A stretch of DNA of 64,000 nt from a virus (taxonomy: Duplodnaviria > Heunggongvirae > Uroviricota > Caudoviricetes). Both the position numbers and the translations under genes were made by a program. Below the pieces are notes generated by a model. The model had not been told where the DNA came from. It searched no databases and saw nothing but the letters and a program-made list of their open reading frames with translations. This document shows, piece by piece, positions 1-64,000 of this stretch (position 1 is the stretch's first letter; the number at the start of each line of letters is the position of its first letter). The stretch lies in the IMG/VR virus record IMGVR_UViG_3300046522_000748, one strand, 5' to 3'.

Positions 1-209
1 CAAGCCGACGTGCGTGCGCGATGCTGAAATGGCGGCTCAGGGCTTATTGCGATTGATCGGTGGGCTACAGACGGCAGAAACGCCGCCTCTTAATCTGACT
101 TCCCATGTGATTCAGGTTATACGCACATTTTTATTATGCAGCTTTCCGGACGTGATTCGCAGTGAGAGACTGGTGGAAGAGCTGCTGTTGGAAAGCAGCC
201 CGAGTCTAC

Positions 210-1151
210 TCAGCAAGGCGTAATGATCGTCCAGTACTGGCCATCGAACACTGCGGCTTGTTTGTGCGTGACGAACAGCAATAGGCCATCGGCATAATCA
301 AGCGAGCCGCCTCCTTGTGAGCCTTCGAAAGGCAGCTCAACGGCCTTCAGGGCGTCGTGGGTGAGCTTGAAGAGGTTTCCCTGATCGGTACACAGAAAGT
401 TCGCGCCAAAGGCTGTGGCGATGCCAGTGAAGGTCTCGCGGGTCAGGTTTTGATGAAAGCGACTCACATCGAAGACGTTCGTTAGAATAATTGTGCCTTT
501 TTCACCGACCACAATGAATTTTTCTTTGTCGATGTTTTTCACTGCATGCAGCCCAACAGTTGTCAGATCATGATCAACGCGACACCAGTTACCATTTCTT
601 GTGATGGTGGAGCCTATCCACATGGAACCATGCCGACCCGCTGCCAAGAGAAAGCTTTCGGAGCCATCGATATCATTGAATGCGCTGGCGTGTTCGATTT
701 CGACGGGAAGTCGGCAACGGTTATCGGCCTGTATCCAGGTATCCTCCTCTAGGGCACGCTGGTACACCTGACGACAGGCACCTGTGACGAAGGCCTTGCC
801 TGCAATAATCTTCAATGCGTTTAGGGGTCTGGTGATGTTCGGCAGACGAATGGAGGTTTCGTGCCGGTCTATCTGCACCTCTTCGCCGCTACTGGTTTCA
901 AGCACGCCGTTGGTGCCGACAGTAATGAGATATGGCTTGGAATCAAGCTCATAGCTTGCCATTGCGGCCAGTTGGTAATCGGGAAGCCAATGACCCCAAA
1001 GTCGATTGTTGCCTTCTTGACCAAGCGCTTCGAAAACAACTGTTTTGTGAGGCTCGCGATTGGTGCCATCTTCATTTGCGAGGACGCCAGCTATGAAGAT
1101 CTTATCCCTACTGAGTATTGCGCCGTGTGTAAGGCGATACGCGTGGCTCAT
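210..1151 (-). CDS. Beta-propeller-like (WD40/BNR-type repeat) hypothetical protein
   Basis: 313-aa ORF with repeated blade-like motifs (AFVTGACRQVY, LLAAGRHGSMW, FIVVGEKGTII, FDGQYW); coupled to the upstream ORF by an ATGA overlap. Confidence 0.6.
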   Translation of the reverse strand: MSHAYRLTHGAILSRDKIFIAGVLANEDGTNREPHKTVVFEALGQEGNNRLWGHWLPDYQLAAMASYELDSKPYLITVGTNGVLETSSGEEVQIDRHETSIRLPNITRPLNALKIIAGKAFVTGACRQVYQRALEEDTWIQADNRCRLPVEIEHASAFNDIDGSESFLLAAGRHGSMWIGSTITRNGNWCRVDHDLTTVGLHAVKNIDKEKFIVVGEKGTIILTNVFDVSRFHQNLTRETFTGIATAFGANFLCTDQGNLFKLTHDALKAVELPFEGSQGGGSLDYADGLLLFVTHKQAAVFDGQYWTIITPC

Positions 1152-1483
1152 GGTTGTTTGATCTCTTTTTCAGAATCCATTGATGCCTCCAGTTTGTCCT
1201 GTTTGGCGCTGTTGTAGACAATCAACGAGATGAAAACCGCATACAACAGAGCCAGCGAACCGCTCAGCACCGTTGACAGGTTGATGGCCTGGAGAAAATC
1301 TGTAACTGCATTGGGGTCAATAAACGTGCATGTTTTATTGTTGATGCATTCCACGACATTTGCCGAAACGATCATTAGGGCAATTAAGAAGCCAATTAAT
1401 CCTGAGATTATCGAGGATATTATCGTTATTGTGATGCTGTAGCTGAGCATGGATTGTTTGGTCTTTAATTCTGCGTACTTCAT
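1148..1483 (-). CDS. Small two-TM membrane protein
   Basis: 111 aa with two hydrophobic segments. Confidence 0.6.
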   Translation of the reverse strand: MKYAELKTKQSMLSYSITITIISSIISGLIGFLIALMIVSANVVECINNKTCTFIDPNAVTDFLQAINLSTVLSGSLALLYAVFISLIVYNSAKQDKLEASMDSEKEIKQP

Positions 1484-1607
1484 GAGTGTCTTACCCTTAT
1501 AAATACAGGCATTGTATAGACTTTATGCTTTATCTTCAATTATACGTAATTGTACACTTTTACATAATCAATGCCGTTGAAAAGCAAGCCGAACACGGCC
1601 TGCCTTC

Positions 1608-2102
1608 TTATTGTTTTTCCGACCAAGCCTTTGTGTCGATCACCGAATTAACGGAACTGATGATTTGATCTTTGTATTTTTCTGGTGTTTCTCGAATTTT
1701 CCCACTGGAGAAGGAGTACAACTCACCATTGATGGTTCGAAAGGCGAATCCATCTCCCGGCTCATTGTCGGTTTTTATGATGAATGTGCCGCCTTTGTAG
1801 GCGCAGATTGAGTTGTCTTTTTCACAGCCAATCACTTCTGTAATGCGCAGTCGATCAGGTTGTGCTCCATTAATTTCATAGGCACTGCTACCAGATTGAT
1901 AGTTGTAATCGATTTCAACCGGAGTGATTTTCTTCAATGATTCCACTTGATCGGTGCTCAAGAGCGATATAATCGAGGAATCACGGAATTTACCATACAT
2001 GTAGTATTCACGATCAATACCAGACGCTTTCACCCAAACCAACCCGGCTGTCATCAGCACTGACAGTGCGCAGGCGCCCCATGCAACATGTTTTATCTTC
2101 AT
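1608..2102 (-). CDS. Exported or membrane-anchored hypothetical protein
   Basis: N-terminal basic plus hydrophobic segment; AAGGA SD upstream. Confidence 0.65.
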   Translation of the reverse strand: MKIKHVAWGACALSVLMTAGLVWVKASGIDREYYMYGKFRDSSIISLLSTDQVESLKKITPVEIDYNYQSGSSAYEINGAQPDRLRITEVIGCEKDNSICAYKGGTFIIKTDNEPGDGFAFRTINGELYSFSSGKIRETPEKYKDQIISSVNSVIDTKAWSEKQ

Positions 2103-2173
2103 AGTCCTTCACTTATATTGTGTTTCTAAAAATTGTATCACACCTGTTTTGAGCCTATTCAAAACTTGTTATA

Positions 2174-2548
2174 TCAATTGTCGAGTTTGTAAGAAACCAT
2201 GGGAAGGTTATTCAGTCTGTTCGTCATGTATTTTGTAAAAGCAATTGCTTGTTCGGCGTCTATGCCTGAAATGTCTCCTTTGAGAACTTCGGCAGACCAC
2301 TGAGCTTCTGCTGTTGCAACAAATTCTTTAAGTGCTTCAGAAAATTTATCGTTCGCAGTTTCAACCGTATCAGCGACTGCAAGGTCGATCAGTACTTGTT
2401 CGCTTGAAAATTTAAATAGACATGCACTGGCACTTGCCCCAATTTCTTTAATATACGCGATTGCATCCATTAACGCGTCGGATAGCCTTGATTCCGGTTT
2501 TCTTGAGAAATAAAATACTCCATCAACCATTTTTACTGTTATGTTCAT
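2174..2548 (-). CDS. Hypothetical protein
   Basis: 124-aa ORF, AAGGAA upstream. Confidence 0.6.
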   Translation of the reverse strand: MNITVKMVDGVFYFSRKPESRLSDALMDAIAYIKEIGASASACLFKFSSEQVLIDLAVADTVETANDKFSEALKEFVATAEAQWSAEVLKGDISGIDAEQAIAFTKYMTNRLNNLPMVSYKLDN

Positions 2549-2580
2549 TCATATTTTCCTTTAGTGGTTTGCGCTTAAAT

Positions 2581-2611
2581 AAAAAAGCCTGAACAATGAG
2601 AATGTTCAGGC
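2581..2611 (-). terminator. Intrinsic terminator
   Basis: GCCTGAACA/TGTTCAGGC stem followed by a U-run on the minus strand. Confidence 0.65.
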
Positions 2612-2633
2612 ATTATTGATCAGTTTTGGTGAA

Positions 2634-3347
2634 TTAATGACTTTCAACCAATTCGATCCCAGGGATCTCAAATCGATTAACGAATAGCGGATTATTTCTC
2701 GGCCAGTTCACCGACAAGGTGTAACTGGTATTCCCGATTACCTTCATGTATTCGGAATTGACCCGCTCATTAATATCTTCCATATCCAGATATAGGATTG
2801 CAAGGTATCCTGTGTGATTGCCGAAGAATGCTTGTAGCTGGGAGCCACCACCACACAATATCCAGATATCGCCCACATCCAAGTTGACACAGTAGTCGTA
2901 CACCTGCTTGATCTTGTCATGGTGACGTTCAATGATCAGTTCTCGATGCTTAATGCCATGCAACAGGCTGTCTATACGACCCTCTTCCTCAAAGCTGTGA
3001 TCGTGCTCATCAACGCAATAAGGAACACCGTCATGCTCTGCACACATTAGTGATCTCGAAAAGCTGCAACGGCCTTCTGGGACGCTCACCGCCAATCCAT
3101 GCTGAGCGTAGAGTGCGATTCGCTGATCATCAGAGATTTTCGCTTTCTTGTCTTTGAACAGCTGGAGGCCGACAATGATGTCCATTGCGCGCATTTGTTC
3201 ATCGAAAGTCAGGGCTTGAATTTTGTCTCGGTTACCACTGATGAACTCACCAAACAGTCGCCAATCTTCTTGTGTCAGAGAAGTAGCGAATGCCAGGGCC
3301 TCAGGAGAGATATCTTTGTTAATCAGCGACTCTTGTTGACTACCCAT
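2634..3347 (-). CDS. Hypothetical protein
   Basis: 237-aa ORF with AAGGGAAG SD. Confidence 0.7.
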   Translation of the reverse strand: MGSQQESLINKDISPEALAFATSLTQEDWRLFGEFISGNRDKIQALTFDEQMRAMDIIVGLQLFKDKKAKISDDQRIALYAQHGLAVSVPEGRCSFSRSLMCAEHDGVPYCVDEHDHSFEEEGRIDSLLHGIKHRELIIERHHDKIKQVYDYCVNLDVGDIWILCGGGSQLQAFFGNHTGYLAILYLDMEDINERVNSEYMKVIGNTSYTLSVNWPRNNPLFVNRFEIPGIELVESH

Positions 3348-3389
3348 CTGTGTTCTTCCCTTCTTAATGCATTGACCGGCTTTGCCGAA

Positions 3390-3438
3390 GTGGCCAGCGG
3401 GTGGCCAGCGGGTGGCCAGCGGGTGGCCAGCGGGTGGC
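3390..3438. repeat. Tandem 11-bp repeat (GTGGCCAGCGG)x4 plus a partial fifth unit
   Basis: Units at 3390, 3401, 3412 and 3423; partial GTGGC at 3434. Confidence 0.95.
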
Positions 3439-3445
3439 TTGGTGC

Positions 3446-3619
3446 TCAGCCTTCTGCCGGGAGCCCTATGCTGAACTTCAAAATTGATGCCTCCAGATCC
3501 AGCGCCTCTGTTGTTAGCTTAAGCGCATGCTGTCGATCCATCGCTTTTCTTGCTTCTATGCTGATTTCCGTAGATTCCAGTAATTCTGCATCGGTAAACA
3601 TGGCATCACACGGCATCAT
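3446..3619 (-). CDS. Small hypothetical protein (57 aa, MMPCDAMFTDAELLES...), below the ORF-track cutoff
   Basis: Hand translation; ATGA overlap with the stop of 3616..3846. Confidence 0.6.
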   Translation of the reverse strand: MMPCDAMFTDAELLESTEISIEARKAMDRQHALKLTTEALDLEASILKFSIGLPAEG

Positions 3620-3846
3620 GCGTCGAGGCTACGCAAATAGGGGTGACAGGAAACCATCTCCCTCACTGCCTTTTGCACCACGACGTTATCACGATGGATA
3701 ACCGCTTCGGTATTGTCGGCATAGTCGTTATCACAATTGCTCTGAGTGATTTCTGCAACCGCCTTGATGACTTGATACACCCCGCTGCCTCGCAATAGAT
3801 CGGTAAGCAAGGCAATTTTTTCTGGACTCAGGTTTGATGGCGTCAT
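3616..3846 (-). CDS. Hypothetical protein
   Basis: 76 aa, GAGG SD, directly downstream of a consensus promoter. Confidence 0.65.
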   Translation of the reverse strand: MTPSNLSPEKIALLTDLLRGSGVYQVIKAVAEITQSNCDNDYADNTEAVIHRDNVVVQKAVREMVSCHPYLRSLDA

Positions 3847-3874
3847 GATGAACCTCTAATTAACTTATCTATTA

Positions 3875-3913
3875 ATTATATAGGAGTCATGCCTAACTGT
3901 CAATATCGCTGAC
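3875..3913 (-). promoter_or_regulatory. Sigma70 promoter with GTCA-N7-TGAC operator
   Basis: TTGACA-N17-TATAAT; operator at 3899-3913. Confidence 0.85.
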
Positions 3914-4030
3914 TGCAAGAATAGACAACAATCAATTTCTTCGATAATTACTATAGGAAATCATCGCTTAACAATAAGTTAATCACGATAGATAATTATC
4001 ATGAAAACAATAAATCACATAGGATAAAAG

Positions 4031-4147
4031 ATGAAAAAGCTTGTTGTTGTATTGATGTTTGGTTTGTTTGCCACCTCTGCTATGGCTGAGGGCGGCGGTG
4101 ATCGGGTGATTGAGCGCAGTCAGGCGCATTCTGCACAGGTGAAATAA
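4031..4147 (+). CDS. PtrA N-terminal-domain-like secreted microprotein (38 aa)
   Basis: MKKLVVVLMFGLFATSAMA-EGGGDRVIERSQAHSAQVK: signal peptide plus the AEGGGDR motif typical of Pseudomonas PtrA-like proteins; AGGA SD; absent from the ORF track. Confidence 0.7.
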   Translation: MKKLVVVLMFGLFATSAMAEGGGDRVIERSQAHSAQVK

Positions 4148-4185
4148 CCCAGGCGCTGGATTTTGATCGATTATTTGAGATAACA

Positions 4186-4211
4186 AAAAACCCAGCCGAA
4201 GCTGGGTTTTT
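4186..4211. terminator. Bidirectional intrinsic terminator
   Basis: AAAAACCCAGC-CGAA-GCTGGGTTTTT between convergent genes. Confidence 0.8.
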
Positions 4212-4272
4212 ATTGACATCTTCTTGAGAGGCTTGCACTATCACTTAACTTAAATGATAATGCTTCTCATCC

Positions 4273-4758
4273 TCAAAAAGGAATGTCGTCGTCGAAACTG
4301 TCAAAATCAGGTGCCGGTTGCGGTGCAGATTGTTGCGGCGCCGACTGCTGCTGTGGTGCGGATTGTTGTGGGCGAGGCGCGGATTGACGCGGGGCGGAAT
4401 TGTCACCTTCAGGGCGACCGCCCAGCAGTTGCAGGGTGCCGTTGATGCTGTCCACCACAATTTCAGTGGTGTAGCGTTTCACGCCGTCTTTTTCCCATTC
4501 GCGGGTTTGCAGCTTGCCTTCCACGTAGATCTGGGAGCCCTTGCGGACGTACTCGCCAGCGATTTCAGCAACTTTGCCGAAAAACGATACGCGGTGCCAT
4601 TCGGTCTTCTCGACCTTCTGGCCACTTTGTTTGTCCGTCCAGGTTTCGCTGGTGGCCAGGGTCAGATTGCAAACGGCATTGCCGTTTGGCATGAAGCGGG
4701 ATTCAGGATCGCCGCCGACGTTACCGACCAGAATTACTTTGTTTACACCGCGTGCCAT
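4273..4758 (-). CDS. ssb: Single-stranded DNA-binding protein
   Basis: [13 protein letters not shown]...EWHRV...[14 protein letters not shown]...DDDIPF; Pseudomonas-type; start moved to the ATG at 4758. Confidence 0.97.
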
Positions 4759-4816
4759 GATGTGATTCCTTTGAGTGCTGTATGTGTGGTTTTGGGTGAT
4801 TCGTTGAATATGATTT

Positions 4817-4845
4817 ATTATATATCCACGCCTGTGTTGCGTCAA
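4817..4845 (-). promoter_or_regulatory. Sigma70 promoter of ssb
   Basis: TTGACG-N17-TATAAT; only a degenerate operator half-site. Confidence 0.8.
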
Positions 4846-4873
4846 TATAATTTCGAACTATATTTTATGATTG

Positions 4874-5386
4874 TCAAAATTTCCGTGGAATCCACACGTA
4901 TCGGGAGCTTGGCTTTTCAACGACGGTCACGGAAACCAATTTGTCGCCGTAACCCACTGGCCCCTTTTCGCCTGAAGCATTCATGACGAAATTATTGGCG
5001 TCCTCTCGGGTGAATGTTTTTGCGTAACGCGGATCAGACGTGTAGCCATGCTCTGTCACAAAATGCTCAAAACCAAAAGCCGTTGTGTATTTGATGCGAG
5101 CCACCAGCCCTTTTTTCTCATCCTCTAGCTGTCTGTTGGCATAAATCTCAAGCCGTTCAATGGCTTGGGGAAATGACATCTGCTTTGGGGTGTAGGAAGT
5201 CTCCCAGTCTTTGGGAATGAGGCCGGTTGGCGCCAAGGAGAGATACCAGATCATTGGTGTCTCGGGGTCATCCTGGTCGAGTTTTGACCCCAAGAGGACA
5301 CCGTAGGGCACTGAGAGGTGCTGAATGGCGTATTCAGGCTTGTGGCCGGGGGCGCTATAGCGCTTAGCGGTAAGGGTGGTGTCCAT
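4874..5386 (-). CDS. Hypothetical protein
   Basis: 170-aa ORF; TTGTTG-N17-TATTAT upstream. Confidence 0.7.
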   Translation of the reverse strand: MDTTLTAKRYSAPGHKPEYAIQHLSVPYGVLLGSKLDQDDPETPMIWYLSLAPTGLIPKDWETSYTPKQMSFPQAIERLEIYANRQLEDEKKGLVARIKYTTAFGFEHFVTEHGYTSDPRYAKTFTREDANNFVMNASGEKGPVGYGDKLVSVTVVEKPSSRYVWIPRKF

Positions 5387-5453
5387 AAGGCTTCTCTAAT
5401 TCCAATATTATTGGATAATATCACTCCCTTTTCATTGCAACAAGATTATGCCT

Positions 5454-5762
5454 TTATTCTCCTGCCCAGCTCTTTGCTGCTTTTAGCTCTTTTTGGAGGT
5501 GATCGATTTCTTTTTGAAGATCGAGCTGTTCAAGATGGTGCTGGCGTTTTTTCTCCTCCGCAGGAAGGAACATCAGCGTATCCAGGTGAAGGTCGGGCGG
5601 CATCCGGCACAGTGCCTGAATGCAGATTTCCACATGGATAAAGTCTTTGTCTTCTTGAAGCTCTGCGGCTTCGCTTTCAAGCTTCTCGGCCATTTCGCGT
5701 AGCACTTTAGCGGTGCGCCGAATCGCCTCAACAGTGGGGCGGACAATGATTTCTCGGGACAT
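5454..5762 (-). CDS. Hypothetical coiled-coil protein
   Basis: ORF; probable start MSREIIV. Confidence 0.65.
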   Translation of the reverse strand: MSREIIVRPTVEAIRRTAKVLREMAEKLESEAAELQEDKDFIHVEICIQALCRMPPDLHLDTLMFLPAEEKKRQHHLEQLDLQKEIDHLQKELKAAKSWAGE

Positions 5763-5833
5763 GATCGATCTCTTAAATGGGGTCATAAAGACGCTTACAG
5801 GCCAGTCAATGCTGGCCTGTTGGCGGTGTTAAA

Positions 5834-6010
5834 TTATTCTTCGACGGAGACTTCTTCATCCGCTTCGAATTCGTCGTTCTTCCCCTTCCCTGCCAGCTCG
5901 CCTGAGATCATGATGGCCTCAAAGGCGTTGACTTTTCGAAAGGTTTCTTGGGAGATTACGTCGAAAAACTCCCCGTTGATCGGTACTTCACCAAACATTA
6001 CTTTTTTCAC
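5834..6010 (-). CDS. Small acidic protein (58 aa, GTG start)
   Basis: Hand translation MKKVMFGEVPINGEFF...EEVSVEE; GGAG SD; the plus-strand ORF 5820..6029 is its shadow. Confidence 0.6.
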   Translation of the reverse strand: MKKVMFGEVPINGEFFDVISQETFRKVNAFEAIMISGELAGKGKNDEFEADEEVSVEE

Positions 6011-6211
6011 GATTGCTCCGCCGTTGTGATTAATTGATTTGTGAGATTTTGCTGGTTGATTACGCCGTTTTCTTCACTTGATGGCTTGATTTGGTGTTTC
6101 TAGGAAATTGCTTATTTCCCTAGAGACGCCACTTTGAAAAATGTCCTAATCTGCTGAATATCATAGCAAAAGTCTGGAGGTTTTTGTTGACGATCGTCAT
6201 TGGATTTTGGA

Positions 6212-6238
6212 TGGTGGCCTGTCAGTGACAGGCCACCA
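6212..6238. terminator. Hairpin or terminator after 6251..6856
   Basis: TGGTGGCCTGTCA-G-TGACAGGCCACCA. Confidence 0.55.
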
Positions 6239-6250
6239 GTGGCCTAGCGC

Positions 6251-6856
6251 TTATTCGCTGTCGCCCACAATCGGCTGGCCGCAGTGGTGGTACATCGCCC
6301 ACCAGTAAATGTTCTCAGCGGTGTCACATTCGCGTTCAGCAAAACTGGCACGCGGATAGAGTGCTCCCAGCTCCTGTTTGGCCACTTCCAGGCTCTTCCA
6401 CAGTTGGCCAGCGGCTGCTACGGTAGAGTCGCCGATGTTCACCAGGGTAATGATTGCCTGATCGTCACGCGGCGTCCTCAGCGTTTCCTGATCCATGCCG
6501 AGCTGCAACATTTCGGTCATCAGATCTTTGAAAGTCGTGCTTTCACTCACGCGGACTTTCGCCAGCTCGACCAGCTCGATTGCGTCTGCGTAAGCCGCAT
6601 GGAACGCCTTGGCTGACTCCAGTTGATCTGAGCCCTTTTCGCGGCCACCACTGCTGTGGGTGATATCGTATTCAAAGAAGCGACCATCGACCTGCGGGCT
6701 TTCAGGGTCATGCGAACTGTATTCCGACTTGAATTCGATGCGCACGGTAATCGCATCATCAGACCAAAAACCGTCTGGACGATATTTGATGTAGATGTTG
6801 CTGTTGTGTTCCGAAGGCTGAGCGGTGATCACACGTTTGAATGGTGCTTGGGCCAT
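6251..6856 (-). CDS. Hypothetical protein
   Basis: 201-aa ORF, AGGA SD. Confidence 0.7.
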   Translation of the reverse strand: MAQAPFKRVITAQPSEHNSNIYIKYRPDGFWSDDAITVRIEFKSEYSSHDPESPQVDGRFFEYDITHSSGGREKGSDQLESAKAFHAAYADAIELVELAKVRVSESTTFKDLMTEMLQLGMDQETLRTPRDDQAIITLVNIGDSTVAAAGQLWKSLEVAKQELGALYPRASFAERECDTAENIYWWAMYHHCGQPIVGDSE

Positions 6857-6926
6857 GATCTTGATCCTGTTTGATTCGAAAAGTTTGAACTGACGTTAAT
6901 CAGTCCGTTATCGGAATTTTGGATGT

Positions 6927-7511
6927 TTAGAAACCGAAAACATCACCGGAGAGTTTGATTGTCCAGTCACGGCTGCCCTCTTCACCGATGCGTACAGCCT
7001 CGATTTTTTTGAGAGCAATTTCGTCCAGTTGGCTGTCGTAAGTCACACGAGCCAGACTCTGGAATTCAGGTCGCAGGTTTGGCTTCATTCGTTCGACCAA
7101 CTGTTGAGCTTGTGTGCGCAACAGGCTGTCCAGTTCGCCGAAGTTGCTGTCCCAGCAACTGTCGTGATAGGTCTTTTCGAGGTACTGGCCATTGCCGCTG
7201 TGCAGATTTCTCGCCTGATCGTCGCTCCCGATCTGCATCAGGGTGCGAGTGTAGTTCATTGGTCGAACCAGCAAGAGGTTAACCCGCAGCGTGGTGAAGC
7301 CTTCGGTGATCGCTTCATAGATCCCGTCACCTTCTTCACTGTTGTCGCATTTATTGCGGCAAAGGTCAGTCAGATCAGCGTAATCCAGGTGCAGGCTGGC
7401 TCGCGCTTTGAACTTGATCAGCAGGCCGCGATCTTCACCGGAGCCACGGGGCAACATGCAATCCATTGTGGCGCGGGCAATCTGGCGAAGATCAAAATTA
7501 ATAATGCTCAT
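6927..7511 (-). CDS. Hypothetical protein
   Basis: 194 aa, ATGA-coupled to the upstream ORF. Confidence 0.7.
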   Translation of the reverse strand: MSIINFDLRQIARATMDCMLPRGSGEDRGLLIKFKARASLHLDYADLTDLCRNKCDNSEEGDGIYEAITEGFTTLRVNLLLVRPMNYTRTLMQIGSDDQARNLHSGNGQYLEKTYHDSCWDSNFGELDSLLRTQAQQLVERMKPNLRPEFQSLARVTYDSQLDEIALKKIEAVRIGEEGSRDWTIKLSGDVFGF

Positions 7512-7804
7512 GCGTTGCTGGCCTCGACTGCTGTGGTTTTTTCCATGTCGATTTCAGTGTACCCGTATTCGCAGACCCAGTTTTTGCAATAGTTTTTATA
7601 CCACCGCAGGGCTCTGAATTTGTTGGGCACCGTCTTTTCGTAGGAGCGTTGATAGTCACTGCGCACTTTCTCGTGCAGCAATGCCACGGAGTAATTTTCA
7701 CGACCGAACCAGAAATCACGACCACTGATGCAGGAGAAGCTTACGTCATAGATCTCAATGCCGTCTTCAACTTCCACAAACAGAATAATGTTATCAGCGC
7801 TCAT
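7508..7804 (-). CDS. Hypothetical protein
   Basis: 98 aa, GGAGG SD. Confidence 0.7.
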   Translation of the reverse strand: MSADNIILFVEVEDGIEIYDVSFSCISGRDFWFGRENYSVALLHEKVRSDYQRSYEKTVPNKFRALRWYKNYCKNWVCEYGYTEIDMEKTTAVEASNA

Positions 7805-7828
7805 CGTGTGCCTCCATGTGATGTGGCC

Positions 7829-7867
7829 ATAGTAGCAATCCTTGCTACAATTGTCAATACCAATGAC
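7829..7867 (-). promoter_or_regulatory. Sigma70 promoter with operator
   Basis: TTGACA-N17-TACTAT; GTCA-N7-TGAC at 7853-7867. Confidence 0.85.
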
Positions 7868-7944
7868 ATTTATGTTTCCTTCTATACGTGCTCCGGTTTC
7901 TTATTGTTAACCGAACAAAAAGGCCATTATTTTTGATAATGATA

Positions 7945-7973
7945 TTGACACATGCAATTCTTTGCCATATTAT
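7945..7973 (+). promoter_or_regulatory. Sigma70 promoter
   Basis: TTGACA-N17-TATTAT. Confidence 0.8.
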
Positions 7974-8003
7974 ATGCCACATACCGAATATGAGAGAGAA
8001 GAG

Positions 8004-8591
8004 ATGAGCCAGACCAAAGAATTCAGCTTCACCCTGTCCCGCGCCCACAAAATTGCTGAGCGCTTGCAGCGCCATGTCACTGTGTTGGGCGGTCAGGTGG
8101 GCGAACTTTCGCGGCCAGTGACTCTGTTCTCGGCTGATCAAAATGCTGAAGTTGATGCTCGCCTGACAAAAATTGTCGGTATTCGTGAAAAAATCGAGTT
8201 GGTGAATTCACTGCGCACCACCGTGCGTATCAAGATTGCCGAGAAAAACGCTCAGATCGGTCAGCATGCGCTGCTGACTGAGCAGAAGGATGTTATTGCG
8301 CACATGGCGCGTGTGAGCCGTCTGCGCATGGACATCATTTCCAGCAACAGTTACGGCAAGCCAGTAGAGCAGCTGGCAACCCAGTTGGATCGACTGGCTC
8401 AGTCGAAATCCACCGATGGCGTCTCGACCAGAGTTATTGCCGACTCGTTCATTGCGGATCTGGATGCGCAGATCACTCAACTGACTGCGAAGCTTGATAA
8501 GCTGAACGATCAGGTGGCCGACAACAACGCGTCGAACAAGATCAGCGTGGAAATTCCGCAGGATCTGGCCGCAGAACTGGGTCTGGTATAA
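8004..8591 (+). CDS. All-helical coiled-coil protein, DIP1984-like
   Basis: N-terminal LSRAHKIAERL, central KIAEKNAQIG..LL and C-terminal LDAQITQL..KLDKLNDQV..NN..KISVEI resemble the DIP1984 family pattern (by eye). Confidence 0.6.
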   Translation: MSQTKEFSFTLSRAHKIAERLQRHVTVLGGQVGELSRPVTLFSADQNAEVDARLTKIVGIREKIELVNSLRTTVRIKIAEKNAQIGQHALLTEQKDVIAHMARVSRLRMDIISSNSYGKPVEQLATQLDRLAQSKSTDGVSTRVIADSFIADLDAQITQLTAKLDKLNDQVADNNASNKISVEIPQDLAAELGLV

Positions 8592-8596
8592 ATTCT

Positions 8597-8850
8597 CAGT
8601 GGGTTCGCTTGAAAACAGCGATAGGGCGAACCCTGCTGGCGCAAGCCAGTGACTGGACTACGAAACGCTGATAGGGGCAACCAAAATCGGAAGTGGCCTT
8701 GAGCCACTTAAGCAGTCTTAGGCTATTAAAACCCATTGCTCTTACCAGGAGCTGTGACTTGTTAGAACGCCAGACGCATCCTTTCTGTATTTAGTGAAAA
8801 GTGACTTGTCATTTTTGCCCCTGGCCACCCAATGGGTGGCCTTTTCGTTT
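8597..8850 (+). ncRNA. Putative structured ncRNA or structured 3' region ending in an intrinsic terminator
   Basis: Multiple stems, GCAA and CUUG tetraloops, complementary loops CAGCG/CGCTG, terminator GGCCACCC-AAT-GGGTGGCC-TTTT. Confidence 0.6.
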
Positions 8851-8974
8851 CTGGTGTTTGTGATTTTTTGCACGTCAGGCGTCAAGTGACCTGCATAAGC
8901 AAATCACCTGAAAATTACTCGATGAGGTGGTAGTGATGAGAGAGCTAATTGCTGGGTGATGCGGTGGGGGGGGG

Positions 8975-9394
8975 TTATTGAGCCTTGGTGTTCAGTCTCT
9001 GCCATTCGGCATACGCCTCATCGCCCTGTCTCCAGGCATCCAATTCCTCCTTGCGCTCCATCATGTCGGCGAACGAGTTTTCGTCGAGCAGAAAGTCCAA
9101 ATGATCTGGGAGCATGCGCTCAGGCGTAATCGTTTCGTATCCTCCGCCCTTATAAACCCACGAGTAGTCCTCTTTCGGGTAGCGCTCATCCCAAAGGCGA
9201 TTCATAATTGAAAATATTCTTTTTGATCGCTTGCTTTCTGGTCGAGCTATCAGCATCAATGCGTGTCTGGCTATTCGCATTTGACCAATTTTAGAGTTTG
9301 GATTGATTTTGATAAAGCACATCTCATTTAGTGCTTGTATGAACATCTCAACTTGTTTTTTTTCGTCTTCTTTATGCTGATTAGGATTTTGCAT
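8975..9394 (-). CDS. Hypothetical protein
   Basis: 139-aa ORF. Confidence 0.65.
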   Translation of the reverse strand: MQNPNQHKEDEKKQVEMFIQALNEMCFIKINPNSKIGQMRIARHALMLIARPESKRSKRIFSIMNRLWDERYPKEDYSWVYKGGGYETITPERMLPDHLDFLLDENSFADMMERKEELDAWRQGDEAYAEWQRLNTKAQ

Positions 9395-9420
9395 TTTGAT
9401 CTCGATTTGATGCGTGGATA

Positions 9421-9603
9421 TTATGCGCTGTGGTCGATGCTTTTATCTTGGGATTCGGTTGAAGTAACTTGGGGCGCTTCTTGAGCTACTGCTGCTTGAG
9501 ATGAATCCGATTCTCCAATATCGCCAACTGCAAATAGGAGTTGCGCGCCTAAATCCAAAGCACCCATCACTATTCCACCAATGACATCAATCATATTGCT
9601 CAC
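9421..9603 (-). CDS. Small hypothetical protein
   Basis: 60 aa; GAGG lies 5' of the GTG/ATG starts. Confidence 0.5.
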   Translation of the reverse strand: MSNMIDVIGGIVMGALDLGAQLLFAVGDIGESDSSQAAVAQEAPQVTSTESQDKSIDHSA

Positions 9604-9702
9604 CTCTAATTATTGTGATTGCAATATCGTATCATTGTTTGAAGGGTGATGTAATTAAGTCGGATGTTATCTGTACTGTAGTCAATAATTCCTGCTAACG
9701 AA

Positions 9703-10353
9703 TTAACCGACTTTGACCGACTGCGCTTTCCGATTGATAAGCACAAACACCATGCAGTTATCGATGGAGAAACTGGTGCTGCCTTCTGTCTCACCAATGA
9801 TGTCGAGTTTACGAGCATTGGCGGGTGTTGGCAGGATGGGATAGGCACCGTGGAATTCTTGATCCTCCAAGAGAAACACGTCTCCAGGCTTAGCTTCGGT
9901 CAGCACCTCGCCGTTGCTCAAAAGCTTGCAGCCTTTAGGGGCATGCAACAGGATCACAATCGACTGTTCGCAGTGTACCGAGGAATTTCGATCATGATGG
10001 TAGCCGACATAATCGCTGATCAAGTAGCTGGCATAGAGCTTCACCAACCCGGAGGGATTGGGCATCATGCTCTTCAGTTGCTCAATCAGCTCCCTGTCTT
10101 TAACCAACTCCGAACAGTCAGTCCATTTGGCCAACATGTCGCGTACGTTATCGCCGTCAGGATGAAATCGGACATCCTCAGTGGCGCCTGACCAGCCATC
10201 AGTAAATCGGGCACTGGCCGACCCTGTGGCGAAATAATTGGTCAGCAGCTTGCTGACCAATTGATCGTCGAGGCTTCCAAGATGAGCAATGCCCTGAGCC
10301 TCGTTCATTGGAACGCCCAGGGCATCTTGAAGGCGGAGCATTTGATACTGCAT
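9703..10353 (-). CDS. Putative 2OG-Fe(II)/DSBH dioxygenase, paralog A
   Basis: DYVGYHHD (HxD) ... ILLHAPKG ... GDVFLLED..FHGAYP (distal H) ... LINR. Confidence 0.6.
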   Translation of the reverse strand: MQYQMLRLQDALGVPMNEAQGIAHLGSLDDQLVSKLLTNYFATGSASARFTDGWSGATEDVRFHPDGDNVRDMLAKWTDCSELVKDRELIEQLKSMMPNPSGLVKLYASYLISDYVGYHHDRNSSVHCEQSIVILLHAPKGCKLLSNGEVLTEAKPGDVFLLEDQEFHGAYPILPTPANARKLDIIGETEGSTSFSIDNCMVFVLINRKAQSVKVG

Positions 10354-10354
10354 C

Positions 10355-11008
10355 TCAAGCCTCGTGATAATCGCGACTGATCACAATACAGGACGCGCAA
10401 TTATCACCCACGAAACGATGAAAATCTTCGTCCACGGAATTGCGCAACTTCATGACATCAATGGTTTCGGTCACTTGCATTGGATAGGCTCCGTGTACCT
10501 TGCTGTCATCCAGCAGGTAGGCGCCGCCGACGCTGAGTTGCGTCAGGTGCTGCTCAGTACCGTTGGTCATCATCGTCAGGCCTTTGGGCGCCTCCAGCAG
10601 GATCACAACTGAGCCAGCGAACTTCTCAAAACCCGTATCAGTATGGGCACCGATGTAATCGAGCATCAGAAAGTCATAGGTCAGATGATCAAGCTCTTCA
10701 GCTCGCGGTATGATCGCTTTGAGGCTTTCCTGAATGTCGGGGTCATTCATGTGAGCATCGCCTGGAGCCCACCGATACAGCATGAATCGGCCTAGATTGC
10801 GGCCATTGGGGTGCAGGCCAATATCCAGTTCAGAGGGCTCTGAACCCTGTGAAAAACGCAGCATGGGCATCACTTGCGCCTTGCACAAGGCCAGCAATTT
10901 CTCACGAGCCGCTGGCTCAATGTCGCCCAGTCTGGTGGTGCCTGTTCTGTCGTTGAGTTTAGCCCCGATGATGTCGGGCAGCCCGTTCACAGCGTTGTGA
11001 TCAAACAT
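10355..11008 (-). CDS. Putative 2OG-Fe(II)/DSBH dioxygenase, paralog B
   Basis: DYIGAHTD ... ILLEAPKG ... YLLDDSKVHGAYP ... VISR; start MFDHNAV. Confidence 0.6.
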   Translation of the reverse strand: MFDHNAVNGLPDIIGAKLNDRTGTTRLGDIEPAAREKLLALCKAQVMPMLRFSQGSEPSELDIGLHPNGRNLGRFMLYRWAPGDAHMNDPDIQESLKAIIPRAEELDHLTYDFLMLDYIGAHTDTGFEKFAGSVVILLEAPKGLTMMTNGTEQHLTQLSVGGAYLLDDSKVHGAYPMQVTETIDVMKLRNSVDEDFHRFVGDNCASCIVISRDYHEA

Positions 11009-11010
11009 AC

Positions 11011-11460
11011 TCAAGCGGCCTGAATGGTGATGATGTGTGGAGTAAGATCCTGCGCCAAATCTGCTTTGAACAAAATGCTCGACGCTGGCAACATCGCAAG
11101 GCACAGCGCACTGTTAACCACTTGCAGAGACGTTGCAAAATCTTCATCGTTTTCCGGGTAAGGGAGTTTGCCGTCAATAAAGGCGCTATTCCACTCGGCG
11201 TCAGAGCTGTAGCCCCTCTTGCGCTTTGTGAAAGACAGTGGCTCACAGAAAGAAGCATCGTCAGGCCTCAGCAGGTAGCCGTGAACCTCAACCAACAGAA
11301 CAACGGGATCGCTGCCATCTTCTTCAGACGCGCACTCCGCGTAATAGTCGGCGGACTCATTGCAGTCAGTCAAAAACAGGCGCTTGTTAAAAGCCCTGTC
11401 GTGCATGATGCCTTCCAGGCATTTGATGCTGGTGCCATGCATGAGCCGCAGAATGGTCAT
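11011..11460 (-). CDS. ADP-ribosyltransferase-fold / KptA(Tpt1)-like protein
   Basis: LMHGTS...I...LFLT...A.YYA...PVVLLVEV pattern of H-type ART/KptA-like domains. Confidence 0.55.
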   Translation of the reverse strand: MTILRLMHGTSIKCLEGIMHDRAFNKRLFLTDCNESADYYAECASEEDGSDPVVLLVEVHGYLLRPDDASFCEPLSFTKRKRGYSSDAEWNSAFIDGKLPYPENDEDFATSLQVVNSALCLAMLPASSILFKADLAQDLTPHIITIQAA

Positions 11461-11490
11461 GAAGAAAAATCCTTATGAAGACTGAGGCTC

Positions 11491-11529
11491 ATGATAACAA
11501 AATACACTGCAAATGTCAATTACAATGAC
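11491..11529 (-). promoter_or_regulatory. Sigma70 promoter with operator
   Basis: TTGACA-N17-TATCAT; operator at 11515-11529. Confidence 0.85.
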
Positions 11530-11530
11530 A

Positions 11531-11866
11531 TTATTTGGAATCTTCGGCTTTCTCCTGGGCTTGCAGCCAAACCTGCCATTCGTCATGAGAAAAACCAAGG
11601 GCAGCCACTCGACCTGAGCAGTTTGCCGCGCCCATACACCCGCACATTCCGCCACCGCACCAGCGGGTGCGCCAGTACTCCGGCATTTGTTGCATGACGA
11701 AATCCAGTTGCTCTTGTCGGCTACCGGCAATTTCCAAGTAGCGCATAGGGAGTTTGACTCCCATTGTGACATGGTGCTCTTGAATCATCGCCTCCAGGGC
11801 TTCTCGGCTCTCCATCAAAAACAGCTTCTGATCGCCTTCGGCGCTGGTGGCTTGAAAAATTGGCAT
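11531..11866 (-). CDS. Cys-cluster protein, paralog 1
   Basis: MPIFQ...RWCGGGMCGCMGAAN...LGFSHDEWQVW; AAGGA SD. Confidence 0.75.
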   Translation of the reverse strand: MPIFQATSAEGDQKLFLMESREALEAMIQEHHVTMGVKLPMRYLEIAGSRQEQLDFVMQQMPEYWRTRWCGGGMCGCMGAANCSGRVAALGFSHDEWQVWLQAQEKAEDSK

Positions 11867-11972
11867 TGCGTCTTCCTTATGACTGGTGGTTCGTTGGGTA
11901 ATAATTAATCTGATATAGCTGTTGAGCCGAAATTACTCTTAGGCTTACAGGAGTAAGCCCAAGGGGTTGAAG

Positions 11973-13388
11973 TCAGCACATGGACAGCGATTCTTCCACC
12001 CGAGGTCGCTTGGCAGCTTCCATCTCGTTGAGAAGATCTTGAGCTTTCACACTTCGTGAGGTGGCATATTGAATATCAAACACTCGACCTTGCAATGAGG
12101 CGCCGAGCAATTGATGGAAGCAGGCAGCATCACCTGTTTTCAGATTTTCAGCGAACGCAACAGGCTTGGCGCGTCGGCCTTCCACCATCTCAATCACCGC
12201 GTTTTCATCGCTGATCATTTTGAACAGCGATTCACTGTTGAGAATAACATTGGACAATGTGCGCGTCATGGCGCCCTCTGCGTGCTTCACCACGACGGTA
12301 TAGCTTCTTTCTGTGCCAATGGTCACACGTATGGCTTTGCTGTCGCGTAGCGTCTCTTCAGATGGGCTGCCGGGGCCTGTGTGCAGACGTTTACCGCTGT
12401 TGTTGTCACGGTAGGTGTCTACCAGATCGTAGGAAATCAACAACTGGTAATCGTCGCCTGGAGTCTGAAATTTCAGGAATTTTCCTGGACTCAAGTCATT
12501 GATGCCTGCGCGTAGCTCAGCATGGTCGGCGGGCTCGAAAATCTCGGAGTTCCTGAAATTGTGCAGCAGGCCTTTTTCGTCTTTGAAGGCGTGTTCCTCA
12601 ATAAAGCCCTTGAGCTTCCACGGATTGTCTCTCAGCTCGAAAAGACCATTAATGCTGGATTCGCCAGCCGCCACACAACGTCCGTGCTGATCCATCAGGT
12701 GTACATCGCAGTGCTGGACGCGGAAATTATCGGTCACTACGGACTTGAGTTGCACTTCGGCATACATGCCGCGATACCCCATTGTTTCGCCTTGTGGAAT
12801 GTTCACGAAACTGGCGCATTCATAACCGAGCCACGGCAGCGGTGCTTGAGCCCTGAGTTTTTTCTGAATGTCGCCCTTGAGGACATATTCCTCGGCATGG
12901 GCAAACGACTCGCACGGATAAGCGATGCCATAATCCTCCTCTTCCGCATCCCATACCACGACGTTAAACACGTCATCGCCAGTACCAGGGTTTTGCTCAT
13001 TCATCTGAGCGTTGCCGACATAGGACTGGATGCCAATCTCAGGATCTTTGCTAAGAAGCATCAGGGTGCCGACTTTGGCTGCCCGCTCGTTCCAGTCAAA
13101 CTGAGGGTCTGCGAACTTGACTGGGTGACTCCATCGGCCCCCGAGGGTGCGGTCAGGTATCAGGAACGAATGGCCATCGGGTGCCATCGGTGCCTCTTCG
13201 ATATTACGAACACGCGATGACATGCGTGCCACAACATCGGGATTGGCGCCAGGGGCGGCTTCAGCGCCCTCCAGCAACCGCTTCATGTCAACAGAAAGGC
13301 CGAAGTGCTGACCGGTCTGCAATGATTTGACGTATTGATCGTCCTGTTCCCAGCGATCACCGAGACCCGTAATGTAAGTCTTGCCCAT
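11973..13388 (-). CDS. Large hypothetical protein
   Basis: 471 aa, GAGGA SD before MGKTY; C-terminus KRPRVEESLSMC. Confidence 0.8.
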   Translation of the reverse strand: MGKTYITGLGDRWEQDDQYVKSLQTGQHFGLSVDMKRLLEGAEAAPGANPDVVARMSSRVRNIEEAPMAPDGHSFLIPDRTLGGRWSHPVKFADPQFDWNERAAKVGTLMLLSKDPEIGIQSYVGNAQMNEQNPGTGDDVFNVVVWDAEEEDYGIAYPCESFAHAEEYVLKGDIQKKLRAQAPLPWLGYECASFVNIPQGETMGYRGMYAEVQLKSVVTDNFRVQHCDVHLMDQHGRCVAAGESSINGLFELRDNPWKLKGFIEEHAFKDEKGLLHNFRNSEIFEPADHAELRAGINDLSPGKFLKFQTPGDDYQLLISYDLVDTYRDNNSGKRLHTGPGSPSEETLRDSKAIRVTIGTERSYTVVVKHAEGAMTRTLSNVILNSESLFKMISDENAVIEMVEGRRAKPVAFAENLKTGDAACFHQLLGASLQGRVFDIQYATSRSVKAQDLLNEMEAAKRPRVEESLSMC

Positions 13389-13461
13389 AGCTAATCCTCT
13401 TTTCATCCATTATAGCAAATTAATAGCCAGCAAATAATAAGGCTATAAGCATGAGCAAATG

Positions 13462-13824
13462 CTATTGATCTTCAGGGTGATCGGTGACCCAGTTTTGCCA
13501 TTGTTTCTTCGTGTAGCCGAGAGCGGTTAGGCCCGCTGTGCTGCGCGCTTTGTCATCCAGGAGACGGCCAGCCTTGTTGGCGGAGCCGGAACAACTGCAC
13601 CGTTTGGACACGCACCAGTGGTTGCGATGCTCTTCTTGCATGTGTTCCATCACCCACTCAAAAATCTGAGCACGGGTGCCTATGAATTCAGCGAAAAAGA
13701 CAATGGGGAATTTTGCGCGAACCTCACCATCAGTTTGTGCAAGGCGCTTATCTAGTACGTCCCTGCTTGCTGCACGATGCAGGAATTTCGTTTTGTTACC
13801 ATAGGAGACTTGAAAAACCGGCAT
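13462..13824 (-). CDS. Cys-cluster protein, paralog 2
   Basis: MPVFQ...HWCVSKRCSCSGSAN...LGYTKKQWQNW. Confidence 0.75.
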   Translation of the reverse strand: MPVFQVSYGNKTKFLHRAASRDVLDKRLAQTDGEVRAKFPIVFFAEFIGTRAQIFEWVMEHMQEEHRNHWCVSKRCSCSGSANKAGRLLDDKARSTAGLTALGYTKKQWQNWVTDHPEDQ

Positions 13825-13847
13825 GAGGATTCCTAATGAGAAATGAG

Positions 13848-14174
13848 TTACTGCTGCGCTTGGTTTGCAGAGACCCAGACTTCCCACTCACTTTTTTCAA
13901 AGCCCAGGCGAGCCAGAGCACCAGGGCCATTGGCGCAGCCCATACAGCCGCAGCGCGCAGACTCGCACCAGCGCCCTCTGTAGTTCTCTTGCATGTTCTG
14001 CATGATCCAATCCAGTTGCTCTGCACGAGTACCGCAGACCTCATGAACGACCAAAGGCAGCTTAATCCGTTCATTCCACGCATTATCGGTCAAATACGCC
14101 TCTAGCTCGGCTTGAGAGTCACTCAGAAACAGTCGTTTGACACCGCCAAAGGGTTTTACTTGGAAGATAGGCAT
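13848..14174 (-). CDS. Cys-cluster protein, paralog 3
   Basis: MPIFQ...RWCESARCGCMGCAN...LGFEKSEWEVW. Confidence 0.75.
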   Translation of the reverse strand: MPIFQVKPFGGVKRLFLSDSQAELEAYLTDNAWNERIKLPLVVHEVCGTRAEQLDWIMQNMQENYRGRWCESARCGCMGCANGPGALARLGFEKSEWEVWVSANQAQQ

Positions 14175-14187
14175 GAGGCGCTCGGGA

Positions 14188-14388
14188 TCAGTAGGATTGA
14201 AATTTAAATACAAACAGGCCGTAGTGAAAAATCACCAACAGGAGCCCGCTGATACCTGCTTGTTTCAAGCTTTTCGATTTCGATAGCAGGCTGTGCAGGA
14301 ATACCGCTATGAGCGACAACCAGATCACGGCCAAAATGATGCTTGGCCAGTGATCAAGAAGGTTCGGAATCAACGCATTCGACATCAA
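14188..14388 (-). CDS. Small membrane protein
   Basis: 66 aa, two hydrophobic stretches. Confidence 0.55.
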   Translation of the reverse strand: MMSNALIPNLLDHWPSIILAVIWLSLIAVFLHSLLSKSKSLKQAGISGLLLVIFHYGLFVFKFQSY

Positions 14389-14431
14389 GGGTTTCCATTT
14401 TGACCGAATTAGGATAGCTATTTATTTGGCT

Positions 14432-14460
14432 ATTATAGCAATACCTTACGTTTTTGGCAA
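14432..14460 (-). promoter_or_regulatory. Sigma70 promoter
   Basis: TTGCCA-N17-TATAAT. Confidence 0.75.
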
Positions 14461-14483
14461 TCTTAGTGCAACCGAGCCACGCG

Positions 14484-15359
14484 TCACAGATCACTCAAAA
14501 ACAGATCGACTGGGATTCTTTTTTTGTGATTTTTGGCGATGTCATCCAGCAGGTCATCGATTTTTTCGGCATAATTTTCGAATGTTTCGCTGTTCGGAAA
14601 CTGGTGCCGCCGCAAGTCTACAACTTTGCAGCCATTAATCTGAACAGAAAAAACAGGGTCGCCATTTTTCTGACCAAAAAACGTGAACCTTATGCTGTTG
14701 ATCACCAGTGTTTTAAACATGCCTGTGTAGATGTAGGTCTCTACTGGATATTGTGAGACTTCCATCATGAAGTCTCTAAGCTGAGCCCATTCTTCAACAG
14801 AAAACTTGTGATATGGCAGCGTCAATGACTCAATCTGAAAAAATAGATCACTCATTGGCTCGCAATCGGCATTCAGGCGCTCAAGGCTTGCAAGTGCAGC
14901 CAGGGACTCCAATTCTGCCGCTAGACCAAATGGATTTCCGGCCATGAAGTTGTTAACGATGAGTGATGAGAACTCCAGTCGAACTATATCTTTTGAGCAG
15001 CACAATAGGGTTTTGAGTACGGGTAGCCACTGCCCCGAGGTCAACTCAGGGTCTTTTTCATGCAACTTCTCTACCAAATAGTTATGCAGAAGCAAAACAT
15101 GTCCTTGCTCTAGAACTTCGTACTCATCGGCAAGACTCCACTCATATTCATTTCTTTCCGCATCGAGGTTTCGGCAAATAAACTCAATGATGGCATCGTC
15201 TTTGGTATTAGGTTGTTGATTGCCATGCCGATGATTGTGATCAAGCATCAGGATGCATTCGAAATAAACCTCATCGAGTTTTTTGCTGTTAAAGTCCTTC
15301 AGATAACCATATTTATAGTGATCGATGAGGATGCGGATTGGATCTGAAAAGTCACTCAT
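14484..15359 (-). CDS. Hypothetical protein
   Basis: Long ORF; AAGG SD before MSDFSDP. Confidence 0.75.
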   Translation of the reverse strand: MSDFSDPIRILIDHYKYGYLKDFNSKKLDEVYFECILMLDHNHRHGNQQPNTKDDAIIEFICRNLDAERNEYEWSLADEYEVLEQGHVLLLHNYLVEKLHEKDPELTSGQWLPVLKTLLCCSKDIVRLEFSSLIVNNFMAGNPFGLAAELESLAALASLERLNADCEPMSDLFFQIESLTLPYHKFSVEEWAQLRDFMMEVSQYPVETYIYTGMFKTLVINSIRFTFFGQKNGDPVFSVQINGCKVVDLRRHQFPNSETFENYAEKIDDLLDDIAKNHKKRIPVDLFLSDL

Positions 15360-15447
15360 GAAAATTACCTTTTTTATTTTTCTAGAAGTATACAAAAAAA
15401 GCGCCATCGGCGCTTTTCTAATAAAACTATTTTAGACTATTCGACTA

Positions 15448-15912
15448 TTAAGCGCCGGTCTTAATGGTTTCAGAGCGCTGGTCTTTCGCCAGCCATTCCG
15501 CCAGTGCCTTTTTGATGTTCTGTACAAGCACGCTGTCAGTTTTGGTGCGTTCATCGGCCAGGGTATTGATCACGTAGCCTGGGATGGGAAACTTTTTGTT
15601 ACCCTCTTGAACCAGATAAACTTTTTGCAGCGATGGGCCACCATAAGTCTGGGAGTACCACAAAACATGATCGAGAACGGCATCCGCTGTGATCGTTGAT
15701 TCCATCGGAACGCTGATGTTTACGGAGGCAACGCCAAGTTCTGTTTGGCCACCAACTACTTTGGCGCTGACTGAAGCAACACTAACGGTCGTTGAAAGCC
15801 CGCTATTGGCTTTATCGGGTGCCTCTTTGATGTCCAGTGGCTTGATTTCAGCACCAATGGCGATGGCTGACAGACTCATGCACAGCGCGACAGCCATAAC
15901 TCGTTTAAACAT
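15448..15912 (-). CDS. Secreted hypothetical protein
   Basis: Signal peptide MFKRVMAVALCMSLSAIAIG; AGGA SD; hairpin terminator at 15394-15417. Confidence 0.75.
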   Translation of the reverse strand: MFKRVMAVALCMSLSAIAIGAEIKPLDIKEAPDKANSGLSTTVSVASVSAKVVGGQTELGVASVNISVPMESTITADAVLDHVLWYSQTYGGPSLQKVYLVQEGNKKFPIPGYVINTLADERTKTDSVLVQNIKKALAEWLAKDQRSETIKTGA

Positions 15913-15942
15913 GTTTCATCTTCCTTTTTTCAATTATTAATT

Positions 15943-16647
15943 TCAGTAGTAATAGGTGTACAGTGCAAAACTCATAGCGGTTTCATTGGCATACTGCTCG
16001 ACGCGTTCAACGTCACCAGTAAGGCCATTGATCTCTGACTCTGGCATTGCTCGTGTTGGAAACACCGCATGTTCAGACAAGTCATCCATCAAATACACAC
16101 CGCCGACTTCTGCTTGAGTGATGTGGGTGCCGTTGGTAACAATCTGGCAGCCATAAGGCGCATTCAGGAGAATCGCCAGAACGCCGCGATTTTTTTCTTC
16201 CGCGAGTTTGACGTCATCGTGAAAGCCGACAAAATCACAGATCAGGTAGGTAAGGTCGAGCGATTCGATAGCGTCGCGATTTGGCACCAGATCTTTCAAA
16301 AAGTCTTTGTCAACAAGAGTGCCCATCGAGTCCCATTGCGAGATGCATTGGGTAACCGCATTACCGTTCGGGTGCATCACCTTATCTCTGGCTTCCGCTG
16401 GCCAACCGGCATCGCCGGAGCCTTTTGCAAACCAGCACAACGGAGGCACCATTCTGTTCATGCAGCCATAAAAAAGTCTCAGGCGAATAAGCTCATCGAC
16501 CGAGCCAACATGGCTAATATGGGTATTTGGATCAACCTTCAGATCCAGGAGTGTTCCCAGAAAAAACTCATCGTCATTGGGAAACGGAAGCGCAGCTTCG
16601 TCATAGCTCGGTACGACTTCCTCAACAGCGAATGCAGGCGTGGCCAT
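15943..16647 (-). CDS. Putative 2OG-Fe(II)/DSBH dioxygenase, paralog C
   Basis: DFVGFHDD ... ILLNAPYG ... VYLMDDLSEHAVFP. Confidence 0.6.
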   Translation of the reverse strand: MATPAFAVEEVVPSYDEAALPFPNDDEFFLGTLLDLKVDPNTHISHVGSVDELIRLRLFYGCMNRMVPPLCWFAKGSGDAGWPAEARDKVMHPNGNAVTQCISQWDSMGTLVDKDFLKDLVPNRDAIESLDLTYLICDFVGFHDDVKLAEEKNRGVLAILLNAPYGCQIVTNGTHITQAEVGGVYLMDDLSEHAVFPTRAMPESEINGLTGDVERVEQYANETAMSFALYTYYY

Positions 16648-16679
16648 ATATCTCGATCCGGCTTGTCTTTAATTTGGTT

Positions 16680-16708
16680 ATTATATACATAGCATGATTT
16701 TCTGTCAA
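16680..16708 (-). promoter_or_regulatory. Sigma70 promoter
   Basis: TTGACA-N17-TATAAT, no operator. Confidence 0.8.
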
Positions 16709-16724
16709 ATTAAGGCAGCTAAAA

Positions 16725-17366
16725 TCAGCATTTTTCCTGCGGGTTAAGCTCGCGAGTTATCAGGAGAAATTTCATGCAATTGGCCCGGCCAAACTTGATG
16801 GCTTTTTCCTCATTCTGCGCAAAAGCATCACGATTATATCGCGTGGTTTTTCGCTCGGGGTACACAGCATGAAACAATGAGTCATCCACCACAAACACAT
16901 CGCCTCGGCGCAACTTTGTCAGGTGCTTTCCATTTGATAGCACCCTACAGCCTTTTGGGGCGTCAAGCAGAATGCACAGTGCGCCAACCTCATACGTGTC
17001 ATGCATATGGGTATCGCGATGCAAACCAACGTAATCACAGATCATTTGACCTGCGCTCAGATTGTCGATGGAGCTGATGCCTGGGATTAGCGGCTCAAGA
17101 AATTCCAGGCTAATTGGCAAGTCGTTGCGGTGCCAACTGACCGCGCACTCATTGCCCAACCCCAGTTTTTCATTGGGATGATGCTCATAATCGGTCGCCT
17201 CTGGCTTCCATCCTTCTGAGCTGGTGAGATGGCAGCCGTCTTGGTCGATGTTCAGGCATATCGCCAGATCCCGCACCACCGCCAAAGGCAGCCGCCCTAC
17301 GTGCGAAAGGCCCAGGGCTTGGTCTGCGGCTAGCCCCAGGCTTTCGCGAAGGTATTGGGTGGTCAT
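16725..17366 (-). CDS. Putative 2OG-Fe(II)/DSBH dioxygenase, paralog D
   Basis: DYVGLHRD ... ILLDAPKG ... GDVFVVDDSLFHAVYP ... LITR. Confidence 0.6.
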   Translation of the reverse strand: MTTQYLRESLGLAADQALGLSHVGRLPLAVVRDLAICLNIDQDGCHLTSSEGWKPEATDYEHHPNEKLGLGNECAVSWHRNDLPISLEFLEPLIPGISSIDNLSAGQMICDYVGLHRDTHMHDTYEVGALCILLDAPKGCRVLSNGKHLTKLRRGDVFVVDDSLFHAVYPERKTTRYNRDAFAQNEEKAIKFGRANCMKFLLITRELNPQEKC

Positions 17367-17371
17367 ACGTG

Positions 17372-17641
17372 TTAGCGACTCACGAGCCAACCTTCAGTCC
17401 TGTTTTCGTGAAGCCACAGCCAGCCATTAGGAGAAGCTTTGACCTTTGCATAGCATTCAGGGGTCACCGTTACCAGTCTCACGGTCTCGGTACGAGAGAA
17501 CTCGTGCCCTTGGTGACCATTGATTTCAGCGGACTTGGCATCCATCGCCGCTTGGTCGATGGCAAGCAGGTAACCATCGGGCCGATTGCCCCACCGGGCT
17601 TCGTATTCGGTCACTGCGCATGCGTAAACTGTGTTATCCAT
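17372..17641 (-). CDS. Hypothetical phage-type protein
   Basis: AGGAG SD, start MDNTVY; EYEARWGNRPDGY motif. Confidence 0.7.
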   Translation of the reverse strand: MDNTVYACAVTEYEARWGNRPDGYLLAIDQAAMDAKSAEINGHQGHEFSRTETVRLVTVTPECYAKVKASPNGWLWLHENRTEGWLVSR

Positions 17642-18428
17642 TGGCTTTCTCCTGTTGAGTGGTTTTCGCCTTTCGAGTGCGAACGATGGGTTGATCCTCA
17701 TAGCCGAAACCGGCCATGAATTCCCGAAAAAACAGCTTTTGCAGGAACTCCGAGTCTTCGTGACTCAGGCCTTGCGGCTGTTTGCCTTCCTCAAACAATT
17801 GGCGCAGCCGCTGCTGCTCTTCTTCATCGCATTGCAGCTCGAAACTTGGAATGGCCGCAGCCTTGAACCACCAGCGGTCTGCCAACACCAGGGCGCTTTG
17901 ATTCTCGCCCAGAGTGCCCAGCAGCTCGATGCCGCGCCCAAAGGTGCGTGAGCGCACTTCGGTGGTCAGGCAGTAGTGTGCAATGTCTTCCATCGCATGC
18001 GGGTTCTTCTGGAACGAAGAAAAGGTGTCCAGACTCAGGCCAAACAGGCTAACGGGGTCGCCCTTCTGCTCGGGACGCGACAGCCCTTCCATCGCATGCA
18101 GTTTGGTCTTGCGAATCTTCAGTGCGCTGTTGATGTCAGGCACCAGTGAGCCGACCGAGCCATCACCCAGGCTGTGGCACAACACCATTGCAGAAGGGCG
18201 CAGCATAAAGTCCTTGGTTACGACCAGCACGGCCTGACCGGTGCTCTCGTAGTATTGAGAGATCACGACATTCGGGTTTGGCGAGTTGGGATTCATCGAG
18301 GAGCCAACATCAAAATACTTGGGCGAGTAATCGTTGATGTTGTAGCAGAGATCGAGCGAATTGCTGTCAATCCTGGCGACTTGATCGAGGTCGCGGTGAC
18401 GTACCGCCATTAGAATAATGCAACCCAT
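17634..18428 (-). CDS. Hypothetical protein
   Basis: True start probably MGCIILM, behind the promoter at 18463; the 5' part of the 494-aa track ORF overlaps another gene. Confidence 0.7.
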   Translation of the reverse strand: MGCIILMAVRHRDLDQVARIDSNSLDLCYNINDYSPKYFDVGSSMNPNSPNPNVVISQYYESTGQAVLVVTKDFMLRPSAMVLCHSLGDGSVGSLVPDINSALKIRKTKLHAMEGLSRPEQKGDPVSLFGLSLDTFSSFQKNPHAMEDIAHYCLTTEVRSRTFGRGIELLGTLGENQSALVLADRWWFKAAAIPSFELQCDEEEQQRLRQLFEEGKQPQGLSHEDSEFLQKLFFREFMAGFGYEDQPIVRTRKAKTTQQEKANG

Positions 18429-18462
18429 TTGAAGACCCCTGATCAGTTGGTATATACAGGCT

Positions 18463-18500
18463 ATTATACTCGGATCAAGGTGTTTGTCAATCACATTTAC
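18463..18500 (-). promoter_or_regulatory. Sigma70 promoter with one-mismatch operator
   Basis: TTGACA-N16-TATAAT; GTCA-N7-TTAC at 18486-18500. Confidence 0.8.
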
Positions 18501-18570
18501 TCGTGGTGCCGTAGACTGGAAATGTTTGTGCCCTCGGGTTGTCGAGGGCACAGAACAACACGTGGGGGGA

Positions 18571-19125
18571 TTAGTCGAATTCGTAACCCAGCAACTTGAG
18601 TTGCTCATCGCACCATTCACGAGACGGCGCGTATTGGCCGCATTCGTGACCGCACCCCTTCTCGCCTTCGTGCCAACCTTTCCAGTCTTCAAAAGGGTCA
18701 ACGGCGCGAGCAACACGCACTCGCGGGGTTTTTTCGATAAAGGCCACCCGGTTGGCGATAACCTCTGGATCTGAACCTTCGATGCAGCGCATCGAGCAAT
18801 GATCTTCGTTAATCCAAGGCCCCAGGCGTATGCCATCGCCAATAACGGAAGCGCCAGCAACAGCGGTACTTTCACGCACAAACACGCGATAGCTTCGACG
18901 TTCATCGCGAAGCTCGCGCTTGAGCCTTTTGACGATAAGATCATCTTCCAGGTCTTTGAGGTACTGCGCCAATGCCTCGGTAGTACCGGCGTCGATAGCC
19001 TTTTGTCCGGCAGGATCAAGCTTGGCAACTGCGTACCAGTTTCGCTGCACGTTACTGCTGAGCAGGCAACGGCAAGAAAATGATTTGCATACCTTGCAGT
19101 CAAATCCACGTACTTCAAACATCAT
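18571..19125 (-). CDS. Hypothetical protein
   Basis: Start MMFEVRG; N-terminal CxxCxxxxC; C-terminal SREWCDEQLKLLGY phage-type motif. Confidence 0.7.
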   Translation of the reverse strand: MMFEVRGFDCKVCKSFSCRCLLSSNVQRNWYAVAKLDPAGQKAIDAGTTEALAQYLKDLEDDLIVKRLKRELRDERRSYRVFVRESTAVAGASVIGDGIRLGPWINEDHCSMRCIEGSDPEVIANRVAFIEKTPRVRVARAVDPFEDWKGWHEGEKGCGHECGQYAPSREWCDEQLKLLGYEFD

Positions 19126-19153
19126 GGCGGAATTCTCGCTGGGCAAAAGTGAT

Positions 19154-19336
19154 TTATGCAGCGCTGGCGTCATTCTCAGCAGGTGCCGAGCTGGTCACGC
19201 GCACCGTCTGGGTGATCTTGACGAGGGTTTCCTTGGCCTTCTGCTCGCACTGACGCAGGCTGGTGCCTGTGGCGGTGATTTGGGCTTTAGAGCCGTCTTT
19301 GCGCAGGCCGGTGAAGGAAAAGCTCATGGTGCTCAT
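19154..19336 (-). CDS. Small hypothetical protein
   Basis: 60 aa, GAGG SD, first gene after a promoter. Confidence 0.65.
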   Translation of the reverse strand: MSTMSFSFTGLRKDGSKAQITATGTSLRQCEQKAKETLVKITQTVRVTSSAPAENDASAA

Positions 19337-19369
19337 TTAGGTATTGCCTCTTTGGTTTGTATTGTCGAT

Positions 19370-19408
19370 ATTATAGTGACCCGACAAGCTTTCGTCAATG
19401 TCACTGAC
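19370..19408 (-). promoter_or_regulatory. Sigma70 promoter with operator
   Basis: TTGACG-N17-TATAAT; operator at 19394-19408. Confidence 0.85.
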
Positions 19409-19430
19409 CAAAATAAATGATTAATTACGA

Positions 19431-19661
19431 TCAGTGCCCGTAATTGCAGCCGATCATATAGGTGATGCCATTGATTACCGTGGTGGTGTCAAAACGACCG
19501 CAGCAGCCTCTTTTCGCGAGTGCGTAATAGGCATCCTCGCTCTCATGATTGCCCCTGATCGCGGCCCGGCAATTATCGGCGCAATCCAGGTTATGGCGGG
19601 CGATTTCGTAATTGAGGTCTTCGCGAAGTTGCGGAATTTGTTCGAACAAGCTTGGCGACAT
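19431..19661 (-). CDS. Small phage-type protein
   Basis: CADNCR...GCCGRFD...IGCNYGH. Confidence 0.7.
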   Translation of the reverse strand: MSPSLFEQIPQLREDLNYEIARHNLDCADNCRAAIRGNHESEDAYYALAKRGCCGRFDTTTVINGITYMIGCNYGH

Positions 19662-19735
19662 TATGAAATCTCTTTTGTTGGGCTGACGGCAGGGAGCGGT
19701 GCCCTGCCCTGGGCAGTGATTTCGACGAACTAACG

Positions 19736-20077
19736 TTACGATTGAATCTTCAGAATCTGGATATCCTTTCGTACATGGGAGGAGCTATACATCAGCTTAT
19801 CAAAGGCCTGATCGTCGATCAGCAGGATGTCATTTCCATTGCACATGACTTGATAGGTGTGCTCTTCGACGCCATCGTTCTCAACCATGACTTTTACATA
19901 TTCGAATGTGTCCATGTCATCCAGTTCGAACATCAGCGAACCGCTATGATCCCTGTTGGCGCGCAGGATGTGCGTGAACTGGCGACCAATTTCAGACAGT
20001 TTTTTACCGGTCATCAGCATGGAAAATTGCTGATCCGCATTGATGATTTTGATGCGACCGATGTTTTTGCTGCTCAT
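19736..20077 (-). CDS. Hypothetical protein
   Basis: 113 aa; promoter TTGCAA-N17-TACAAT at 20137-20165. Confidence 0.7.
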   Translation of the reverse strand: MSSKNIGRIKIINADQQFSMLMTGKKLSEIGRQFTHILRANRDHSGSLMFELDDMDTFEYVKVMVENDGVEEHTYQVMCNGNDILLIDDQAFDKLMYSSSHVRKDIQILKIQS

Positions 20078-20209
20078 TGTTCAAACCCTTTGTGGAGTAG
20101 CGACATGCTCAAGGCAGGCTTGCCCGACAGATGTTTATTGTACTGACATTTGTCGGAAATTGCAAGCTTACTTTGTTGGCCGGTCGTTATACCCCTTGGG
20201 TTTTACCTG

Positions 20210-20806
20210 TCATTCTTGGCGCTTTTTTATCGGCATGGTAATGACATTATTGGTGATCGGTGGCTTCTCGACCACAGCCTCTGGCTGGACGACAACCTGC
20301 TCCAGGCGAAACGTCAATATCAGTACGGGGTCAAGTACATGCTCAAGGTAAAAGCGTGCGGTACAATCTTGACCAACGATTTCGATGCTGCCCAGGCACA
20401 ACTTCAACTTCAATGTTTCTTGACTGCTTTTCAAATATTTTTTCAGGTGTTTGACTTCGCTGTCCAGCATCTCCAGATACATGGCTTTGCCTTCTGCTTC
20501 GTCGAGATCATCGGGATTGTCCAGTGGTTGGACAGCGACGGCATCCAGCGTCTCCTTGTGCTCCATCATCAGATCATAGATACACTGATGAATCAGATTC
20601 TGCGGGACTGTTTCAACTTGAGCGTAAAGAAATTGAGTAAGATTTTGATGAAGTAGAGTGAATTCTTCAGCAATTTTTAGGCATTTGCTAAAATCTGCGG
20701 CAGGATTTTCAGTAGGAATAACGTAAGATACGAAGTTGTCTATTTTATAATCATCTTCAAGTTCTATGGAGAAATCTCTGTCTTCTGAGTTGTAAATAAG
20801 TTCCAA
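20210..20806 (-). CDS. Hypothetical acidic protein
   Basis: 198 aa, AGGAG SD before TTG. Confidence 0.7.
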   Translation of the reverse strand: MELIYNSEDRDFSIELEDDYKIDNFVSYVIPTENPAADFSKCLKIAEEFTLLHQNLTQFLYAQVETVPQNLIHQCIYDLMMEHKETLDAVAVQPLDNPDDLDEAEGKAMYLEMLDSEVKHLKKYLKSSQETLKLKLCLGSIEIVGQDCTARFYLEHVLDPVLILTFRLEQVVVQPEAVVEKPPITNNVITMPIKKRQE

Positions 20807-20963
20807 TTGGCATCTCCTGCTTATAATTATTTGTAATCAAAATCATGATGCCATAATTAATGATTAAGTCAAATAAGCAGGAACTAATATCGTTGAATTA
20901 ATTGATGTTTTTTAGTTTATTTACCGCTGGCGCACAAGTAGCGCCAGCAGTATTGGGGAGGGT

Positions 20964-21290
20964 TTATGGCTGGCTGTCTCGACGACGCGCTTCTGCTACA
21001 GTGACGCATCCGTAATCAGGGTGCATCGTCCAAGGGCTTACGTCCAGAAGGCGACAGACCTCGTTATGCAGTTCATCGAAGCCTTGAATGCAATCGCAGC
21101 CTCTGGCCACATCCATATCAAGACTCTCTGCCAGATGCTGGAGTCCAAGATAGGTATCCTTGAGCATCGTGTCTGGCGTCAACAGATCAAAACACAGGTT
21201 GTGAAAATGGGGGTGGTGCGTCGGCGACTGACCGAATTTCAGCTCCAGTGGCAGGAGTTGATGCGCGACTTTGGCGATAATCGGTTCCAT
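20964..21290 (-). CDS. Hypothetical protein
   Basis: 108 aa, AGGA SD. Confidence 0.65.
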   Translation of the reverse strand: MEPIIAKVAHQLLPLELKFGQSPTHHPHFHNLCFDLLTPDTMLKDTYLGLQHLAESLDMDVARGCDCIQGFDELHNEVCRLLDVSPWTMHPDYGCVTVAEARRRDSQP

Positions 21291-21323
21291 GCTTGCTTCC
21301 TGTGAGCAGTCCGTGAAGGTTTC

Positions 21324-21444
21324 ATTCTAGCGTCACCCTTGTGCGCAGTCAATCATGCTGACCTTAATCCGACAAAAATACTGGCGAGATCAGTGCTTTT
21401 CGGCTGTCATTTATATTGACATTTTATGGATTTTTGAGTAGAGT
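21324..21444. promoter_or_regulatory. Divergent promoter pair, each with a perfect operator
   Basis: Minus strand TTGACT-N17-TAGAAT (operator 21348-21362); plus strand TTGACA-N17-TAGAGT (operator 21406-21420). Confidence 0.85.
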
Positions 21445-21483
21445 TTCCTCACTGCGGGTTTCTCACCAACTTAAGGCGCCAAC

Positions 21484-21726
21484 ATGAAAGAACACGACAT
21501 TGTATCGGATGTGGATCTTGACACGGCCCACGCATTCGCCAATTTCGGCATGGAAAAACGGGAAGTTATTCGCTTGGCCGTGCTGAAATGCGCCAGCGGG
21601 TTGGCTCAAGGTCATACCTCGCGGGTCATTTGCGAGGAATTGGGCTTGATCGATGAGGATTACAGGATTACGTGTAAAGGTCAGGCTTATCTGTGGGCAG
21701 CGTTCAGCAACGGCAGCAATTTTTGA
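21484..21726 (+). CDS. Small protein, possibly winged-helix-like
   Basis: 80 aa; ELGLIDEDYRITCKGQAYL resembles a wHTH wing. Confidence 0.6.
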   Translation: MKEHDIVSDVDLDTAHAFANFGMEKREVIRLAVLKCASGLAQGHTSRVICEELGLIDEDYRITCKGQAYLWAAFSNGSNF

Positions 21727-21758
21727 TATTTTGATCGGGCGTATATCGGGATTCCTGT

Positions 21759-21797
21759 GTCAACACCATTGACACCGATGTGCATTCCGAGTACAAT
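21759..21797 (+). promoter_or_regulatory. Sigma70 promoter with operator
   Basis: TGTCA-N7-TGACA; TTGACA-N17-TACAAT. Confidence 0.85.
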
Positions 21798-21823
21798 GGA
21801 GTCATCGAAACGGGAATCCAGAC

Positions 21824-22060
21824 ATGACCCAAATTATTGAAAAGCAGGCCAATCAGTACGACAAGGGCGAACGCGTAACTTGCCCTCATTGCGGTGCTGT
21901 TCAGCCAGACGAGGTGGAAGCCTACGTCGTTCAGGGCACGCTTGAAATTGTCACAGATAGCTGCGAGACCTGTCACAAGCGCTTTTCCATTCTGGAGCTG
22001 ACCTGTGGCCTGTATCAGCTGCGCAAACTGAACACTCCGCCACAAAAACCAAAGGTGTAA
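21824..22060 (+). CDS. Zinc-ribbon protein
   Basis: CPHC...CETC. Confidence 0.65.
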   Translation: MTQIIEKQANQYDKGERVTCPHCGAVQPDEVEAYVVQGTLEIVTDSCETCHKRFSILELTCGLYQLRKLNTPPQKPKV

Positions 22061-22063
22061 TCC

Positions 22064-22597
22064 ATGAGCTTTAGCCATTTCTCGAAATCCGCCAAAGCAG
22101 CCTACATTTTGGCGGTCAGCAGCCATCGGGCGATCATTGAATATGGTCAATCCGTCAGGTTGCTCAAAGACGGCGATGACGAACAGTGGGATCAATCGTT
22201 CAAGGGTTTTTCCGAAGGCGTTCTGATTCATGGTGCAGAAGGCGTGATCCGCGTCACTGTCGGCCACCATCGTTCGCACATGGACGATGACACCACGCAG
22301 GCATGGGGCGATGACGGTGATCCTATTGATTGCCAATGCCTGTACCAGCCTCCGCAACAAGCGCACTGCCCAGTGCCAGCGCTGGAACTGTGGGCGAGCA
22401 ACGAACTCGGAGAAATGATCTGTATCGAGCGCCTCAACTGGGTTGAGGATTGCCTTCAGTTTGTCGGTTCAAAATCCGCTCTTGGTTATTTCGGCGACAT
22501 TACGATTGAATTGATCAAGCCTTTTGTCGCCCCTCAGCTCCCTGACAACGAAAGCGTCGAAACCGTCGAAGTCGATGAGTGGTACGGTTATCCCTGA
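22064..22597 (+). CDS. Hypothetical protein
   Basis: 177 aa, operonic. Confidence 0.65.
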   Translation: MSFSHFSKSAKAAYILAVSSHRAIIEYGQSVRLLKDGDDEQWDQSFKGFSEGVLIHGAEGVIRVTVGHHRSHMDDDTTQAWGDDGDPIDCQCLYQPPQQAHCPVPALELWASNELGEMICIERLNWVEDCLQFVGSKSALGYFGDITIELIKPFVAPQLPDNESVETVEVDEWYGYP

Positions 22598-22650
22598 AAT
22601 TGGGCGATTCTGTGTTCCACTCTCAATCATTCAATCGTCTGGATTAAATC

Positions 22651-23022
22651 ATGCACCAGCCTCATGCCATCCCTTTGTTCACCCTGGTCGAAATTCTCGG
22701 CAACCCTGAAGATCCAAGGATTAACGATGGCTTGCGCCTGTATGTTCAATTCCACGAATACGACTGCGATGGCACACCACTGTACGCGCTAACATCCAAC
22801 TTCAAAACCATCGGGCGGCATTTGCAAAGCCGCCTCGGTATGACTGATGAGGATCGTGCATATTACCTGCGCCACGGCAGGGCTGTCATGCATGGTTACT
22901 CGGAAAAATCATTGGTTGTAATTCACTCTGCTGAAATCACTCTGGCCGGTCTGGCAGAAGCAGGGTATCGCTTCGATGGCAAATCGGTCGAATGGATAGA
23001 GCGCGACCAGTCTGCCATGTAA
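22651..23022 (+). CDS. Hypothetical protein
   Basis: 123 aa; LYV..H.YDCDGTPLYAL motif of phage-type proteins. Confidence 0.7.
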   Translation: MHQPHAIPLFTLVEILGNPEDPRINDGLRLYVQFHEYDCDGTPLYALTSNFKTIGRHLQSRLGMTDEDRAYYLRHGRAVMHGYSEKSLVVIHSAEITLAGLAEAGYRFDGKSVEWIERDQSAM

Positions 23023-23057
23023 ATCACATTGACAATATTTCGAGGGTTGTGTATACT
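23019..23057 (+). promoter_or_regulatory. Sigma70 promoter with one-mismatch operator
   Basis: GTAA-N7-TGAC; TTGACA-N17-TATACT. Confidence 0.8.
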
Positions 23058-23084
23058 CACCCCATTCTCTTGAGGAGTCACCCT

Positions 23085-23516
23085 ATGCATCCCTCGCTGT
23101 TTGTCGAAAAGTACCTGACCAATGTCTCTTTGCTGATCAAGGACATGGTTCGAACAAATGAGCGTTATGATGACATGATGTTCAATATGCGCTCTCGCAC
23201 CTCCTACGACGAACCTGCTCAGGCAGAAGGCTGGGTGCAGTGCTTTGATGATCAGGGGAATTACCACAACAAGCAGACGGGAGAGTTCTCTCTTGCTGGC
23301 AGTTGGGAAGAACTCTGTGATGAGCAACACTACGCGGCTTACCAGTCCGATGTAATGGGCTACTACATCATTGACCCTTCCATGGTTGAGCGCTTCAAAG
23401 AGGAAGGTGAGTTGGTGATGGAAGATTTTTTCGGCCTGTGCCTCTGGGGTCGCTGCACCACTGGTCAATCGGTTCATGATGATGGTGTAATACAGCGGAT
23501 CGCTGAGGTCATCTAA
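23085..23516 (+). CDS. Hypothetical protein
   Basis: GAGGAG SD before MHPSLF; LWGRCTTGQSV..DGVI motif. Confidence 0.75.
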   Translation: MHPSLFVEKYLTNVSLLIKDMVRTNERYDDMMFNMRSRTSYDEPAQAEGWVQCFDDQGNYHNKQTGEFSLAGSWEELCDEQHYAAYQSDVMGYYIIDPSMVERFKEEGELVMEDFFGLCLWGRCTTGQSVHDDGVIQRIAEVI

Positions 23517-23575
23517 TCGACAGGCGCCCAACATACCGGGCGCCCTGCCCCGCACCTGCTGTACAAGGTTTTCTG

Positions 23576-23797
23576 ATGAGTAACATTTACGCCCTGATCG
23601 TCACCAAGGACAACATTCCCCTGACTGTGGATATGCTCCAGGGTGACCAATACGCCTTCCGCCGTTTTCGAGAGGCCATTAACGGCGAAACCCAGGACAT
23701 GGATGATGAAGACGACATCAACGCCATTATCGACGCAGGCAGTCTCTTGACGGATGACGGTTCCATAGCGCTGGTGTTGATAGAGCAAGGGTGCTGA
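23576..23797 (+). CDS. Small acidic protein
   Basis: 73 aa, AAGG SD. Confidence 0.6.
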   Translation: MSNIYALIVTKDNIPLTVDMLQGDQYAFRRFREAINGETQDMDDEDDINAIIDAGSLLTDDGSIALVLIEQGC

Positions 23798-23885
23798 ACA
23801 AACAACCCGGCTGGCCACTTTCCCACGCAGTGGGGCAATTGCATGATCCGCCAACCAGTACTATTTCTTAAGGCATGAGGCTTTT

Positions 23886-24596
23886 ATGAATACTCCACCA
23901 GTTGTGAATGTAGGACTCATTTTTGGTACTGAGTACGCTCATGCTTATGACCGTCATGGCATGTCGGCACGGAACGTCGAGAACGTTCATGTTTTTGATT
24001 TTGCCAACAAAGCTGAGTCTGAAGCCTTCTTGCAGGGTGTTGATGACGCCTCGGGCTGGTTGGACTACGATGCCGCCGATGATCAAAAACTGGTTGCAAT
24101 GGGGCTGAACCCTGAACTAACGGTGGTTGCCGCTTTCGGTAAAGGCGCCTCTATCGACGATGAGTTGGGTGATGATGACGATGAAGGCGGCGAGCATACC
24201 GAAAGTAATGGCGATGACAAACCTGAGCCGGTGACGTTTACCTTCGGTACAGCCGCAGAACGCAAGGCGTTCCAGAAAGGTCTGGAAGAAGGCATTGGCT
24301 GGATGGAGTATTCACAGCTCAGTGAGGAGTCTCTGGCAGCTTATCAGCAGGCCTCGGCCAAGCTGGGTGGCGAAACTCCAGTCATTCACGGCTTCAGAAT
24401 TGATCTAAAAAATGGCGAGCAACTGACTGTGGCCACCTACATGGATGCTCAGGAAGTTAATGCGGCACTAGTGAATGCCAGGGCCTACATCGAGACAATG
24501 CGCTCTTACGATGTCGATGGCTTTGATGAGCTTGATCACAAGCCTTGTGACGATCTTGAGCCTGGGCTTGAGCAATGTCTTTTGGATGCGGTGTAA
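23886..24596 (+). CDS. Acidic protein with an internal duplicated motif
   Basis: F.FANKAESEAFLQGV...GW.DY repeated as F.FGTAAERKAFQKGL...GW.EY. Confidence 0.75.
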   Translation: MNTPPVVNVGLIFGTEYAHAYDRHGMSARNVENVHVFDFANKAESEAFLQGVDDASGWLDYDAADDQKLVAMGLNPELTVVAAFGKGASIDDELGDDDDEGGEHTESNGDDKPEPVTFTFGTAAERKAFQKGLEEGIGWMEYSQLSEESLAAYQQASAKLGGETPVIHGFRIDLKNGEQLTVATYMDAQEVNAALVNARAYIETMRSYDVDGFDELDHKPCDDLEPGLEQCLLDAV

Positions 24597-24658
24597 GTAA
24601 GATAACCAACCATGTGGTTGTCAGGGTAAAACGGCCAGACGAGCGGATGATTATGTCA

Positions 24659-24687
24659 TTGACATTTCATCCGTAAATCTGTATGAT
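24659..24687 (+). promoter_or_regulatory. Sigma70 promoter
   Basis: TTGACA-N17-TATGAT; degenerate operator. Confidence 0.8.
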
Positions 24688-24723
24688 TACTCTCAAATCA
24701 AGTCAGTCATGAGAGCAGTCAGC

Positions 24724-25008
24724 ATGCAGGCAGTCAGTTTCGCTAATTCGTTGCCAAAGCCTACCGCTGGGGCGGATGGTCTCTTTACCGGGGTTGTTGA
24801 AAACCGTTACGACCCCAAGGAATACAATCAGGTCGATCAGTTTGGTCGGTCGTATACGCTTGATCAACTCAGCCGTGAGGATCTGATGCAGCTCGCCTGT
24901 TATGGGATTGATGCCATGGAGCGAATGGATGTGCTGATCGACAAGCAACTCCAGCTTGCCGACAGTTGGCGTAAAGACATGCAGTTGCCAGTTGAATCAG
25001 TCGATTGA
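24724..25008 (+). CDS. Hypothetical protein
   Basis: ORF followed by terminator 25024-25052. Confidence 0.65.
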   Translation: MQAVSFANSLPKPTAGADGLFTGVVENRYDPKEYNQVDQFGRSYTLDQLSREDLMQLACYGIDAMERMDVLIDKQLQLADSWRKDMQLPVESVD

Positions 25009-25168
25009 TACTTCATGTGATTAAAAAGCTCGGGCGTTACGTCCGAGCTTTTTATTTTGCCTGGATTAATGATTGTAGATTTTCAGGCAAACTCTTCTTG
25101 TTCAGATAATCGCTTATTGATGAAAATCGGGGCCATGATATATTATCGACTTAACTATGGAGATAATC

Positions 25169-25429
25169 ATGAGTACCGTAAAGATTTCTGTTTATTTAGA
25201 GAACGGGCTGGTCTACAGCTATACAGTTAATTCCCCCTCCTCTGCTCGTGAACACGCTTACGAAATCGTGCAAACCGGCTACCGACACACCACCCCCACC
25301 GGCCTGACTCATTACCCTCCACATAAAATCAAGAAGGTGAAGTGCGAGATTGATCCGGCCACTATCCAAGAGGGTGAGCCAGATGATGTCTTCACCACGG
25401 GCTACTCCGACACCGTTCGTGGGACTTGA
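25169..25429 (+). CDS. Small phage-type protein
   Basis: GGAG SD; AREHA..IV.TGYRH...HYPPH.I.KVK. Confidence 0.7.
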   Translation: MSTVKISVYLENGLVYSYTVNSPSSAREHAYEIVQTGYRHTTPTGLTHYPPHKIKKVKCEIDPATIQEGEPDDVFTTGYSDTVRGT

Positions 25430-25583
25430 TCGAAGTCTATGGGTGCAATCTATGGTGATGTGAGGCGGCTTAGGCTTAATTGATGTGATCGGTAGATCGT
25501 GAGTACAGCAAAGGCCCTGCCCGCTATTCGCGACCAGAAGGGTTCCAGCGGGGGTCGGTTCTTTGTCCTGAAACCCTCTCAAA

Positions 25584-25685
25584 ATGTCCGCTGATGTCCG
25601 GTTATGTCCGATGAGGGCGGCAAAGCCAAGCGGGCCGGGCTTCAGGTCAGGCGCAATGATGTCCGGCCATGTCCGCTCATGTCCG
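25584..25685. repeat. Two triplets of ATGTCCG at a 10-bp period
   Basis: 25584, 25594, 25604 and 25659, 25669, 25679. Confidence 0.9.
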
Positions 25686-25699
25686 ATTGATCGACGGGA

Positions 25700-26053
25700 T
25701 TACTTGCTTGGCTGGGGAATTTTCACTTTTCGGCTTGTGTGCTTGATGGCCATTTCGACACGCAGTGCCAGGAACTCAGGGGAGTCTTCCAGCAGGTTGT
25801 TACGCCGCTGATTGCAGCGTTGGTGTGAGATCGAAAGGTTATCCATGTCATCGGTGCCGCCGTGAGACAGCGGCAGGACATGCTCTAGGGTGGCATGCTG
25901 TTCTTCGACGTGACACTCGCACACAAAGCATGGCACCCTGCCGTGCTTTTTGTTGAGCATGCGATAAATCGTTTCGCGTCGCCCCTTCCTGACGCTGCCT
26001 GCAAGGCGTGCTTTCATGGCCGAGGACAAGTACAGTTTTTTGGCTTTGGCCAT
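25700..26053 (-). CDS. HNH endonuclease
   Basis: CFVC...ATLEHVLPLSHGGTDDMDNLSISHQRCNQRR. Confidence 0.9.
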   Translation of the reverse strand: MAKAKKLYLSSAMKARLAGSVRKGRRETIYRMLNKKHGRVPCFVCECHVEEQHATLEHVLPLSHGGTDDMDNLSISHQRCNQRRNNLLEDSPEFLALRVEMAIKHTSRKVKIPQPSK

Positions 26054-26074
26054 TCAGGGCGGCTCCTGGCGGCG

Positions 26075-26428
26075 TTAGTGCGGTAGATTCAGATCGACTT
26101 TGTACACCTTGCCGACCAGCTTGGTGCTGCCGTTCTTGAGTCGTTGGTAGAAGCCGGTGAAATGGTACACACCCACTTCACTGCAAGGCCCTTCATCCTT
26201 GGTCAAATCGATGAGGTATTCCTGGCGATCTTCAAAGTAGGCTGGGCCTTCGTCGAAGGTCGGAAATTCACTGCTGACCACCACCACGTCACCATGTTGG
26301 CCGTTGATGAACACGAAACGGCCTTCATGTTTGGAGCCCGGCTCAGCGTCCATATGACCCCATGTTTGCGCCACGATTTGAGCGGCAGTGTGCGCTTCGG
26401 CGATTTCAATGGCGGAGGCGAAAGACAT
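26075..26428 (-). CDS. Hypothetical protein
   Basis: 117 aa, AGGA SD. Confidence 0.7.
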   Translation of the reverse strand: MSFASAIEIAEAHTAAQIVAQTWGHMDAEPGSKHEGRFVFINGQHGDVVVVSSEFPTFDEGPAYFEDRQEYLIDLTKDEGPCSEVGVYHFTGFYQRLKNGSTKLVGKVYKVDLNLPH

Positions 26429-26466
26429 GATGAAGTCCTGTGGTTAATTGTGTTTTGGTAAAGGGT

Positions 26467-26505
26467 ATTATACTCACATACAACCACATGGTCAACCTTA
26501 TTGAC
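26467..26505 (-). promoter_or_regulatory. Sigma70 promoter with operator
   Basis: TTGACC-N17-TATAAT; operator at 26491-26505. Confidence 0.85.
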
Positions 26506-26574
26506 ATTGCAGCCCAGCTTCTTAAACGGATATTATTTAGTTGACGTATATCGCATGATTTGTATAATCGAATC

Positions 26575-26655
26575 TTACGAGACGAAATACCAAGATTGGA
26601 TAATCTCTTTCTTTGATGCACGCAAAACCCACATGGTTCTCCATGTGGGTTTTTA
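26575..26655 (+). ncRNA. Candidate small RNA (~80 nt)
   Basis: Promoter TTGACG-N16-TATAAT (26541-26568), no ORF, ends in terminator 26624-26654. Confidence 0.45.
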
Positions 26656-26682
26656 GTTTCTGGTGCTGGCTGGTCGGTAAGC

Positions 26683-27057
26683 TTACGCGGCGACTGGTTC
26701 CGGCTGTTTGGCCAGTTCGCAGGCGGCTTCATACAGTCCCTCAAAATCGCCGTATTCCTGCACCATTGACGCAGGCAGCTCTTGGCCGGTAGCGAGGAGG
26801 TAGGTGTCGAGCATCGATTTGGCGCCGCCAATCTTGAACGCCATTTGATGCATAGCGCGAATGCTGGAGGCATCTTTGTGCGTTTCGAAGTTGATGATCC
26901 AGCTCAAGGTGGAGCCCAGGATGCCACGGTAACCGGCCACCAGCTTGTTGGTGGTGGTATCCATGTTCCGCATGTCGGACATGATGCGCTCGCGCAGCTC
27001 TGGAAGCGTATTGCGAATGTATTCGGCGGTCGGTGTCAGGGCTTGGCTCACGGTCAT
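26683..27057 (-). CDS. Hypothetical protein
   Basis: 124 aa, GGAG SD. Confidence 0.7.
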   Translation of the reverse strand: MTVSQALTPTAEYIRNTLPELRERIMSDMRNMDTTTNKLVAGYRGILGSTLSWIINFETHKDASSIRAMHQMAFKIGGAKSMLDTYLLATGQELPASMVQEYGDFEGLYEAACELAKQPEPVAA

Positions 27058-27078
27058 TCTCCATCAGGAAGTACGCAA

Positions 27079-27117
27079 ATTATATCGGCAGTTGGCCACC
27101 ATGTCAATACAGATGAC
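27079..27117 (-). promoter_or_regulatory. Sigma70 promoter with operator
   Basis: TTGACA-N17-TATAAT; operator at 27103-27117. Confidence 0.85.
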
Positions 27118-27216
27118 AATTTATTATTGCCAGTTTGGTCATCTCTGTTGCTTGACCTGCCCAAGCAAAAACCCCCTGGACGAGTCCAAGGGGTTTCATG
27201 TCAACTGCGCGCGTCC

Positions 27217-27621
27217 TTACAGTTTGCTTTTCAGCTCCTGAAGCTCTTCAACCGACAGGTTGGCGAGTTTTTCGCCTTGCTTCGCCTCGATCAGTTGGTC
27301 GATCTTCTGGATCTGGGAGTTGCGTTGCACTTCAGCCGTTTTGGCTTCTTTTTCTTGCACACGGGTGTCGATGATGTGCTTCACGATGTCAAACTTCAGC
27401 TGAAGCACGGCATCCTTTTTCGGGCTGCTGACGAAGCTTTCTTCGGTGCCTTTCAGCGCCCGGTTCAGCTCGATTGCGATTTCGTCGAGGCTCAGTTTGT
27501 TCCGGTCGCTCGACAGCGGCAGTTCCCACAGATTTTCCGCAGACAGCTGGCCGATGCGCGTATCAAAACGCAGCTTACTGCGGGTGGCTTGTTCGAAGAT
27601 GTTTTTGGTTTCAGTGGTCAT
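27217..27621 (-). CDS. Conserved phage-type coiled-coil protein
   Basis: IFEQATRSKLRF...GQLSAENLWELPL; GAGG SD; strongly biased codon use. Confidence 0.8.
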   Translation of the reverse strand: MTTETKNIFEQATRSKLRFDTRIGQLSAENLWELPLSSDRNKLSLDEIAIELNRALKGTEESFVSSPKKDAVLQLKFDIVKHIIDTRVQEKEAKTAEVQRNSQIQKIDQLIEAKQGEKLANLSVEELQELKSKL

Positions 27622-27661
27622 GTTGCACCTCGTTGATTTTCAGAAATTTGAGAATTTTGGT

Positions 27662-29662
27662 TTAGAACTTTACGTTCAGAACACGGTTGATCGAACCTTT
27701 CACACGCAACAGGATTTCATTACGCTTCACGACAGAGAAGCCCAGGCCGCTCAATTGGTTGTCGTTGGCCGCAACTTTCATCTGCGCCGATACCACTTCG
27801 AACACTTTGCGGTGTGGTGTCAGTTCCTCACGCAGGTATTCGTTGTAGAAACCACGAGTGCCTTCTTCGTTTGCGCAGCCCTTGAGCATAAAGAACACAT
27901 GCTCATGACCGTTGGCTTGATCATTCCAGAAGTTTGGCGAACGGGTGATCAAATCAACCGGTGTCCAGTCTTCGGTTTTGATGCCCCACTGCTCGTTAGA
28001 TGCACCACCAGCAGTCATACCTTCGACGGTGATGACTCCCGCCGCGTCAACATTGATGTAGCCAACGGTGACACGTTTGTCATTACCCAGCGCTGTCGGA
28101 TGCGCGAAGCTGTAGATTTTGCCCAACACCTCAACTTCAATATCGAAGCCGACGTTATTGGTGGAGCGCTGACACCAGTTGTGAACCTGAATTTCGTAGC
28201 GGCCTTTTTTGATGTCGCGCTGGCGAGTCCAGAAAATGTTTTCAACCGGGTCAGTCGTGTTGTGCGCGTGACCGGCGTTCATGTCCACATCGAGTTGCGC
28301 ACCGAAATTGCTGCGCTCGCGGAACCAGCAGCGGTTGCGACCATCGCTTACGCTCAGGTCGAGGTCGTCACCGTTACGCCACGACAGGGACACTCGAACA
28401 TCACCGTCAACCTTGCCGCCTGCACGCTTCACCCGCTCACGGATCGAATCGGTAACTTCACCCACATACGACCACGAAAATGCGTTATCCCATTTGAACA
28501 ACGGTTTTGCATCGGTGTGAACCGGGGCTACCAGACTCACGAAGTTGGTGCGGTGTTCGTTCTTCACAAACGCTTCAACCGTGTCCGCTTTCGGCAGCAC
28601 TTTCTGGAGGAAATCTTTGATCGAGATTTCTTCAACGTCGTTCAGAACCGGAACGGCTTTCTTGGTTGGCTTCACCGCGTCGAACGCGCCGCCCAGCAAT
28701 TTCTTTTTCACAGTGCCATCAACGAAAAGCACGTTGTTAACCGAGATGTCTTCGCGCACGGCGTAACGACGTGCCAGCGAATCTTCCAGGCCCAGTTTCT
28801 CGACCAGCTTTTGGGCTTCGTCGATCATCTTCTGGGTGACCAGTGCTTTCGAACGCTTGTAGTTGGTGCCCGAAGTTTTGTCTTCGAATTTCTTCACGGC
28901 AACTTCAAGATCAGTGCCTTCGGTAATATCCGAGAGCAGAGTGCCGATGACGGTGCCGAGAATACGGGTATTTTTCTTGCCGTTTTCCCACAGGAAGGCT
29001 TCACGCTCCTGGTCGGTTGTCAGTTTGGCGTACTGGCGCTTCAGTTTGCGCAGCAGGTCAATCGCCCACTTGTATTCTGGGCCTTTGTACAGCGAGTCCT
29101 GGTCGATCAGTTCGGCAACGATTTCGATTGCGTCGTCGCTGATTTCTGTGATCGAGCGCATCAGGCCTTGAACGTCGTTTTTACGTTCGCCGATGTAGTT
29201 GGTTTCGTTGTTTTTCCACTGGAAAATCACAGGCACTTTGGCGTGGAAGTGATTCCAGATTTCGCCTTTGGTGTTGGTTTGTTCAGCGCCGTAAGCTGGT
29301 TCGCTGACGATGAAGTGCTGTTCGATTGGCAGTGCCTTCACAAACGCCGCCATGGAATCGGCAATCGTCTGGAACAGCGCATCTGCAACAGTCACGTCCC
29401 ACACGGACAGCATTTCGCCGTTTTTCATGTACACGACGGCGCCAATGTTTTTCACGAAATTGCGGCAGCACGAGCAGTCGTATTCGGTACGGGTGCGGAA
29501 AATTGGGTTGGTGCCTTCAGGGAACGACGCAAGGTAATGCGCCCACAGTTCGTCACCGGTTGCACTCACAACGAACACGTTGTCTTTTTTGCCATCGTCT
29601 TTCTGGATGATGGAGTTGAATGCGTTGTGTACCGCTTTACCAAAAACAGAAAAATCGCTCAT
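27662..29662 (-). CDS. Large phage-type protein with a Cys motif and a YfaP/DUF2135-like domain
   Basis: YDCSCCRNF; VSLSWRNGDDLDL...LDVDMN...PVENIFW. Confidence 0.8.
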   Translation of the reverse strand: MSDFSVFGKAVHNAFNSIIQKDDGKKDNVFVVSATGDELWAHYLASFPEGTNPIFRTRTEYDCSCCRNFVKNIGAVVYMKNGEMLSVWDVTVADALFQTIADSMAAFVKALPIEQHFIVSEPAYGAEQTNTKGEIWNHFHAKVPVIFQWKNNETNYIGERKNDVQGLMRSITEISDDAIEIVAELIDQDSLYKGPEYKWAIDLLRKLKRQYAKLTTDQEREAFLWENGKKNTRILGTVIGTLLSDITEGTDLEVAVKKFEDKTSGTNYKRSKALVTQKMIDEAQKLVEKLGLEDSLARRYAVREDISVNNVLFVDGTVKKKLLGGAFDAVKPTKKAVPVLNDVEEISIKDFLQKVLPKADTVEAFVKNEHRTNFVSLVAPVHTDAKPLFKWDNAFSWSYVGEVTDSIRERVKRAGGKVDGDVRVSLSWRNGDDLDLSVSDGRNRCWFRERSNFGAQLDVDMNAGHAHNTTDPVENIFWTRQRDIKKGRYEIQVHNWCQRSTNNVGFDIEVEVLGKIYSFAHPTALGNDKRVTVGYINVDAAGVITVEGMTAGGASNEQWGIKTEDWTPVDLITRSPNFWNDQANGHEHVFFMLKGCANEEGTRGFYNEYLREELTPHRKVFEVVSAQMKVAANDNQLSGLGFSVVKRNEILLRVKGSINRVLNVKF

Positions 29663-29727
29663 TGCTTTCTCTCACTTCCGTGATAATGGAAATAACTTTA
29701 ATGGGGCTTGTTCGTATTTATGGCCAT

Positions 29728-29765
29728 ATTATACATAAGGCCAGGCGTTTGTCAATATAATTTAC
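29728..29765 (-). promoter_or_regulatory. Sigma70 promoter with one-mismatch operator
   Basis: TTGACA-N16-TATAAT; GTCA-N7-TTAC at 29751-29765. Confidence 0.8.
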
Positions 29766-29818
29766 AGATAATCATAGTGATGTCGGGGGCTGTTTTGCCC
29801 CCTTCACCATCGAGCGGC

Positions 29819-30412
29819 TTACCAATAGGCCAGCGGGTTACGCCAGTCGGGTTTGTTTTCTTCCAGCCAAGCATCTGCTCGTGCATCGAGTACATCTGCC
29901 TGTTCGTAGTCAGTGCGCTCGCGCTTACCGATTACAATCACGCAGCTTTTATCGTGATCGACGATTTCGCACAGCACAAACTCTGGGAGATTATCGCCAG
30001 CGACAATCCGATGGCCATCCACGTCACAGGCTTGATAACGGCTGATGCCGAAACGTCGATCTATCGACACATGGGCGCTTTTATCGTAAAACGCGGCTTT
30101 GTAGAACACGCTGGCGCGGCAACGTCCCTGCTCATCATGCACGTACGACCACATCGAATGGCTAGATGGGCGCAGCGTCCAGCCTTGCGGGGGCTCAACG
30201 GATACGAACAGGTCATCCAGGTTTTCGCCGAATACGAAGCCCAACTGTTCCAGCATGTGGCGACCTGAAGGCTCATCTATCTGACGGGGAAGGCGGTCGA
30301 AGGTAAGAGTCAGTTGGCTTTGGCCCATTTTTTCTTGCTCTTCAATGCCCCCTGGAGTAATTGCCACCAGTAGGTTGTTCATCAGTAGGTTGGCCAGCGG
30401 CGTTTTATTCAT
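29819..30412 (-). CDS. Conserved phage-type hypothetical protein
   Basis: PGGIEEQE..GQ...DDLF..V..P.GW...HSMWS...DEQGR.RA.VFYKAAFYD. Confidence 0.8.
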   Translation of the reverse strand: MNKTPLANLLMNNLLVAITPGGIEEQEKMGQSQLTLTFDRLPRQIDEPSGRHMLEQLGFVFGENLDDLFVSVEPPQGWTLRPSSHSMWSYVHDEQGRCRASVFYKAAFYDKSAHVSIDRRFGISRYQACDVDGHRIVAGDNLPEFVLCEIVDHDKSCVIVIGKRERTDYEQADVLDARADAWLEENKPDWRNPLAYW

Positions 30413-30454
30413 TCTGATTCGGCCTCATGTCTATCAATGATTTGGATTGGGGTC

Positions 30455-30493
30455 ATTATAGTCAATCACGAATCAAATGTCAATGTCATTTAC
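30455..30493 (-). promoter_or_regulatory. Sigma70 promoter with one-mismatch operator
   Basis: TTGACA-N17-TATAAT; GTCA-N7-TTAC at 30479-30493. Confidence 0.8.
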
Positions 30494-30543
30494 AGGTATC
30501 CTAAAAACAAAGGAGCCTTCCTGGCTCCTTCTTTATTGGAAGA

Positions 30544-30780
30544 TTATGGGTAGGGCTTCCCTGTCACCAGGGGTCTTAGCACATTGCCCCGCTCTTCACG
30601 CAATTCTCGTGCTGGCGGCGAAGCGAGATCCTGGGGTTCGAGGTGCCCACCAAAAGGAATATTGAATGACGGCTTCGGCTGATTCTTTCGCTCAATGACC
30701 ATCACTTTTCCGTCTTTTACATAACAGATTTGGGACAGCGTTTTCAGGTCGTCAAATGCGTTAGGCAGAGTAGGTCGCAT
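30544..30780 (-). pseudogene. Truncated NUDIX hydrolase (N-terminal half only)
   Basis: KVMVIERK...IPFGGHLEPQD......RELREERG; ends after 78 aa, with a terminator immediately after. Confidence 0.55.
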
Positions 30781-30807
30781 ACGGAATTCCTTTCAAGAGA
30801 TTGGTCT

Positions 30808-30846
30808 ATTTTAACCAATCACAATCAATTTGTCAATTGCAGTGAC
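30808..30846 (-). promoter_or_regulatory. Sigma70 promoter with operator
   Basis: TTGACA-N17-TAAAAT; operator at 30832-30846. Confidence 0.85.
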
Positions 30847-30848
30847 AT

Positions 30849-31256
30849 TCACGACCGTGGCTTTTCGGTGATTGGGGCAACTGTTGAAATGGATCGGAAG
30901 ATCTGTGCCAAAAAGAAATCTTTGTGAGATTCAAGAATTTCCTGGCCACTCTCTCGACTGATGATTTTGAAGTAGTCGCGAGATTCCTCGGCCAGCGCAA
31001 AAGCCAGTGTGACAGACAGCTGGCCCCAGGCCAGTTCACTCAGCAATACGTGTTCAGCAAAGGGCTGGCTGTCATCAATGTCAGGGAAATTCGCAATGAT
31101 TCGCTCATCAATCCAAGCGCAAAAATCCTGAACCTCCTTGGAGTCGTGTCGATGAGCAACAAAATAGTCGTTTGTGACAAACTGGTGGAGCTGCGTTCCG
31201 AGATCTGTTTTCACTTTTTTCCATTCATTTTCGGTAAACACAATCGCTCGAAACAT
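30849..31256 (-). CDS. Hypothetical protein
   Basis: 135 aa; promoter TTGACA-N16-TATAAT at 31308-31335. Confidence 0.7.
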   Translation of the reverse strand: MFRAIVFTENEWKKVKTDLGTQLHQFVTNDYFVAHRHDSKEVQDFCAWIDERIIANFPDIDDSQPFAEHVLLSELAWGQLSVTLAFALAEESRDYFKIISRESGQEILESHKDFFLAQIFRSISTVAPITEKPRS

Positions 31257-31474
31257 ACAATTCGCCTTAATACAGGTGTGGTCGCCAACAATGGCTATTA
31301 ATTAATAATTATAGAAATGCAATTTAAATTGTCAATAGCAAAAACCGCGTCAACCAAAAGAAAAAACGAGACCCAGGGTCTCGTTTAGTGTCAGCTGATG
31401 CCTGACTGAATGATACTTGGTGCTTAAAACCAGACCTCATTCGGCGGTGCTCGCTCAGACCCGTAAGCTTGCGC

Positions 31475-31897
31475 TTACTCCATATTTTGCGACACCGGGG
31501 CATTGGCGGCGTCGTGTTGCTCGCTTAGTGTACCTTGAGCTGTTACAAAGCGATTCTTTTTGTAATCAAACCCAATGTACCTGTAGAAATCGAACGGCGA
31601 TGCATGAGATATGGTGCCCAGTGACTCATGTGGATCAAGTCCAATTGTCCTCCATATCTCAGCCTCTCTATTGTAGCTCTCCATGATTCGAACATCGAAA
31701 TGCATCGGCATGGGCGTGTAATAGCCATGTTTGTCTTGGTAGGCGCCGAACCGCTTCAATGCGCGCTGTTTGAAAGCATTCATGGATTTGTGTTGAATGT
31801 AAAATCCAGATTCTCTGGGTGCAGGGAGATGGACATGATGAAGGGCAAACTCTTTGCCGTTTCGCTCTTCAATCACCATCATGTCAAATCGTCCCAT
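31475..31897 (-). CDS. Hypothetical protein
   Basis: 140 aa; FYRYIGFDYKKNRF motif; terminator 31364-31386. Confidence 0.7.
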   Translation of the reverse strand: MGRFDMMVIEERNGKEFALHHVHLPAPRESGFYIQHKSMNAFKQRALKRFGAYQDKHGYYTPMPMHFDVRIMESYNREAEIWRTIGLDPHESLGTISHASPFDFYRYIGFDYKKNRFVTAQGTLSEQHDAANAPVSQNME

Positions 31898-31899
31898 GG

Positions 31900-32481
31900 T
31901 TACTCCGCACTGGCCGCATTTTTTTCGATTACGTCCCTGCCAGCAATTTCAGCCTCCACCGCAGCCACCTTCTCTTTGAGTCGATTGGCGGCAAAATCTC
32001 GCCACCCCTCGTACTCTCTGGTCTTCAGATCTCCGGTGACATAGCGCAAATAGATGAGCTGATCCGTCATGATGCCATCGTAATTGGCTTTGACGTGGTG
32101 AACACCGTTGATGTTCACTGGGTCATCATCGACCGCAAGATAATCAGTGTCTGGGTCAAGTCCGCCTTGTTGATCAATCCACTCCTGAATCTCTTCCTGG
32201 CGGGTGTTGCACGAATAACCGGTGCGCCATCGCTCATGAAAGTGAGGGATTTCCAGGTGGTACTTGCGCTTGAGTCGTGCGGCCATCGCAACAGGCTCAG
32301 TCGCCAATTTGCGCTCTACCGATGAGATGACCGCAAATGTGTTTGGTGTCTTCAGGAATTCATTCACGGCCCGCACCGACACTGGGTCATACTTGATGCC
32401 AGCCAAGGTCGAGCGCATCGTTACGAACGGGCCGTCGATGTCGAGGAAAACGATCCTTCGCTTGGCAGGTGTGTGGTACAT
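31900..32481 (-). CDS. HAD-superfamily phosphatase (HAD_SAK_2-like, Swiss-Army-knife RNA-repair type)
   Basis: IVFLDIDG motif I, VISS motif II, R..EI..W, YLAVDDD motif IV. Confidence 0.75.
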   Translation of the reverse strand: MYHTPAKRRIVFLDIDGPFVTMRSTLAGIKYDPVSVRAVNEFLKTPNTFAVISSVERKLATEPVAMAARLKRKYHLEIPHFHERWRTGYSCNTRQEEIQEWIDQQGGLDPDTDYLAVDDDPVNINGVHHVKANYDGIMTDQLIYLRYVTGDLKTREYEGWRDFAANRLKEKVAAVEAEIAGRDVIEKNAASAE

Positions 32482-32507
32482 GAAGTCATCCTGTTTAATT
32501 TAACAAA

Positions 32508-32546
32508 ATTATATAGAACCAGCACACCAGTGTCAACTCAAATGAC
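32508..32546 (-). promoter_or_regulatory. Sigma70 promoter with operator
   Basis: TTGACA-N17-TATAAT; extended palindrome CAGTGTCA-N7-TGACACTG. Confidence 0.88.
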
Positions 32547-32568
32547 ACTGGCGCCCGTTGTCGATGGA

Positions 32569-33087
32569 TTATTCACCAGGAAATGGCTGAGGGGATTTTT
32601 GATGCTCCCATGCATTTTTCGCGTCATCCAGCCGAGTCTCGCCTCGCAGGTAGTCGAGGTAAATCAAGTGCTCACTGGACAGGCCATCGCGGTCTGTTTT
32701 GATGGCAATCACTCCTTCAATGTTCACGGTCTCAGGGCAGATCACAAGATGCTCTGTACCCTCCTCCAGCCCATTACGCTGAATCCAGGCGTTTATGCCT
32801 TCCTGATATGTTTTGCCGCCGATAAAAGCGCTGTGGTCTTGATGGAGTTCGGCCCCAACAATGTTCCGGCGCTCAAAAACAGTCCCATCGCCACGATCAA
32901 GTTTGGCATAAATGTGTTCGGCGCAAACGATAACAACCTGAGAGTTGACCTGATTGATGTATCGGTTGATTGCGGTTGAGCCTACTGGATCAGAAGCAAA
33001 TCCACTGATTCTCGACCTGAGCGTGTCTAGTGAGCCATCAATGCTCAAAAACAAAATTCGTTTACTGGCTGGGGTCTTCAGCTTCAT
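32569..33087 (-). CDS. Degenerate HAD_SAK-like paralog (probable pseudo-enzyme)
   Basis: Colinear with 31900..32481 but FLSIDG replaces FLDIDG and ICPE replaces VDDD. Confidence 0.7.
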   Translation of the reverse strand: MKLKTPASKRILFLSIDGSLDTLRSRISGFASDPVGSTAINRYINQVNSQVVIVCAEHIYAKLDRGDGTVFERRNIVGAELHQDHSAFIGGKTYQEGINAWIQRNGLEEGTEHLVICPETVNIEGVIAIKTDRDGLSSEHLIYLDYLRGETRLDDAKNAWEHQKSPQPFPGE

Positions 33088-33186
33088 TTTGAGTGTCCGT
33101 CTTGGTTGTCGGAAATAAGTCTCGAATAGCGAGGCATTTTGATCGTAACAGCCCAGGCAGCAAGCTGTCTGAATTATCCAGCCGGG

Positions 33187-33546
33187 TCAGTCTTGCTTAG
33201 CCATCCACCCGAAGGCCTTCTTACCGGCAAGTTTTCGTTCGTATTGCGCGATTGCTCTGTCCAGGTCATTGATCTGGATCTTGCGCAGCTTGAGCAGCAG
33301 CCAACCGCTGCCCAGCAGAAGCAATGCCAAGACAATAAAAAATGGCATCATTTTTGAGCTAATGTTGAACAGTGTCAGCACGGTGGTACAGCCCGTACAA
33401 AACGCGAACATAGCCATGGTGTGCATGACATCCAGTCGGTCAATCTGCTCGGCGCGATTAGCATCAATGGCTGCGGGCTCGGTGGCATTGACCATGGTCA
33501 GCAGAGCAACGAATTCATCCCCGGTGGGAATCATGCGCCAGTTCAT
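33187..33546 (-). CDS. Two-TM membrane protein
   Basis: 119 aa, GGAGG SD. Confidence 0.7.
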   Translation of the reverse strand: MNWRMIPTGDEFVALLTMVNATEPAAIDANRAEQIDRLDVMHTMAMFAFCTGCTTVLTLFNISSKMMPFFIVLALLLLGSGWLLLKLRKIQINDLDRAIAQYERKLAGKKAFGWMAKQD

Positions 33547-33924
33547 TTAGCCTCCCGTCTGTGGGCTGGTTTTGAGGTGGTCGATCAATTCGGCAATGAT
33601 AACTTTGTATTCCTTATCTGTCTTGATCAGATCCATCGCCAAGGCGGCAACGGCCAAAGCGTCAGCCGTTGCTGCGTTAGCATTCTTCAGCAACTCAAAA
33701 TCAGGCACCGAGTAATCTTTCACCGCATCAAAGCAGTTGTAGCTGATGTTGATCGCCCGCCCCTCATGTTCGAAGGTACGATACTGCGGACTCAAGGTGT
33801 CACCCACCGTGATGTTCATGCTCATGTGAGGCTCTTTATAGCCTTTGACCGCGTAACTGACCTTCAAATACGGGCACTGGCGCCGTATTTTGTCACGATT
33901 AATGACTCGCTTGAATGTGCCCAT
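33547..33924 (-). CDS. Hypothetical protein
   Basis: 125 aa, operonic. Confidence 0.7.
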   Translation of the reverse strand: MGTFKRVINRDKIRRQCPYLKVSYAVKGYKEPHMSMNITVGDTLSPQYRTFEHEGRAINISYNCFDAVKDYSVPDFELLKNANAATADALAVAALAMDLIKTDKEYKVIIAELIDHLKTSPQTGG

Positions 33925-33927
33925 GGC

Positions 33928-34275
33928 TTATTCACTCACCGGAAAGACCAATGCCTCAAGGGCGTCCATTTGCTCGTGACCCATGTGCTTCGGACGCGAG
34001 TGCAGCCTGTCTATTTTCAGGCGAAGATCTTGCCAGCGGGTAGTGATTGCGCGCTCCGCATCAAACACTTCCTTGCTCGGGTACAGGCGACCTGCGGTGT
34101 ACTCGGTTTTCTCGGCGCCAGTTTCGAGGTAGAACGTCGCGCCTGTGGTGTGCAGCAATACGCGACCTACCTTGGTGACTTCCACGGCATGGTTGCGATT
34201 GTTGTTGTTCACGTAGTAGGCGGTGTCGCCCTTTTTCAGGCTTTTGATCCAGTCGATGTGTGTCGAGGTTGTCAT
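33928..34275 (-). CDS. Hypothetical SH3/beta-barrel-like phage-type protein
   Basis: LKKGDT......VTKVGR pattern. Confidence 0.7.
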   Translation of the reverse strand: MTTSTHIDWIKSLKKGDTAYYVNNNNRNHAVEVTKVGRVLLHTTGATFYLETGAEKTEYTAGRLYPSKEVFDAERAITTRWQDLRLKIDRLHSRPKHMGHEQMDALEALVFPVSE

Positions 34276-34302
34276 GGTTGCGATTCCTGATTTAATGTCA
34301 AC

Positions 34303-34403
34303 ATGATAAACATATTTTCATATTTTGTCAATGTTTTGTTGAGGATCTTGCCGCCTCCGCCAGTGAAAATACCATTGACATTAGTACGTAATGCGCATAT
34401 AAT
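34303..34403. promoter_or_regulatory. Divergent sigma70 promoter pair
   Basis: Minus strand TTGACA-N17-TATCAT (34303-34331); plus strand TTGACA-N17-TATAAT (34375-34403). Confidence 0.8.
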
Positions 34404-34432
34404 AACCGCAATTATCCATATGAGCGAGTCTA

Positions 34433-34957
34433 ATGAACGACCATATCGCCGCAACCCTTGATGGCATCCCTTTTGACACCAAACAGGCGGCATACGTCCG
34501 TAAGGTTGGGGGTGAGTATTCGAATGAAATCCGAGTTTACGACGGGTTTAATGTTGCGAGAGGCGCCGTTCGCAGTGGTCTGGCGAGCGTCATCGAAAGC
34601 AAGTGGCTCGATTACCGGGGTAATAGTGCTCTTGCCCTTGAGCATTACGGATTGCCTGATATTTTGAAGGAAACGACATATCAAGATTGCACCACTTGCA
34701 AGCTCGATGTGCGAGATCTCACCTTGATGGTGGTGTTGTACAACGGAGACATGTTGCATGGTCAAAAGCAAGACAAGCGCTGCCAGTGGAAAATCCAGCT
34801 AAACGCCGCTATCGTCGAAGAAAACTTCATTAAAAGCCTGGATTATGAGCTAATAGATCATCTTGAGAATGATTTTGAGGATGAAGAGAAGCGGAAGAAA
34901 GCGGCTCGCATGCGCGAAATCTTTCTAGAGCAATACGTCACCTCCGCTGACGTGTAA
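34433..34957 (+). CDS. Hypothetical protein
   Basis: 174-aa ORF after a promoter. Confidence 0.7.
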   Translation: MNDHIAATLDGIPFDTKQAAYVRKVGGEYSNEIRVYDGFNVARGAVRSGLASVIESKWLDYRGNSALALEHYGLPDILKETTYQDCTTCKLDVRDLTLMVVLYNGDMLHGQKQDKRCQWKIQLNAAIVEENFIKSLDYELIDHLENDFEDEEKRKKAARMREIFLEQYVTSADV

Positions 34958-35012
34958 TTCTCTACAGCCCGACCAATTCGTCGGGCTCACCCCTTTCGCG
35001 TGAGATCCTTTT

Positions 35013-35567
35013 ATGAACATTGATTACATTAAACAAACCCAGCGGGCGATCAAGCAATTTGTGGTGGCTCAGCCTTACGTTGATAAACGCTCTGCTCTGC
35101 TCAATCACGGCCATGTCACCGTGCCGGGTATCTCCAATGACAAAACAGAGCGCGACATTATTCTGGCCATCAAGGGGGCCGAGACGGTTTCGGTGCAGGT
35201 GGGCAGCAAAGTTCAGATTGAATCCACGCTGGCGCGACTTCTGTATGATTATTCCGGCTGCTTGGACTTTAAGACTGCCTACGACATTCAGCGTTCCGTC
35301 TTGCGCCTGGACGTGTGTATGAAAACGCTGAACAGCCCCCGTAAAATGTCGCCAGCTCAAGCAATTTTCCTTGTTAACTCATCATGGGAAATCACTTTCC
35401 CGACAGCCGAGTTTGAGCGTCTGAGCGAAGATAGCCTCAATATCGCGCTGACTGAGTTCCTGATCAACAAGGACATTGAAGAGCAGCAGCGCATCAAGCA
35501 TGAGCGCATCCAGGCGCTGTATGGCACGCTAATCAGTAGTACTTCGACCACAAGCGCTCAGCAGTGA
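35013..35567 (+). CDS. Hypothetical protein, possibly a distant paralog of 34433..34957
   Basis: Shared DY.G, LDV, W.I and SL..L...L.N pattern. Confidence 0.7.
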   Translation: MNIDYIKQTQRAIKQFVVAQPYVDKRSALLNHGHVTVPGISNDKTERDIILAIKGAETVSVQVGSKVQIESTLARLLYDYSGCLDFKTAYDIQRSVLRLDVCMKTLNSPRKMSPAQAIFLVNSSWEITFPTAEFERLSEDSLNIALTEFLINKDIEEQQRIKHERIQALYGTLISSTSTTSAQQ

Positions 35568-35568
35568 G

Positions 35569-35922
35569 CTAGCCAATAAGGCTGGGTGGCAGCACCTCGA
35601 TCACCGCAAACACCTTTGTTCTCGGATGCGTATTTGCTTTATCGAAACGCCGCCCACACCGAACTGTAAACCAGTGATCTCTGACACAGATGATGTATGT
35701 CTTCCCTTCATCAAGGGTCGGCAGAAACTGTTTCACGGTCACTGCGTTTTCTGGCTTTAGCATTGAAGTAATTTGAAAGCCCATGTCGCGCAGCAAGCAC
35801 CATCCGGCAACGCTGTTCCACCCCTTCTCGCTGTCCCAGCCTCTCTGCGCAGCAAGAGACATGATGACCGATAGGTCTTCTCCGGTTGCAATATGAATGG
35901 CGTATGGAACGCAGTCGCTCAT
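35569..35922 (-). CDS. Hypothetical protein with a DCVP..H motif (possible peptidase-like fold)
   Basis: MSDCVPYAIHIATG...YIICVRDHW. Confidence 0.65.
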   Translation of the reverse strand: MSDCVPYAIHIATGEDLSVIMSLAAQRGWDSEKGWNSVAGWCLLRDMGFQITSMLKPENAVTVKQFLPTLDEGKTYIICVRDHWFTVRCGRRFDKANTHPRTKVFAVIEVLPPSLIG

Positions 35923-35968
35923 GAGGCTTTCCAGTAATTCAATGTGTTTGGGGTGCCGTATCCCTAAT

Positions 35969-36445
35969 TTATTCGCCGAATATATGAGGGTACATAAGTT
36001 TAGCAGCCTCAAGCCTACCTGAAGCCGAAGCGATTGGCAGTACACGCTGTTGCTGTCCCGCCGTTATATCTCGCATCAACTCAGCAAGCTCCGCCTCGCT
36101 CGAAACCACGCGCCCTTCAAGAGACTTTAGCAAAGCCCCAGAGGCGCTATCCTTCACCACAATTCGGCGAGGCCAGCGAGCGGGTGGCGTATCGAACACC
36201 TGACCGTCATGCGAATACCACTTCCACTCATCAAGGCTGAATTGATCCCAATGTCCCTGGATCACCGGCTCTGCCTCAAGGATGATCAGTCCAGAGACTG
36301 GCCCGTCACCCCCTCCCCATGCAGTAGGTCCAAAGTGATGAGTCGGATGGGGCGCGGTGGTATCACAGACAATCGACAGTCGCTCCCAGTCATCGTCGTT
36401 GTCGTAGAGAAACCAGCCTGCGCCAAGATCAATAAAGTGTTTCAT
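35969..36445 (-). CDS. Hypothetical protein
   Basis: AAGGA SD before MKHFID. Confidence 0.7.
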   Translation of the reverse strand: MKHFIDLGAGWFLYDNDDDWERLSIVCDTTAPHPTHHFGPTAWGGGDGPVSGLIILEAEPVIQGHWDQFSLDEWKWYSHDGQVFDTPPARWPRRIVVKDSASGALLKSLEGRVVSSEAELAELMRDITAGQQQRVLPIASASGRLEAAKLMYPHIFGE

Positions 36446-36574
36446 GCATCGTTTCCTTTGATTATTTTTTGCGTTAATAACCGCCTCTTGTACCGACAAA
36501 GCCCGCGACAGTGGCGGGCTTCATTTAGGATTATCAGATTTTCAGGACTCAACGCCTTCGAAGAGCCATATTCC

Positions 36575-37105
36575 TTAAACCAAGCGCAGATGAGGGGCGG
36601 TATCAACCTGAATCGTCACTATGTCGTGAAGGGGCATCATGAGCATCAGTTCGAAGCCCATGGTCTCAAACCAGTCGCAATTCAAGCGCCTACCGTCGTC
36701 GGCAGGCAAACTCAGAAATTCGTTTTGGTCTGACCAGAATGCGCGACTGACCGGATGGGCAAAGTCGATTTCGCACACACCATTGGGATAATGGCAAACA
36801 ATCAGATCCCAGGAGGCGTCTGGCGGGGTTGGCCATTGGTAATCGGCAGCGGCGTAACGATCTTGCTGCCGCCCTCCAGAGAGGCCATGACAGCCATATA
36901 CAAAGGCCCGAATCTGCCACATCCTGATCGGCAGGCCTTTTTCTTTCAGGCCAAAGCACAGGTGCTTGAATGCCTGCCTGACAAGGTGCCTGGGCAGTCT
37001 CCAGGCGTAGCAATTCAGGCCCTGCTGATAAAAAAGCTCAAACGCCCTGTTCGGGTAGCCATTTCCGTCTTCTGAATGCGTGAGAAGCACTTGTTTAATG
37101 GACAT
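36575..37105 (-). CDS. Hypothetical plasmid-type protein
   Basis: Start MSIKQVL abuts the upstream stop. Confidence 0.7.
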   Translation of the reverse strand: MSIKQVLLTHSEDGNGYPNRAFELFYQQGLNCYAWRLPRHLVRQAFKHLCFGLKEKGLPIRMWQIRAFVYGCHGLSGGRQQDRYAAADYQWPTPPDASWDLIVCHYPNGVCEIDFAHPVSRAFWSDQNEFLSLPADDGRRLNCDWFETMGFELMLMMPLHDIVTIQVDTAPHLRLV

Positions 37106-37106
37106 A

Positions 37107-37565
37107 TCAAGCCCAGACCGGCGTGTCATCTGCCACATCGCGAGTGATGGGCGGCGTAAAGGAGTCGGCAATTTCTGTAGGGATCTCGCCACCGAAGGCA
37201 CGGCGAAAATCCCCCACGGTGAAGCCAATAACTCCGGCGCTCGGCGCCACAATGAGGTCAATGGCCGCACGCACGCAGCAGGCCACCCGATTACCCAGCT
37301 CGCCCACCGTTTGGCCTTTGCGCTCCATGAGCAGACGATTGTCCCAAAGGTAATCGTCAATGATGCTGGACACATGATAGCCATCAAGCTTGCTGTCCCA
37401 GTCGGCCAGCTTGCCGTCAGAGCTGTAGCAGCCCAGGCGATCCATGGCGCCGTCCACATGCATCACCAATTTCTCTCGACGGCGCTCCGTCATGGGCGAG
37501 TCCCAGGACTTTGCCAGCCCAACCGCCAACTGAGTGGTGCGTTCCAGTTGTGTCATCGTAGTCAT
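37107..37565 (-). CDS. Hypothetical protein
   Basis: CCVRAAIDLIVAPSAGVIGFTVGD...PVW. Confidence 0.7.
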   Translation of the reverse strand: MTTMTQLERTTQLAVGLAKSWDSPMTERRREKLVMHVDGAMDRLGCYSSDGKLADWDSKLDGYHVSSIIDDYLWDNRLLMERKGQTVGELGNRVACCVRAAIDLIVAPSAGVIGFTVGDFRRAFGGEIPTEIADSFTPPITRDVADDTPVWA

Positions 37566-37572
37566 GCGATTC

Positions 37573-38466
37573 TCACTCATCGGTTGGGAATGGTGGCGCA
37601 GGCTGCCACTGGCCGTTGTCACGAAACGGGCTTAGGACTTTGATTTCTTCGCCACAGTGTTGGCAAAATTCGCTTGGTCTGTCCCGGCTGTCTTCAAAAT
37701 GGATTCTGCTGCCGCTGCACTGAACCTCATAGCGGTGACCGTTCTCTTCCTCGCGCCAATAGCAATATTTCGGCTCGACAGTTTCCGTGACCAGGAACGG
37801 CACATACACGTAGCCATCATGGATCGCTTGATCCTTGTGCTTCTTGGTCGGCTGTTGGCTGGAGTGACCCATTACAAAGCCATCTTTCTGCCGCACAAGG
37901 TTCCAGCCGCGTGACAGGCCGGTAGGACGCGGTACGGTGGCACTCGGTGCTGGGTACTCAAATTGCGCACGCTCAGCGGCTTCCAGCAGCCGTTCAGCAC
38001 TGATCAGATCCACACTCAGTGCCTTGGGTTTCTCTGGACTGTATTTGGCGTCAAACTGCAATTGGCGCACTTGGGCGCGGAATTGGTTAATCGTGCCTTG
38101 AGTTGCCGGATCTGCTTGACCTTCGGAGATCGCCAACTCTTTGCCGATCAAGTCAATGAGTGCAGCGCCCACATCGGTGGCGTTACCCAGATGGTCGTAA
38201 TATTCACGACCTTTCCATGTTTCGGCGAATTGAAGGGCCACACTGAGTCGAGCTTTGGCTTCATGAACAGCCATGGCTGAGGCACTGCGCGAGAGCATCC
38301 CCGGCACCAGAAATTCATCTTCATGCAGTACATTGGGTTCTGCCGCTCGCGACATACGTGCCAATTCACGAGCCAGACTCTGCGGAGCCATGTCCACAAT
38401 CGTTGGCAGCAGTCGCTCCATCCACTTACGGAAATACTGGTCATCCAGTCCGAACTGATTATCCAT
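37573..38466 (-). CDS. Phage-type mosaic hypothetical protein with a C-terminal Zn finger
   Basis: 297 aa; FCQHCG. Confidence 0.7.
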   Translation of the reverse strand: MDNQFGLDDQYFRKWMERLLPTIVDMAPQSLARELARMSRAAEPNVLHEDEFLVPGMLSRSASAMAVHEAKARLSVALQFAETWKGREYYDHLGNATDVGAALIDLIGKELAISEGQADPATQGTINQFRAQVRQLQFDAKYSPEKPKALSVDLISAERLLEAAERAQFEYPAPSATVPRPTGLSRGWNLVRQKDGFVMGHSSQQPTKKHKDQAIHDGYVYVPFLVTETVEPKYCYWREEENGHRYEVQCSGSRIHFEDSRDRPSEFCQHCGEEIKVLSPFRDNGQWQPAPPFPTDE

Positions 38467-38566
38467 TTACCAAATCTCCAAACATTTGTGGTTGGGCATG
38501 CTTTACACCAATAGCCGATTATCATCGGAAATGGCCCAGCGGGTTCTTTGTCTTGCTCACCTGAAT

Positions 38567-39217
38567 TTACGCTTTCGGGTACGGATACGGCTCTGGTGGA
38601 TTCATCAGGCCGGTATTATCGTATACGCGTGGCGATTGGTGTTTGAGGGTGTAGAGCCAATAGGCGCTCTCTTCAGGTGTGGCATCTCGAACAGTGATTT
38701 CAAAAGCGTCGTTGTGTTTTTTGTTAAAGGCAATGGTGTCTTCTTTGCCCTGAAACACGGTGCCCTCGACCACTACGAAGTCACCCCCCAGGTTGGCGAC
38801 GACGATGTTTCGCTTGCGTGGCCGCTCAACCTGCTTGAAGGTGTCCGTACCGGCGTGCAGGCGAAGCATTTCGGCTTTGACATCAACTGCCGACTTGCCT
38901 TCTTTCAGCATGGCCTTGGCTTTTTCACAGAGATCAACGGCGTCCTGCATAGCTGCAATCGCTGTTTTTGTAGCTTCAAGCTGATCGGCAAACCAATTGC
39001 TGTCATCCGTCCTGCGTTTATGGGCGAGGAAAAACAATGGATCTTCCGTGCCTGCCTCTATTTCTGCGGCATCCACAACAATCGTGGCGGTGAAGATCAG
39101 CGCGCCATCTGGCTGATCCGGGAAATATTTCAGCTCAAAGTTTTCGCTTGCATTGGCGTCATCAGAAGACTGGATGAGTTCAATGGTGCGCTTAAAAGGC
39201 TGTTTGCAGTCTGACAT
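38567..39217 (-). CDS. Hypothetical protein
   Basis: 216-aa ORF. Confidence 0.7.
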   Translation of the reverse strand: MSDCKQPFKRTIELIQSSDDANASENFELKYFPDQPDGALIFTATIVVDAAEIEAGTEDPLFFLAHKRRTDDSNWFADQLEATKTAIAAMQDAVDLCEKAKAMLKEGKSAVDVKAEMLRLHAGTDTFKQVERPRKRNIVVANLGGDFVVVEGTVFQGKEDTIAFNKKHNDAFEITVRDATPEESAYWLYTLKHQSPRVYDNTGLMNPPEPYPYPKA

Positions 39218-39278
39218 GTCAAGATCCGGTATAAAGTGGTTGTCCCGCAGGCAATTTGCGCTGCCTGCGATCTAGGGG

Positions 39279-39671
39279 TTATTCCGTGATGCGGTTCAAC
39301 ACCTTGTCGGCGAGTGAATACAGCACCGGGTCGCCGCCCGCTTCACCTTCGATCACCGCCATCTCACCTTTGAGTCGAGCAAGCGCCAGAATCACCCCTT
39401 GTACCTCGTGAACGGAGAGACGCTCGCCGTTGATGTCGATCACCACATCTTCAATTCGGCGAACCGGCAATTCTTCGAGGGCAACCACCACTTGGTAGGT
39501 CATGTCCTCATTGCCTTGTGCCTTGCACACTTCCAGCGCCTTGCGCAGCAGGGCGTGCGTGATAACGCCATCGCTTGCGGCCTTGTTGAACTCGTAGGAG
39601 TGCGCGGCGAAGCCTGCGGTAGCGGCCATCGCGGACATGCGGGTTAGCAGGTTCTGCTGATGTGGTTTCAT
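39279..39671 (-). CDS. Hypothetical protein
   Basis: 130 aa, operonic. Confidence 0.7.
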   Translation of the reverse strand: MKPHQQNLLTRMSAMAATAGFAAHSYEFNKAASDGVITHALLRKALEVCKAQGNEDMTYQVVVALEELPVRRIEDVVIDINGERLSVHEVQGVILALARLKGEMAVIEGEAGGDPVLYSLADKVLNRITE

Positions 39672-39675
39672 GGTA

Positions 39676-39930
39676 TCAGCCCGCCATCACGAGGGTTTGG
39701 ATGGTCTTGCGAAAGGCGGCAACGTCGTTGAGAACGAGGTAATCGCCAGCAGGCTCGGTGAGTTCAAAGCGCACATCGTCGATAACGACGTAATGCTCAT
39801 CAAGGATGTTTACTTCAACATCATGCTTGTCGTTGCAGGTCACAACGCCGGTTGCGGTGTCGATCAAGCACTTGCTTTCCAGATCGATGCCGTTGTCCCA
39901 CGATGAGATGTATGTGCCGAGAAGAATCAT
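39676..39930 (-). CDS. Hypothetical protein
   Basis: 84 aa, first gene after a promoter. Confidence 0.7.
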   Translation of the reverse strand: MILLGTYISSWDNGIDLESKCLIDTATGVVTCNDKHDVEVNILDEHYVVIDDVRFELTEPAGDYLVLNDVAAFRKTIQTLVMAG

Positions 39931-39959
39931 GTTGAAGTCTCTGTCAAATTTGTCTGCCC

Positions 39960-40038
39960 ATTATACGCAAAGCCTAGCTGCCTGTCAATGCCATTGACCA
40001 ACAATGATCATTGACAGAACCAATACTGAAAATATAAT
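39960..40038. promoter_or_regulatory. Divergent promoters with operator
   Basis: Minus strand TTGACA-N17-TATAAT with operator 39984-39998; plus strand TTGACA-N16-TATAAT at 40011-40038. Confidence 0.85.
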
Positions 40039-40075
40039 ATCAGCCTAACTATAGACTCATAAAGGCCAAGCACTC

Positions 40076-40633
40076 ATGACCACGGCAGCATTCAGACCTC
40101 ATCTACGCCTCAAGAAATCCTGCCTCCCGGCATTCGAGCGGTCGCTGATCCAGGTTTGGATCAGGGATATTTTTTCCAGAGGCATCGACCAGCAATATCG
40201 AATCGAGGCTAATATTCTGGCACACCTGAAAGACTGTCCAGATGAGATTGAGGCTTACAAAACCACCAGCCAGCGTTGCATCAAGCGCCTTCAACAGGCC
40301 GAAAAATCACTGGTGGTCGCCGAAGAACAGGATTTCTGGCTAATGTCGTTTGATTTCAAAAATGATAACGATCTGTTTGAACAGGAGCACCCTGAATATC
40401 GCATTCGCTCGTGGCTGATCAATGAGATCGACGTGACCATTCTTCAGCGACTCAACACCAGTGTCACCATGCTCATGATGCAGCACATGGCGGGCACTGA
40501 ACACGCCATCAGATACCCTGAAATGAGCAACCAGTTGGCTGGATTTATCCAGGCACTGGAGGAGGTCTCGTTGTCTTGCCTGAAGCTCGCTCCTGGCGAA
40601 TACAGCCCAATGTTCTTTATTGAGGGCGCGTAA
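40076..40633 (+). CDS. Hypothetical protein
   Basis: 185-aa ORF. Confidence 0.7.
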   Translation: MTTAAFRPHLRLKKSCLPAFERSLIQVWIRDIFSRGIDQQYRIEANILAHLKDCPDEIEAYKTTSQRCIKRLQQAEKSLVVAEEQDFWLMSFDFKNDNDLFEQEHPEYRIRSWLINEIDVTILQRLNTSVTMLMMQHMAGTEHAIRYPEMSNQLAGFIQALEEVSLSCLKLAPGEYSPMFFIEGA

Positions 40634-41034
40634 TGGGGCAGGCCAACCTTCACCGGCTAACACCGGTTGCCAGGGTGTGCGGCACTCAATGGACAGAGCG
40701 TACCCAGCAGTCAGAATTGCCGTTCTGTGCAAGTATCAGGTCAAGCATCGATCATGCCTATTTCGATAATGCTTTGGGTGTAATGGATCATCATTTTGCA
40801 AGGCAGAAAGCCGTGCATGACCTTATCTATCATCAACTCACCTACCCATTAAATCGAGGTGGCTCTTTTTATCCTCACTACATTGCCTTTCAGGATGACA
40901 ACCAATTCATCTGGAATGAAAATGGCGCTGAAAAAGAACAATGGGCGACGTGTTTTGCAAATGCAGGCAATGGCAAGAGCCGCACAACTTTGGCCTTTGT
41001 TTTTAATCAGGTGTACGCAGGGAGGCGTGTATGA
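40633..41034 (+). CDS. Hypothetical protein
   Basis: TAATG coupling. Confidence 0.65.
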   Translation: MGQANLHRLTPVARVCGTQWTERTQQSELPFCASIRSSIDHAYFDNALGVMDHHFARQKAVHDLIYHQLTYPLNRGGSFYPHYIAFQDDNQFIWNENGAEKEQWATCFANAGNGKSRTTLAFVFNQVYAGRRV

Positions 41035-41471
41035 GTTTTTGTGATGACGGGTATGGTGGGTACGGCTCTTACGATAACGATGATGACTACCATCCGGCCT
41101 TCTGTGAGATTTGTAATGCGGACGACTTCAGCGCCATTCATAACCTGTCTGAGGAGCAATTTAACAGGTCGAAGGATGGTCAGCGTTGTCTGAAGCATAA
41201 GGACAAACTAACTTCGGCTGAAATGGTATACGCGCTGGATAAATTGCAGAGCGCTAGTTTTGGCATTGGTTTTAGTTTGATAACATTTTCCGTGGGTATC
41301 GCCATTCTTTTGGCTTGCTTGAAGTTTGATTTTGGTGAAGGTACTACAATTTTAATGTCCATCGCGAGCATCGTGTTGATTATTTTTGGTGGTGTAGGCA
41401 CTCTAAATTGCAAATGCACAAAGAGCCACATCAAGCGGATCGTTGTAACATCTGATGCCATTGCCCGATAG
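41031..41471 (+). CDS. Two-TM membrane protein (array member 1)
   Basis: GGAGG SD; acidic N-terminus; LDKL before TM1. Confidence 0.7.
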   Translation: MSFCDDGYGGYGSYDNDDDYHPAFCEICNADDFSAIHNLSEEQFNRSKDGQRCLKHKDKLTSAEMVYALDKLQSASFGIGFSLITFSVGIAILLACLKFDFGEGTTILMSIASIVLIIFGGVGTLNCKCTKSHIKRIVVTSDAIAR

Positions 41472-41494
41472 TTATTACGCAGAGAGTCAACAAT

Positions 41495-41896
41495 ATGATG
41501 AGCTATGAGTGGGAATTAAGTGGTAACGATGAGGGTTATAGATATGACTCAGGCGGTGATGATGAAGAGTTTGACTCGTATGGATCGTTAGACATTTCAA
41601 TGGATAACTATTCATCATTCAAACACGTGCCACTAAGGTTCACGGATCAAATCCAGCAACTCGACAAGTTCAAAATATCTAGTTACGGCATGGCAGTCAG
41701 TATCTTTATAACCATGTTTGGGCTGTTGCTAATCGGAAATTCCATGCATCACGGAGTTACGGATGCCGCCCATGTGATGGGCCTTATAGGTGGAGTGTTT
41801 CTACTAATAGTTGGTGCTGCCGCCAGTCTGGCCTGCTTTATAATTAAGAGCCAGGCCAAAGACGCCTTGTCAGTTTATGATCCCCAGAAAAGGTAA
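41495..41896 (+). CDS. Two-TM membrane protein (array member 2)
   Basis: Acidic N-terminus; LDKF before TM1. Confidence 0.7.
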   Translation: MMSYEWELSGNDEGYRYDSGGDDEEFDSYGSLDISMDNYSSFKHVPLRFTDQIQQLDKFKISSYGMAVSIFITMFGLLLIGNSMHHGVTDAAHVMGLIGGVFLLIVGAAASLACFIIKSQAKDALSVYDPQKR

Positions 41897-41901
41897 TTTA
41901 A

Positions 41902-42216
41902 ATGTCAGTGAGTGATCAGCAATTGCGTCGCCTACTGCCTGTGATACGTGATCGCATTGCAGATGGCAATTTGTTTCAAAATGGGATGTATTCCAGGGCG
42001 GAACTGGCTGAAATCATCAATGCGGCCATCAGTGCGACTGATCAATTGCGTCGCGCCACTTTGGTAAGGCCTAAGTCAGCGTGGAGCCCTTCAGACGGCC
42101 CAGTGCTCTGGTGGCAGCTTCCCGTTACCGAGGCGCCGTATCTTGGCACACCCAATGACCACCTGTGGGACAACGTTTATACGCACTGGACGCCATTGCC
42201 CATTCCGACAATCTAG
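41902..42216 (+). CDS. Phage-type protein with a DUF551-like C-terminus
   Basis: DGPVLWW..P..E.PY.GTP...YTHWTPLP. Confidence 0.65.
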   Translation: MSVSDQQLRRLLPVIRDRIADGNLFQNGMYSRAELAEIINAAISATDQLRRATLVRPKSAWSPSDGPVLWWQLPVTEAPYLGTPNDHLWDNVYTHWTPLPIPTI

Positions 42217-42221
42217 GATTA

Positions 42222-42503
42222 ATGATGAAAGATGCTCAATTATTGGATCAAATGATGCGCTGTAATCATGCTTTGGTAACCGGCGCTTTCGGTATCACCA
42301 GCGGTCTCCTAACTTTATGGAATCATTTCCAGCATACAGTAGATGAGCAAGCCCTATCGCAGGGTTTGCTCATTGGTATTTTTTCTTTGTCCATAGGCGC
42401 TTTTGCTTTTGGTTTGGCGCACTACACGAAATTAAAAGCGCAGAAACAACTCGAAATACCATACCACGACAAAAGATGGACAGGTGTAAGAAATGAGTAT
42501 TGA
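42222..42503 (+). CDS. Two-TM membrane protein (array member 3)
   Basis: AGGA SD; LDQM before TM1. Confidence 0.65.
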   Translation: MMKDAQLLDQMMRCNHALVTGAFGITSGLLTLWNHFQHTVDEQALSQGLLIGIFSLSIGAFAFGLAHYTKLKAQKQLEIPYHDKRWTGVRNEY

Positions 42504-42768
42504 TGAAGAGCTTGGCTTGTTGAACCGAATGAAGGAAATGGGGCGCTGGATGGTATTTAGCGCTGTCGGGGTATTTGCAAGCTGCCTATCTTTCTTGGTT
42601 GCCTACGTGCTGGCGCCGCCGCATGATTTTGGCAGCGGATCACCTCCTGTGGGCGTGGTACTTGGCTTGATGAGTATCTTATGTTCTGTCTTCGGTCTTT
42701 ATATTAATAATGTCATCAAACGAAAGTTGCGCAACCAGCTTCCGCAAGATAACCCAATCCATCTCTAA
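42493..42768 (+). CDS. Two-TM membrane protein (array member 4)
   Basis: LNRM before TM1. Confidence 0.65.
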   Translation: MSIDEELGLLNRMKEMGRWMVFSAVGVFASCLSFLVAYVLAPPHDFGSGSPPVGVVLGLMSILCSVFGLYINNVIKRKLRNQLPQDNPIHL

Positions 42769-42790
42769 TCTTAATGAGTTTAATATCTCC

Positions 42791-43144
42791 ATGATTGCTG
42801 CCTATTGTGTTGTTTCGAAGACCCCCTCTGTAGCAGACTCCAATATTTTTGAGGTCGCATATGCCGACGCTGAAACTCAACGCACGGGGGTGTTTAAGAT
42901 CAGCCTTCCGAAAGGTCGTATAGTTACAGATAGAGCTGTTGAGGTTGTTATGCAATTTCGCAACCATCATACAACACTTTTTGACACCGCATTACTTGGA
43001 AGGCTGATGGAGGCGTCGAGAATTAAGCTAGACCTACGCAGGCCCCACTGGCCCCATTCAGACTTGCTTGCAAGGCTGGAAAAATTGCTAGCTCAGAGTT
43101 TCGAAAGCCGAGTGGCACTCACCGATCATGAATGCAGCAGGTGA
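42791..43144 (+). CDS. Hypothetical protein
   Basis: ORF in the operon; start uncertain. Confidence 0.5.
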   Translation: MIAAYCVVSKTPSVADSNIFEVAYADAETQRTGVFKISLPKGRIVTDRAVEVVMQFRNHHTTLFDTALLGRLMEASRIKLDLRRPHWPHSDLLARLEKLLAQSFESRVALTDHECSR

Positions 43145-44568
43145 TGAATCGTGTCGTATCCATCGCCTGTTTGATGAGCAATTGCCTCTACCATATAGCT
43201 GACCCATTCCCGGCCATAAGCTTCGATCATCAAATGAGCCGTCATCTGTAGTACTGGCAGTGTTGAAGAATCAAACGCCCAGCGTCCCAGCATTTCAGGC
43301 GTAACTTCGGTGGTCGTCCCCCGAACAAACCCTGGACTGGCGATTTTGTGGCAAAGGTAATTGGCGGCAAAATAATGCATCACCGACTCACTGCAAAATT
43401 CCACCTCTCCTGAGGCGTTGGTTTGCATCAGTTGCGGCGAATGAAGTACCTCTTTCAAAAAGAGCTTGGCGTTTTCCTTGTCAGCTTCGTCCAGCATCGA
43501 CTCAGCCATGATCGCTTCACAACGCTTCACGGTGTTTGGTTCTCGGGTACTGACGCCAGCATCAGCATACCACCCAAAAGTTCGATACGCTTCAGCTCTG
43601 TCCAGAAGCAGGTTAAATGCCATTGCGCTCAGCGCGCCTAGACTCTGGCTGTACGAAAGCTTTAGTCGCTTTTGAACAGCATGGTTTCGCTTACCCAGCA
43701 GCTCCTCCATAAAGCGTTTGAGCAGCAGGCCCTTTGAATTACAGACTGGGATATTTTTCAAAGTGAGGTTCAGGATGATGTTGATCCAGAACGGCTGGCT
43801 CGCCAGCATTTTGAGCTTCTTGTCGTCAGCAATGAGCCCTATCAGATGGCGGTATCGATCATTGGTCGCAGGTTGGCCTTTGTCGAAATCACTGATAAAC
43901 AGCGACAAATGCTGAAGCTCAAAAGGCAGAAGGTATTTGACCTTAAATCCTTCAAAGCCCGCACCTATAGCTAGGCGCGAAGTGGCCAGCGTTTGGTGGT
44001 TGCCTGGCCAGCTTTTCACGACTTCTCTCTGCTCGCGATTCAGCGCATCGATACCATCAAGGATTAGCAGGATGTCCCCTCTTTGCACCCAAGCCACTAC
44101 CGCTGCAATGGTTTCAGACACAATGGTTGCAGGCGCGTTTTTTCTGTTTGCGAGCAACTGATGGGCTGTATGCACGACGGCGCTCATCAGATCCTTCGAC
44201 GGCTCAAAGCACTCGATAGGCAACTGACTGAGATCCAGGTAAATCGGCAGGCGGTTTTCCAGGTGTTCTGGCAAGGCAGCAGTGAGGCCGGAGGAAAGTC
44301 GATGTGCCAGCCCTTTGGCTTGCATCGTTTTTCCTGATTCTTTATCGCCCACAAGGAGGATCTGACGACTTGCGCCTAGCGCTGGGATCAGACCAATACC
44401 TTTTGTCGAGTTGTATTCGTCACCGACAACAGGGTGTACCCACGTCGTGCTCAGTTGACTCAAGCTCAATGAGGTGTTTTTCTCGCAAAACTCCCGTTGG
44501 GCAGCAAGGAACGCTCGTAGCGCATGATCATCCCAAAGGGAGTGCTGGCGAGGCGAAGAGTCAGTCAC
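43126..44568 (-). CDS. NACHT-family P-loop NTPase (stand-alone)
   Basis: Walker A ILLVGDKESGKT, LPIYLDL, Walker B ILLILDGIDA, LATSR, L.PF, EF..ES...YFAA. Confidence 0.8.
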   Translation of the reverse strand: MTDSSPRQHSLWDDHALRAFLAAQREFCEKNTSLSLSQLSTTWVHPVVGDEYNSTKGIGLIPALGASRQILLVGDKESGKTMQAKGLAHRLSSGLTAALPEHLENRLPIYLDLSQLPIECFEPSKDLMSAVVHTAHQLLANRKNAPATIVSETIAAVVAWVQRGDILLILDGIDALNREQREVVKSWPGNHQTLATSRLAIGAGFEGFKVKYLLPFELQHLSLFISDFDKGQPATNDRYRHLIGLIADDKKLKMLASQPFWINIILNLTLKNIPVCNSKGLLLKRFMEELLGKRNHAVQKRLKLSYSQSLGALSAMAFNLLLDRAEAYRTFGWYADAGVSTREPNTVKRCEAIMAESMLDEADKENAKLFLKEVLHSPQLMQTNASGEVEFCSESVMHYFAANYLCHKIASPGFVRGTTTEVTPEMLGRWAFDSSTLPVLQMTAHLMIEAYGREWVSYMVEAIAHQTGDGYDTIHHLLHS

Positions 44569-45287
44569 GGGCGAAACTCCGTCATCAGATGCAGTTTGTG
44601 GGAGTCGATGAAAATCGCGAACTTGTAGGGCATGCGAACGAACACGGGATCGCCGAGCCAGTTGATCATCTGTCCAGCGATGTACGCCCGGCGACTGTAC
44701 AGCGAGTCGAAATCCGCTTCCTTGAATTCGTAATGCTCATTATCGATGTAGCCCAGGCTCTTCAGGTGAGCAATAAACAAGGAGCTATCGAATTTGACCC
44801 CTTTGTTCTCTTGCGCAGTGACCACATCGCGCAGCGTTTCAAACACAGCAAGGGCCAGTTGACCAGTTGGTTGTGGGGTTTTGCCGTCGAACTGTTCTAC
44901 CAGTGCTTGCAGGGCCTGCATCGAGCTGTCGCACAGCTCTTGGTTGTAGGTAGTCAACCGCTGGCGCTCAAGCTCAGCCTCCACGCTATCAGGGTGTGCC
45001 TTGCGCTCTTGATTACGCAGCTCGGAGAGGCGGAAGTATTCCTCAATAACCTCTTCGGTTTTCGAGGTGTCGGTCATGTCCAGAGGAATGCCATTGAAAT
45101 ACAGCGTGGCTTTGGAATTCGACGAGAGCTTGATTCCCGGCACCGTGGCGGAGCCAAGGGCTTTGAGAGCCTGACGCATGTTCAGATTTTCGATGATCTC
45201 ACTAACAGCCAGTTCAATCTTGGCGCCGTGCTGAGGCTCATATTGCAGAGTGTGCTGATCGCTGGACTTCAGAGTTACATTGCTCAT
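44565..45287 (-). CDS. Hypothetical protein
   Basis: GGAGG SD before MSNVTL; GTGA coupling to the NACHT gene; promoter TTGACA-N17-TATAAT at 45350-45378. Confidence 0.75.
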   Translation of the reverse strand: MSNVTLKSSDQHTLQYEPQHGAKIELAVSEIIENLNMRQALKALGSATVPGIKLSSNSKATLYFNGIPLDMTDTSKTEEVIEEYFRLSELRNQERKAHPDSVEAELERQRLTTYNQELCDSSMQALQALVEQFDGKTPQPTGQLALAVFETLRDVVTAQENKGVKFDSSLFIAHLKSLGYIDNEHYEFKEADFDSLYSRRAYIAGQMINWLGDPVFVRMPYKFAIFIDSHKLHLMTEFRP

Positions 45288-45450
45288 CGAAATTCCTCCC
45301 TGCAATGGGTCGGCATTCATCTTGGCTGCCGGTCGTATTTAGTGAGGTAATTATACGATAATACACATTTATTGTCAATGTCAAAAACACAAAAGGAGCC
45401 AATCAAGGCTCCTTCGTCGTAGTGCTCAGTGGTTTCGAAAAGGCCGTGGA

Positions 45451-45687
45451 TTATTTCCAGGCCGGTACGTCCATCCAGCACGAAGGGTAAACTCTGGAAA
45501 TGCTCATGCGATCTTCAGCGCACGTTGGAATATCTTCATTCATGCTGCACAAATACCAGCCAGCGGTCACTGGTGAACCCCAGTTGCGTGGGTCTACGTG
45601 GCAAACTGTACCCTGGTCGGTCAAAATCACGCGATTTTTAGGCGCGTTGTCCATTGATTGGTAAGGTGGTTTGAAGGTGATCGCCAT
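45451..45687 (-). CDS. Small phage-type protein (DUF551-like)
   Basis: YQSMDNAPKN...PSCWMDVP. Confidence 0.6.
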   Translation of the reverse strand: MAITFKPPYQSMDNAPKNRVILTDQGTVCHVDPRNWGSPVTAGWYLCSMNEDIPTCAEDRMSISRVYPSCWMDVPAWK

Positions 45688-45719
45688 GACTGAGCCGCTC
45701 TTATCGAAACAATGGTTGA

Positions 45720-45758
45720 ATTATACCATTGCCTTCCATCAATGTCAATAACACTGAC
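45720..45758 (-). promoter_or_regulatory. Sigma70 promoter with operator
   Basis: TTGACA-N17-TATAAT; operator at 45744-45758. Confidence 0.85.
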
Positions 45759-45779
45759 AATTATGGCGTCCCCGTAAAT

Positions 45780-45820
45780 CCCTTAACACATCCTTAGCAT
45801 TGCTAAGGATGTGTTAAGGG
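45780..45820. repeat. Perfect 41-bp inverted repeat
   Basis: CCCTTAACACATCCTTAGCA-T-TGCTAAGGATGTGTTAAGGG. Confidence 0.95.
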
Positions 45821-45856
45821 GTAGGAGTGACATCGGATCTTTATCGCCGTCATAGA

Positions 45857-46573
45857 TTAATCGAAATCAACATTCCCAGCGAGATTGCTCACACTTCTGT
45901 TCTTCGGATCGCCGCTGATCGTAATATCGCCCGTACCCAATTGATTCACTTTCACGGAATGTGAGGCTCTGGCGCTGATGTCGCCTGCACCCATGAGGGT
46001 GACCTTCAAGTCTTTGGTTTTGAGTCTGGAGGCATCGACATCACCTGTACCCGTCACATCAATATCGGAGGCATCGACCTCTCCTGAAACGCGAATATCA
46101 CCCGATCCAGTCAGGGACAAATTGAAGCGCTCACCACTGATGTTTTTGCCGTCAAATCCACCTGCTCCTGCCACCGTAACACCACCCAGGGATGGGCAGC
46201 TCAGCACAATCTTGATTGGTGTGCTCAGTATTTGATTGCCGGTAAGCGCCAGCACAAGGGTGTCGCCAGCAACCTCGCTGGAGAGGTGATGGATGATGTT
46301 TTCACCTGCGGTGATGCTGATGCTCGATTCAGCGCTTTTCTGCCACTCAACGTCCATCGCGCCTTGAATAATCAGGCTTTTGAAAGGAGTGAGCTGGCGG
46401 GTTTCTGTCTTGACCTTACCTTCGTCAATCGGCTTAGTACCTGCCGAGGCAATACGGCCATCGACAATCACGGTATTTCCGTTGCCTTTGACGACGACAA
46501 AACTGTTGGCCATGGAAAGCGGAGCAACAAGGCTTAGTGACAATGCCAATGTAGTGAGCAGTTTGATCTTCAT
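45857..46573 (-). CDS. DUF2807 / GIN-domain (adhesin head-like) exported protein
   Basis: Signal peptide; ETRQLTPFKSL.I.G..DV; repeated G.GDI beta-solenoid motifs. Confidence 0.8.
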   Translation of the reverse strand: MKIKLLTTLALSLSLVAPLSMANSFVVVKGNGNTVIVDGRIASAGTKPIDEGKVKTETRQLTPFKSLIIQGAMDVEWQKSAESSISITAGENIIHHLSSEVAGDTLVLALTGNQILSTPIKIVLSCPSLGGVTVAGAGGFDGKNISGERFNLSLTGSGDIRVSGEVDASDIDVTGTGDVDASRLKTKDLKVTLMGAGDISARASHSVKVNQLGTGDITISGDPKNRSVSNLAGNVDFD

Positions 46574-46790
46574 GAATAACCCATAATGGTAAGCATTTTG
46601 CAGTTATTATATGTAGTCTCCAGCAATAGTCAATCATTGCTGCTTGCTGTCAAATTGCGCATGTATTTCGGGAGCATTCTTTTGTAAATATATTTTTACT
46701 TTCGGTATGTTTGCACCAAAAATATGCAGAGTTGCATGATAGTATATTAATTGTCAAATACAATCATATACAAAAAGGGACTTTGCATAC

Positions 46791-47450
46791 ATGCTTAAAA
46801 GAATTTTAGCAGGATCTATATTGATTGCCCTGGCTTCGCAAGCAATGGCTGGTACAGCCATCAATGACTGGGTGAGTTACGAAACAAAATACGGCGAATG
46901 GCTAATTGCAAGTGCTACACCCGATAGCCCAAAGGGCATCTATGGTTGCAGCAACTGGTCGCCAAAAGTAGTGTCTCCGCCAACGAAAGTCGCAGCTCCT
47001 GGCACTGTAGTTGTTGATTCTACAAAAATAATTTCACAGAACGCCACTGACTGTAAAATTGACCAATTCCGGGTAGTACAGCTACAAAAAAGAAACAGGA
47101 CAACAAGGGAAATTCGACCTGACGGGCCGACATTTACCGAAAAAATGACACTGGTTAATCAGTATTCCTCTAGGGATTATAAGGTTGAGATAACCCCATG
47201 GACTACCGCCAGTAAGACCTACGGTTGCTTGTCCTGGACTCCGCCTGTTGACTACATGCCTGCCGGAAAAACATTCACTCAAACGGCGACAGGTTGCAAA
47301 CTGGATCAGGCACGCACTCGCACTGAATCCATTGTTAGCTCCAACATTAAAAACTTCAAACCCGTAATTGTTAAATCAGTTATCGAAAAACAAACGCTGG
47401 GTCAGCAAACCGAAACGAGAATAGCGGTTGGCACCAAAAAGGTTCAATAA
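46791..47450 (+). CDS. Secreted Cys-repeat protein
   Basis: Signal peptide; two YGC..W.P...G..FTQ.AT.CK.DQ.R repeats. Confidence 0.8.
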   Translation: MLKRILAGSILIALASQAMAGTAINDWVSYETKYGEWLIASATPDSPKGIYGCSNWSPKVVSPPTKVAAPGTVVVDSTKIISQNATDCKIDQFRVVQLQKRNRTTREIRPDGPTFTEKMTLVNQYSSRDYKVEITPWTTASKTYGCLSWTPPVDYMPAGKTFTQTATGCKLDQARTRTESIVSSNIKNFKPVIVKSVIEKQTLGQQTETRIAVGTKKVQ

Positions 47451-47521
47451 TTGTTACGATAGTTTTTTAACACAGAGCCCTGGCATAAGCTGGGGTTTTT
47501 ATTTTAGTGTTTGAGGTTTAA

Positions 47522-47830
47522 TTAAAACGGATGCTTCTTCGACACTGTTCTGAGCCTCACTCGCTGATTGACCTCAGATCCAGTCGAATTCAACATTGGA
47601 TCGATGTTCAGGATTTGATGCAAAAGACCGAGTTGCCATAGGGCTTGAATGACGGTGCCAACCTCGACGGTTCGTGCCCCGGCTTCCAAATTGCTCACGG
47701 TTTTAACTGACACTCCGAGCGTAGTCGCAAGGTCTTTCTGTCTGAGATGGGCTTTCTGTCGGGCATCTTTGATCAATCGCCCGATAGAACCTATGGTTTC
47801 GCCGCAAGCGAGTGGAAAATAATCATTCAT
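47522..47830 (-). CDS. XRE-family HTH regulator (HipB-like)
   Basis: IKDARQKAHLRQKDLATTLGVSVKTVSNLEAG; C-terminal QRVR. Confidence 0.8.
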   Translation of the reverse strand: MNDYFPLACGETIGSIGRLIKDARQKAHLRQKDLATTLGVSVKTVSNLEAGARTVEVGTVIQALWQLGLLHQILNIDPMLNSTGSEVNQRVRLRTVSKKHPF

Positions 47831-47858
47831 AAGGCGCATTATAACGCGCTTTAAGTGG

Positions 47859-47886
47859 GATAAGCAGCGTTTTAATGCTGCTTATC
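47859..47886. promoter_or_regulatory. Inverted repeat upstream of the HTH gene (operator and/or terminator)
   Basis: GATAAGCAGC-N8-GCTGCTTATC; TATAAT at 47838-47843 on the minus strand. Confidence 0.55.
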
Positions 47887-47919
47887 TCGCCATGGTGGGT
47901 GTGTTTAACGCCGTTAAAT

Positions 47920-48225
47920 CTAGTCGCGCTGAACCAGAGGTATGCGGGTTTTAGCAACGGTGTTTGCATAGGCCTGGGCTAGTTCCTGGTCATCCCAGCG
48001 CTGATTGCTGGCGTCGATGCGCACCAGTTCACCCTCGGCGGCTTCATCGAGGCAGGTGACCTTAAAGGCTGTTGGCTCAACCAGTGGCTGGCGGCTTTGA
48101 GCGACTGTATTCGCGTAAGCCTGCGCTTGGCCTTCATTGTTCCAGCGCTGGTGGCTGGCATCGATACGCACCATCACGCCTTCAGCAGCTTCATCGAGGC
48201 AGGTAACCTTGAACGTTTGAATCAT
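47920..48225 (-). CDS. Small protein made of two tandem ~49-aa repeats
   Basis: FKVTCLDEAAEG..VRIDAS.QRW...AQAYANTVA..R.PLV twice; GGAG SD. Confidence 0.8.
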   Translation of the reverse strand: MIQTFKVTCLDEAAEGVMVRIDASHQRWNNEGQAQAYANTVAQSRQPLVEPTAFKVTCLDEAAEGELVRIDASNQRWDDQELAQAYANTVAKTRIPLVQRD

Positions 48226-48253
48226 TTTTGGCTCCATCGTGTGGGTCGAAGGA

Positions 48254-48613
48254 TTACTCAATCGTGTCTTTGAGCGTACCTTCATAGTCCATATCAGCGG
48301 CAATATTGCCTGATTCGTAAAATGACTCATCTTCAAAAATCCGTGATCCGATGATTACACGCCCATCAGGGAGCTTTTCATAGTTTATTTCGCGAATGCT
48401 GTAGATACCGTTGTCAGAGTATTGCGAGCAAACAGACTTGCTTTCATGAAAACCAATGGCGCGCTCAAGAGCTTCATCCAGGCTGTGCTGGATGCCACAC
48501 ACAAAATTTTCGTTTCGGCAGCAAGAGCAACCGGTGGAGACATGAATGAAAAAGCCCGTGTGTTTACTGATGGCAAATGGAATTTGATCTTCCGTGATAT
48601 TGACGTCAGGCAT
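48254..48613 (-). CDS. Hypothetical protein with a GCSCC motif
   Basis: GGAG SD before MPDVNI. Confidence 0.7.
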   Translation of the reverse strand: MPDVNITEDQIPFAISKHTGFFIHVSTGCSCCRNENFVCGIQHSLDEALERAIGFHESKSVCSQYSDNGIYSIREINYEKLPDGRVIIGSRIFEDESFYESGNIAADMDYEGTLKDTIE

Positions 48614-48655
48614 GATGGCTCCACAATATATCGAAGTTGAACACTTTATGCTTCG

Positions 48656-48693
48656 ATTATACTCACTCACAAGAAATTGTCAACATGAATGAC
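48656..48693 (-). promoter_or_regulatory. Sigma70 promoter with operator
   Basis: TTGACA-N16-TATAAT; operator at 48679-48693. Confidence 0.85.
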
Positions 48694-48729
48694 ATTTTCT
48701 GCATCAATAACGCAGTGCTGCTGGTGATT

Positions 48730-49275
48730 TCAGCGCCTTCTGAATTGACGATCCATGCGTTTCATGTCTTGTTCAGCTTTTCTGATTTGCCCATCTCTGG
48801 AGAACAACTCATCATCAAATCGGCGTGAATTCTCGCTGATTTTCTTTTCGAGTTCCGCGATCCTCGTGCCAGATTCAATAATCTGGTCAATATTTTCAGG
48901 GTAGAGATTAAGGAGCGCCCAGGTTTCCCAGATCTTGGATCTATTGATGTCGATCAGCTGACTGCTTTTACAGTCGTCCTGCCTGCCAGCGTAGCGGCTC
49001 AAAATCCCATCAAGGTCAAAAACATACTTCACCTTCCCGGTTATTCTGAATTGGCCGCACGGGAGCTGTATTGCAATAGGTGCGCTGCAAGCTTTGGAGA
49101 TTTTTGAGCCAAGCGCCAGCAATCGGCCTTGTTTTCGTCCGTTGTCCTCGAAAAACGTCCAATAGCTTTTTCCAGCCTCAAGTCTTTCGACCTGTTCCGG
49201 CAGGTCGATTCTGTGCGATCTGAGGCTCATATACATCGCTGGCGACGTTCTCCAGAAGGGATGGATGCCGGTCAT
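48730..49275 (-). CDS. Hypothetical protein
   Basis: 181 aa, ATGA-coupled. Confidence 0.7.
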   Translation of the reverse strand: MTGIHPFWRTSPAMYMSLRSHRIDLPEQVERLEAGKSYWTFFEDNGRKQGRLLALGSKISKACSAPIAIQLPCGQFRITGKVKYVFDLDGILSRYAGRQDDCKSSQLIDINRSKIWETWALLNLYPENIDQIIESGTRIAELEKKISENSRRFDDELFSRDGQIRKAEQDMKRMDRQFRRR

Positions 49276-49709
49276 CGCTTAATCCCCAGGCCATCTGCGC
49301 GTGCGTGAAAAATGCCATCTTCTTCCAGGGCTACAAAATCGTAGTCCTGATATGCGGTCTCAATCAGTTGTCCAATTTTGACAATGAGGTCTCGACGCAT
49401 TGCCGGGTCACGCATGAGGCATGGCACATTCACAGAAACGTACACTTCCTCCCCATGGCCAGATTTTACGCGCAGACGAGCCAGCATGATCCCAATGTGT
49501 GGCGGATGGAAATCCATCTTTCGAACAATGTCGTTTGCTTGCTCGTTCAAATCCTGCGCGACCTCTTCCATCTTATCGCTTGCTGATGGAAACATGTGAA
49601 GGCTATCGGTTTTGAATTGACCGCACTCCTCCATCGCCTTGGTCAAATTCAGGAGTTTCCGGTAGTCAGAAACCAGGAATGATTTATCAAGAGACAGTTT
49701 GGAGGACAT
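49272..49709 (-). CDS. Hypothetical protein
   Basis: 145 aa, AAGGA SD. Confidence 0.7.
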   Translation of the reverse strand: MSSKLSLDKSFLVSDYRKLLNLTKAMEECGQFKTDSLHMFPSASDKMEEVAQDLNEQANDIVRKMDFHPPHIGIMLARLRVKSGHGEEVYVSVNVPCLMRDPAMRRDLIVKIGQLIETAYQDYDFVALEEDGIFHARADGLGIKR

Positions 49710-49739
49710 GAGGTGATCCTTTTCGTGGATTAATGGTGA

Positions 49740-49958
49740 TCAGCGGACAAAAACTACATCAGTTCCATGGCTGTCGTTAATATAACGGATTGACATTTCA
49801 TTCCGCATCTTCCAGGCGGTCTCTTGATCGTATTCCATCAAAGAAATGATCAACTGACAGTCCTTTGGGCTAAGCGAAATCCCCTCGGCCATTACTTCTT
49901 TGTAAAGGGGATAGAGCTTCTCAATGTCTTCGTCTGCATACGATATTTTAGCTGCCAT
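49740..49958 (-). CDS. Small hypothetical protein
   Basis: 72-aa ORF. Confidence 0.6.
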   Translation of the reverse strand: MAAKISYADEDIEKLYPLYKEVMAEGISLSPKDCQLIISLMEYDQETAWKMRNEMSIRYINDSHGTDVVFVR

Positions 49959-50086
49959 ATAAAAATCTCTTGTGCTGATGCTTTGATGCTCAATGAATTA
50001 TGATCGAACGTTGCGTTAGTGTCGGTTTTAAAACCCACGTAAAACAGGTCAGCATTGCTGACCTGTCAATTTGATAGTTATTGAGT

Positions 50087-50320
50087 TTACTGCCCGATTT
50101 GCGCAACCTTCGTCATCGCTGCCGAATGTACAAGGCCTTGAGCAACCGCCAGAGCGGTGCGCTCGCCAGCGTACACGGCACAGAGACCTTGGAGTTCGCG
50201 CATCTTGCCATCTTCCAGCGTGGCGGTTTTCTCCCAAGCCAGCACTTCGCGGCTCAGCTCAACGATATGATCATTGGCGAACTGCTCGGCGATTTTGGCG
50301 TTTTCTTGAAGAGTGGACAT
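50087..50320 (-). CDS. Small hypothetical protein
   Basis: 77 aa, AAGGA SD. Confidence 0.65.
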   Translation of the reverse strand: MSTLQENAKIAEQFANDHIVELSREVLAWEKTATLEDGKMRELQGLCAVYAGERTALAVAQGLVHSAAMTKVAQIGQ

Positions 50321-50374
50321 GGCGGTAAATCCTTCTGCAAATGGGTGTGGGTGGGTTAAACGCGATTTATCGCG

Positions 50375-50569
50375 TCAGTCTTGGCTGATGAAGCCTGCCT
50401 TTTGCAGTTCCGCGTACAGCGCTATGTTGTCTTCGCTGAGTTTGCCTCTGCTCTGATTGATCACCAGTGACTCAACGACATTGAGGGCACGGTCCTCGGT
50501 AACCAATCCGCCTTCTTTGAGGTGGTTGGAAACAATTCGCCGAAGTTCCAAACGTGGCTGAGAAGACAT
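50375..50569 (-). CDS. Small hypothetical protein
   Basis: GGAG SD before MSSQPRL; promoter TTGACA-N17-CATACT at 50605-50633. Confidence 0.65.
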   Translation of the reverse strand: MSSQPRLELRRIVSNHLKEGGLVTEDRALNVVESLVINQSRGKLSEDNIALYAELQKAGFISQD

Positions 50570-50645
50570 TTTGTGCTCCAGTAGATCCAATGGTTGATGC
50601 ACACAGTATGACATGACAATTGATTTTTGTCAATGTCATTTTCAA

Positions 50646-50939
50646 TCACTGCTCGTTGTAAACGTTCAGCGGCTGCTCGACCAGCGAGCCGTGCTTTTCT
50701 TTGTAGGTTTTCAGGGCATCAAACATCGTGTTGCCAGAGCAGGCGCCGTTTTCCCACTGCATAATCACAATCATTGGCTCAGTAATGCGCGGTGACTTGT
50801 GATTGAGTAGGCGTACCTCAATGCCCTCACAGAGCTTGTAGAGGTCGTTGATCGTCTCGGCCACCACACTTATCGAGTCCAGTTGGCTTAGCTCTTCAGC
50901 GCCATCTACGTTCCCGTATGCGGTCAGTGTCAAATTCAT
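50646..50939 (-). CDS. Hypothetical protein
   Basis: AAGGA SD before MNLTLT. Confidence 0.65.
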   Translation of the reverse strand: MNLTLTAYGNVDGAEELSQLDSISVVAETINDLYKLCEGIEVRLLNHKSPRITEPMIVIMQWENGACSGNTMFDALKTYKEKHGSLVEQPLNVYNEQ

Positions 50940-50965
50940 TGTTAATTCCTTCATATGTAATGTTC

Positions 50966-51226
50966 TTAGTACTGGGATACGTCTATCGCATCGCCCTCTT
51001 CTGTCAGTTCCATGCTTTCGGTGAAGACAAAACCATCGGGCATTGGGTCTTCGACGGTTTGAAAGCAAAGTCCCTGCTTGATCAGTTTTTTGAAAACCGA
51101 CATGCCCGGCGTTATAAACCCCAGGGCGTCCTTCTCTGTTTTTTCAGGAATTCGGCTGACCAGAATGGAAATGTCACGCTTCAGCCATTTGATGGCTTCA
51201 ACCTCTGTCGCTGTGAATTTCATCAT
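50966..51226 (-). CDS. Small winged-helix-like protein
   Basis: VFKKLIKQGLC...ELTEEG. Confidence 0.6.
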   Translation of the reverse strand: MMKFTATEVEAIKWLKRDISILVSRIPEKTEKDALGFITPGMSVFKKLIKQGLCFQTVEDPMPDGFVFTESMELTEEGDAIDVSQY

Positions 51227-51259
51227 TTTATCTGGCGCCGCTGATCATTGGTGCGGGCT

Positions 51260-51298
51260 ATTCTACGCAAGTCCGAGCTTAATGTCAATATGAATGAC
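51260..51298 (-). promoter_or_regulatory. Sigma70 promoter with operator
   Basis: TTGACA-N17-TAGAAT; operator at 51284-51298. Confidence 0.85.
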
Positions 51299-51302
51299 AT
51301 GC

Positions 51303-51875
51303 TTACTCGATGATGAAATGTGCGCGCTCTACTTCGCCTAGAGATTTGCACATAGCATTGAATACTGCGCTCTCACTGTCATCCCAAATTTCTTTTGTGT
51401 CGGCCACAACTTCGAAACCGAAACGCCACAACTCATTGCCACACTGATCTATATAGGCCACACGCTTGTTGTGTTTGGCGCGGCGGATGTTTGAGCCGAA
51501 TTCGTTGTACTTCCAACCTTTGGGAAGTTTCGGCAATTCAAATTCAATTTCCTGCGCGTCCAGCTCGGTTTCAATTTTGACGTAACCGTACCATCCCCAT
51601 CTGCCATGGCGGCAACCGGTAGACCATGCCGACTTGCAAATGTTTGCAGTTGGCGTGTACGCAAGGCGGAGACGCTCCTCCGGGTTTGGATTCTGGTCGA
51701 TTTCGTACGCTTTGCGAATCGCTGCGTCGAGTGAATCACCACGCGCTTCAATTCGTCCGCTATCAGTGTTCCATGAAACGATGTGGCATTGGGCACTACC
51801 GTTTTTGGAGGTATGGATATCAGCCAGCACGTTTCGTTCTGGATTGATTAGCCAGTTGTACAGTTTTGCACTCAT
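51303..51875 (-). CDS. Hypothetical protein
   Basis: 190 aa, operonic. Confidence 0.7.
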   Translation of the reverse strand: MSAKLYNWLINPERNVLADIHTSKNGSAQCHIVSWNTDSGRIEARGDSLDAAIRKAYEIDQNPNPEERLRLAYTPTANICKSAWSTGCRHGRWGWYGYVKIETELDAQEIEFELPKLPKGWKYNEFGSNIRRAKHNKRVAYIDQCGNELWRFGFEVVADTKEIWDDSESAVFNAMCKSLGEVERAHFIIE

Positions 51876-51877
51876 GG

Positions 51878-52105
51878 TTAATTCACCGGGCCTGGAAAAT
51901 ATTCAGTGCCTTTGATCGTGGTGGTCATTGCGCTTTTAACAGCACCCAGCAACGTCGGTGCTACCGTTTCACAACGACCGAAGCCGTCAACTTGCCATGT
52001 CAATCGAAAGTTGTGGAAGTCGCTGGACGCATTTGCGACGTTTTCATGATCCGCCAGCCACGCCCAGCAGATTTGTTCTTCGGTCAATTCATTTTTGTCG
52101 AACAT
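51878..52105 (-). CDS. Small hypothetical protein
   Basis: 75 aa, AAGGTG SD. Confidence 0.65.
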   Translation of the reverse strand: MFDKNELTEEQICWAWLADHENVANASSDFHNFRLTWQVDGFGRCETVAPTLLGAVKSAMTTTIKGTEYFPGPVN

Positions 52106-52195
52106 GCGTCACCTTTACGCTTACTGGATGGCCGTGCAACTTTACTAACTGAATGCTTAACTCAGCACGCAGGCGTGCAATTGTTCAGCACATGA

Positions 52196-52234
52196 ATTCT
52201 AAAGGCCCTGAGACCCAATGTCAATACTAATGAC
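52196..52234 (-). promoter_or_regulatory. Sigma70 promoter with operator
   Basis: TTGACA-N17-TAGAAT; operator at 52220-52234. Confidence 0.85.
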
Positions 52235-52253
52235 AAGATGCCGAAATCTTGAA

Positions 52254-52619
52254 TTAGTACCAATCCCACATGCGAGCGGCCTCGTTGACATAAGGTTCTA
52301 GCACCACATCAAAGTCGCCTGAGCGCATCGCCTGAAACAGCGCGGCTTTATGTTGGCGTTTCTGACGTAGAGTATCGACCCTATGGCAAAAACCAGGACA
52401 TTTCCTCTTCGGTCTGTAATCCATGTGGTATTGCCGGATTTTTATTTCGGCGTATTGATCGTAGTTAACCTGATCTTCAGCACTTTCTAACCATATGTAG
52501 CTGGACATGTATCGCGTCCATCTGCTTATCCACATTCCGTTTTCGTGATGGATGATGCCCAGGCTGATGTACTTTCGATAGTTGCGACATGGTTTGCCGC
52601 GACGAATTGTGTTCGACAT
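52254..52619 (-). CDS. Small basic/aromatic protein (MS.TIRR...W.W phage-type family)
   Basis: GGAG SD; R/K-rich; ends MWDWY. Confidence 0.7.
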   Translation of the reverse strand: MSNTIRRGKPCRNYRKYISLGIIHHENGMWISRWTRYMSSYIWLESAEDQVNYDQYAEIKIRQYHMDYRPKRKCPGFCHRVDTLRQKRQHKAALFQAMRSGDFDVVLEPYVNEAARMWDWY

Positions 52620-52653
52620 TATCTTCTCCGACAGAGAAGCCCATTATTGGGCT

Positions 52654-52695
52654 TCAATGTCGTGAAAATTTGTCTCGAATGTATTTAACCATCAT
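52654..52695 (-). CDS. Putative leader peptide MMVKYIRDKFSRH
   Basis: TAAGGA SD; promoter TTGATG-N17-TAGAAT (52726-52754); stop overlaps hairpin 52636-52655. Confidence 0.5.
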   Translation of the reverse strand: MMVKYIRDKFSRH

Positions 52696-52759
52696 TTTAA
52701 CTATTCCTTATTCGTATATATAAACATTCTATTCTGATTAAATCACTACATCAACGCTA

Positions 52760-53068
52760 TTAATCAAACTCTGCGCGTTTGTTCATGGTTTCAATGGCCA
52801 TATCGTAGCGAAGCTGAAGAAAATCGTAATCTTCCTCGTTGATCGGTGAAACAATAATATCTTCAGCCATTCTGGCCTCATGACAGTAGTCGCCGATTTG
52901 ATTAATGAACTCAACGCTGTAGTCGAAGTTCGATCCAGGGACAAACAGATATTCTGATCGATGATCGTTTCTGATCAGGCCGCAGGCATAAAACTCCAGT
53001 CCGTAACCGTAATTTAGGTTCTTATCGATAAATTTCAGCAGTGATTTAGGTGTTGGTTCATCACTCAT
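52760..53068 (-). CDS. Hypothetical protein
   Basis: GGAG upstream of MSDEPTP. Confidence 0.65.
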   Translation of the reverse strand: MSDEPTPKSLLKFIDKNLNYGYGLEFYACGLIRNDHRSEYLFVPGSNFDYSVEFINQIGDYCHEARMAEDIIVSPINEEDYDFLQLRYDMAIETMNKRAEFD

Positions 53069-53261
53069 AAATAACTTTAGCTCCATAGTGTTCTGCACGG
53101 GCAATAGCACAAGCGCGCCATCCGCCCCATCTCATTTGTACGCCCGGCGTGTATGATCCATTGCTGTTGCGTGCCAGATTGCATTGTTCCTGGGCTTCAA
53201 ACCGCTCGCGCTCGCAGGTTTCGACAAAATCATGGGTCTCGATAAAAGCAGAATGCTTCAC
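53061..53261 (-). CDS. Small phage-type protein
   Basis: ERERFEA...NGSY...WGGWRA; motif shared with the N-terminus of 54588..55376. Confidence 0.6.
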   Translation of the reverse strand: MKHSAFIETHDFVETCERERFEAQEQCNLARNSNGSYTPGVQMRWGGWRACAIARAEHYGAKVIYE

Positions 53262-53358
53262 GTAGCCACCTGTTTCTTCAAGGACAATTCTTGAGCCCTG
53301 CCACTCCCATCATAACGATCAACCTTGCTCATCTCTCACTCCTTTTGATCATCCGACG

Positions 53359-54114
53359 TTAATCAGTAACTGCTTCCAGTGCAAGGTTTTCCTGAGGACT
53401 GAGGCCACGAGGACGAATTGAATTATAGCCAGCGCCCACAGCATCGAGTTCTTCAATCCAGTGTCGCTCACGCTCGGTGATGTAGGCCAATTTATTTTTG
53501 CAATCAGCGGGCCATTCAACGACTTCTATGACGCTGAAGCTCCAGTCCGTAATGTCAGTGGACTTCATGGCCGCATGAAACTTGCAATCGCTTGGCTGAG
53601 TCAAGTGTTGCCACCAACGCAAGGTGAAGGGCTGGGTCGTTTGGCCTACATATACACGGCCTGTCGAAAGCTGTTGAACCTTATAAATAACAGCAGGTAC
53701 TTTACCAGCGGAGGCGTGTTCAAACTCGCGAACTTCGCGTGCCCTTCCGGCTATACTGCATTTCCTTGAGCAGTATTCCGCGCCACTGTAATCAGCATGA
53801 GGGTCGTTGTATTTATCTATCGGTTTGAAGACATCGCCGCACTCTTTGCACGGTGTATCCCGGAAACGGCGCATGATGTAATCATCACCCGGATTAACGA
53901 GGGTGATGTGCAGCAGATAAGCATGTTCGTCCAGATCTTTTCTCAGTACTCTGAGTGGGAATTTCCGGTCGTACTCCTCTTCGATCAGCACCTTGGCGGC
54001 TTTTTTGTCCGGCGCTGTAACAAGTCCACTGAAAATCGGTGGCCACGCCCAGCTCTCCAGTCCATTATCAACCGAGCCTTTTCGTCCCTTAATCTGATAT
54101 TGAAAGTCTGGCAT
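53359..54114 (-). CDS. GIY-YIG nuclease with a Zn-finger
   Basis: CKECG...YCSRKC; VIYKV...RVYVGQT...RW.QH...E..WI...GYN. Confidence 0.85.
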   Translation of the reverse strand: MPDFQYQIKGRKGSVDNGLESWAWPPIFSGLVTAPDKKAAKVLIEEEYDRKFPLRVLRKDLDEHAYLLHITLVNPGDDYIMRRFRDTPCKECGDVFKPIDKYNDPHADYSGAEYCSRKCSIAGRAREVREFEHASAGKVPAVIYKVQQLSTGRVYVGQTTQPFTLRWWQHLTQPSDCKFHAAMKSTDITDWSFSVIEVVEWPADCKNKLAYITERERHWIEELDAVGAGYNSIRPRGLSPQENLALEAVTD

Positions 54115-54119
54115 GTCGA

Positions 54120-54356
54120 TTATTCCGCAGGCGGCGCTTTTGGAATCAAATGATCCAGTGAAAACAGCACATGTCGAACCTTACTTTCTACCTTTTCCAA
54201 CTGCTGAGACAATGCTTGATACTGCTTGAAGTCCTGTTTGTGATCAGGATCATCGGTCTCTGCGTAACGAGTGGCACTGTGCTGAGCCATCATTTCCACA
54301 GTTTTGCGCTCAGCAGTCATCCACGCAGTGAGTTCTTCGATCAGTTGGTGGCTCAT
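54120..54356 (-). CDS. Small hypothetical protein
   Basis: 78 aa, AAGGA SD. Confidence 0.65.
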   Translation of the reverse strand: MSHQLIEELTAWMTAERKTVEMMAQHSATRYAETDDPDHKQDFKQYQALSQQLEKVESKVRHVLFSLDHLIPKAPPAE

Positions 54357-54367
54357 TTCAATTCCTT

Positions 54368-54574
54368 TTAATTTAGGTTAAAGACGCCAGCAGGTTTTTC
54401 CTGCACGCCCTTTGCGACTGGCACCCAGTGTTCACGCAAACCGTGGCTGCCTCTGAGCAGACGACCCCAAGGATCGCGCTTAAACTCACGGACATGTTCA
54501 ACGCCACGTATTACCTTTTTGTCACCCACCTTGGCTTTCGGTGCAGCAGGGCTTTTCACAATATGAATACGCAT
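54368..54574 (-). CDS. Small basic protein
   Basis: Start MRIHIVK; PKAKVGDKKVIRG. Confidence 0.6.
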   Translation of the reverse strand: MRIHIVKSPAAPKAKVGDKKVIRGVEHVREFKRDPWGRLLRGSHGLREHWVPVAKGVQEKPAGVFNLN

Positions 54575-54587
54575 GGTCTGAAAACCC

Positions 54588-55376
54588 TTATTCGTCGGCG
54601 CTACGTGGAAACTCGCCTTTGCGATCAATCCACTGGCGGTAGAAATAATTCCCCTGGCCTTGTCTGCCGACCTTGGAGTAAAAGTTGTCATGCTCAAGGC
54701 TGTAATAGATCCCGGAAGGAATCTCATCACGAACGGCATTGCGCAGGAAAAAGTGACCGAGTTCTGTGACGCCATAGCGCCCAGCACCTCGATTGATCAG
54801 CATGCCTTTATGCACCAGCAAATTCAGATCTTCCTCGGTTGAGGTGCGGCCACAGCGAGTCTGGAGAGAGGCCCATACTTCTTGCAACTGACGCAGCTCG
54901 ACGTTGCTGATTTCAAATGGAAGCACGTATTCAGGCGTTTTGTAATTCGCCAGAATGCGTTTGTGTTGAGCCACAGTCATCAGATCATCCACAACCGCTC
55001 TTTCCCAGGTGTTTGTGGCAGCCCAAAGCACGCTTTCGCGGATGCTTTCGGCAGAATCTTCACGGTTTTCATTCGCTCGGATAGGGGGAGCCGCATCCAT
55101 GATGGCGCGTGACGGCTTATTCATGGCCTTATCGGTGTGATCACGAAAGCCAGCTGTCAGATAGGCGACAACTTCGATTCTCTCACTACCTTGGAGCTGT
55201 TGTTGATGATCTGCATCGTGCATCTGGTAGCCGCACCATGCCGCTTCCAAGTACATATTTGAATAGGAGCCATCAGCTTTGTGAGTGAGGTTTTCGTGAC
55301 CTTGCTCACGCGCACGGCGTTCGAAGGTTTCACGCAGGCGCGGGTTTGCCAGTGGTTTGTCTTTGAGTTGATTCAC
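54588..55376 (-). CDS. Phage-type mosaic hypothetical protein
   Basis: 262 aa, GAGG SD; LMTVAQH.RI motif. Confidence 0.7.
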   Translation of the reverse strand: MNQLKDKPLANPRLRETFERRAREQGHENLTHKADGSYSNMYLEAAWCGYQMHDADHQQQLQGSERIEVVAYLTAGFRDHTDKAMNKPSRAIMDAAPPIRANENREDSAESIRESVLWAATNTWERAVVDDLMTVAQHKRILANYKTPEYVLPFEISNVELRQLQEVWASLQTRCGRTSTEEDLNLLVHKGMLINRGAGRYGVTELGHFFLRNAVRDEIPSGIYYSLEHDNFYSKVGRQGQGNYFYRQWIDRKGEFPRSADE

Positions 55377-55379
55377 AGC

Positions 55380-55733
55380 TTATTCCTCGGCCCCAGGGGT
55401 GAAGTGGTCGCGCAGTGCCGCAAAGGCTTCTTCGCGTGTCATCAGTTTTCCAACGATACTGCTCGCTTCGCGAACAAACTCAACCAGCGTGGTGCTGTGG
55501 TCGCGGATTACCTCCAAATCTTGCAGCGTTTCAACTTCCAGCTTGTTTTGCGTCGCGTTCGGGTAAACCCTGATATCCAAATGCGCTGGTTTGTCGCTCG
55601 TTGGAGGGACAAAATTCATCGCGATGGAACAGCCGAATACTCGCTTCGACTTTGGATCAATGCCAAAGTGAATCGTGCTCGTACCAACACCCATGTAGGT
55701 GATGAGAATCAGGTCTTGATTGATGCCGGTCAT
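55380..55733 (-). CDS. Hypothetical protein
   Basis: ATGA-coupled. Confidence 0.7.
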   Translation of the reverse strand: MTGINQDLILITYMGVGTSTIHFGIDPKSKRVFGCSIAMNFVPPTSDKPAHLDIRVYPNATQNKLEVETLQDLEVIRDHSTTLVEFVREASSIVGKLMTREEAFAALRDHFTPGAEE

Positions 55734-56287
55734 TGCTCGGTGTCCTTAGGGCCAAACATAGCCTCGATTTCTTCATCAACCATGGCTTGCAAGCGCTGAT
55801 TGATGCCCATAACGAGTTCGTCCAGGCGGAAATAGTGATCAGCCTCATCTTCGGGTTCAATCCTGACGATGTTGTTCATCTGACGGCTCAGGCCGTAGAG
55901 CAATGGCTTGAAGACCTTTTCCATCACTGAACGATACCCCCAGTTATGTTTGCCGTTCAGCGGCAGGTTGTAGGCGATGTCATCGTTTTTGAAGGCAAAC
56001 GACAGCTCCACGATGCCGGGCTCTGGTGTTCGAACCACCGTCAGCGTTTGCTGAAAGTACTCGAAGACCACAATGTCAGCTTCTTTGGCGCTGGCAAAGG
56101 CCTCGGAGATGGCTGTGCGGTGCTTGAGCGTGTTCTCAATCTCTTCGCGCTCGTGCTTGATGATCGGTGCCAGCACCTCGCCAGCGAGCCACTGAAAGCG
56201 TTTGGCATCGCTCAGGCCGAACAGGTGCGGAGCGTAAAACCGGAAGGTAATTCGAAAATCCGGTTTTACGGCTGGCTGCATGCTCAT
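55730..56287 (-). CDS. Hypothetical protein
   Basis: ATGA-coupled, GGAGG SD. Confidence 0.7.
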   Translation of the reverse strand: MSMQPAVKPDFRITFRFYAPHLFGLSDAKRFQWLAGEVLAPIIKHEREEIENTLKHRTAISEAFASAKEADIVVFEYFQQTLTVVRTPEPGIVELSFAFKNDDIAYNLPLNGKHNWGYRSVMEKVFKPLLYGLSRQMNNIVRIEPEDEADHYFRLDELVMGINQRLQAMVDEEIEAMFGPKDTEQ

Positions 56288-56880
56288 TGCGCGCCTCCCA
56301 GGAAAGCGAACATGCGCTCTTGGTCGGTCTTTTCAGGCGGGACGGCGTAGCAGTATTCGTTGGTTCGTTCGTGGTAGAACAGGCATGCGTCATCACGCTC
56401 AGTGAGATCCAGCTCGTTGTTGAATGCGACCAACAATTCGCGGTCGGCCTCGGTGGCCGGTTTGATGCAGCCGCGCAGGGCAACGCGAACGTGGGCACAA
56501 ACGCGAAGTTCGGACACCAGCAGTTCATCGAGCTGGGCAGCAATGGCATGAATGGAGGGGTTGGAAAAGTCGATGTGCTCGGCCTTAACCAACAGCTCAA
56601 GCTTATAGCGATCAGCTTCGTCGCAGGCAACCAGTGAGGCGGTTTCGAGTGCGTAGCGAATGACTTCAGCATCTCGCATCAGGTTGTTCTGATACGACAG
56701 ATCAGAGGCATTGACCTCGGCATCTTGAGCTTTCACTTCGCCCAGGATTTTTTCGCAGGCATCGAGCGAGACTTGAATCAGCTCACGCTTGATCCATTCC
56801 AGGCGGCTGGCAATGGAATCGAAATGCGCCATTTCTGGAAGATTCATGAAGATGCCGATTTTGCAGTCGCGCTGAGTCAT
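56284..56880 (-). CDS. Hypothetical protein
   Basis: 198 aa, first gene of a long operon. Confidence 0.7.
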   Translation of the reverse strand: MTQRDCKIGIFMNLPEMAHFDSIASRLEWIKRELIQVSLDACEKILGEVKAQDAEVNASDLSYQNNLMRDAEVIRYALETASLVACDEADRYKLELLVKAEHIDFSNPSIHAIAAQLDELLVSELRVCAHVRVALRGCIKPATEADRELLVAFNNELDLTERDDACLFYHERTNEYCYAVPPEKTDQERMFAFLGGAQ

Positions 56881-56910
56881 GCTTGAGCCATCCTGTTCTG
56901 ATATGGGCTT

Positions 56911-56949
56911 ATTATACCCACGGCCAGAGCAATTGTCAATGTGAATTAC
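56911..56949 (-). promoter_or_regulatory. Sigma70 promoter with one-mismatch operator
   Basis: TTGACA-N17-TATAAT; GTCA-N7-TTAC at 56935-56949. Confidence 0.8.
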
Positions 56950-57005
56950 AGGGCGATAGCAGTCTTGCGGTGGGCAATAATCTCACCGCAAGACTGTGCT
57001 GAGGA

Positions 57006-58016
57006 TTATTTCGGGGTGTATTCGATTGTGATGTGATCGTATACGGTTGTAATGAATCCATCTTCGATGTTGCTGCCGAATGCGCCATGAACCATCAGGA
57101 AGTGCTGACCTGTTGAGACGTTTTGATAGGGGAATTTTGAAACGGAGTCGTGGAAGGAGCGAATCAAGCTACCACGCTTGACGTTATGATAGAGGTCGCA
57201 AATCCAGCCATTGATCTCCAGGTCACCACCAGAGCCTCTGTTTTGCTGTGTGAAGATGTCGAGCCAGAACTCAGTTTGGTCTTGATCATACGACAGCAGA
57301 ATGCCTGCCACTACGCCCCGAGCCTCAGACAGGTATCCTGCCAATGGCGCAATGGCCTGCTTGGAGGCGCCAGAGCCGCGCACGGTTGTGGTGATGTTGT
57401 CGATTGCAGACAGCATTGAGGCCCAGTCATCGCGAGTGCCGCGCAGGTCAATTGCTGGGATACCGCAGCAGAACATCCCGTAATTGTAGTAATGCTTCGC
57501 CATGTCCAGGACGGAGGCGCACATTGCCAAACGGGCTTCGGGGGTTGTGTTCGAAAACTCGGGGAGGAACACTGAAAGATCAACCGGCGCGTTGGCTTTC
57601 AGCAGAGAAATCAGGCCATCAATGTTGATGTCGGTCTCATGATTTTGCAAGACAAGCAGTGTTTCTTTTTTGTCCGAAACGGTAAAAATCGATTTGAATT
57701 GATCGGGGTTCTGTTTGATCAAGGCGACGATGTTGGTCAGGATGACAAACCAAATATCATGGGGATTGACAACGAGGCCGATGTGACGCGAATACGCCTC
57801 GGCAAGGACATTCACGAAGCCGGTCTGAGTTTGCTGATGATCGCGCAAACCACGAACGACAGTACCGTCTGTGTGGGACAGGCCATCCAAGCTGCGGCTC
57901 CAGGCAAAGCTTTCGGAAAATTCTTTGTGCCCATTCTCGCGCTGTTCCTGCCGTTTCTTCTCGTAATACTCGTGAAGTGGCTGGAGCTGGAGTTCATCGT
58001 TGAGGGAAATAAGCAT
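57006..58016 (-). CDS. DUF4419-domain protein
   Basis: GFV....AY..H..LV..P.DIW..IL; FS.TT; CGIP.I.L.GT..DW; INGW; AAGGAAG SD. Confidence 0.8.
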   Translation of the reverse strand: MLISLNDELQLQPLHEYYEKKRQEQRENGHKEFSESFAWSRSLDGLSHTDGTVVRGLRDHQQTQTGFVNVLAEAYSRHIGLVVNPHDIWFVILTNIVALIKQNPDQFKSIFTVSDKKETLLVLQNHETDINIDGLISLLKANAPVDLSVFLPEFSNTTPEARLAMCASVLDMAKHYYNYGMFCCGIPAIDLRGTRDDWASMLSAIDNITTTVRGSGASKQAIAPLAGYLSEARGVVAGILLSYDQDQTEFWLDIFTQQNRGSGGDLEINGWICDLYHNVKRGSLIRSFHDSVSKFPYQNVSTGQHFLMVHGAFGSNIEDGFITTVYDHITIEYTPK

Positions 58017-58314
58017 TAACTGGCTTCCTTTGCGCTTGGGCAATCAGGTTGAGGGGTCTGGCAATGCCTCCAGATGAGGCTTTGCGGGCAAATAGGGGGT
58101 TCCATGACTTGTTCAGCGTCATTCCGGAAGTGGAACCCATACACGACCGGACACACAGGCACTGCGCAAGCTCGACTGGCTGTATTTAGGCACAAATGCC
58201 ATGAATGAACTCGCAAATCGACAACATATAATATCAGACAAATAATAATTGTCAATGCTGGCATGCAAGTCATTCACGTGGTTACTTTTCTGCTGGCTCG
58301 CTGCGGATGCTCGA

Positions 58315-58995
58315 TCAGCCGCGCTCACCCTTCTGAATCACGCAGGCTTTACCCAGCGTATTGAGGAAGGTATCAGCCGGGTCTTTGCGTACCGCGAACT
58401 GAGTCAGGGGAAAATGCTTTTTGTAGTATGCCATGGCGTCATCGAGTGATGCCCAAATCTCACCGAGTACAAGGTGGAAGCCATTGCCAAGGTCTTTTGC
58501 CGTCAACGTCTGGTTGTCATAATTCTTCGCCAGCGTTTTCTGGTGCTCGAAATCATAGCCACCCAAGCGCTTGTAGATGTTTGAGAAGCCGTGGTTGTAG
58601 TTTCCTATTTCCAGGCACATGTCCTCCACCAGCTGACCTATCTCAGCTGCGCATCGCTGTGATTCTATCATCAGTAGGGTCGATGGAACATCCAGAGCAG
58701 GGGAACTGCCATATGCGACTCGATCATACGAATCACGATGAATTTGGCTGATTCGCTGACACACATGCCAGCCGTTAATCAGCGGGTCTGAGGGCGCAGG
58801 TTGAAAAATGCCACGATCTTCTGTATCGAAAGATTTGTACTTCACAGCAATGATCGTCAGGCGTGTCACAGCTTTCCATAGGTGATCCCCAGGCGCTGCA
58901 TAGTCGATATTTTTGGTGCGAATGTCCACGCTGATCATTTTCTTTGATTCGCGAAAATCCCGGTTGAAGCTGAGGTCAAATTTATCGAAATCCAT
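58315..58995 (-). CDS. Hypothetical protein, paralog of 59025..59666
   Basis: Shared GG...EH, LGNG...EIW.SLD...AYY...FP. Confidence 0.75.
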   Translation of the reverse strand: MDFDKFDLSFNRDFRESKKMISVDIRTKNIDYAAPGDHLWKAVTRLTIIAVKYKSFDTEDRGIFQPAPSDPLINGWHVCQRISQIHRDSYDRVAYGSSPALDVPSTLLMIESQRCAAEIGQLVEDMCLEIGNYNHGFSNIYKRLGGYDFEHQKTLAKNYDNQTLTAKDLGNGFHLVLGEIWASLDDAMAYYKKHFPLTQFAVRKDPADTFLNTLGKACVIQKGERG

Positions 58996-59024
58996 GGATC
59001 ACCTGTTTGCATGAAAAGGGGTGG

Positions 59025-59666
59025 TTAAACCGCGAGGCGCTGGCCTTTACGAACGAGATGGCGCCCTTCTGCGCGCAGGTCTTCTACCGAGTATCGGCCA
59101 CTGCCGCTGTCGGGAACGTTGAACGTAATCGTCGGGAAGCGGCTCCGGTAGTAGGCTTGCAGTTCATCAAGCGATTCCCAGATTTCTGCAAAGCAAAAAT
59201 AGTAGCCATTACCGAGTGGCTCAGCATTCAGCCGGATGATACCCAGATCCTGCTTCATGGCTATGTCGTGCTCGTATTGGTGACCACCGATGGCGTCATA
59301 CACGTCCACGAGTTTCACATTGTCTTGCAGCAATTTGACCATGTACTCGGCTGTTTCAAGTGCCAGTTGATAGGCGCCAGCGAGAACCTTGGTCTGAGTG
59401 ATGTTCAGGTCGCGAGGCTCACCCCACAGGTTTTCAATGCGAACAAGGTAGGCCCGCTCGCCAATGATTATGGCCCCTTCTTGCTCGATTGCTGCACGAT
59501 GTTCGTCATCACGGAGTTTGAATTCAATCATGCTGACACTCATGTGCCCTTTCCAGGCAGGCTTTGGGTCGGAGTAATTGACGTTCGGATAAATGATCAT
59601 GGTGATGTCATTCAAGCCGTGGACAAAACTGCGACGAAACGCAAAAGTGAAATCATTCGATGACAT
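59025..59666 (-). CDS. Hypothetical protein, paralog of 58315..58995
   Basis: Shared GG...EH, LGNG...EIW.SLD...AYY...FP with 58315..58995. Confidence 0.75.
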   Translation of the reverse strand: MSSNDFTFAFRRSFVHGLNDITMIIYPNVNYSDPKPAWKGHMSVSMIEFKLRDDEHRAAIEQEGAIIIGERAYLVRIENLWGEPRDLNITQTKVLAGAYQLALETAEYMVKLLQDNVKLVDVYDAIGGHQYEHDIAMKQDLGIIRLNAEPLGNGYYFCFAEIWESLDELQAYYRSRFPTITFNVPDSGSGRYSVEDLRAEGRHLVRKGQRLAV

Positions 59667-59678
59667 GCTGTGCCCTGC

Positions 59679-60128
59679 TCAATGAGTGTAATTGTATTGG
59701 ATGTTCTCTGAGACGATCACGGGCGTCAACACGACATCGGTGATGCGCTCTTCGTGATAGCTGATCGGGCTCGACAACTGAATGATCGTCCCGTCATCGT
59801 CGCCAAACTGAAAGCTGGTAGCCTCTTTGTCGCGCTCGATGCTCGCGGCGGCAGAGCGAGCCATTTGCTCGTTGCGAAAGACCCAGATAATTTCACCGTT
59901 GCCGGTGGCGCAGCCGAACGAGTCGGCCTCGTTGTAAACGATGTGCAGCACCCACACACGATCACCGTAGGCAACTGGCCCGGCAATGTTGAGGGTTTCG
60001 TATTCCACAAGCGGGCGCTTGAGGGAAACGGCCTCGATGTTGAATTTGTACACCGCGCCCCAGTCATATCCTTGAGGGCTGCTCCACGATTTTTCGGTAA
60101 TTTTTTTGAATTTTACGTGAATTTTCAT
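59679..60128 (-). CDS. Hypothetical phage-type protein
   Basis: AGGA SD before MKIHVK; V.Y...DSFG motif; promoter TTGACA-N17-TATAGT at 60245-60273. Confidence 0.7.
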   Translation of the reverse strand: MKIHVKFKKITEKSWSSPQGYDWGAVYKFNIEAVSLKRPLVEYETLNIAGPVAYGDRVWVLHIVYNEADSFGCATGNGEIIWVFRNEQMARSAAASIERDKEATSFQFGDDDGTIIQLSSPISYHEERITDVVLTPVIVSENIQYNYTH

Positions 60129-60514
60129 CGTGCGTCCTGGGCTCAATCCGGTTCGGCAGGCGATTGCCTCCGCTTTCCCTCTAGGCCATTCAGTCGGTAT
60201 CTCTTAGCGCGGATTTTCGCCTAAGCCATTTTTTTGATGTTGTCACTATACTCCCCTCTGTCACGATTGTCAATGCAAAAAACTGTCATTCTGTCTGACT
60301 AGACATTGGTTTTCAAATTTCAACAAACGAAATTGTGTCGCATGCGACATGCGTTTTTTGACCTTTGACTATTCCATTTAGAAAACTATTGCGGTGATTA
60401 AGGCTGCATTATTATAGTCGAAATATAATTATTGTTCTGCCTAATTTACAAATGATAATTTCGTGTAGAATACAATTATTCGTTAATAACAATAAAAATA
60501 AAACGAGACAATCG

Positions 60515-61681
60515 ATGAAGAAATTACACATCGCAATTCTTGCGGGGTTGGCTGCATTTTCTCAGCTTTCCAGTGCGCAACAAAATCACAGGATTTACTT
60601 TCCACTCAGTGAAACAGTACCCGCTAAGAGTAATCCTGGTGAGATTGACCCAGGAGAAACCATTCCTGATGAAAATTATGATCCTGAGGTTTGGCGACAG
60701 ATTGATCCGGTTTATGGTGAATGGGCAAACATTACTACACCAAATTGCTCTTATTGGTATCCATTGACTTCCGATGTGGCAAAAGGCGCAGCATTCAATC
60801 AGGTTTCCTACGATTGCGCCGTTCAACAGAGTCGCACTGTTCAGCGCCGTATATTGAATAACAACACAGCTGAAGTAAAAAACATTGGCGCCGTATTTAA
60901 AGAAACCCAAGCCGCAATTGTATTTGATAGCAGGCCATCAGTTGGCACCGGGGAAGAGTGGTTGCCGTTTGACCCGCTTTATTCCAGCTGGGCCGCGACC
61001 TCGGAGCCTTACGGTTGTGCTTCATGGAGTCCATCCGCCACAAGTGTAACGGTTGCATCGACCTTTACACAAAATTCTGACTCTTGCCTTATCTCGCAGC
61101 AGCGCACTAAAACCAATCAGGAGCAGGAGAGATTTTCTCTAGCTATTCGTACCGCTGGGGCTCCCATTAATGAATCGCAGGTGCTGAACAATCAGTCATC
61201 GACCAGGAGTTATACAGTTAAAGTATCTGATTGGGCTGACAATGGCCAATATTCAGACTGCACTGGGTGGTTGCCGCTGACCTCGACTCAAGCGACTGGA
61301 ACTTTTTTTACGCAAACTCAAACTTGTACTGCCACGCAGGCCAGAACAATTAACGGCTTTATTGGATCGACCCCAGACCCTGAATATAAAACGGTGACGC
61401 AAACCCAATCGGTTCCAAATAAAACAAGAGCGCAGCAGGCTGTAGGCACAATGGCAGAAAAGGTCTGTAAGGGAGACGCTTCCAACTATATGCAGGCGCT
61501 CAACACTTGGAACGGAAAAGTCGGATACACCATCGCTTGGAATGGTGTAAACATTCTTTACACCGAGACTTCAACGCCTACGACTTATACAAAAGATGGG
61601 TATACCTACACCAGAGATTATGCTTTCTACCGTGACTCTACGGTATCGAAATATGTAATATGTCGAGAGGCAGCCCAGTAA
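60515..61681 (+). CDS. Secreted Cys-repeat protein
   Basis: Signal peptide MKKLHIAILAGLAAFSQLSSA; three C..W.P...G..F.Q...C...Q.RT repeats as in 46791..47450. Confidence 0.85.
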   Translation: MKKLHIAILAGLAAFSQLSSAQQNHRIYFPLSETVPAKSNPGEIDPGETIPDENYDPEVWRQIDPVYGEWANITTPNCSYWYPLTSDVAKGAAFNQVSYDCAVQQSRTVQRRILNNNTAEVKNIGAVFKETQAAIVFDSRPSVGTGEEWLPFDPLYSSWAATSEPYGCASWSPSATSVTVASTFTQNSDSCLISQQRTKTNQEQERFSLAIRTAGAPINESQVLNNQSSTRSYTVKVSDWADNGQYSDCTGWLPLTSTQATGTFFTQTQTCTATQARTINGFIGSTPDPEYKTVTQTQSVPNKTRAQQAVGTMAEKVCKGDASNYMQALNTWNGKVGYTIAWNGVNILYTETSTPTTYTKDGYTYTRDYAFYRDSTVSKYVICREAAQ

Positions 61682-61696
61682 CAAGTGTTTTTTACA

Positions 61697-61725
61697 TTGA
61701 CAGTATGTCGATTCTGCGCTATTAT
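61697..61725 (+). promoter_or_regulatory. Sigma70 promoter
   Basis: TTGACA-N17-TATTAT; degenerate operator GTTT-N7-TGAC. Confidence 0.8.
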
Positions 61726-61752
61726 ATCACTTCACTACGGAGATCTTTCATC

Positions 61753-61839
61753 ATGAAAATTGGTAGCCAAGAAGACAAAGTACCGGGCATCGGTGCGGAA
61801 GAAATTGGTTCGCAGGAAAGCGGCGTCGGCGAGGGCTAA
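61753..61839 (+). CDS. Micropeptide, 28 aa (MKIGSQEDKVPGIGAEEIGSQESGVGEG)
   Basis: GGAG SD, directly after the promoter; internal IGSQE repeat. Confidence 0.6.
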   Translation: MKIGSQEDKVPGIGAEEIGSQESGVGEG

Positions 61840-61883
61840 AATCCGCCTGCTTCTCATCAATTCTACTGAACAAGGAGCCTGCC

Positions 61884-61910
61884 ATGAGCGTTGGATTCGG
61901 CGACAGCTAA
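61884..61910 (+). CDS. Micropeptide, 8 aa (MSVGFGDS)
   Basis: AAGGAG SD; stop abuts the terminator. Confidence 0.45.
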   Translation: MSVGFGDS

Positions 61911-61940
61911 AAACAGGGGGCAGTGCCCCCTGTTTCTTTT
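61911..61940. terminator. Bidirectional intrinsic terminator
   Basis: AAACAGGGGGC-AGT-GCCCCCTGTTT-CTTTT. Confidence 0.8.
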
Positions 61941-61942
61941 AC

Positions 61943-62488
61943 TCACTCAGCAGAATGGTCGAGTGCCAGCGCGTAATCTGTCATGTCGTGCGCTGAGATC
62001 GAATAGCCCCCTGATGTCAGATAGTCTCCTGCCACAGCAATCATTGGCTCAGGACTCCAGCTTACGGCGATGTGCAGTTCATCTCCTTCAATTTCCAGAA
62101 GCCTCATCAATTCCTTTGTTAGCATGAGTGCCTGGACGGTTGCCTGCTTTTTGAAGGCTTTGAAATCGGTGGTCAGCGCTTCGTATGCGTCCAGTCCGTA
62201 GTTATTGATGATGGTGCCCGGTTCAATCGCCCATTCGTTGTACACAGTTTCGCCTTGGCGAGTCTTGCCGATGGCCACCGCATTCCTGGCAATCACGTGC
62301 GATTCCAGTATCGTTATGGACGACTCCTTTCGTATGCCCCTTCCCTCCTTCACAAATGTTGTTAGTTCATTGTTAATTTCGGATGTGTTAGGTAATCGCA
62401 ACAATGTTTCGGCTGTTTTCTGATAATGGGGAGCCCTTTCCAGCATCGCTTTGATTGCTGGACGGCCTAAATAATTAATGCAGTTCAC
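61943..62488 (-). CDS. PGDYG-like domain protein
   Basis: Y.K, NEW.I......Y, SW...M.A..GDYL...YSI. Confidence 0.55.
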   Translation of the reverse strand: MNCINYLGRPAIKAMLERAPHYQKTAETLLRLPNTSEINNELTTFVKEGRGIRKESSITILESHVIARNAVAIGKTRQGETVYNEWAIEPGTIINNYGLDAYEALTTDFKAFKKQATVQALMLTKELMRLLEIEGDELHIAVSWSPEPMIAVAGDYLTSGGYSISAHDMTDYALALDHSAE

Positions 62489-62625
62489 GGATCACCTTTT
62501 TATTTTTATTATATAACGAAAAATCCCCGCTCGTGGGCGGGGATTTTTCTGTATCTGATGATGTTACCTCTACCGCAGGAATACAAAAGAATTATCGGCG
62601 GCGATCACATTTAGTTTGTTGCAAA

Positions 62626-62985
62626 TTAATAGTTCTGGGGAAAGATGATAAATTGCACATGTTCAATCAGGTTGCTATCAAGCCCGTGTCGTTTCAGTAC
62701 ATCAATAATTTCCTCTCGGTCTTTCTGGTAAGTCTCATTGAGCTTTAGCTGTTTTGCAATCAGATCTGCCGTCGTAATCAGCTTTCCAAACACCCCGGCT
62801 TCTCCTAGATCTCGAAAGATCACGGTGCCCCATTCCTTACCTTCGTTATCTTCAGTGAACGAAACAAACTCGATTCCGGCAGACCCGCAATCGGTTTCTT
62901 CTTGGTGCCTGATTACCTGCTCGTATTGTTCATCGGTTAAAAGATCGCCATGAAATCCATATCCGAAACGGTTGTAAGATTGCAT
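62626..62985 (-). CDS. Hypothetical protein
   Basis: ORF followed by terminator 62519-62548; start uncertain. Confidence 0.65.
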   Translation of the reverse strand: MQSYNRFGYGFHGDLLTDEQYEQVIRHQEETDCGSAGIEFVSFTEDNEGKEWGTVIFRDLGEAGVFGKLITTADLIAKQLKLNETYQKDREEIIDVLKRHGLDSNLIEHVQFIIFPQNY

Positions 62986-63078
62986 CTGTGCCCCCATTTG
63001 TTGTTGAGAGGGATATATTATCACAGATTCGATGAGCGTTAAACGCTCAGCCCGGCGTTGGCCGGGCTGATTTTTCTT

Positions 63079-63603
63079 TCAGTAAATATTGGCAGGATCG
63101 TTGAGCTGGTACACCTTTTCGATCAGGTGGCTAGACTCTTGAACGATCCGAAATTCGATTGGCCAATCACCATCTTCAAGCAGCTTTTGCTTGGCAAAGT
63201 GCTTCAGATTATTCAGTGTGAAATATTCACAATTCGGAAAGGTCATCAAGTCCTTATAAACACCCGAAAAAAAGCTTTCATCGTCACGGGTCGCGAAATT
63301 CAGCGTTTTTCCGAATGCAGTAACCACCTGAATATAGAAGTACTCACGGTGGCCTTCAAACAGGCTTGGCTCTGAGGCGATCAGGCCGTTGACTCGACCC
63401 AGCATGGCTTCCTCGGTCAAAGCGTCCAGGCGGTCTACCATCTCATAAGCCAGCAGTCGATTGATGCGCCAATCGCTTACGCCCGGCGTGTTCTCGTTGT
63501 GGTGCTCTTCGGTGATGAGACCAACAGCTTTGCCTTTTTCATCGACCACATGAAAAACTCGAACGGCAGGATTGCGGGAGCGAAGGCGTTTGATTTCTAG
63601 CAT
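63079..63603 (-). CDS. Hypothetical protein
   Basis: 174 aa, terminator 63047-63077. Confidence 0.7.
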   Translation of the reverse strand: MLEIKRLRSRNPAVRVFHVVDEKGKAVGLITEEHHNENTPGVSDWRINRLLAYEMVDRLDALTEEAMLGRVNGLIASEPSLFEGHREYFYIQVVTAFGKTLNFATRDDESFFSGVYKDLMTFPNCEYFTLNNLKHFAKQKLLEDGDWPIEFRIVQESSHLIEKVYQLNDPANIY

Positions 63604-63632
63604 GAGTCAGATCCGGATGGGTTTGTGTAGTA

Positions 63633-63671
63633 ATTATGCCAAACCCCTGATGAAATGTCAATGCCACTGAC
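63633..63671 (-). promoter_or_regulatory. Sigma70 promoter with operator
   Basis: TTGACA-N17-CATAAT; operator at 63657-63671. Confidence 0.85.
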
Positions 63672-63696
63672 AATCGGCGGCATTGAATTATTTTGC

Positions 63697-64000
63697 TCAT
63701 GCCGCAGACGTTTGTTCAGCGTCGTGATTCTCTTTCGTTGCAAGCCTGATTTTAATGCAGCGCGATTCAATACATCCCGCTGAGATGAGTTGTATGAGAA
63801 CCCCAACGCCAAATACGAAAAACATCGGATTTTTATCCGCAACATACGCATACATATCTACACTCATGAACAATACTGCCTGAGCGAAAAAAAGCCAAAA
63901 TGTTACACGCTCTAGCTTCTGCGAAACATCAAATTTCTGGCCAGCGTTGATCAACTTTACTCCTACACAACTGGCCCACAATCCAAGAAGCAATAGAGCT
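63697..64000 (-). CDS. Membrane protein, probably 5'-truncated by the window edge
   Basis: Several hydrophobic segments. Confidence 0.6.
   Translation of the reverse strand, partial: ALLLLGLWASCVGVKLINAGQKFDVSQKLERVTFWLFFAQAVLFMSVDMYAYVADKNPMFFVFGVGVLIQLISAGCIESRCIKIRLATKENHDAEQTSAA

Follow-up and report, generated by a model that had tools for sequence, protein, structure and literature searches.

Global repressor regulons are known from conjugative plasmids such as those of the IncP (KorA/KorB/KorC) and IncN (ArdK/CUP) groups, and lambdoid phages use 17-bp operators of the Cro/CI type that are bound by Xre-type HTH dimers. The IncW plasmid R388 encodes the global repressors ArdK, KorA and StbA, of which ArdK is autoregulated and acts on 5 promoters of the 34-kb plasmid (PMC3937220). 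The Reg protein of Bacillus plasmid p576 also governs a global repressor regulon (PMC8708921). Phage P1 has 22 dispersed 17-bp operators for its C1 repressor (PMC8546580), and gp71 of mycobacteriophage L5 has more than 20 sites, which comprise operators and stoperators (PMC9283540). In a 64-kb stretch (the window) of an uncultured 1.14-Mb mobile element, we found a putative regulon that appears to resemble those of ArdK/KorA, P1 C1 and L5 gp71, except that one half-site of its operator is merged with the −35 hexamer.

The initial annotation had placed a GTCA-N7-TGAC palindrome over the −35 element of strong promoters, and this pattern proved to be real. The 64-kb window contains 22 exact matches, with 1.02 ± 0.94 expected and at most 3 found in 100 dinucleotide shuffles, and a gap of 7 alone is enriched: every other gap tried, from 0 to 15, yields 0–4 sites. 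Non-coding DNA makes up only ca. 30% of the window but holds 19 of the 22 perfect boxes (p = 7e-8). All 17 perfect and all 5 one-mismatch boxes listed initially are present, and each overlaps a near-consensus σ70 promoter whose −35 box forms its proximal half. They are given here, each with its −35 element, together with one extra dyad.

3898..3914, − strand: box AGTCAGCGATATTGACA, −10 TATAAT; first gene 3616-3846 (76 aa)
7852..7868, − strand: box TGTCATTGGTATTGACA; first gene 7508-7804 (98 aa)
11514..11530, − strand: box TGTCATTGTAATTGACA; first gene 11011-11460 (149 aa)
18485..18501, − strand: one-mismatch box AGTAAATGTGATTGACA, 12/12 core promoter; gene 17634-18428
19393..19409, − strand: box GGTCAGTGACATTGACG; first gene 19154-19336 (60 aa)
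21347..21363, − strand: box GGTCAGCATGATTGACT, forming a divergent pair with the next, 58 bp apart; gene 20964-21290 (108 aa)
21405..21421, + strand: box TGTCATTTATATTGACA; gene 21484-21726 (80 aa orphan)
21758..21774, + strand: box TGTCAACACCATTGACA; gene 21824-22060 (78 aa, 4-Cys zinc-ribbon-like)
23018..23034, + strand: one-mismatch box TGTAAATCACATTGACA; gene 23085-23516 (143 aa)
26490..26506, − strand: box TGTCAATAAGGTTGACC; gene 26075-26428 (117 aa)
27102..27118, − strand: box TGTCATCTGTATTGACA, 12/12 core; gene 26683-26982
29750..29766, − strand: one-mismatch box TGTAAATTATATTGACA; 666-aa phrog_1735 gene 27662-29662 and 134-aa gene 27217-27621
30478..30494, − strand: one-mismatch box TGTAAATGACATTGACA, 12/12 core, directly preceded by terminator 30531-30509; gene 29819-30412 (197 aa)
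30831..30847, − strand: box TGTCACTGCAATTGACA; gene 30544-30780 (78 aa)
32531..32547, − strand: box TGTCATTTGAGTTGACA, 12/12 core; gene 31900-32481 (193 aa, HAD_SAK_2 RNA-repair-type domain)
39983..39999, − strand: most symmetric box GGTCAATGGCATTGACA, 12/12 core, back to back with a box-less + strand promoter at 40011; gene 39676-39930 (84 aa)
45743..45759, − strand: box TGTCAGTGTTATTGACA, 12/12 core; gene 45451-45687 (78 aa)
48678..48694, − strand: box TGTCATTCATGTTGACA, 12/12 core; genes 48254-48613 and 47920-48225
51283..51299, − strand: box TGTCATTCATATTGACA; gene 50966-51226 (86 aa)
52219..52235, − strand: box TGTCATTAGTATTGACA; gene 51878-52105 (75 aa)
56934..56950, − strand: one-mismatch box TGTAATTCACATTGACA, 12/12 core; gene 56284-56880 (198 aa) and downstream operon
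63656..63672, − strand: box GTCAGTGGCATTGACA, −10 CATAAT; gene 63079-63603 (174 aa)
60284..60300, − strand: extra dyad AGTCAGACAGAATGACA (perfect match 60285), adjoining the degenerate box/−35 of the promoter at 60273, with which it may form a tandem site

Five perfect matches (2050, 33892, 34937, 50048 and 60285) had been absent from the earlier list. Those at 2050, 33892 and 34937 are intragenic and without a promoter, their number being close to the chance level, and the match at 50048 belongs to a terminator-like hairpin (7 paired bases, 3-base loop) followed by a T-rich tail. Eight "weaker versions" of the box, which had been taken to grade operator strength, are mostly not operators: their distal halves carry 2–3 mismatches, four are T-runs, and two of these T-runs (31331 and 45374) are the tails of upstream terminators. 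The grading itself is not upheld, since UP-like A/T-rich sequence or the tails of terminators would account for the weak sites equally well.

Promoters of the form TTGAC-N17-19-TANNNT number 36 in the window (27 on the − strand), against 4.1 ± 1.9 in shuffles; perfect 12/12 promoters (TTGACA-N16-18-TATAAT) number 15, with 0.03 expected. The distal half was correctly said not to be forced by the −35 box, since GTCA is found at 16 of the 36 promoter-like TTGAC sites (44%), compared with 4 of the remaining 139 TTGAC sites (3%; Fisher p = 1e-9). About 60% of the strong promoters share the dyad, and about 40%, equally strong, lack its distal half. Box promoters match the core consensus at 11.2 of 12 positions on average (11.24 vs. 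11.21 for box-less ones), and the core is perfect in 9 of the 21 that fit TTGAC-N17-19-TANNNT. Their spacer is 17 bp long, an A occupies the expected start site, 7 nt past the −10 element, in 13 of 18, and the ATG, in many cases with a ribosome-binding site in front of it, follows at a median distance of ca. 30 nt. At none of the box sites in the window does the distal half serve as the −35 element of a divergent promoter. Judged from spacer, start site and distance to the ATG, the box promoters look functional.

The consensus of the box, TGTCAWT-N3-AWTGACA, is a 17-bp dyad that spans positions of about −46 to −30 and is centered near −38, its proximal half-site, ATTGACA, including the −35 hexamer. 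The 7-bp half-sites are 10 bp apart from center to center, i.e., one helical turn, as in λ-type 17-bp operators. Beyond the forced −35 sequence, the mirror pairs T-11/A+5, G-10/C+4, T-9/A+3, A-7/T+1 and T-5/A-1 are kept, and the central 3 nt are random. Pairwise identity is 0.74 within the box and 0.25–0.30, i.e., at the random level, in spacer, upstream and downstream sequences; since spacers and flanks are unrelated, the boxes are not duplicated cassettes, in agreement with the initial annotation. The motif is effectively absent from control sequences: 270 kb of 29 metagenome loci with a homologue of the 666-aa protein contain 1 box, and phages HRDY3 (314 kb), pf16 (158 kb) and Hena1 (149 kb) contain 4, 8 and 3, about as many as in the reversed-pattern control.

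Conjugative-plasmid regulons offer the parallel of one plasmid-encoded repressor that holds several strong maintenance or establishment promoters under negative control, with transcription overshooting once the plasmid has entered a cell that lacks the repressor. Compared with the 5 promoters of ArdK on 34 kb of R388, there are at least 22 here in 64 kb of a 1.14-Mb element; the half-site is the −35 hexamer, and long upstream repeats such as CUP or EGeRS are not seen. Also unlike the plasmid systems, no KorA/ArdK-type protein was detected in the window, and the promoter of ssb, its sole leading-region-type gene, lacks the box. P1 is likewise a plasmid-borne element with one repressor and ca. 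20 operators of 17 bp over many transcription units, but its operators are asymmetric (ATTGCTCTAATAAATTT) and variously positioned, whereas here a dyad stands in one register with the −35 element; no C1 homologue was seen in the window. The 13-mer bound in L5 includes TGTCAA, the complement of the −35 TTGACA. As in our case, gp71 has more than 20 sites in promoters and short intergenic spaces; however, it binds as a monomer to an asymmetric 13-mer whose orientation-dependent sites also stop elongation, while the dyad described here is symmetric and built into initiation sites. Lambdoid operators share the 17-bp dyad, the conserved outer 7 bp, the variable center, half-sites one helical turn apart and repression through overlap with the −35 or −10 element, but are clustered (OR1-3, OL1-3) beside the repressor gene; here, dozens of dispersed promoters each carry a single site, and no repressor gene lies next to them.

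A shared dyad in a fixed register at ca. 60% of strong promoters argues for one dimeric DNA-binding protein that competes with σ region 4. We consider it probable that the dyad is the operator of a single sequence-specific repressor, which would bind as a dimer and have its gene in another part of the 1.14-Mb element. This reading is supported by R388 ArdK, P1 C1 and L5, where one repressor acts on many dispersed mobile-element promoters (PMC3937220, PMC8546580, PMC9283540). The single-operator regulon proposed initially is supported as regards one shared dyad, its fixed register and mostly uncharacterised small genes; the repressor gene was not found in the window. No HTH/RHH gene there is autoregulated by the box, a feature that the initial annotation had suggested looking for, and none of the 20 first genes of box promoters scanned encodes a DNA-binding domain. 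The single HTH among 122 ORFs (Pfam), which is also the sole recognisable DNA-binding gene of the window, is the 105-aa Xre-type, HipB/Y4mF-like product of gene 47522-47839 (− strand). It lacks the box; a palindrome unique to this gene, GCGCATTATAACGCGC (47834-47849), overlies a TATAAT instead. Its candidacy as the box-binding protein is unsupported.

A possible form of this repressor reading, whose likelihood is counted within it, is that the protein is the master repressor of phage-like (lysogeny or plasmid-prophage) silencing and not of a conjugation-linked "zygotic" regulon as first suggested; the regulon would then serve a giant phage-plasmid as its early lytic or takeover programme. P1 C1 (PMC8546580) and L5 gp71 (PMC9283540) are precedents. 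The window encodes HNH and GIY-YIG endonucleases, 76% of its proteins are acidic, and its genes run mainly in one direction in short promoter-to-terminator units. The 666-aa phrog_1735 gene and the 134-aa ORF downstream are shared with the lytic phages pf16, HRDY3 and Hena1; 38 PHROG families are matched, and many families are PHROG-only. Among the 122 ORFs, Pfam, PHROGs and PADLOC recognized no family known for anti-defence, anti-restriction or conjugation, and the suggested library of candidate anti-defence genes is not supported. The gene content is more phage-like than conjugative-plasmid-like. Against phage-like silencing, the window is without capsid, tail and terminase genes, and the element measures 1.14 Mb; we know of no phage as large.

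It is unlikely that the dyad binds a dimeric activator or recruitment factor, whether element- or host-encoded, which would contact σ region 4 or α in a class II-like manner and so boost or time the promoters instead of silencing them. The confinement of the box to promoters would suit such a factor, and class II CRP/FNR- and LuxR-type activators have the same layout, with a dyad over the −35 region. However, box promoters already have consensus cores, no weaker than those of box-less promoters, and because of this equality a repressor is favoured. With the dyad centered near −38, a bound protein would compete with σ region 4, and an activator beside σ is disfavoured because the proximal half-site is the −35 hexamer itself.

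Still less probable is a distal element intrinsic to the promoter and read by RNAP (through the α C-terminal domain or an element-encoded σ), the palindrome being incidental. T-5 and A-1 are also kept in box-less promoters (11 and 12 of 15, respectively), so part of the "dyad" could be promoter-intrinsic, and in place of the distal half these promoters have A/T-rich sequence (TGAAAAT, TGATAAT, T-runs) that resembles a proximal UP subsite. Yet the distal half, always 7 nt from the −35 core, is its exact reverse complement and, unlike UP elements, contains G and C; moreover, one polymerase has one σ region 4, and dyad symmetry is a hallmark of dimer binding. That the pattern arose by chance or as a compositional artefact, given abundant TTGACA boxes, is refuted by the 22-to-1.0 enrichment, the gap specificity, the conditional distal-half test and the intergenic bias: one half is indeed forced, and one-mismatch matches in the whole window (33) only slightly exceed the 22 ± 5.6 of shuffles, but all five promoter-linked ones (18486, 23019, 29751, 30479 and 56935) carry the identical GTCA-to-GTAA change in the distal half.

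Under the repressor reading, a dimer on the box would occupy the bases read by σ70 region 4 and block initiation. In its absence, the box promoters should be extremely strong, and therefore more than 20 transcription units per 64 kb, coding mostly for small, acidic orphan proteins, would be placed under a single off-switch; without silencing, the 15 perfect promoters would be a costly load. Box genes could then be released jointly on entry into a repressor-free cell or once the repressor is inactivated, a zygotic or immediate-early timing that we purely infer. If the repressor reading is true, dozens of uncharacterised small genes are switched off together.

The pattern TTGAC-N17-19-TANNNT was found at 36 sites in the window, 27 of them on the minus strand, compared with 4.1 ± 1.9 in shuffled sequences, and perfect TTGACA-N16-18-TATAAT promoters occur 15 times, where 0.03 are expected. 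With the promoters aligned on the -35 element, the base 7 nt beyond the -10 element, where transcription is expected to start, is an A in 13 of 18. The distance from promoter to ATG is ca. 30 nt in most cases, a ribosome-binding site is often present, and the downstream ORF is on the correct strand. Several promoters come immediately after a strong terminator that ends the unit before them (e.g., at 31386-31364, 30531-30509 and 45415-45392). The gene layout is a chain of short terminator-promoter-gene units, and the minus strand carries 84 of the 106 called genes.

The sequence GTCA-N7-TGAC (core of the element referred to below as the box) is present 22 times in the 64-kb window, or once per 2.9 kb, against 1.02 ± 0.94 (maximum 3) in dinucleotide shuffles. 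The excess is restricted to the 7-nt gap; each of the remaining gaps from 0 to 15 yields 0-4 sites. Nineteen of the 22 perfect boxes are intergenic, while the non-coding share of the window is ca. 30% (p = 7e-8). The 17 perfect and five one-mismatch promoter-linked copies listed in the initial annotation are all correctly placed, and the five imperfect ones carry an identical change, GTCA to GTAA, in the distal (upstream) half. In all of these promoter-linked copies the proximal half is the -35 hexamer. Eight further “weaker versions” from the same list depart from the distal half at two or three positions and are not counted here as copies of the site; four of them are T-runs, of which two are tails of upstream terminators. 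Five perfect matches were absent from that list:

2050, 33892 and 34937: intragenic perfect matches without a promoter, at about chance level
50048: perfect match in a hairpin resembling a terminator
60285: perfect match forming an additional dyad immediately adjoining the promoter at 60273

The distal half is not explained by the -35 box alone. GTCA at the N7 spacing accompanies 16 of the 36 promoter-like TTGAC sites, compared with 4 of the 139 remaining TTGAC sites (odds ratio 27, p = 1e-9). The position matrix, numbered from the first T of TTGACA, reads T-11 G-10 T-9 C/A-8 A-7 W-6 T-5 nnn A-1 T T G A C A, and the box is thus a 17-bp dyad, TGTCAWT-N3-AWTGACA, in which all conserved bases form conserved mirror-image pairs around three random central bases. 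Conserved outer halves, a variable centre and a half-site spacing of ca. 10 bp are what is expected of the operator of a dimeric protein. Pairwise identity is 0.74 in the box and drops to 0.25-0.30 outside it (34 nt of upstream sequence, 17-nt spacer, 30 nt of downstream sequence). Since flanks and spacers are near-random and paralogues within the window are only ca. 30% identical, the sites are independent instances of the box and cassette duplication, already doubted in the initial annotation, is ruled out.

Part of the symmetry calls for caution. Among 15 promoters without a distal GT[C/A]A, T-5 and A-1 are conserved in 11 and 12, respectively, so the innermost part of the “dyad” may be intrinsic to the promoter. 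Alternatively, the A/T-rich sequences (TGAAAAT, TGATAAT, T-runs) that occupy the distal-half region of these box-less promoters may be degenerate operators. The clearest strong promoter outside the box regulon is the perfect-consensus, box-less promoter at 40011 (+), which drives ca. eight plus-strand genes (40011-43144) and is back to back with the most symmetric box (39983-39999).

Relative to a start site placed 7 nt after the -10 element, the dyad spans ca. -46 to -30 and is centred at ca. -38, with the centres of its 7-bp half-sites 10 bp apart. Lambda-type 17-bp operators, which are recognised by HTH dimers, have this geometry. The dyad overlaps core promoter elements, as repressor operators do, and, because the proximal half contains the -35 hexamer, a dimer bound to the box would cover the bases read by σ70 region 4 and would thereby exclude RNA polymerase. 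We are fairly confident that some sequence-specific protein binds the box, and we lean towards reading the box as the operator of one dimeric repressor.

The same protein could be thought of as an activator bound to a class II site of the CRP/FNR/LuxR type. Such sites are centred at ca. -41.5, as opposed to the ca. -38 seen here, and accompany a weak or absent -35 element, while 18 of 21 box promoters have TTGACA. Three further considerations favour a repressor over an activator. The cores of box and box-less promoters match the consensus equally well (11.24 and 11.21 out of 12, respectively), i.e., there is no weak core for which the box compensates. Nine of the 21 box promoters matching TTGAC-N17-19-TANNNT have perfect-consensus cores, which need no help. 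Finally, such promoters, spaced every 2 kb and left unsilenced, would impose a large transcriptional load on a megabase element. The distal half was also considered as an UP element, a site for the α-CTD, which would be an A/T-rich tract from -59 to -38 without a dyad; the distal half is instead GTCA or GTAA mirroring the -35 element, and A/T-rich forms are confined to box-less promoters. A role of the distal half as the -35 element of divergent promoters is ruled out, and a hairpin or single-stranded DNA promoter is rejected because the stem of 4-5 bp is too weak. The interpretation in the initial annotation is thus supported in part: its single-operator regulon is likely, and a repressor is the probable regulator.

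Control of many promoters by one repressor is known from the KorA/B/C proteins of IncP plasmids and from the ArdK/CUP elements of IncN plasmids. As in KorA/ArdK regulons, one operator is common to several strong promoters, 22 in the present case. In plasmid R388, the regulators ArdK, KorA and StbA are all repressors, ArdK acts on five promoters, and transcription overshoots after transfer (PMC3937220). The Reg repressor of p576 likewise serves many dispersed promoters of a mobile element (PMC8708921), C1 of phage P1 has 22 dispersed, asymmetric 17-bp operators (PMC8546580), and gp71 of phage L5 has more than twenty asymmetric 13-mers (PMC9283540). What the proposed regulon would share with these systems is the logic of a single repressor that serves numerous promoters scattered over a mobile element. 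Unlike them, it is built on a symmetric dyad that uses the -35 consensus as its half-site, in an invariant register, and that is placed on perfect-consensus promoters; the boxes are also far more numerous, the element is of megabase size, and known repressor families are not recognised nearby. Operators of the P1 C1/L5 gp71 type are characterised by an asymmetric site for a monomer, oriented according to the direction of transcription; the box is a dyad. The features tested give no support for assigning the regulon to the KorA/ArdK or leading-region class. By analogy, the best reading is that the box set works like a global repressor regulon.

All 122 ORFs called in the window were scanned for a regulator. 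An HTH or RHH gene autoregulated by or adjoining a box, as envisaged in the initial annotation, was not found among them. Pfam recognises one HTH gene in this set, 47522-47839 (-), which encodes a 105-aa HipB/Y4mF-like protein with distant similarity to the Xre-family regulator of ICEBs1. It is an orphan with no toxin partner downstream and has no box of its own; a box-controlled two-gene unit lies upstream, with a hairpin between. Its own TATAAT is within a unique 16-bp palindrome, GCGCATTATAACGCGC, ca. 9 nt before the ATG. This arrangement suggests a self-repressed gene that is leaderless or has a very short leader, and the gene looks locally autoregulated; with no box and a palindrome of its own, it is unsupported as a box-autoregulated repressor. 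The first genes behind the box promoters are mostly small and acidic, and no DNA-binding domain was detected in the 20 that were scanned, even at E <= 1. Boxes are most tightly clustered at 21347-21774, where three of them, including a divergent pair, flank the 80-aa orphan ORF 21484-21726. This ORF gives a very weak wHTH match (E = 0.067) and has one homologue cluster. A protein atlas returned only unnamed viral clusters for it, and its single-sequence AlphaFold model (pLDDT 61) is too poor to use; its candidacy as the box regulator is speculation. No Pfam or NCBIfam family of KorA/ArdK/TrfB-type repressors is present among the 122 ORFs. Most probably, the box regulator is encoded outside the window.

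One box promoter precedes a 666-aa phrog_1735 gene, 27662-29662 (-), common to the lytic phages pf16, HRDY3 and Hena1 and to phage-plasmid-like replicons. Across 29 metagenome loci with 666-aa homologues (31-70% identity, 270 kb), GTCA-N7-TGAC was found once altogether, and upstream of the 70%-identical relative (locus L137) there is neither a promoter nor a box. The genomes of HRDY3, pf16 and Hena1 contain 4, 8 and 3 sites in 314, 158 and 149 kb, respectively, about as many as a reversed-pattern control. By comparison with the metagenome loci and the three phage genomes, the box density of the window is specific to the element. The element has placed its own putative promoter-operator module before a phage-shared gene.

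The gene region covers 27217-29766 (-) of the window, with counterparts at loci L166, L167 and L168. Its homologues with ca. 30-40% identity are in lytic Pseudomonas and Erwinia phages and in phage-plasmid-like replicons of Clostridioides, Shinella and Bacillus. Its downstream neighbour is a small ORF both here (134 aa, 27217-27621, -) and in pf16 (gp55; L167, pf16 gp55-56). The long plus-strand ORF antisense to it, 27446-29683, is a shadow-ORF artefact.

A protein-based search for relatives among genome contigs gave one distant match, and a viral-contig search with two other window proteins gave none. The IMG/VR motif scan retrieved, among the matches listed, single-match contigs only. Some IMG/VR contigs have three or four GTCA-N7-TGAC sites, which are not fused to promoters except in a 67%-GC viral contig (L089:2710-2773, IMGVR_UViG_3300042261_001210). 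There, an A/T-rich intergenic region contains two dyads at a distance of 49 bp; the pair looks like an ordinary local repressor switch with a similar half-site. The motif string was not found in the literature searched.

Two window proteins match exactly a contig of 1,136,521 bp (JGI/IMG and Logan), and relatives at least 90% identical to window proteins are present on further contigs with lengths up to 120 kb (96.7, 119.8, 71.0 kb and others). No close DNA relative was found in the phage collection or PLSDB, except that ssb is ca. 77% identical to ssb genes of Pseudomonas plasmids. Fourteen Pfam families, including SSB, DUF4419, DUF2807, a phage ProQ-C-like domain, HAD_SAK_2, HNH, GIY-YIG and a weak NACHT, were recognised in the 122 ORFs. 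Of 89 confident ORFs, 76% have a pI below 6 (median 5.4). Two genes are homing-endonuclease-like and typical of large phages:

25700-26053 (-): free-standing HNH endonuclease, 117 aa
53359-54114 (-): GIY-YIG domain protein, 251 aa

Together with 38 PHROG families, they give the region a phage-like flavour. No tRNA genes or Rfam families were found in the window, and no conjugation, anti-restriction or defence families among the 122 ORFs. Ard, Psi and Klc families are absent from the window; the only establishment-type gene there is ssb (4273-4758), whose promoter at 4845 has no distal half. The zygotic or anti-defence biology put forward in the initial annotation is thus not supported by the gene content seen in the window.

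Several other genes deserve mention. The gene at 43126-44568 (-) encodes a 480-aa P-loop protein that is possibly a STAND-type NTPase; its NACHT/AAA_22 match is weak and falls just short of the Pfam cut-off (E = 9e-6). Two paralogue families, tandem or dispersed, comprise four proteins of ca. 215-250 aa and three of ca. 110-120 aa (9703-11104 and 15943-17366; 11531-11866 and 13462-14174); both are 29-46% identical and without a known domain. Plus-strand ORFs 46791-47450 and 60452-61681 have a 140-aa domain in common (31% identity), and the 219-aa member of the pair has a signal-peptide-like start. In codon and GC-phase pattern both depart from what is typical of the window, and they look like foreign inserts amid minus-strand units.

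That the megabase element runs a phage-style immediate-early programme, in which one repressor would control small acidic orphan genes, numbering from dozens to hundreds and each on a perfect-consensus σ70 promoter, strikes us as improbable. If this reading were true, the box would be a ready catalogue of the element's entry genes, and the orphan genes behind it would be candidates for host takeover or anti-defence. The genes of giant plasmids and phage-plasmids from soil are almost wholly of unknown function (here, 108 of 122 ORFs are without a Pfam family), and the main value of the box regulon is a handle on a very large set of orphan genes. One cis-element on more than 20 transcription units per 64 kb would turn orphan genes into one co-regulated set open to experiment, and it predicts a master regulator that could be fished with the 17-mer. 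Promoters of maximal strength with a built-in off-switch are also possible genetic parts. In the immediate-early reading, with the -35 hexamer itself as the repressor's half-site, 7 bp added ahead of a consensus promoter would suffice to recruit any gene to the regulon. An operator half-site identical to the -35 consensus would give a large element a simple route to central control of acquired genes, of which the 666-aa phage gene, with its promoterless 70%-identical relative, would be an example.

Follow-up and report, generated by a model that had tools for sequence, protein, structure and literature searches.

Directly downstream of a gene for a small protein, the window (the whole stretch of DNA analysed, 64,000 nucleotides) contains a non-coding stretch rich in complementary segments. 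This poses the question whether gene and stretch form a module of a protein and a non-coding RNA, as the initial annotation had proposed, or whether the structure is a switch or a ribozyme, its alternatives, or something different. Comparison with relatives supports a protein–RNA module at the sequence level: homologous, covarying RNA lies directly 3′ of homologous genes, for genes down to about 25% identity. We lean towards a two-part mobile-element module, in which an unnamed helical protein and its cognate non-coding RNA partner would be encoded on one message.

Layout and expression of the unit

Gene and non-coding stretch form one promoter-to-terminator unit (Table 1). As initially annotated, the gene is an uninterrupted ORF, and no plus-strand ORF of at least 40 aa is present in 8592-8850. 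A scan found a promoter-like site at 7945-7973, where a promoter common to gene and RNA had been placed. The terminator called at 8823-8850 was recovered as the sole terminator-like site of the unit, comprising 8823-8841 and a T-run. A similar promoter, ending 31-32 nt 5′ of the ATG, is also present in three other lineages (L009, L030 and L026). Terminator scans gave a single terminator per unit in the window and these three lineages, and no strong internal plus-strand promoter was found in the four lineages scanned. The RNA starts 1-6 nt past the stop codon. The dense pairing reported there withstands randomisation: the 259 nt fold better than 200 of 200 dinucleotide shuffles (z -3.45).

Table 1. 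Features of the gene–RNA unit, with positions in the window.
Feature	Position	Strand	Basis
Sigma-70-type promoter, TTGACA-17-TATTAT	7945..7973	+	11/12 consensus match
Gene for a 195-aa helical protein (P0001), unnamed family	8004..8591	+	translation
Conserved structured non-coding RNA, about 255 nt	8592..8851	+	R1 covariance model match, 290.8 bits
P0 helix, closes the P1/P2 three-way junction	8597-8600 with 8652-8655	+	permutation test
P1 hairpin, 13-nt loop L1 (GAAA-PKa-AUA)	8601-10 with 8624-33	+	compensatory changes
PKa, 5′ strand of pseudoknot or kissing pair, within L1	8616..8620	+	anchored test
P2 hairpin with tetraloop	8635..8650	+	5/6 pairs compensatory, 100% paired
Junction RNGARA (8656-65), then PKb (8666-70; partner PKa)	8656..8670	+	GARA anchor
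P3 long-range helix, closes the 3′ domain	8674-80 with 8815-21	+	covariation
P4 hairpin, variable	8693..8707	+	5/5 pairs compensatory where present
P5 long stem, GCNGUCUUAGG... with ...CCNGACGC	8712..8777	+	covariation; inner hairpin 8739-8752
Two U/G-rich boxes, GUGACUUGU	8754-62, 8801-09	+	read directly
P6 small hairpin 5′ of the terminator	8799..8814	+	moderate support
Intrinsic terminator hairpin and conserved tail UUUUCGUUUC	8823..8851	+	terminator scan; hairpin 8823-8841 plus T-run

Contigs from soil and rice-paddy metatranscriptomes of three studies cover 8611-8847 at a depth of 10-37, compared with 2-5 over the gene. Taken from assembled contigs, which give neither 5′ ends nor strand, this contrast is a poor measure of RNA level, and the higher depth on the RNA is a weak hint at expression. 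One contig, from 8151 to 8773, spans the stop codon, and the RNA contigs terminate at 8825-8847. The contig starts at 8611-8630 were considered as 5′ ends of the RNA and rejected; they are probably assembly breaks in the shared P1 helix.

Between lineages, conservation is higher in the RNA than in the gene: nucleotide identity is 73-83% in the RNA, 63-69% in the gene and about 60% in the upstream spacer. Variable sites of the gene fall on the three codon positions as 106/74/154. The RNA stretch shows no codon periodicity and contains indels of 1-2 nt. Counts of G-U versus A-C over all detectable hairpins gave no answer as to the strand (37 vs 32), and an alifold comparison was used in their place. 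Here, the plus strand reaches -63.6 kcal/mol versus -53.6 for the minus strand, and the T-run of the terminator lies on the plus strand.

The fold of the RNA

The RNA is a real, conserved, non-coding fold of the plus strand. Compensatory changes occur in 54 of 66 pairs, with 92.4% of cells paired, in an alignment that had been fitted to the structure of the model and thus favours it. The covariation score is 0.465, compared with 0.165 for shuffles (none of 500 reaches 0.465) and 0.03-0.14 for slid partners.

In the 5′ domain, P0, P1 and P2 are arranged round a three-way junction, and L1 pairs with the strand that follows the GARA junction. P1 recurs in every lineage although its stem sequences are unrelated; 7 of its 8 model pairs are compensatory and 98.7% of cells are paired. 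The tetraloop of P2 is GCAA in the window and GNRA, UUCG or another sequence in relatives. MAFFT and covariance-model (CM) alignments misplace the 5′ domain of L026 and L036, and the pseudoknot and P0 were therefore tested by anchored scripts. Cognate PKa and PKb strands form 5.6 of 6 pairs and non-cognate ones 2.6, a pairing as good as that observed arises in 1 of 40,320 permutations, and the pair covaries in eight forms. The GARA anchor lies immediately 5′ of the complementary strand in 10 lineages. For P0, complementarity between the cognate 5′ flank and the sequence after P2 beats swapped partners, with 7 of 362,880 permutations reaching the cognate sum. P0 was substituted for the outer 5′ helix of covariance model R1 (UCAGU/GCUGA), which was rejected because distant lineages lack it and its formation would compete with the pseudoknot. 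The covariation of the L1/junction pair fits intramolecular and intermolecular pairing alike. In two lineages, L013 and L032, the pseudoknot assignment is ambiguous (GGCGCC palindrome; CGGG/CCCG), and both were excluded from the tests.

In the 3′ domain, the long-range helix encloses P4, P5, P6 and the two U/G-rich boxes, and the terminator comes next. P3 shows changes on both sides in 6 of 6 pairs (92-94% paired), and P4 is missing from some lineages. P5 is the most conserved sequence block over all lineages; its 15 pairs, 94% paired, include 5 invariant and 8 compensatory ones. P6 has both-side changes in 6 pairs, yet only 81% of it is paired. In the terminator hairpin, 6 of 8 pairs are compensatory. 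Repeats of the (A/U)YUUGU type are kept in L030, L034, L036, L024 and L026.

Much of this fold had been anticipated. The stem 8601-08/8626-33 of the initial annotation corresponds to P1, its GCAA hairpin at 8636-49 to P2 and its stem at 8691-8709 to P4, each with comparative support; that for its stems at 8738-52 and 8797-8816 is weaker. The 'kissing' pair of 8616-20 with 8666-70 shows strong covariation, and the long-range pair 8673-80/8815-22, suggested as an alternative, covaries in 6 of 6 pairs. The repeat of GTGACTTGT at 8754 and 8801 is present, and relatives retain it as a U/G-rich motif. Other pairings fell away. GACTG (8651-55) and CAGTC (8713-17) are complementary in their letters, but their pairing is not part of the conserved fold. 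Instead, these segments pair elsewhere, 8652-55 with 8597-8600 in P0 and 8712-18 with 8772-77 in P5. CAGTGGGTT and AACCCATTG are likewise complementary, but relatives do not retain this pairing, and P1 competes with it.

The initial annotation could not assign the RNA to an Rfam family, and the covariance-model search bears this out: the whole window gave no match at the gathering threshold of Rfam 15. At E up to 10, region 8500-8950 returned MicA at 22 bits (threshold 41, E 0.38), a CRISPR repeat at 15 bits and nothing else. The RNA of 10 other lineages gave no match at E up to 1.

The protein family and its linkage to the RNA

The protein belongs to a family of 335 metagenome clusters, all of about 190 aa. 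No matching model for P0001 was found in Pfam, NCBIfam, PHROG or PADLOC; among PHROGs and PADLOC, coiled-coil noise was seen at most (LmuB, E 2e-4, in one homologue). The AlphaFold2 model (pLDDT 83) is an all-helical bundle. Its closest PDB fold, top in two independent searches, is 3kdq, with 11% sequence identity. Foldseek gave a probability of 0.99 and TM of 0.54/0.67. The exhaustive VIA search gave an rmsd of 3.6 Å over 146 of 152 residues and a Z of 12.3, clear of the next row at Z 9.7, though where helical bundles are concerned such a Z is only moderately above background. We take 3kdq to be DIP1984, a Corynebacterium diphtheriae protein of unknown function; to our knowledge, the DIP1984 family has no known function and no known RNA partner. 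The label 'DIP1984-like' thus holds at the level of the fold but not of the sequence. No Pfam or NCBIfam model of DIP1984 came up for P0001 or for 54 members of its family (E up to 0.01-1), and PDB profile searches miss 3kdq, the top structure in Foldseek.

Near-invariant polar residues of the family are R13, H15, K16, R20, R75, N82, D169 and N175. The conserved basic ones (R13, H15, K16, R20 and R75) would be the likely RNA-contact surface. The family is near neutral (median pI 6.3) and the protein has no recognisable RNA-binding domain, both of which speak against the RNA being its binding partner.

RNA and protein gene are inherited as a one-to-one pair while the genes around them change. 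A gene-free gap of 250-470 nt follows the stop codon in 14 of 14 fetched lineages. Of 9 distant homologues (25-38% protein identity), 7 have a match to R1, a model made from five close copies only, directly 3′ of the gene (E 1e-7 to 1e-36). In the megaplasmids pMPPla107, pPL1 and FeN3W (~1 Mb each, 3.05 Mb in total), protein and RNA each match once per plasmid and lie adjacent to one another, and the window holds one R1 copy. In pMPPla107 (NZ_CP031226.1), the protein is WP_005742258.1 and the RNA occupies 159,415-159,673. In the GC-rich lineages L013 and L032, neither R1 nor R2 matches; the gap and a similar hairpin layout are present. Because the RNA always directly follows the gene, the two look like a previously undescribed RNA–protein module, both families of which are unannotated.

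The carriers, giant plasmids of Pseudomonas and related mobile elements from soil, range from 32 to 61% GC, and the flanking genes vary between lineages. In pMPPla107 and the FeN3W plasmid, the context includes ssb genes, an MvaT gene and a lytic transglycosylase near Dot/Icm genes. An ArdC-like (MPTase-PolyVal) gene lies 3′ of the module in L030. Defence-type neighbours are AbiEii in pMPPla107, a KAP NTPase in L032 and NACHT in the window. In the window, L009 and L034, the module is followed by a convergent gene.

Searches of other collections were negative. The 1-kb unit gave no blastn match in phage and plasmid collections, P0001 and the family-central P0046 gave no tblastn match in cultured phages, and P0046 gave none in plasmids. 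A protein-pattern scan of IMG/VR recovered no relatives, and three RNA-motif pattern scans of IMG/VR returned chance matches within coding sequence or matches unsupported by the model. The 21-base P1/L1 pattern gave one chance match each in GTDB genomes and JGI metagenomes, in an 803-aa ORF of the same MAG.

Possible function of the module and comparison with known systems

In the module that we favour, the autonomous unit would run from the promoter through a short leader, the 195-aa ORF and the structured RNA of about 255 nt to the intrinsic terminator. The RNA may outlive the coding part of the transcript and would work with its protein, as a bound partner, a scaffold or a regulator. On conjugative megaplasmids, its neighbourhood of ssb, MvaT and ArdC-like genes suggests that the module may have a role after transfer, in establishment or maintenance.

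Alternatively, the RNA could arise by cleavage or termination from the 3′ UTR of an mRNA whose protein is merely co-expressed, and act in trans on host or plasmid targets as a regulator or decoy. We consider this unlikely, though credible, and equally so its proposed mode of action, which would be base pairing via the U/G-rich boxes or titration of an RNA-binding protein of the host, for example Hfq. The promoter and terminator common to RNA and ORF would fit such an RNA. So would the conserved (A/U)YUUGU boxes, which are single-stranded or in loops, the greater contig depth on the RNA, and a 3′ module (small hairpin, U-rich stretch and U-tailed terminator) that is weakly, sub-threshold, MicA-like. 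However, known 3′-UTR sRNAs are far simpler than a pseudoknotted three-way junction with at least five covarying helices in about 255 nt. If the protein were irrelevant, strict one-to-one inheritance with a single protein family, in hosts of 32 to 61% GC and amid neighbours that all change, would be unexpected, and a host-specific target would not persist across such different elements.

It is rather improbable that the stretch is a purely cis-acting 3′ UTR, with no function apart from the mRNA, that protects it from 3′ exonucleases or is bound by the protein as an autoregulatory site. The short distance of 1-6 nt to the stop codon would fit, as would the absence of any copy of the RNA without the gene. 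Other nucleic-acid-binding proteins are known to autoregulate through pseudoknots, for which the phage T4 gene 32 leader provides a precedent. An RNA that regulates merely its own mRNA would show equally tight linkage, a point against the partner reading. For a plain stabiliser, however, the terminator hairpin would suffice and the conserved unpaired motifs and the covarying pseudoknot would be superfluous. The RNA is also better conserved than the coding sequence and, as a weaker point, covered at higher contig depth.

We give little credence to a self-processing ribozyme, or to an antitoxin-like RNA that restrains a toxic helical protein in a type III-like system of reversed gene order. A compact autonomous module on mobile elements, in some loci next to defence-type genes, would fit such elements, and the conserved unpaired GAAA, AUA and ACGAAAC beside the pseudoknot recall small ribozymes. 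However, no Rfam ribozyme or type III antitoxin matched even at E 1-10, and neither tandem repeats, a PADLOC match above noise nor a nuclease-like fold was found; the ribozyme and switch readings gained no support of their own.

The least probable explanation is that the stretch acts as single-stranded DNA at conjugative entry, either as a site of single-strand initiation or as an ssDNA promoter of the Frpo/ssi type. The ssb, MvaT and ArdC-like contexts resemble leading or establishment regions, from which structured ssDNA elements are known (PMC12672017, PMC11541004). An ssDNA promoter is one large stem-loop, very stable as DNA, that rebuilds the -35 and -10 boxes, and the screen for such promoters used a cut-off of -75 kcal/mol (PMC12672017). 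The conserved fold is instead multi-branched and pseudoknotted, its DNA fold is branched and at -48 kcal/mol falls short of that screen, the stretch ends in a terminator and is found in RNA libraries, and its better-folding strand is the sense of co-oriented ssb genes, whereas ssDNA promoters act on the template strand. With a convergent gene next to it in the window, L009 and L034, such a promoter would have nothing to drive there.

Taken together, we favour the protein with its RNA partner. The RNA is absent from Rfam and the protein from Pfam, NCBIfam and PHROGs, yet both are kept together to about 25% identity. In megaplasmids of this type, about 90% of the genes are of unknown function. 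The carriers include pMPPla107, an experimentally tractable megaplasmid, and a conserved pair near ssb, H-NS-like and ArdC-like genes offers a handle on megaplasmid establishment or maintenance. With its size, its pseudoknot and its unpaired yet invariant nucleotides, the RNA is well suited to structural work and a promising candidate for a new mode of RNA–protein recognition.

How does the unit compare with known systems? Frpo/ssi ssDNA promoters are also structured, conserved intergenic elements among ssb and anti-restriction-type genes of conjugative plasmids, but our element is not a single long hairpin, rebuilds no -35/-10 boxes, ends in a terminator and is located 3′ of its gene, often opposite a convergent one. 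Type III toxin-antitoxin systems (ToxIN, CptIN and TenpIN) share the combination of a protein and a non-coding RNA under one promoter on plasmids and phages. Their RNA, in contrast, consists of tandem repeats and precedes the gene of an endoribonuclease toxin. Here, one non-repetitive RNA follows the ORF, no tandem repeats were found in 7800-9000, and the protein is predicted to be an all-helical bundle, with no ToxN/AbiQ-like endoribonuclease match in Pfam or PADLOC. Hfq-dependent 3′-UTR sRNAs of enterobacteria of the CpxQ, SroC and DapZ type are likewise co-transcribed with the upstream ORF, use the intrinsic terminator of the mRNA and carry a U-rich stretch and a small hairpin before it. 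Our RNA, however, is 3-4 times longer, has a pseudoknotted three-way junction and covarying long-range helices, and is linked to one protein family over unrelated elements.

With phi29 pRNA, ROOL and GOLLD, large mobile-element ncRNAs that assemble with themselves via kissing loops, the RNA shares a complex covarying fold, its occurrence on phage or plasmid DNA and a short covarying loop-to-strand complementarity. It does not match those Rfam families, is smaller than ROOL and GOLLD, and has a specific small protein gene attached. By analogy with phi29 pRNA, the loop-to-strand pairing could be intermolecular. Several RNA copies joined through L1 and the junction might then form a ring, or a cage like those of ROOL and GOLLD, with the helical protein as its cargo, a new self-assembling ribonucleoprotein of megaplasmids and other mobile elements; we regard this as a long shot. 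Such a particle may act in establishment in a new host, for example in anti-defence or in the protection of incoming DNA.

TnpB/IscB OMEGA systems differ from our unit in that the 195-aa helical bundle lacks RuvC or HNH domains (Pfam scans of 54 family members) and the unit has no transposon ends, evident guide segment or Rfam match. In both cases, however, a structured RNA of 150-250 nt (reRNA or omegaRNA in OMEGA systems) is located at the 3′ end of its partner gene or just beyond it and comes from the same transcript, and the pair resides on mobile DNA and is inherited together.

A structured RNA co-inherited with a protein gene

In every lineage fetched, the stop codon is followed by a gene-free gap of ~250-470 nt. 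Within the clade of the window, this gap aligns over its full length at 73-83% identity; the genes of the same clade are 63-69% identical (protein 52-59%) and the upstream spacers ~60%. A covariance model (R1), built solely from five sequences of this clade, finds one copy per clade locus, directly 3' of the stop codon, and no copy elsewhere in the window. The initial annotation had proposed that homologous genes be searched for the downstream RNA, and the search was positive. Of nine distant homologues, none of them used in model building, seven have a full-length R1 match directly 3' of the gene (L030, 124 bits; L034, 70; L024, 58; L038, 36; L025, 35; L026, 31; L036, 29), and the fold covaries. 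Three complete megaplasmids (3.05 Mb) each hold exactly one RNA match, adjoining their single protein match. The flanking genes vary in almost every lineage. The RNA and a conserved helical protein gene are inherited together, one to one, on mobile elements, as a unit complete from promoter to terminator.

Two GC-rich lineages, L013 (1079-1371) and L032 (3625-4090), match neither R1 nor R2, a second model covering the 5' domain. Both keep the gene-free gap with two hairpins at its start, L032 has a GCUUGUCUUAAG block resembling the P5 motif, and a diverged version of the RNA may be present in both. An R2 match at window 42312-42380 (minus strand; 12.8 bits, E 0.78) was taken as chance.

The 259-nt RNA has a folding energy of -92.6 kcal/mol, which none of 200 dinucleotide shuffles equals (z -3.45). 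In a 12-sequence alignment, 92.4% of cells are paired and both partners vary in 54 of 66 pairs, with a covariation score of 0.465 versus 0.165 for shuffles (0/500 reach it) and 0.03-0.14 for slid partners. This alignment was fitted to the model, and the key tertiary pair was therefore also tested with alignment-independent scripts. In every lineage, an automatic hairpin search recovered P1 (12-15-nt loop), next P2, and after P2 a strand able to pair with the P1 loop. With the AUA end of the loop and the GARA junction as anchors, and L030 omitted, cognate strands from eight lineages form a mean of 5.6 of 6 pairs, versus 2.6 with swapped partners; among 40,320 permutations the true assignment alone attains the observed sum. 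The pair has a different sequence in each of the eight (CAGCG/CGCUG, CAGCA/UGCUG, UCUUAA/UUAAGA, GCCCG/CGGGC, CUUGGG/CCCAAG, GUGAGG/CCUCAC, GCCUGA/UCGGGC, UUGGGG/CCCCAA), and L030 carries CCAGCG/CGCUGG, a longer form of the first. For P0, which joins the 5' flank to the strand after P2, 7 of 362,880 permutations attain the cognate sum.

The loop pairing noted in the initial annotation was hence borne out, and two other pairings suggested there (8651-55 with 8713-17, and 8597-8605 with 8730-38) differ from the conserved fold. The loop-strand covariation is compatible with pairing within one molecule or between molecules; as covariation is blind to this difference, a self-assembling RNP is conceivable.

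Features of the module and promoter-like sites of homologous loci
Feature	Locus	Position	Detail
Promoter-like site	window	7945-7973	sigma-70 type, TTGACA-17 nt-TATTAT
Promoter-like site	L009	3942-3970	TTGAC[AC]-17-TATTAT
Promoter-like site	L030	2942-2970	TTGAC[AC]-17-TATTAT
Promoter-like site	L026	2942-2969	weaker, TTGCCT-16-TATACT
Gene	window	8004-8591	195 aa
P0	window	8597-8600 with 8652-55	
P1	window	8601-10 with 8624-33	
Pseudoknot	window	8616-20 with 8666-70	P1 loop with strand after GARA junction
P2	window	8635-50	
P3	window	8674-80 with 8815-21	long-range
P4	window	8693-8707	
P5	window	8712-29 with 8762-77	inner hairpin 8739-52
P6	window	8799-8814	
Terminator	window	8823-41	followed by T-run

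Transcription and coding potential

The gene is open throughout, and its variable columns are distributed 106/74/154 by codon position. Those of the RNA have no three-base period (30/32/31), and the RNA contains six 1-2-nt indels; the interval from stop codon to terminator contains no plus-strand ORF that reaches 40 aa. The consensus fold is better on the plus strand by 10 kcal/mol, and the terminator with its conserved tail reads on the same strand. The RNA is conserved, covarying, non-coding and plus-strand.

The terminator-like site is the sole one of its region, and the neighbouring genes lie on the opposite strand, so the unit is as isolated as the initial annotation claimed. In the window, L009, L030 and L026, 31-32 nt separate the end of the promoter-like site from the ATG, one terminator follows the RNA, and no strong plus-strand promoter lies between the first promoter and the terminator. 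The promoter-ATG distance is kept across 27-56% protein identity in spacers that are otherwise unalignable. After the terminator stem, the sequence UUUCGUUUCUGG (window 8842-8853) is conserved at the same place in L025, L038, L034 and L009, lineages that otherwise have little in common, beyond the needs of a plain U-tail.

Assembled metatranscriptomes of three studies contain contigs over 8611-8825, 8626-8847 and 8630-8840 with a depth of 10-37; gene contigs have depth 2-5, and one contig (8151-8773) spans the stop codon. Contigs are a poor gauge of level and show neither the ends of an RNA nor its strand; we read them only as a hint of transcription across the region and of accumulation of the RNA part.

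The protein and its replicons

No Pfam, PHROG, NCBIfam or PADLOC family matches the encoded protein, P0001, significantly; its only hits are low-scoring coiled-coil ones under curated cut-offs. A word-index search returned just seven clusters; an exhaustive profile search (E up to 1e-3) returned 335, nearly all of 185-210 aa and matching end to end. Individual scans of 54 members found no common Pfam or NCBIfam family. N82 and N175 are invariant, and L11, R13, H15, K16, R20, R75, G86, L91, D169 and G193 nearly so; the median pI is 6.3, that of a near-neutral protein. Atlas neighbours are ~190-aa hypothetical proteins with mostly viral labels, and in one neighbour cluster 15% of members carry DUF6847.

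AlphaFold predicts a helical bundle (pLDDT 83) that also has short strands at its N and C termini. The top solved match of the model, both in Foldseek (probability 0.99) and in an exhaustive VIA search (Z 12.3, rmsd 3.6 Å, 146/152 residues; next row Z 9.7), is 3kdq from Corynebacterium diphtheriae, of unknown function, which we take to be DIP1984. The label 'DIP1984-like' thus stands for the fold and fails beyond it, where no NCBIfam or Pfam family is found; the predicted resemblance is at fold level alone.

Named family members lie on three Pseudomonas megaplasmids: pMPPla107 (972 kb), pPL1 of P. silesiensis (1.17 Mb) and the plasmid of Pseudomonas sp. FeN3W (910 kb). The window's own protein is located on a 1.14-Mb contig, and near-identical DNA is present in rhizosphere and soil runs. 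We infer that the window is a portion of a megaplasmid-like replicon. It has extremely few known genes, with a Pfam family in only ~9 of 88 ORFs (HNH, GIY-YIG, NACHT, HTH_3, Phage_ProQ_C_like, HAD_SAK_2, DUF4419, DUF2807); the ProQ-like RNA chaperone domain and the RNA-repair HAD domain could bear on the RNA biology of the element. A 480-aa protein (43129-44568, minus strand) with a NACHT NTPase domain (26.1 bits against the Pfam cut-off of 26.7) is possibly an anti-phage NLR-like gene. A 666-aa protein (27665-29662, minus strand) has full-length relatives of ~40% identity on 117-137 kb Clostridioides difficile and Shinella plasmids, others of ~29-30% on Bacillus, Vagococcus and Paenibacillus plasmids, and none on the Pseudomonas megaplasmids.

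The neighbours of the module in pMPPla107 and FeN3W include ssb genes, an MvaT gene and a lytic transglycosylase near Dot/Icm genes. About 6-10 kb upstream of the module in pMPPla107 (149,000-153,000) are an endonuclease, an RtcB RNA ligase and a cyclic-phosphate-processing receiver-domain gene, with an AbiEii-type toxin gene still further upstream. In L030, the gene directly 3' of the RNA (3880-5133) encodes an MPTase-PolyVal domain, which is shared by the ArdC-type anti-restriction proteins of conjugative plasmids.

Possible roles and known classes

We found no database family or paper describing the RNA or the protein. The initial annotation could not assign the RNA to a named Rfam family, and Rfam scans of the window and of ten other lineages returned no matching family, whether at the gathering threshold or at permissive E-values. 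We lean towards a reading in which RNA and protein work together; the two would act jointly. An RNA acting in trans from the 3' UTR is possible but clearly less probable, and a UTR acting in cis is rather unlikely. An antitoxin-like or self-cleaving RNA is very improbable; a type III antitoxin array is ruled out, as the RNA has no tandem repeats.

An ssDNA element is, if anything, slightly more doubtful still. The ssb, MvaT, transglycosylase and ArdC-like neighbours had suggested a possible ssDNA promoter of the leading-region type. As DNA, the element folds at just -48 kcal/mol, and a convergent gene comes next in three lineages. Known ssDNA promoters lie upstream of an operon, where each forms one long hairpin that rebuilds the -35 and -10 boxes (PMC12672017), whereas the element of the module is branched, pseudoknotted and ends in a terminator.
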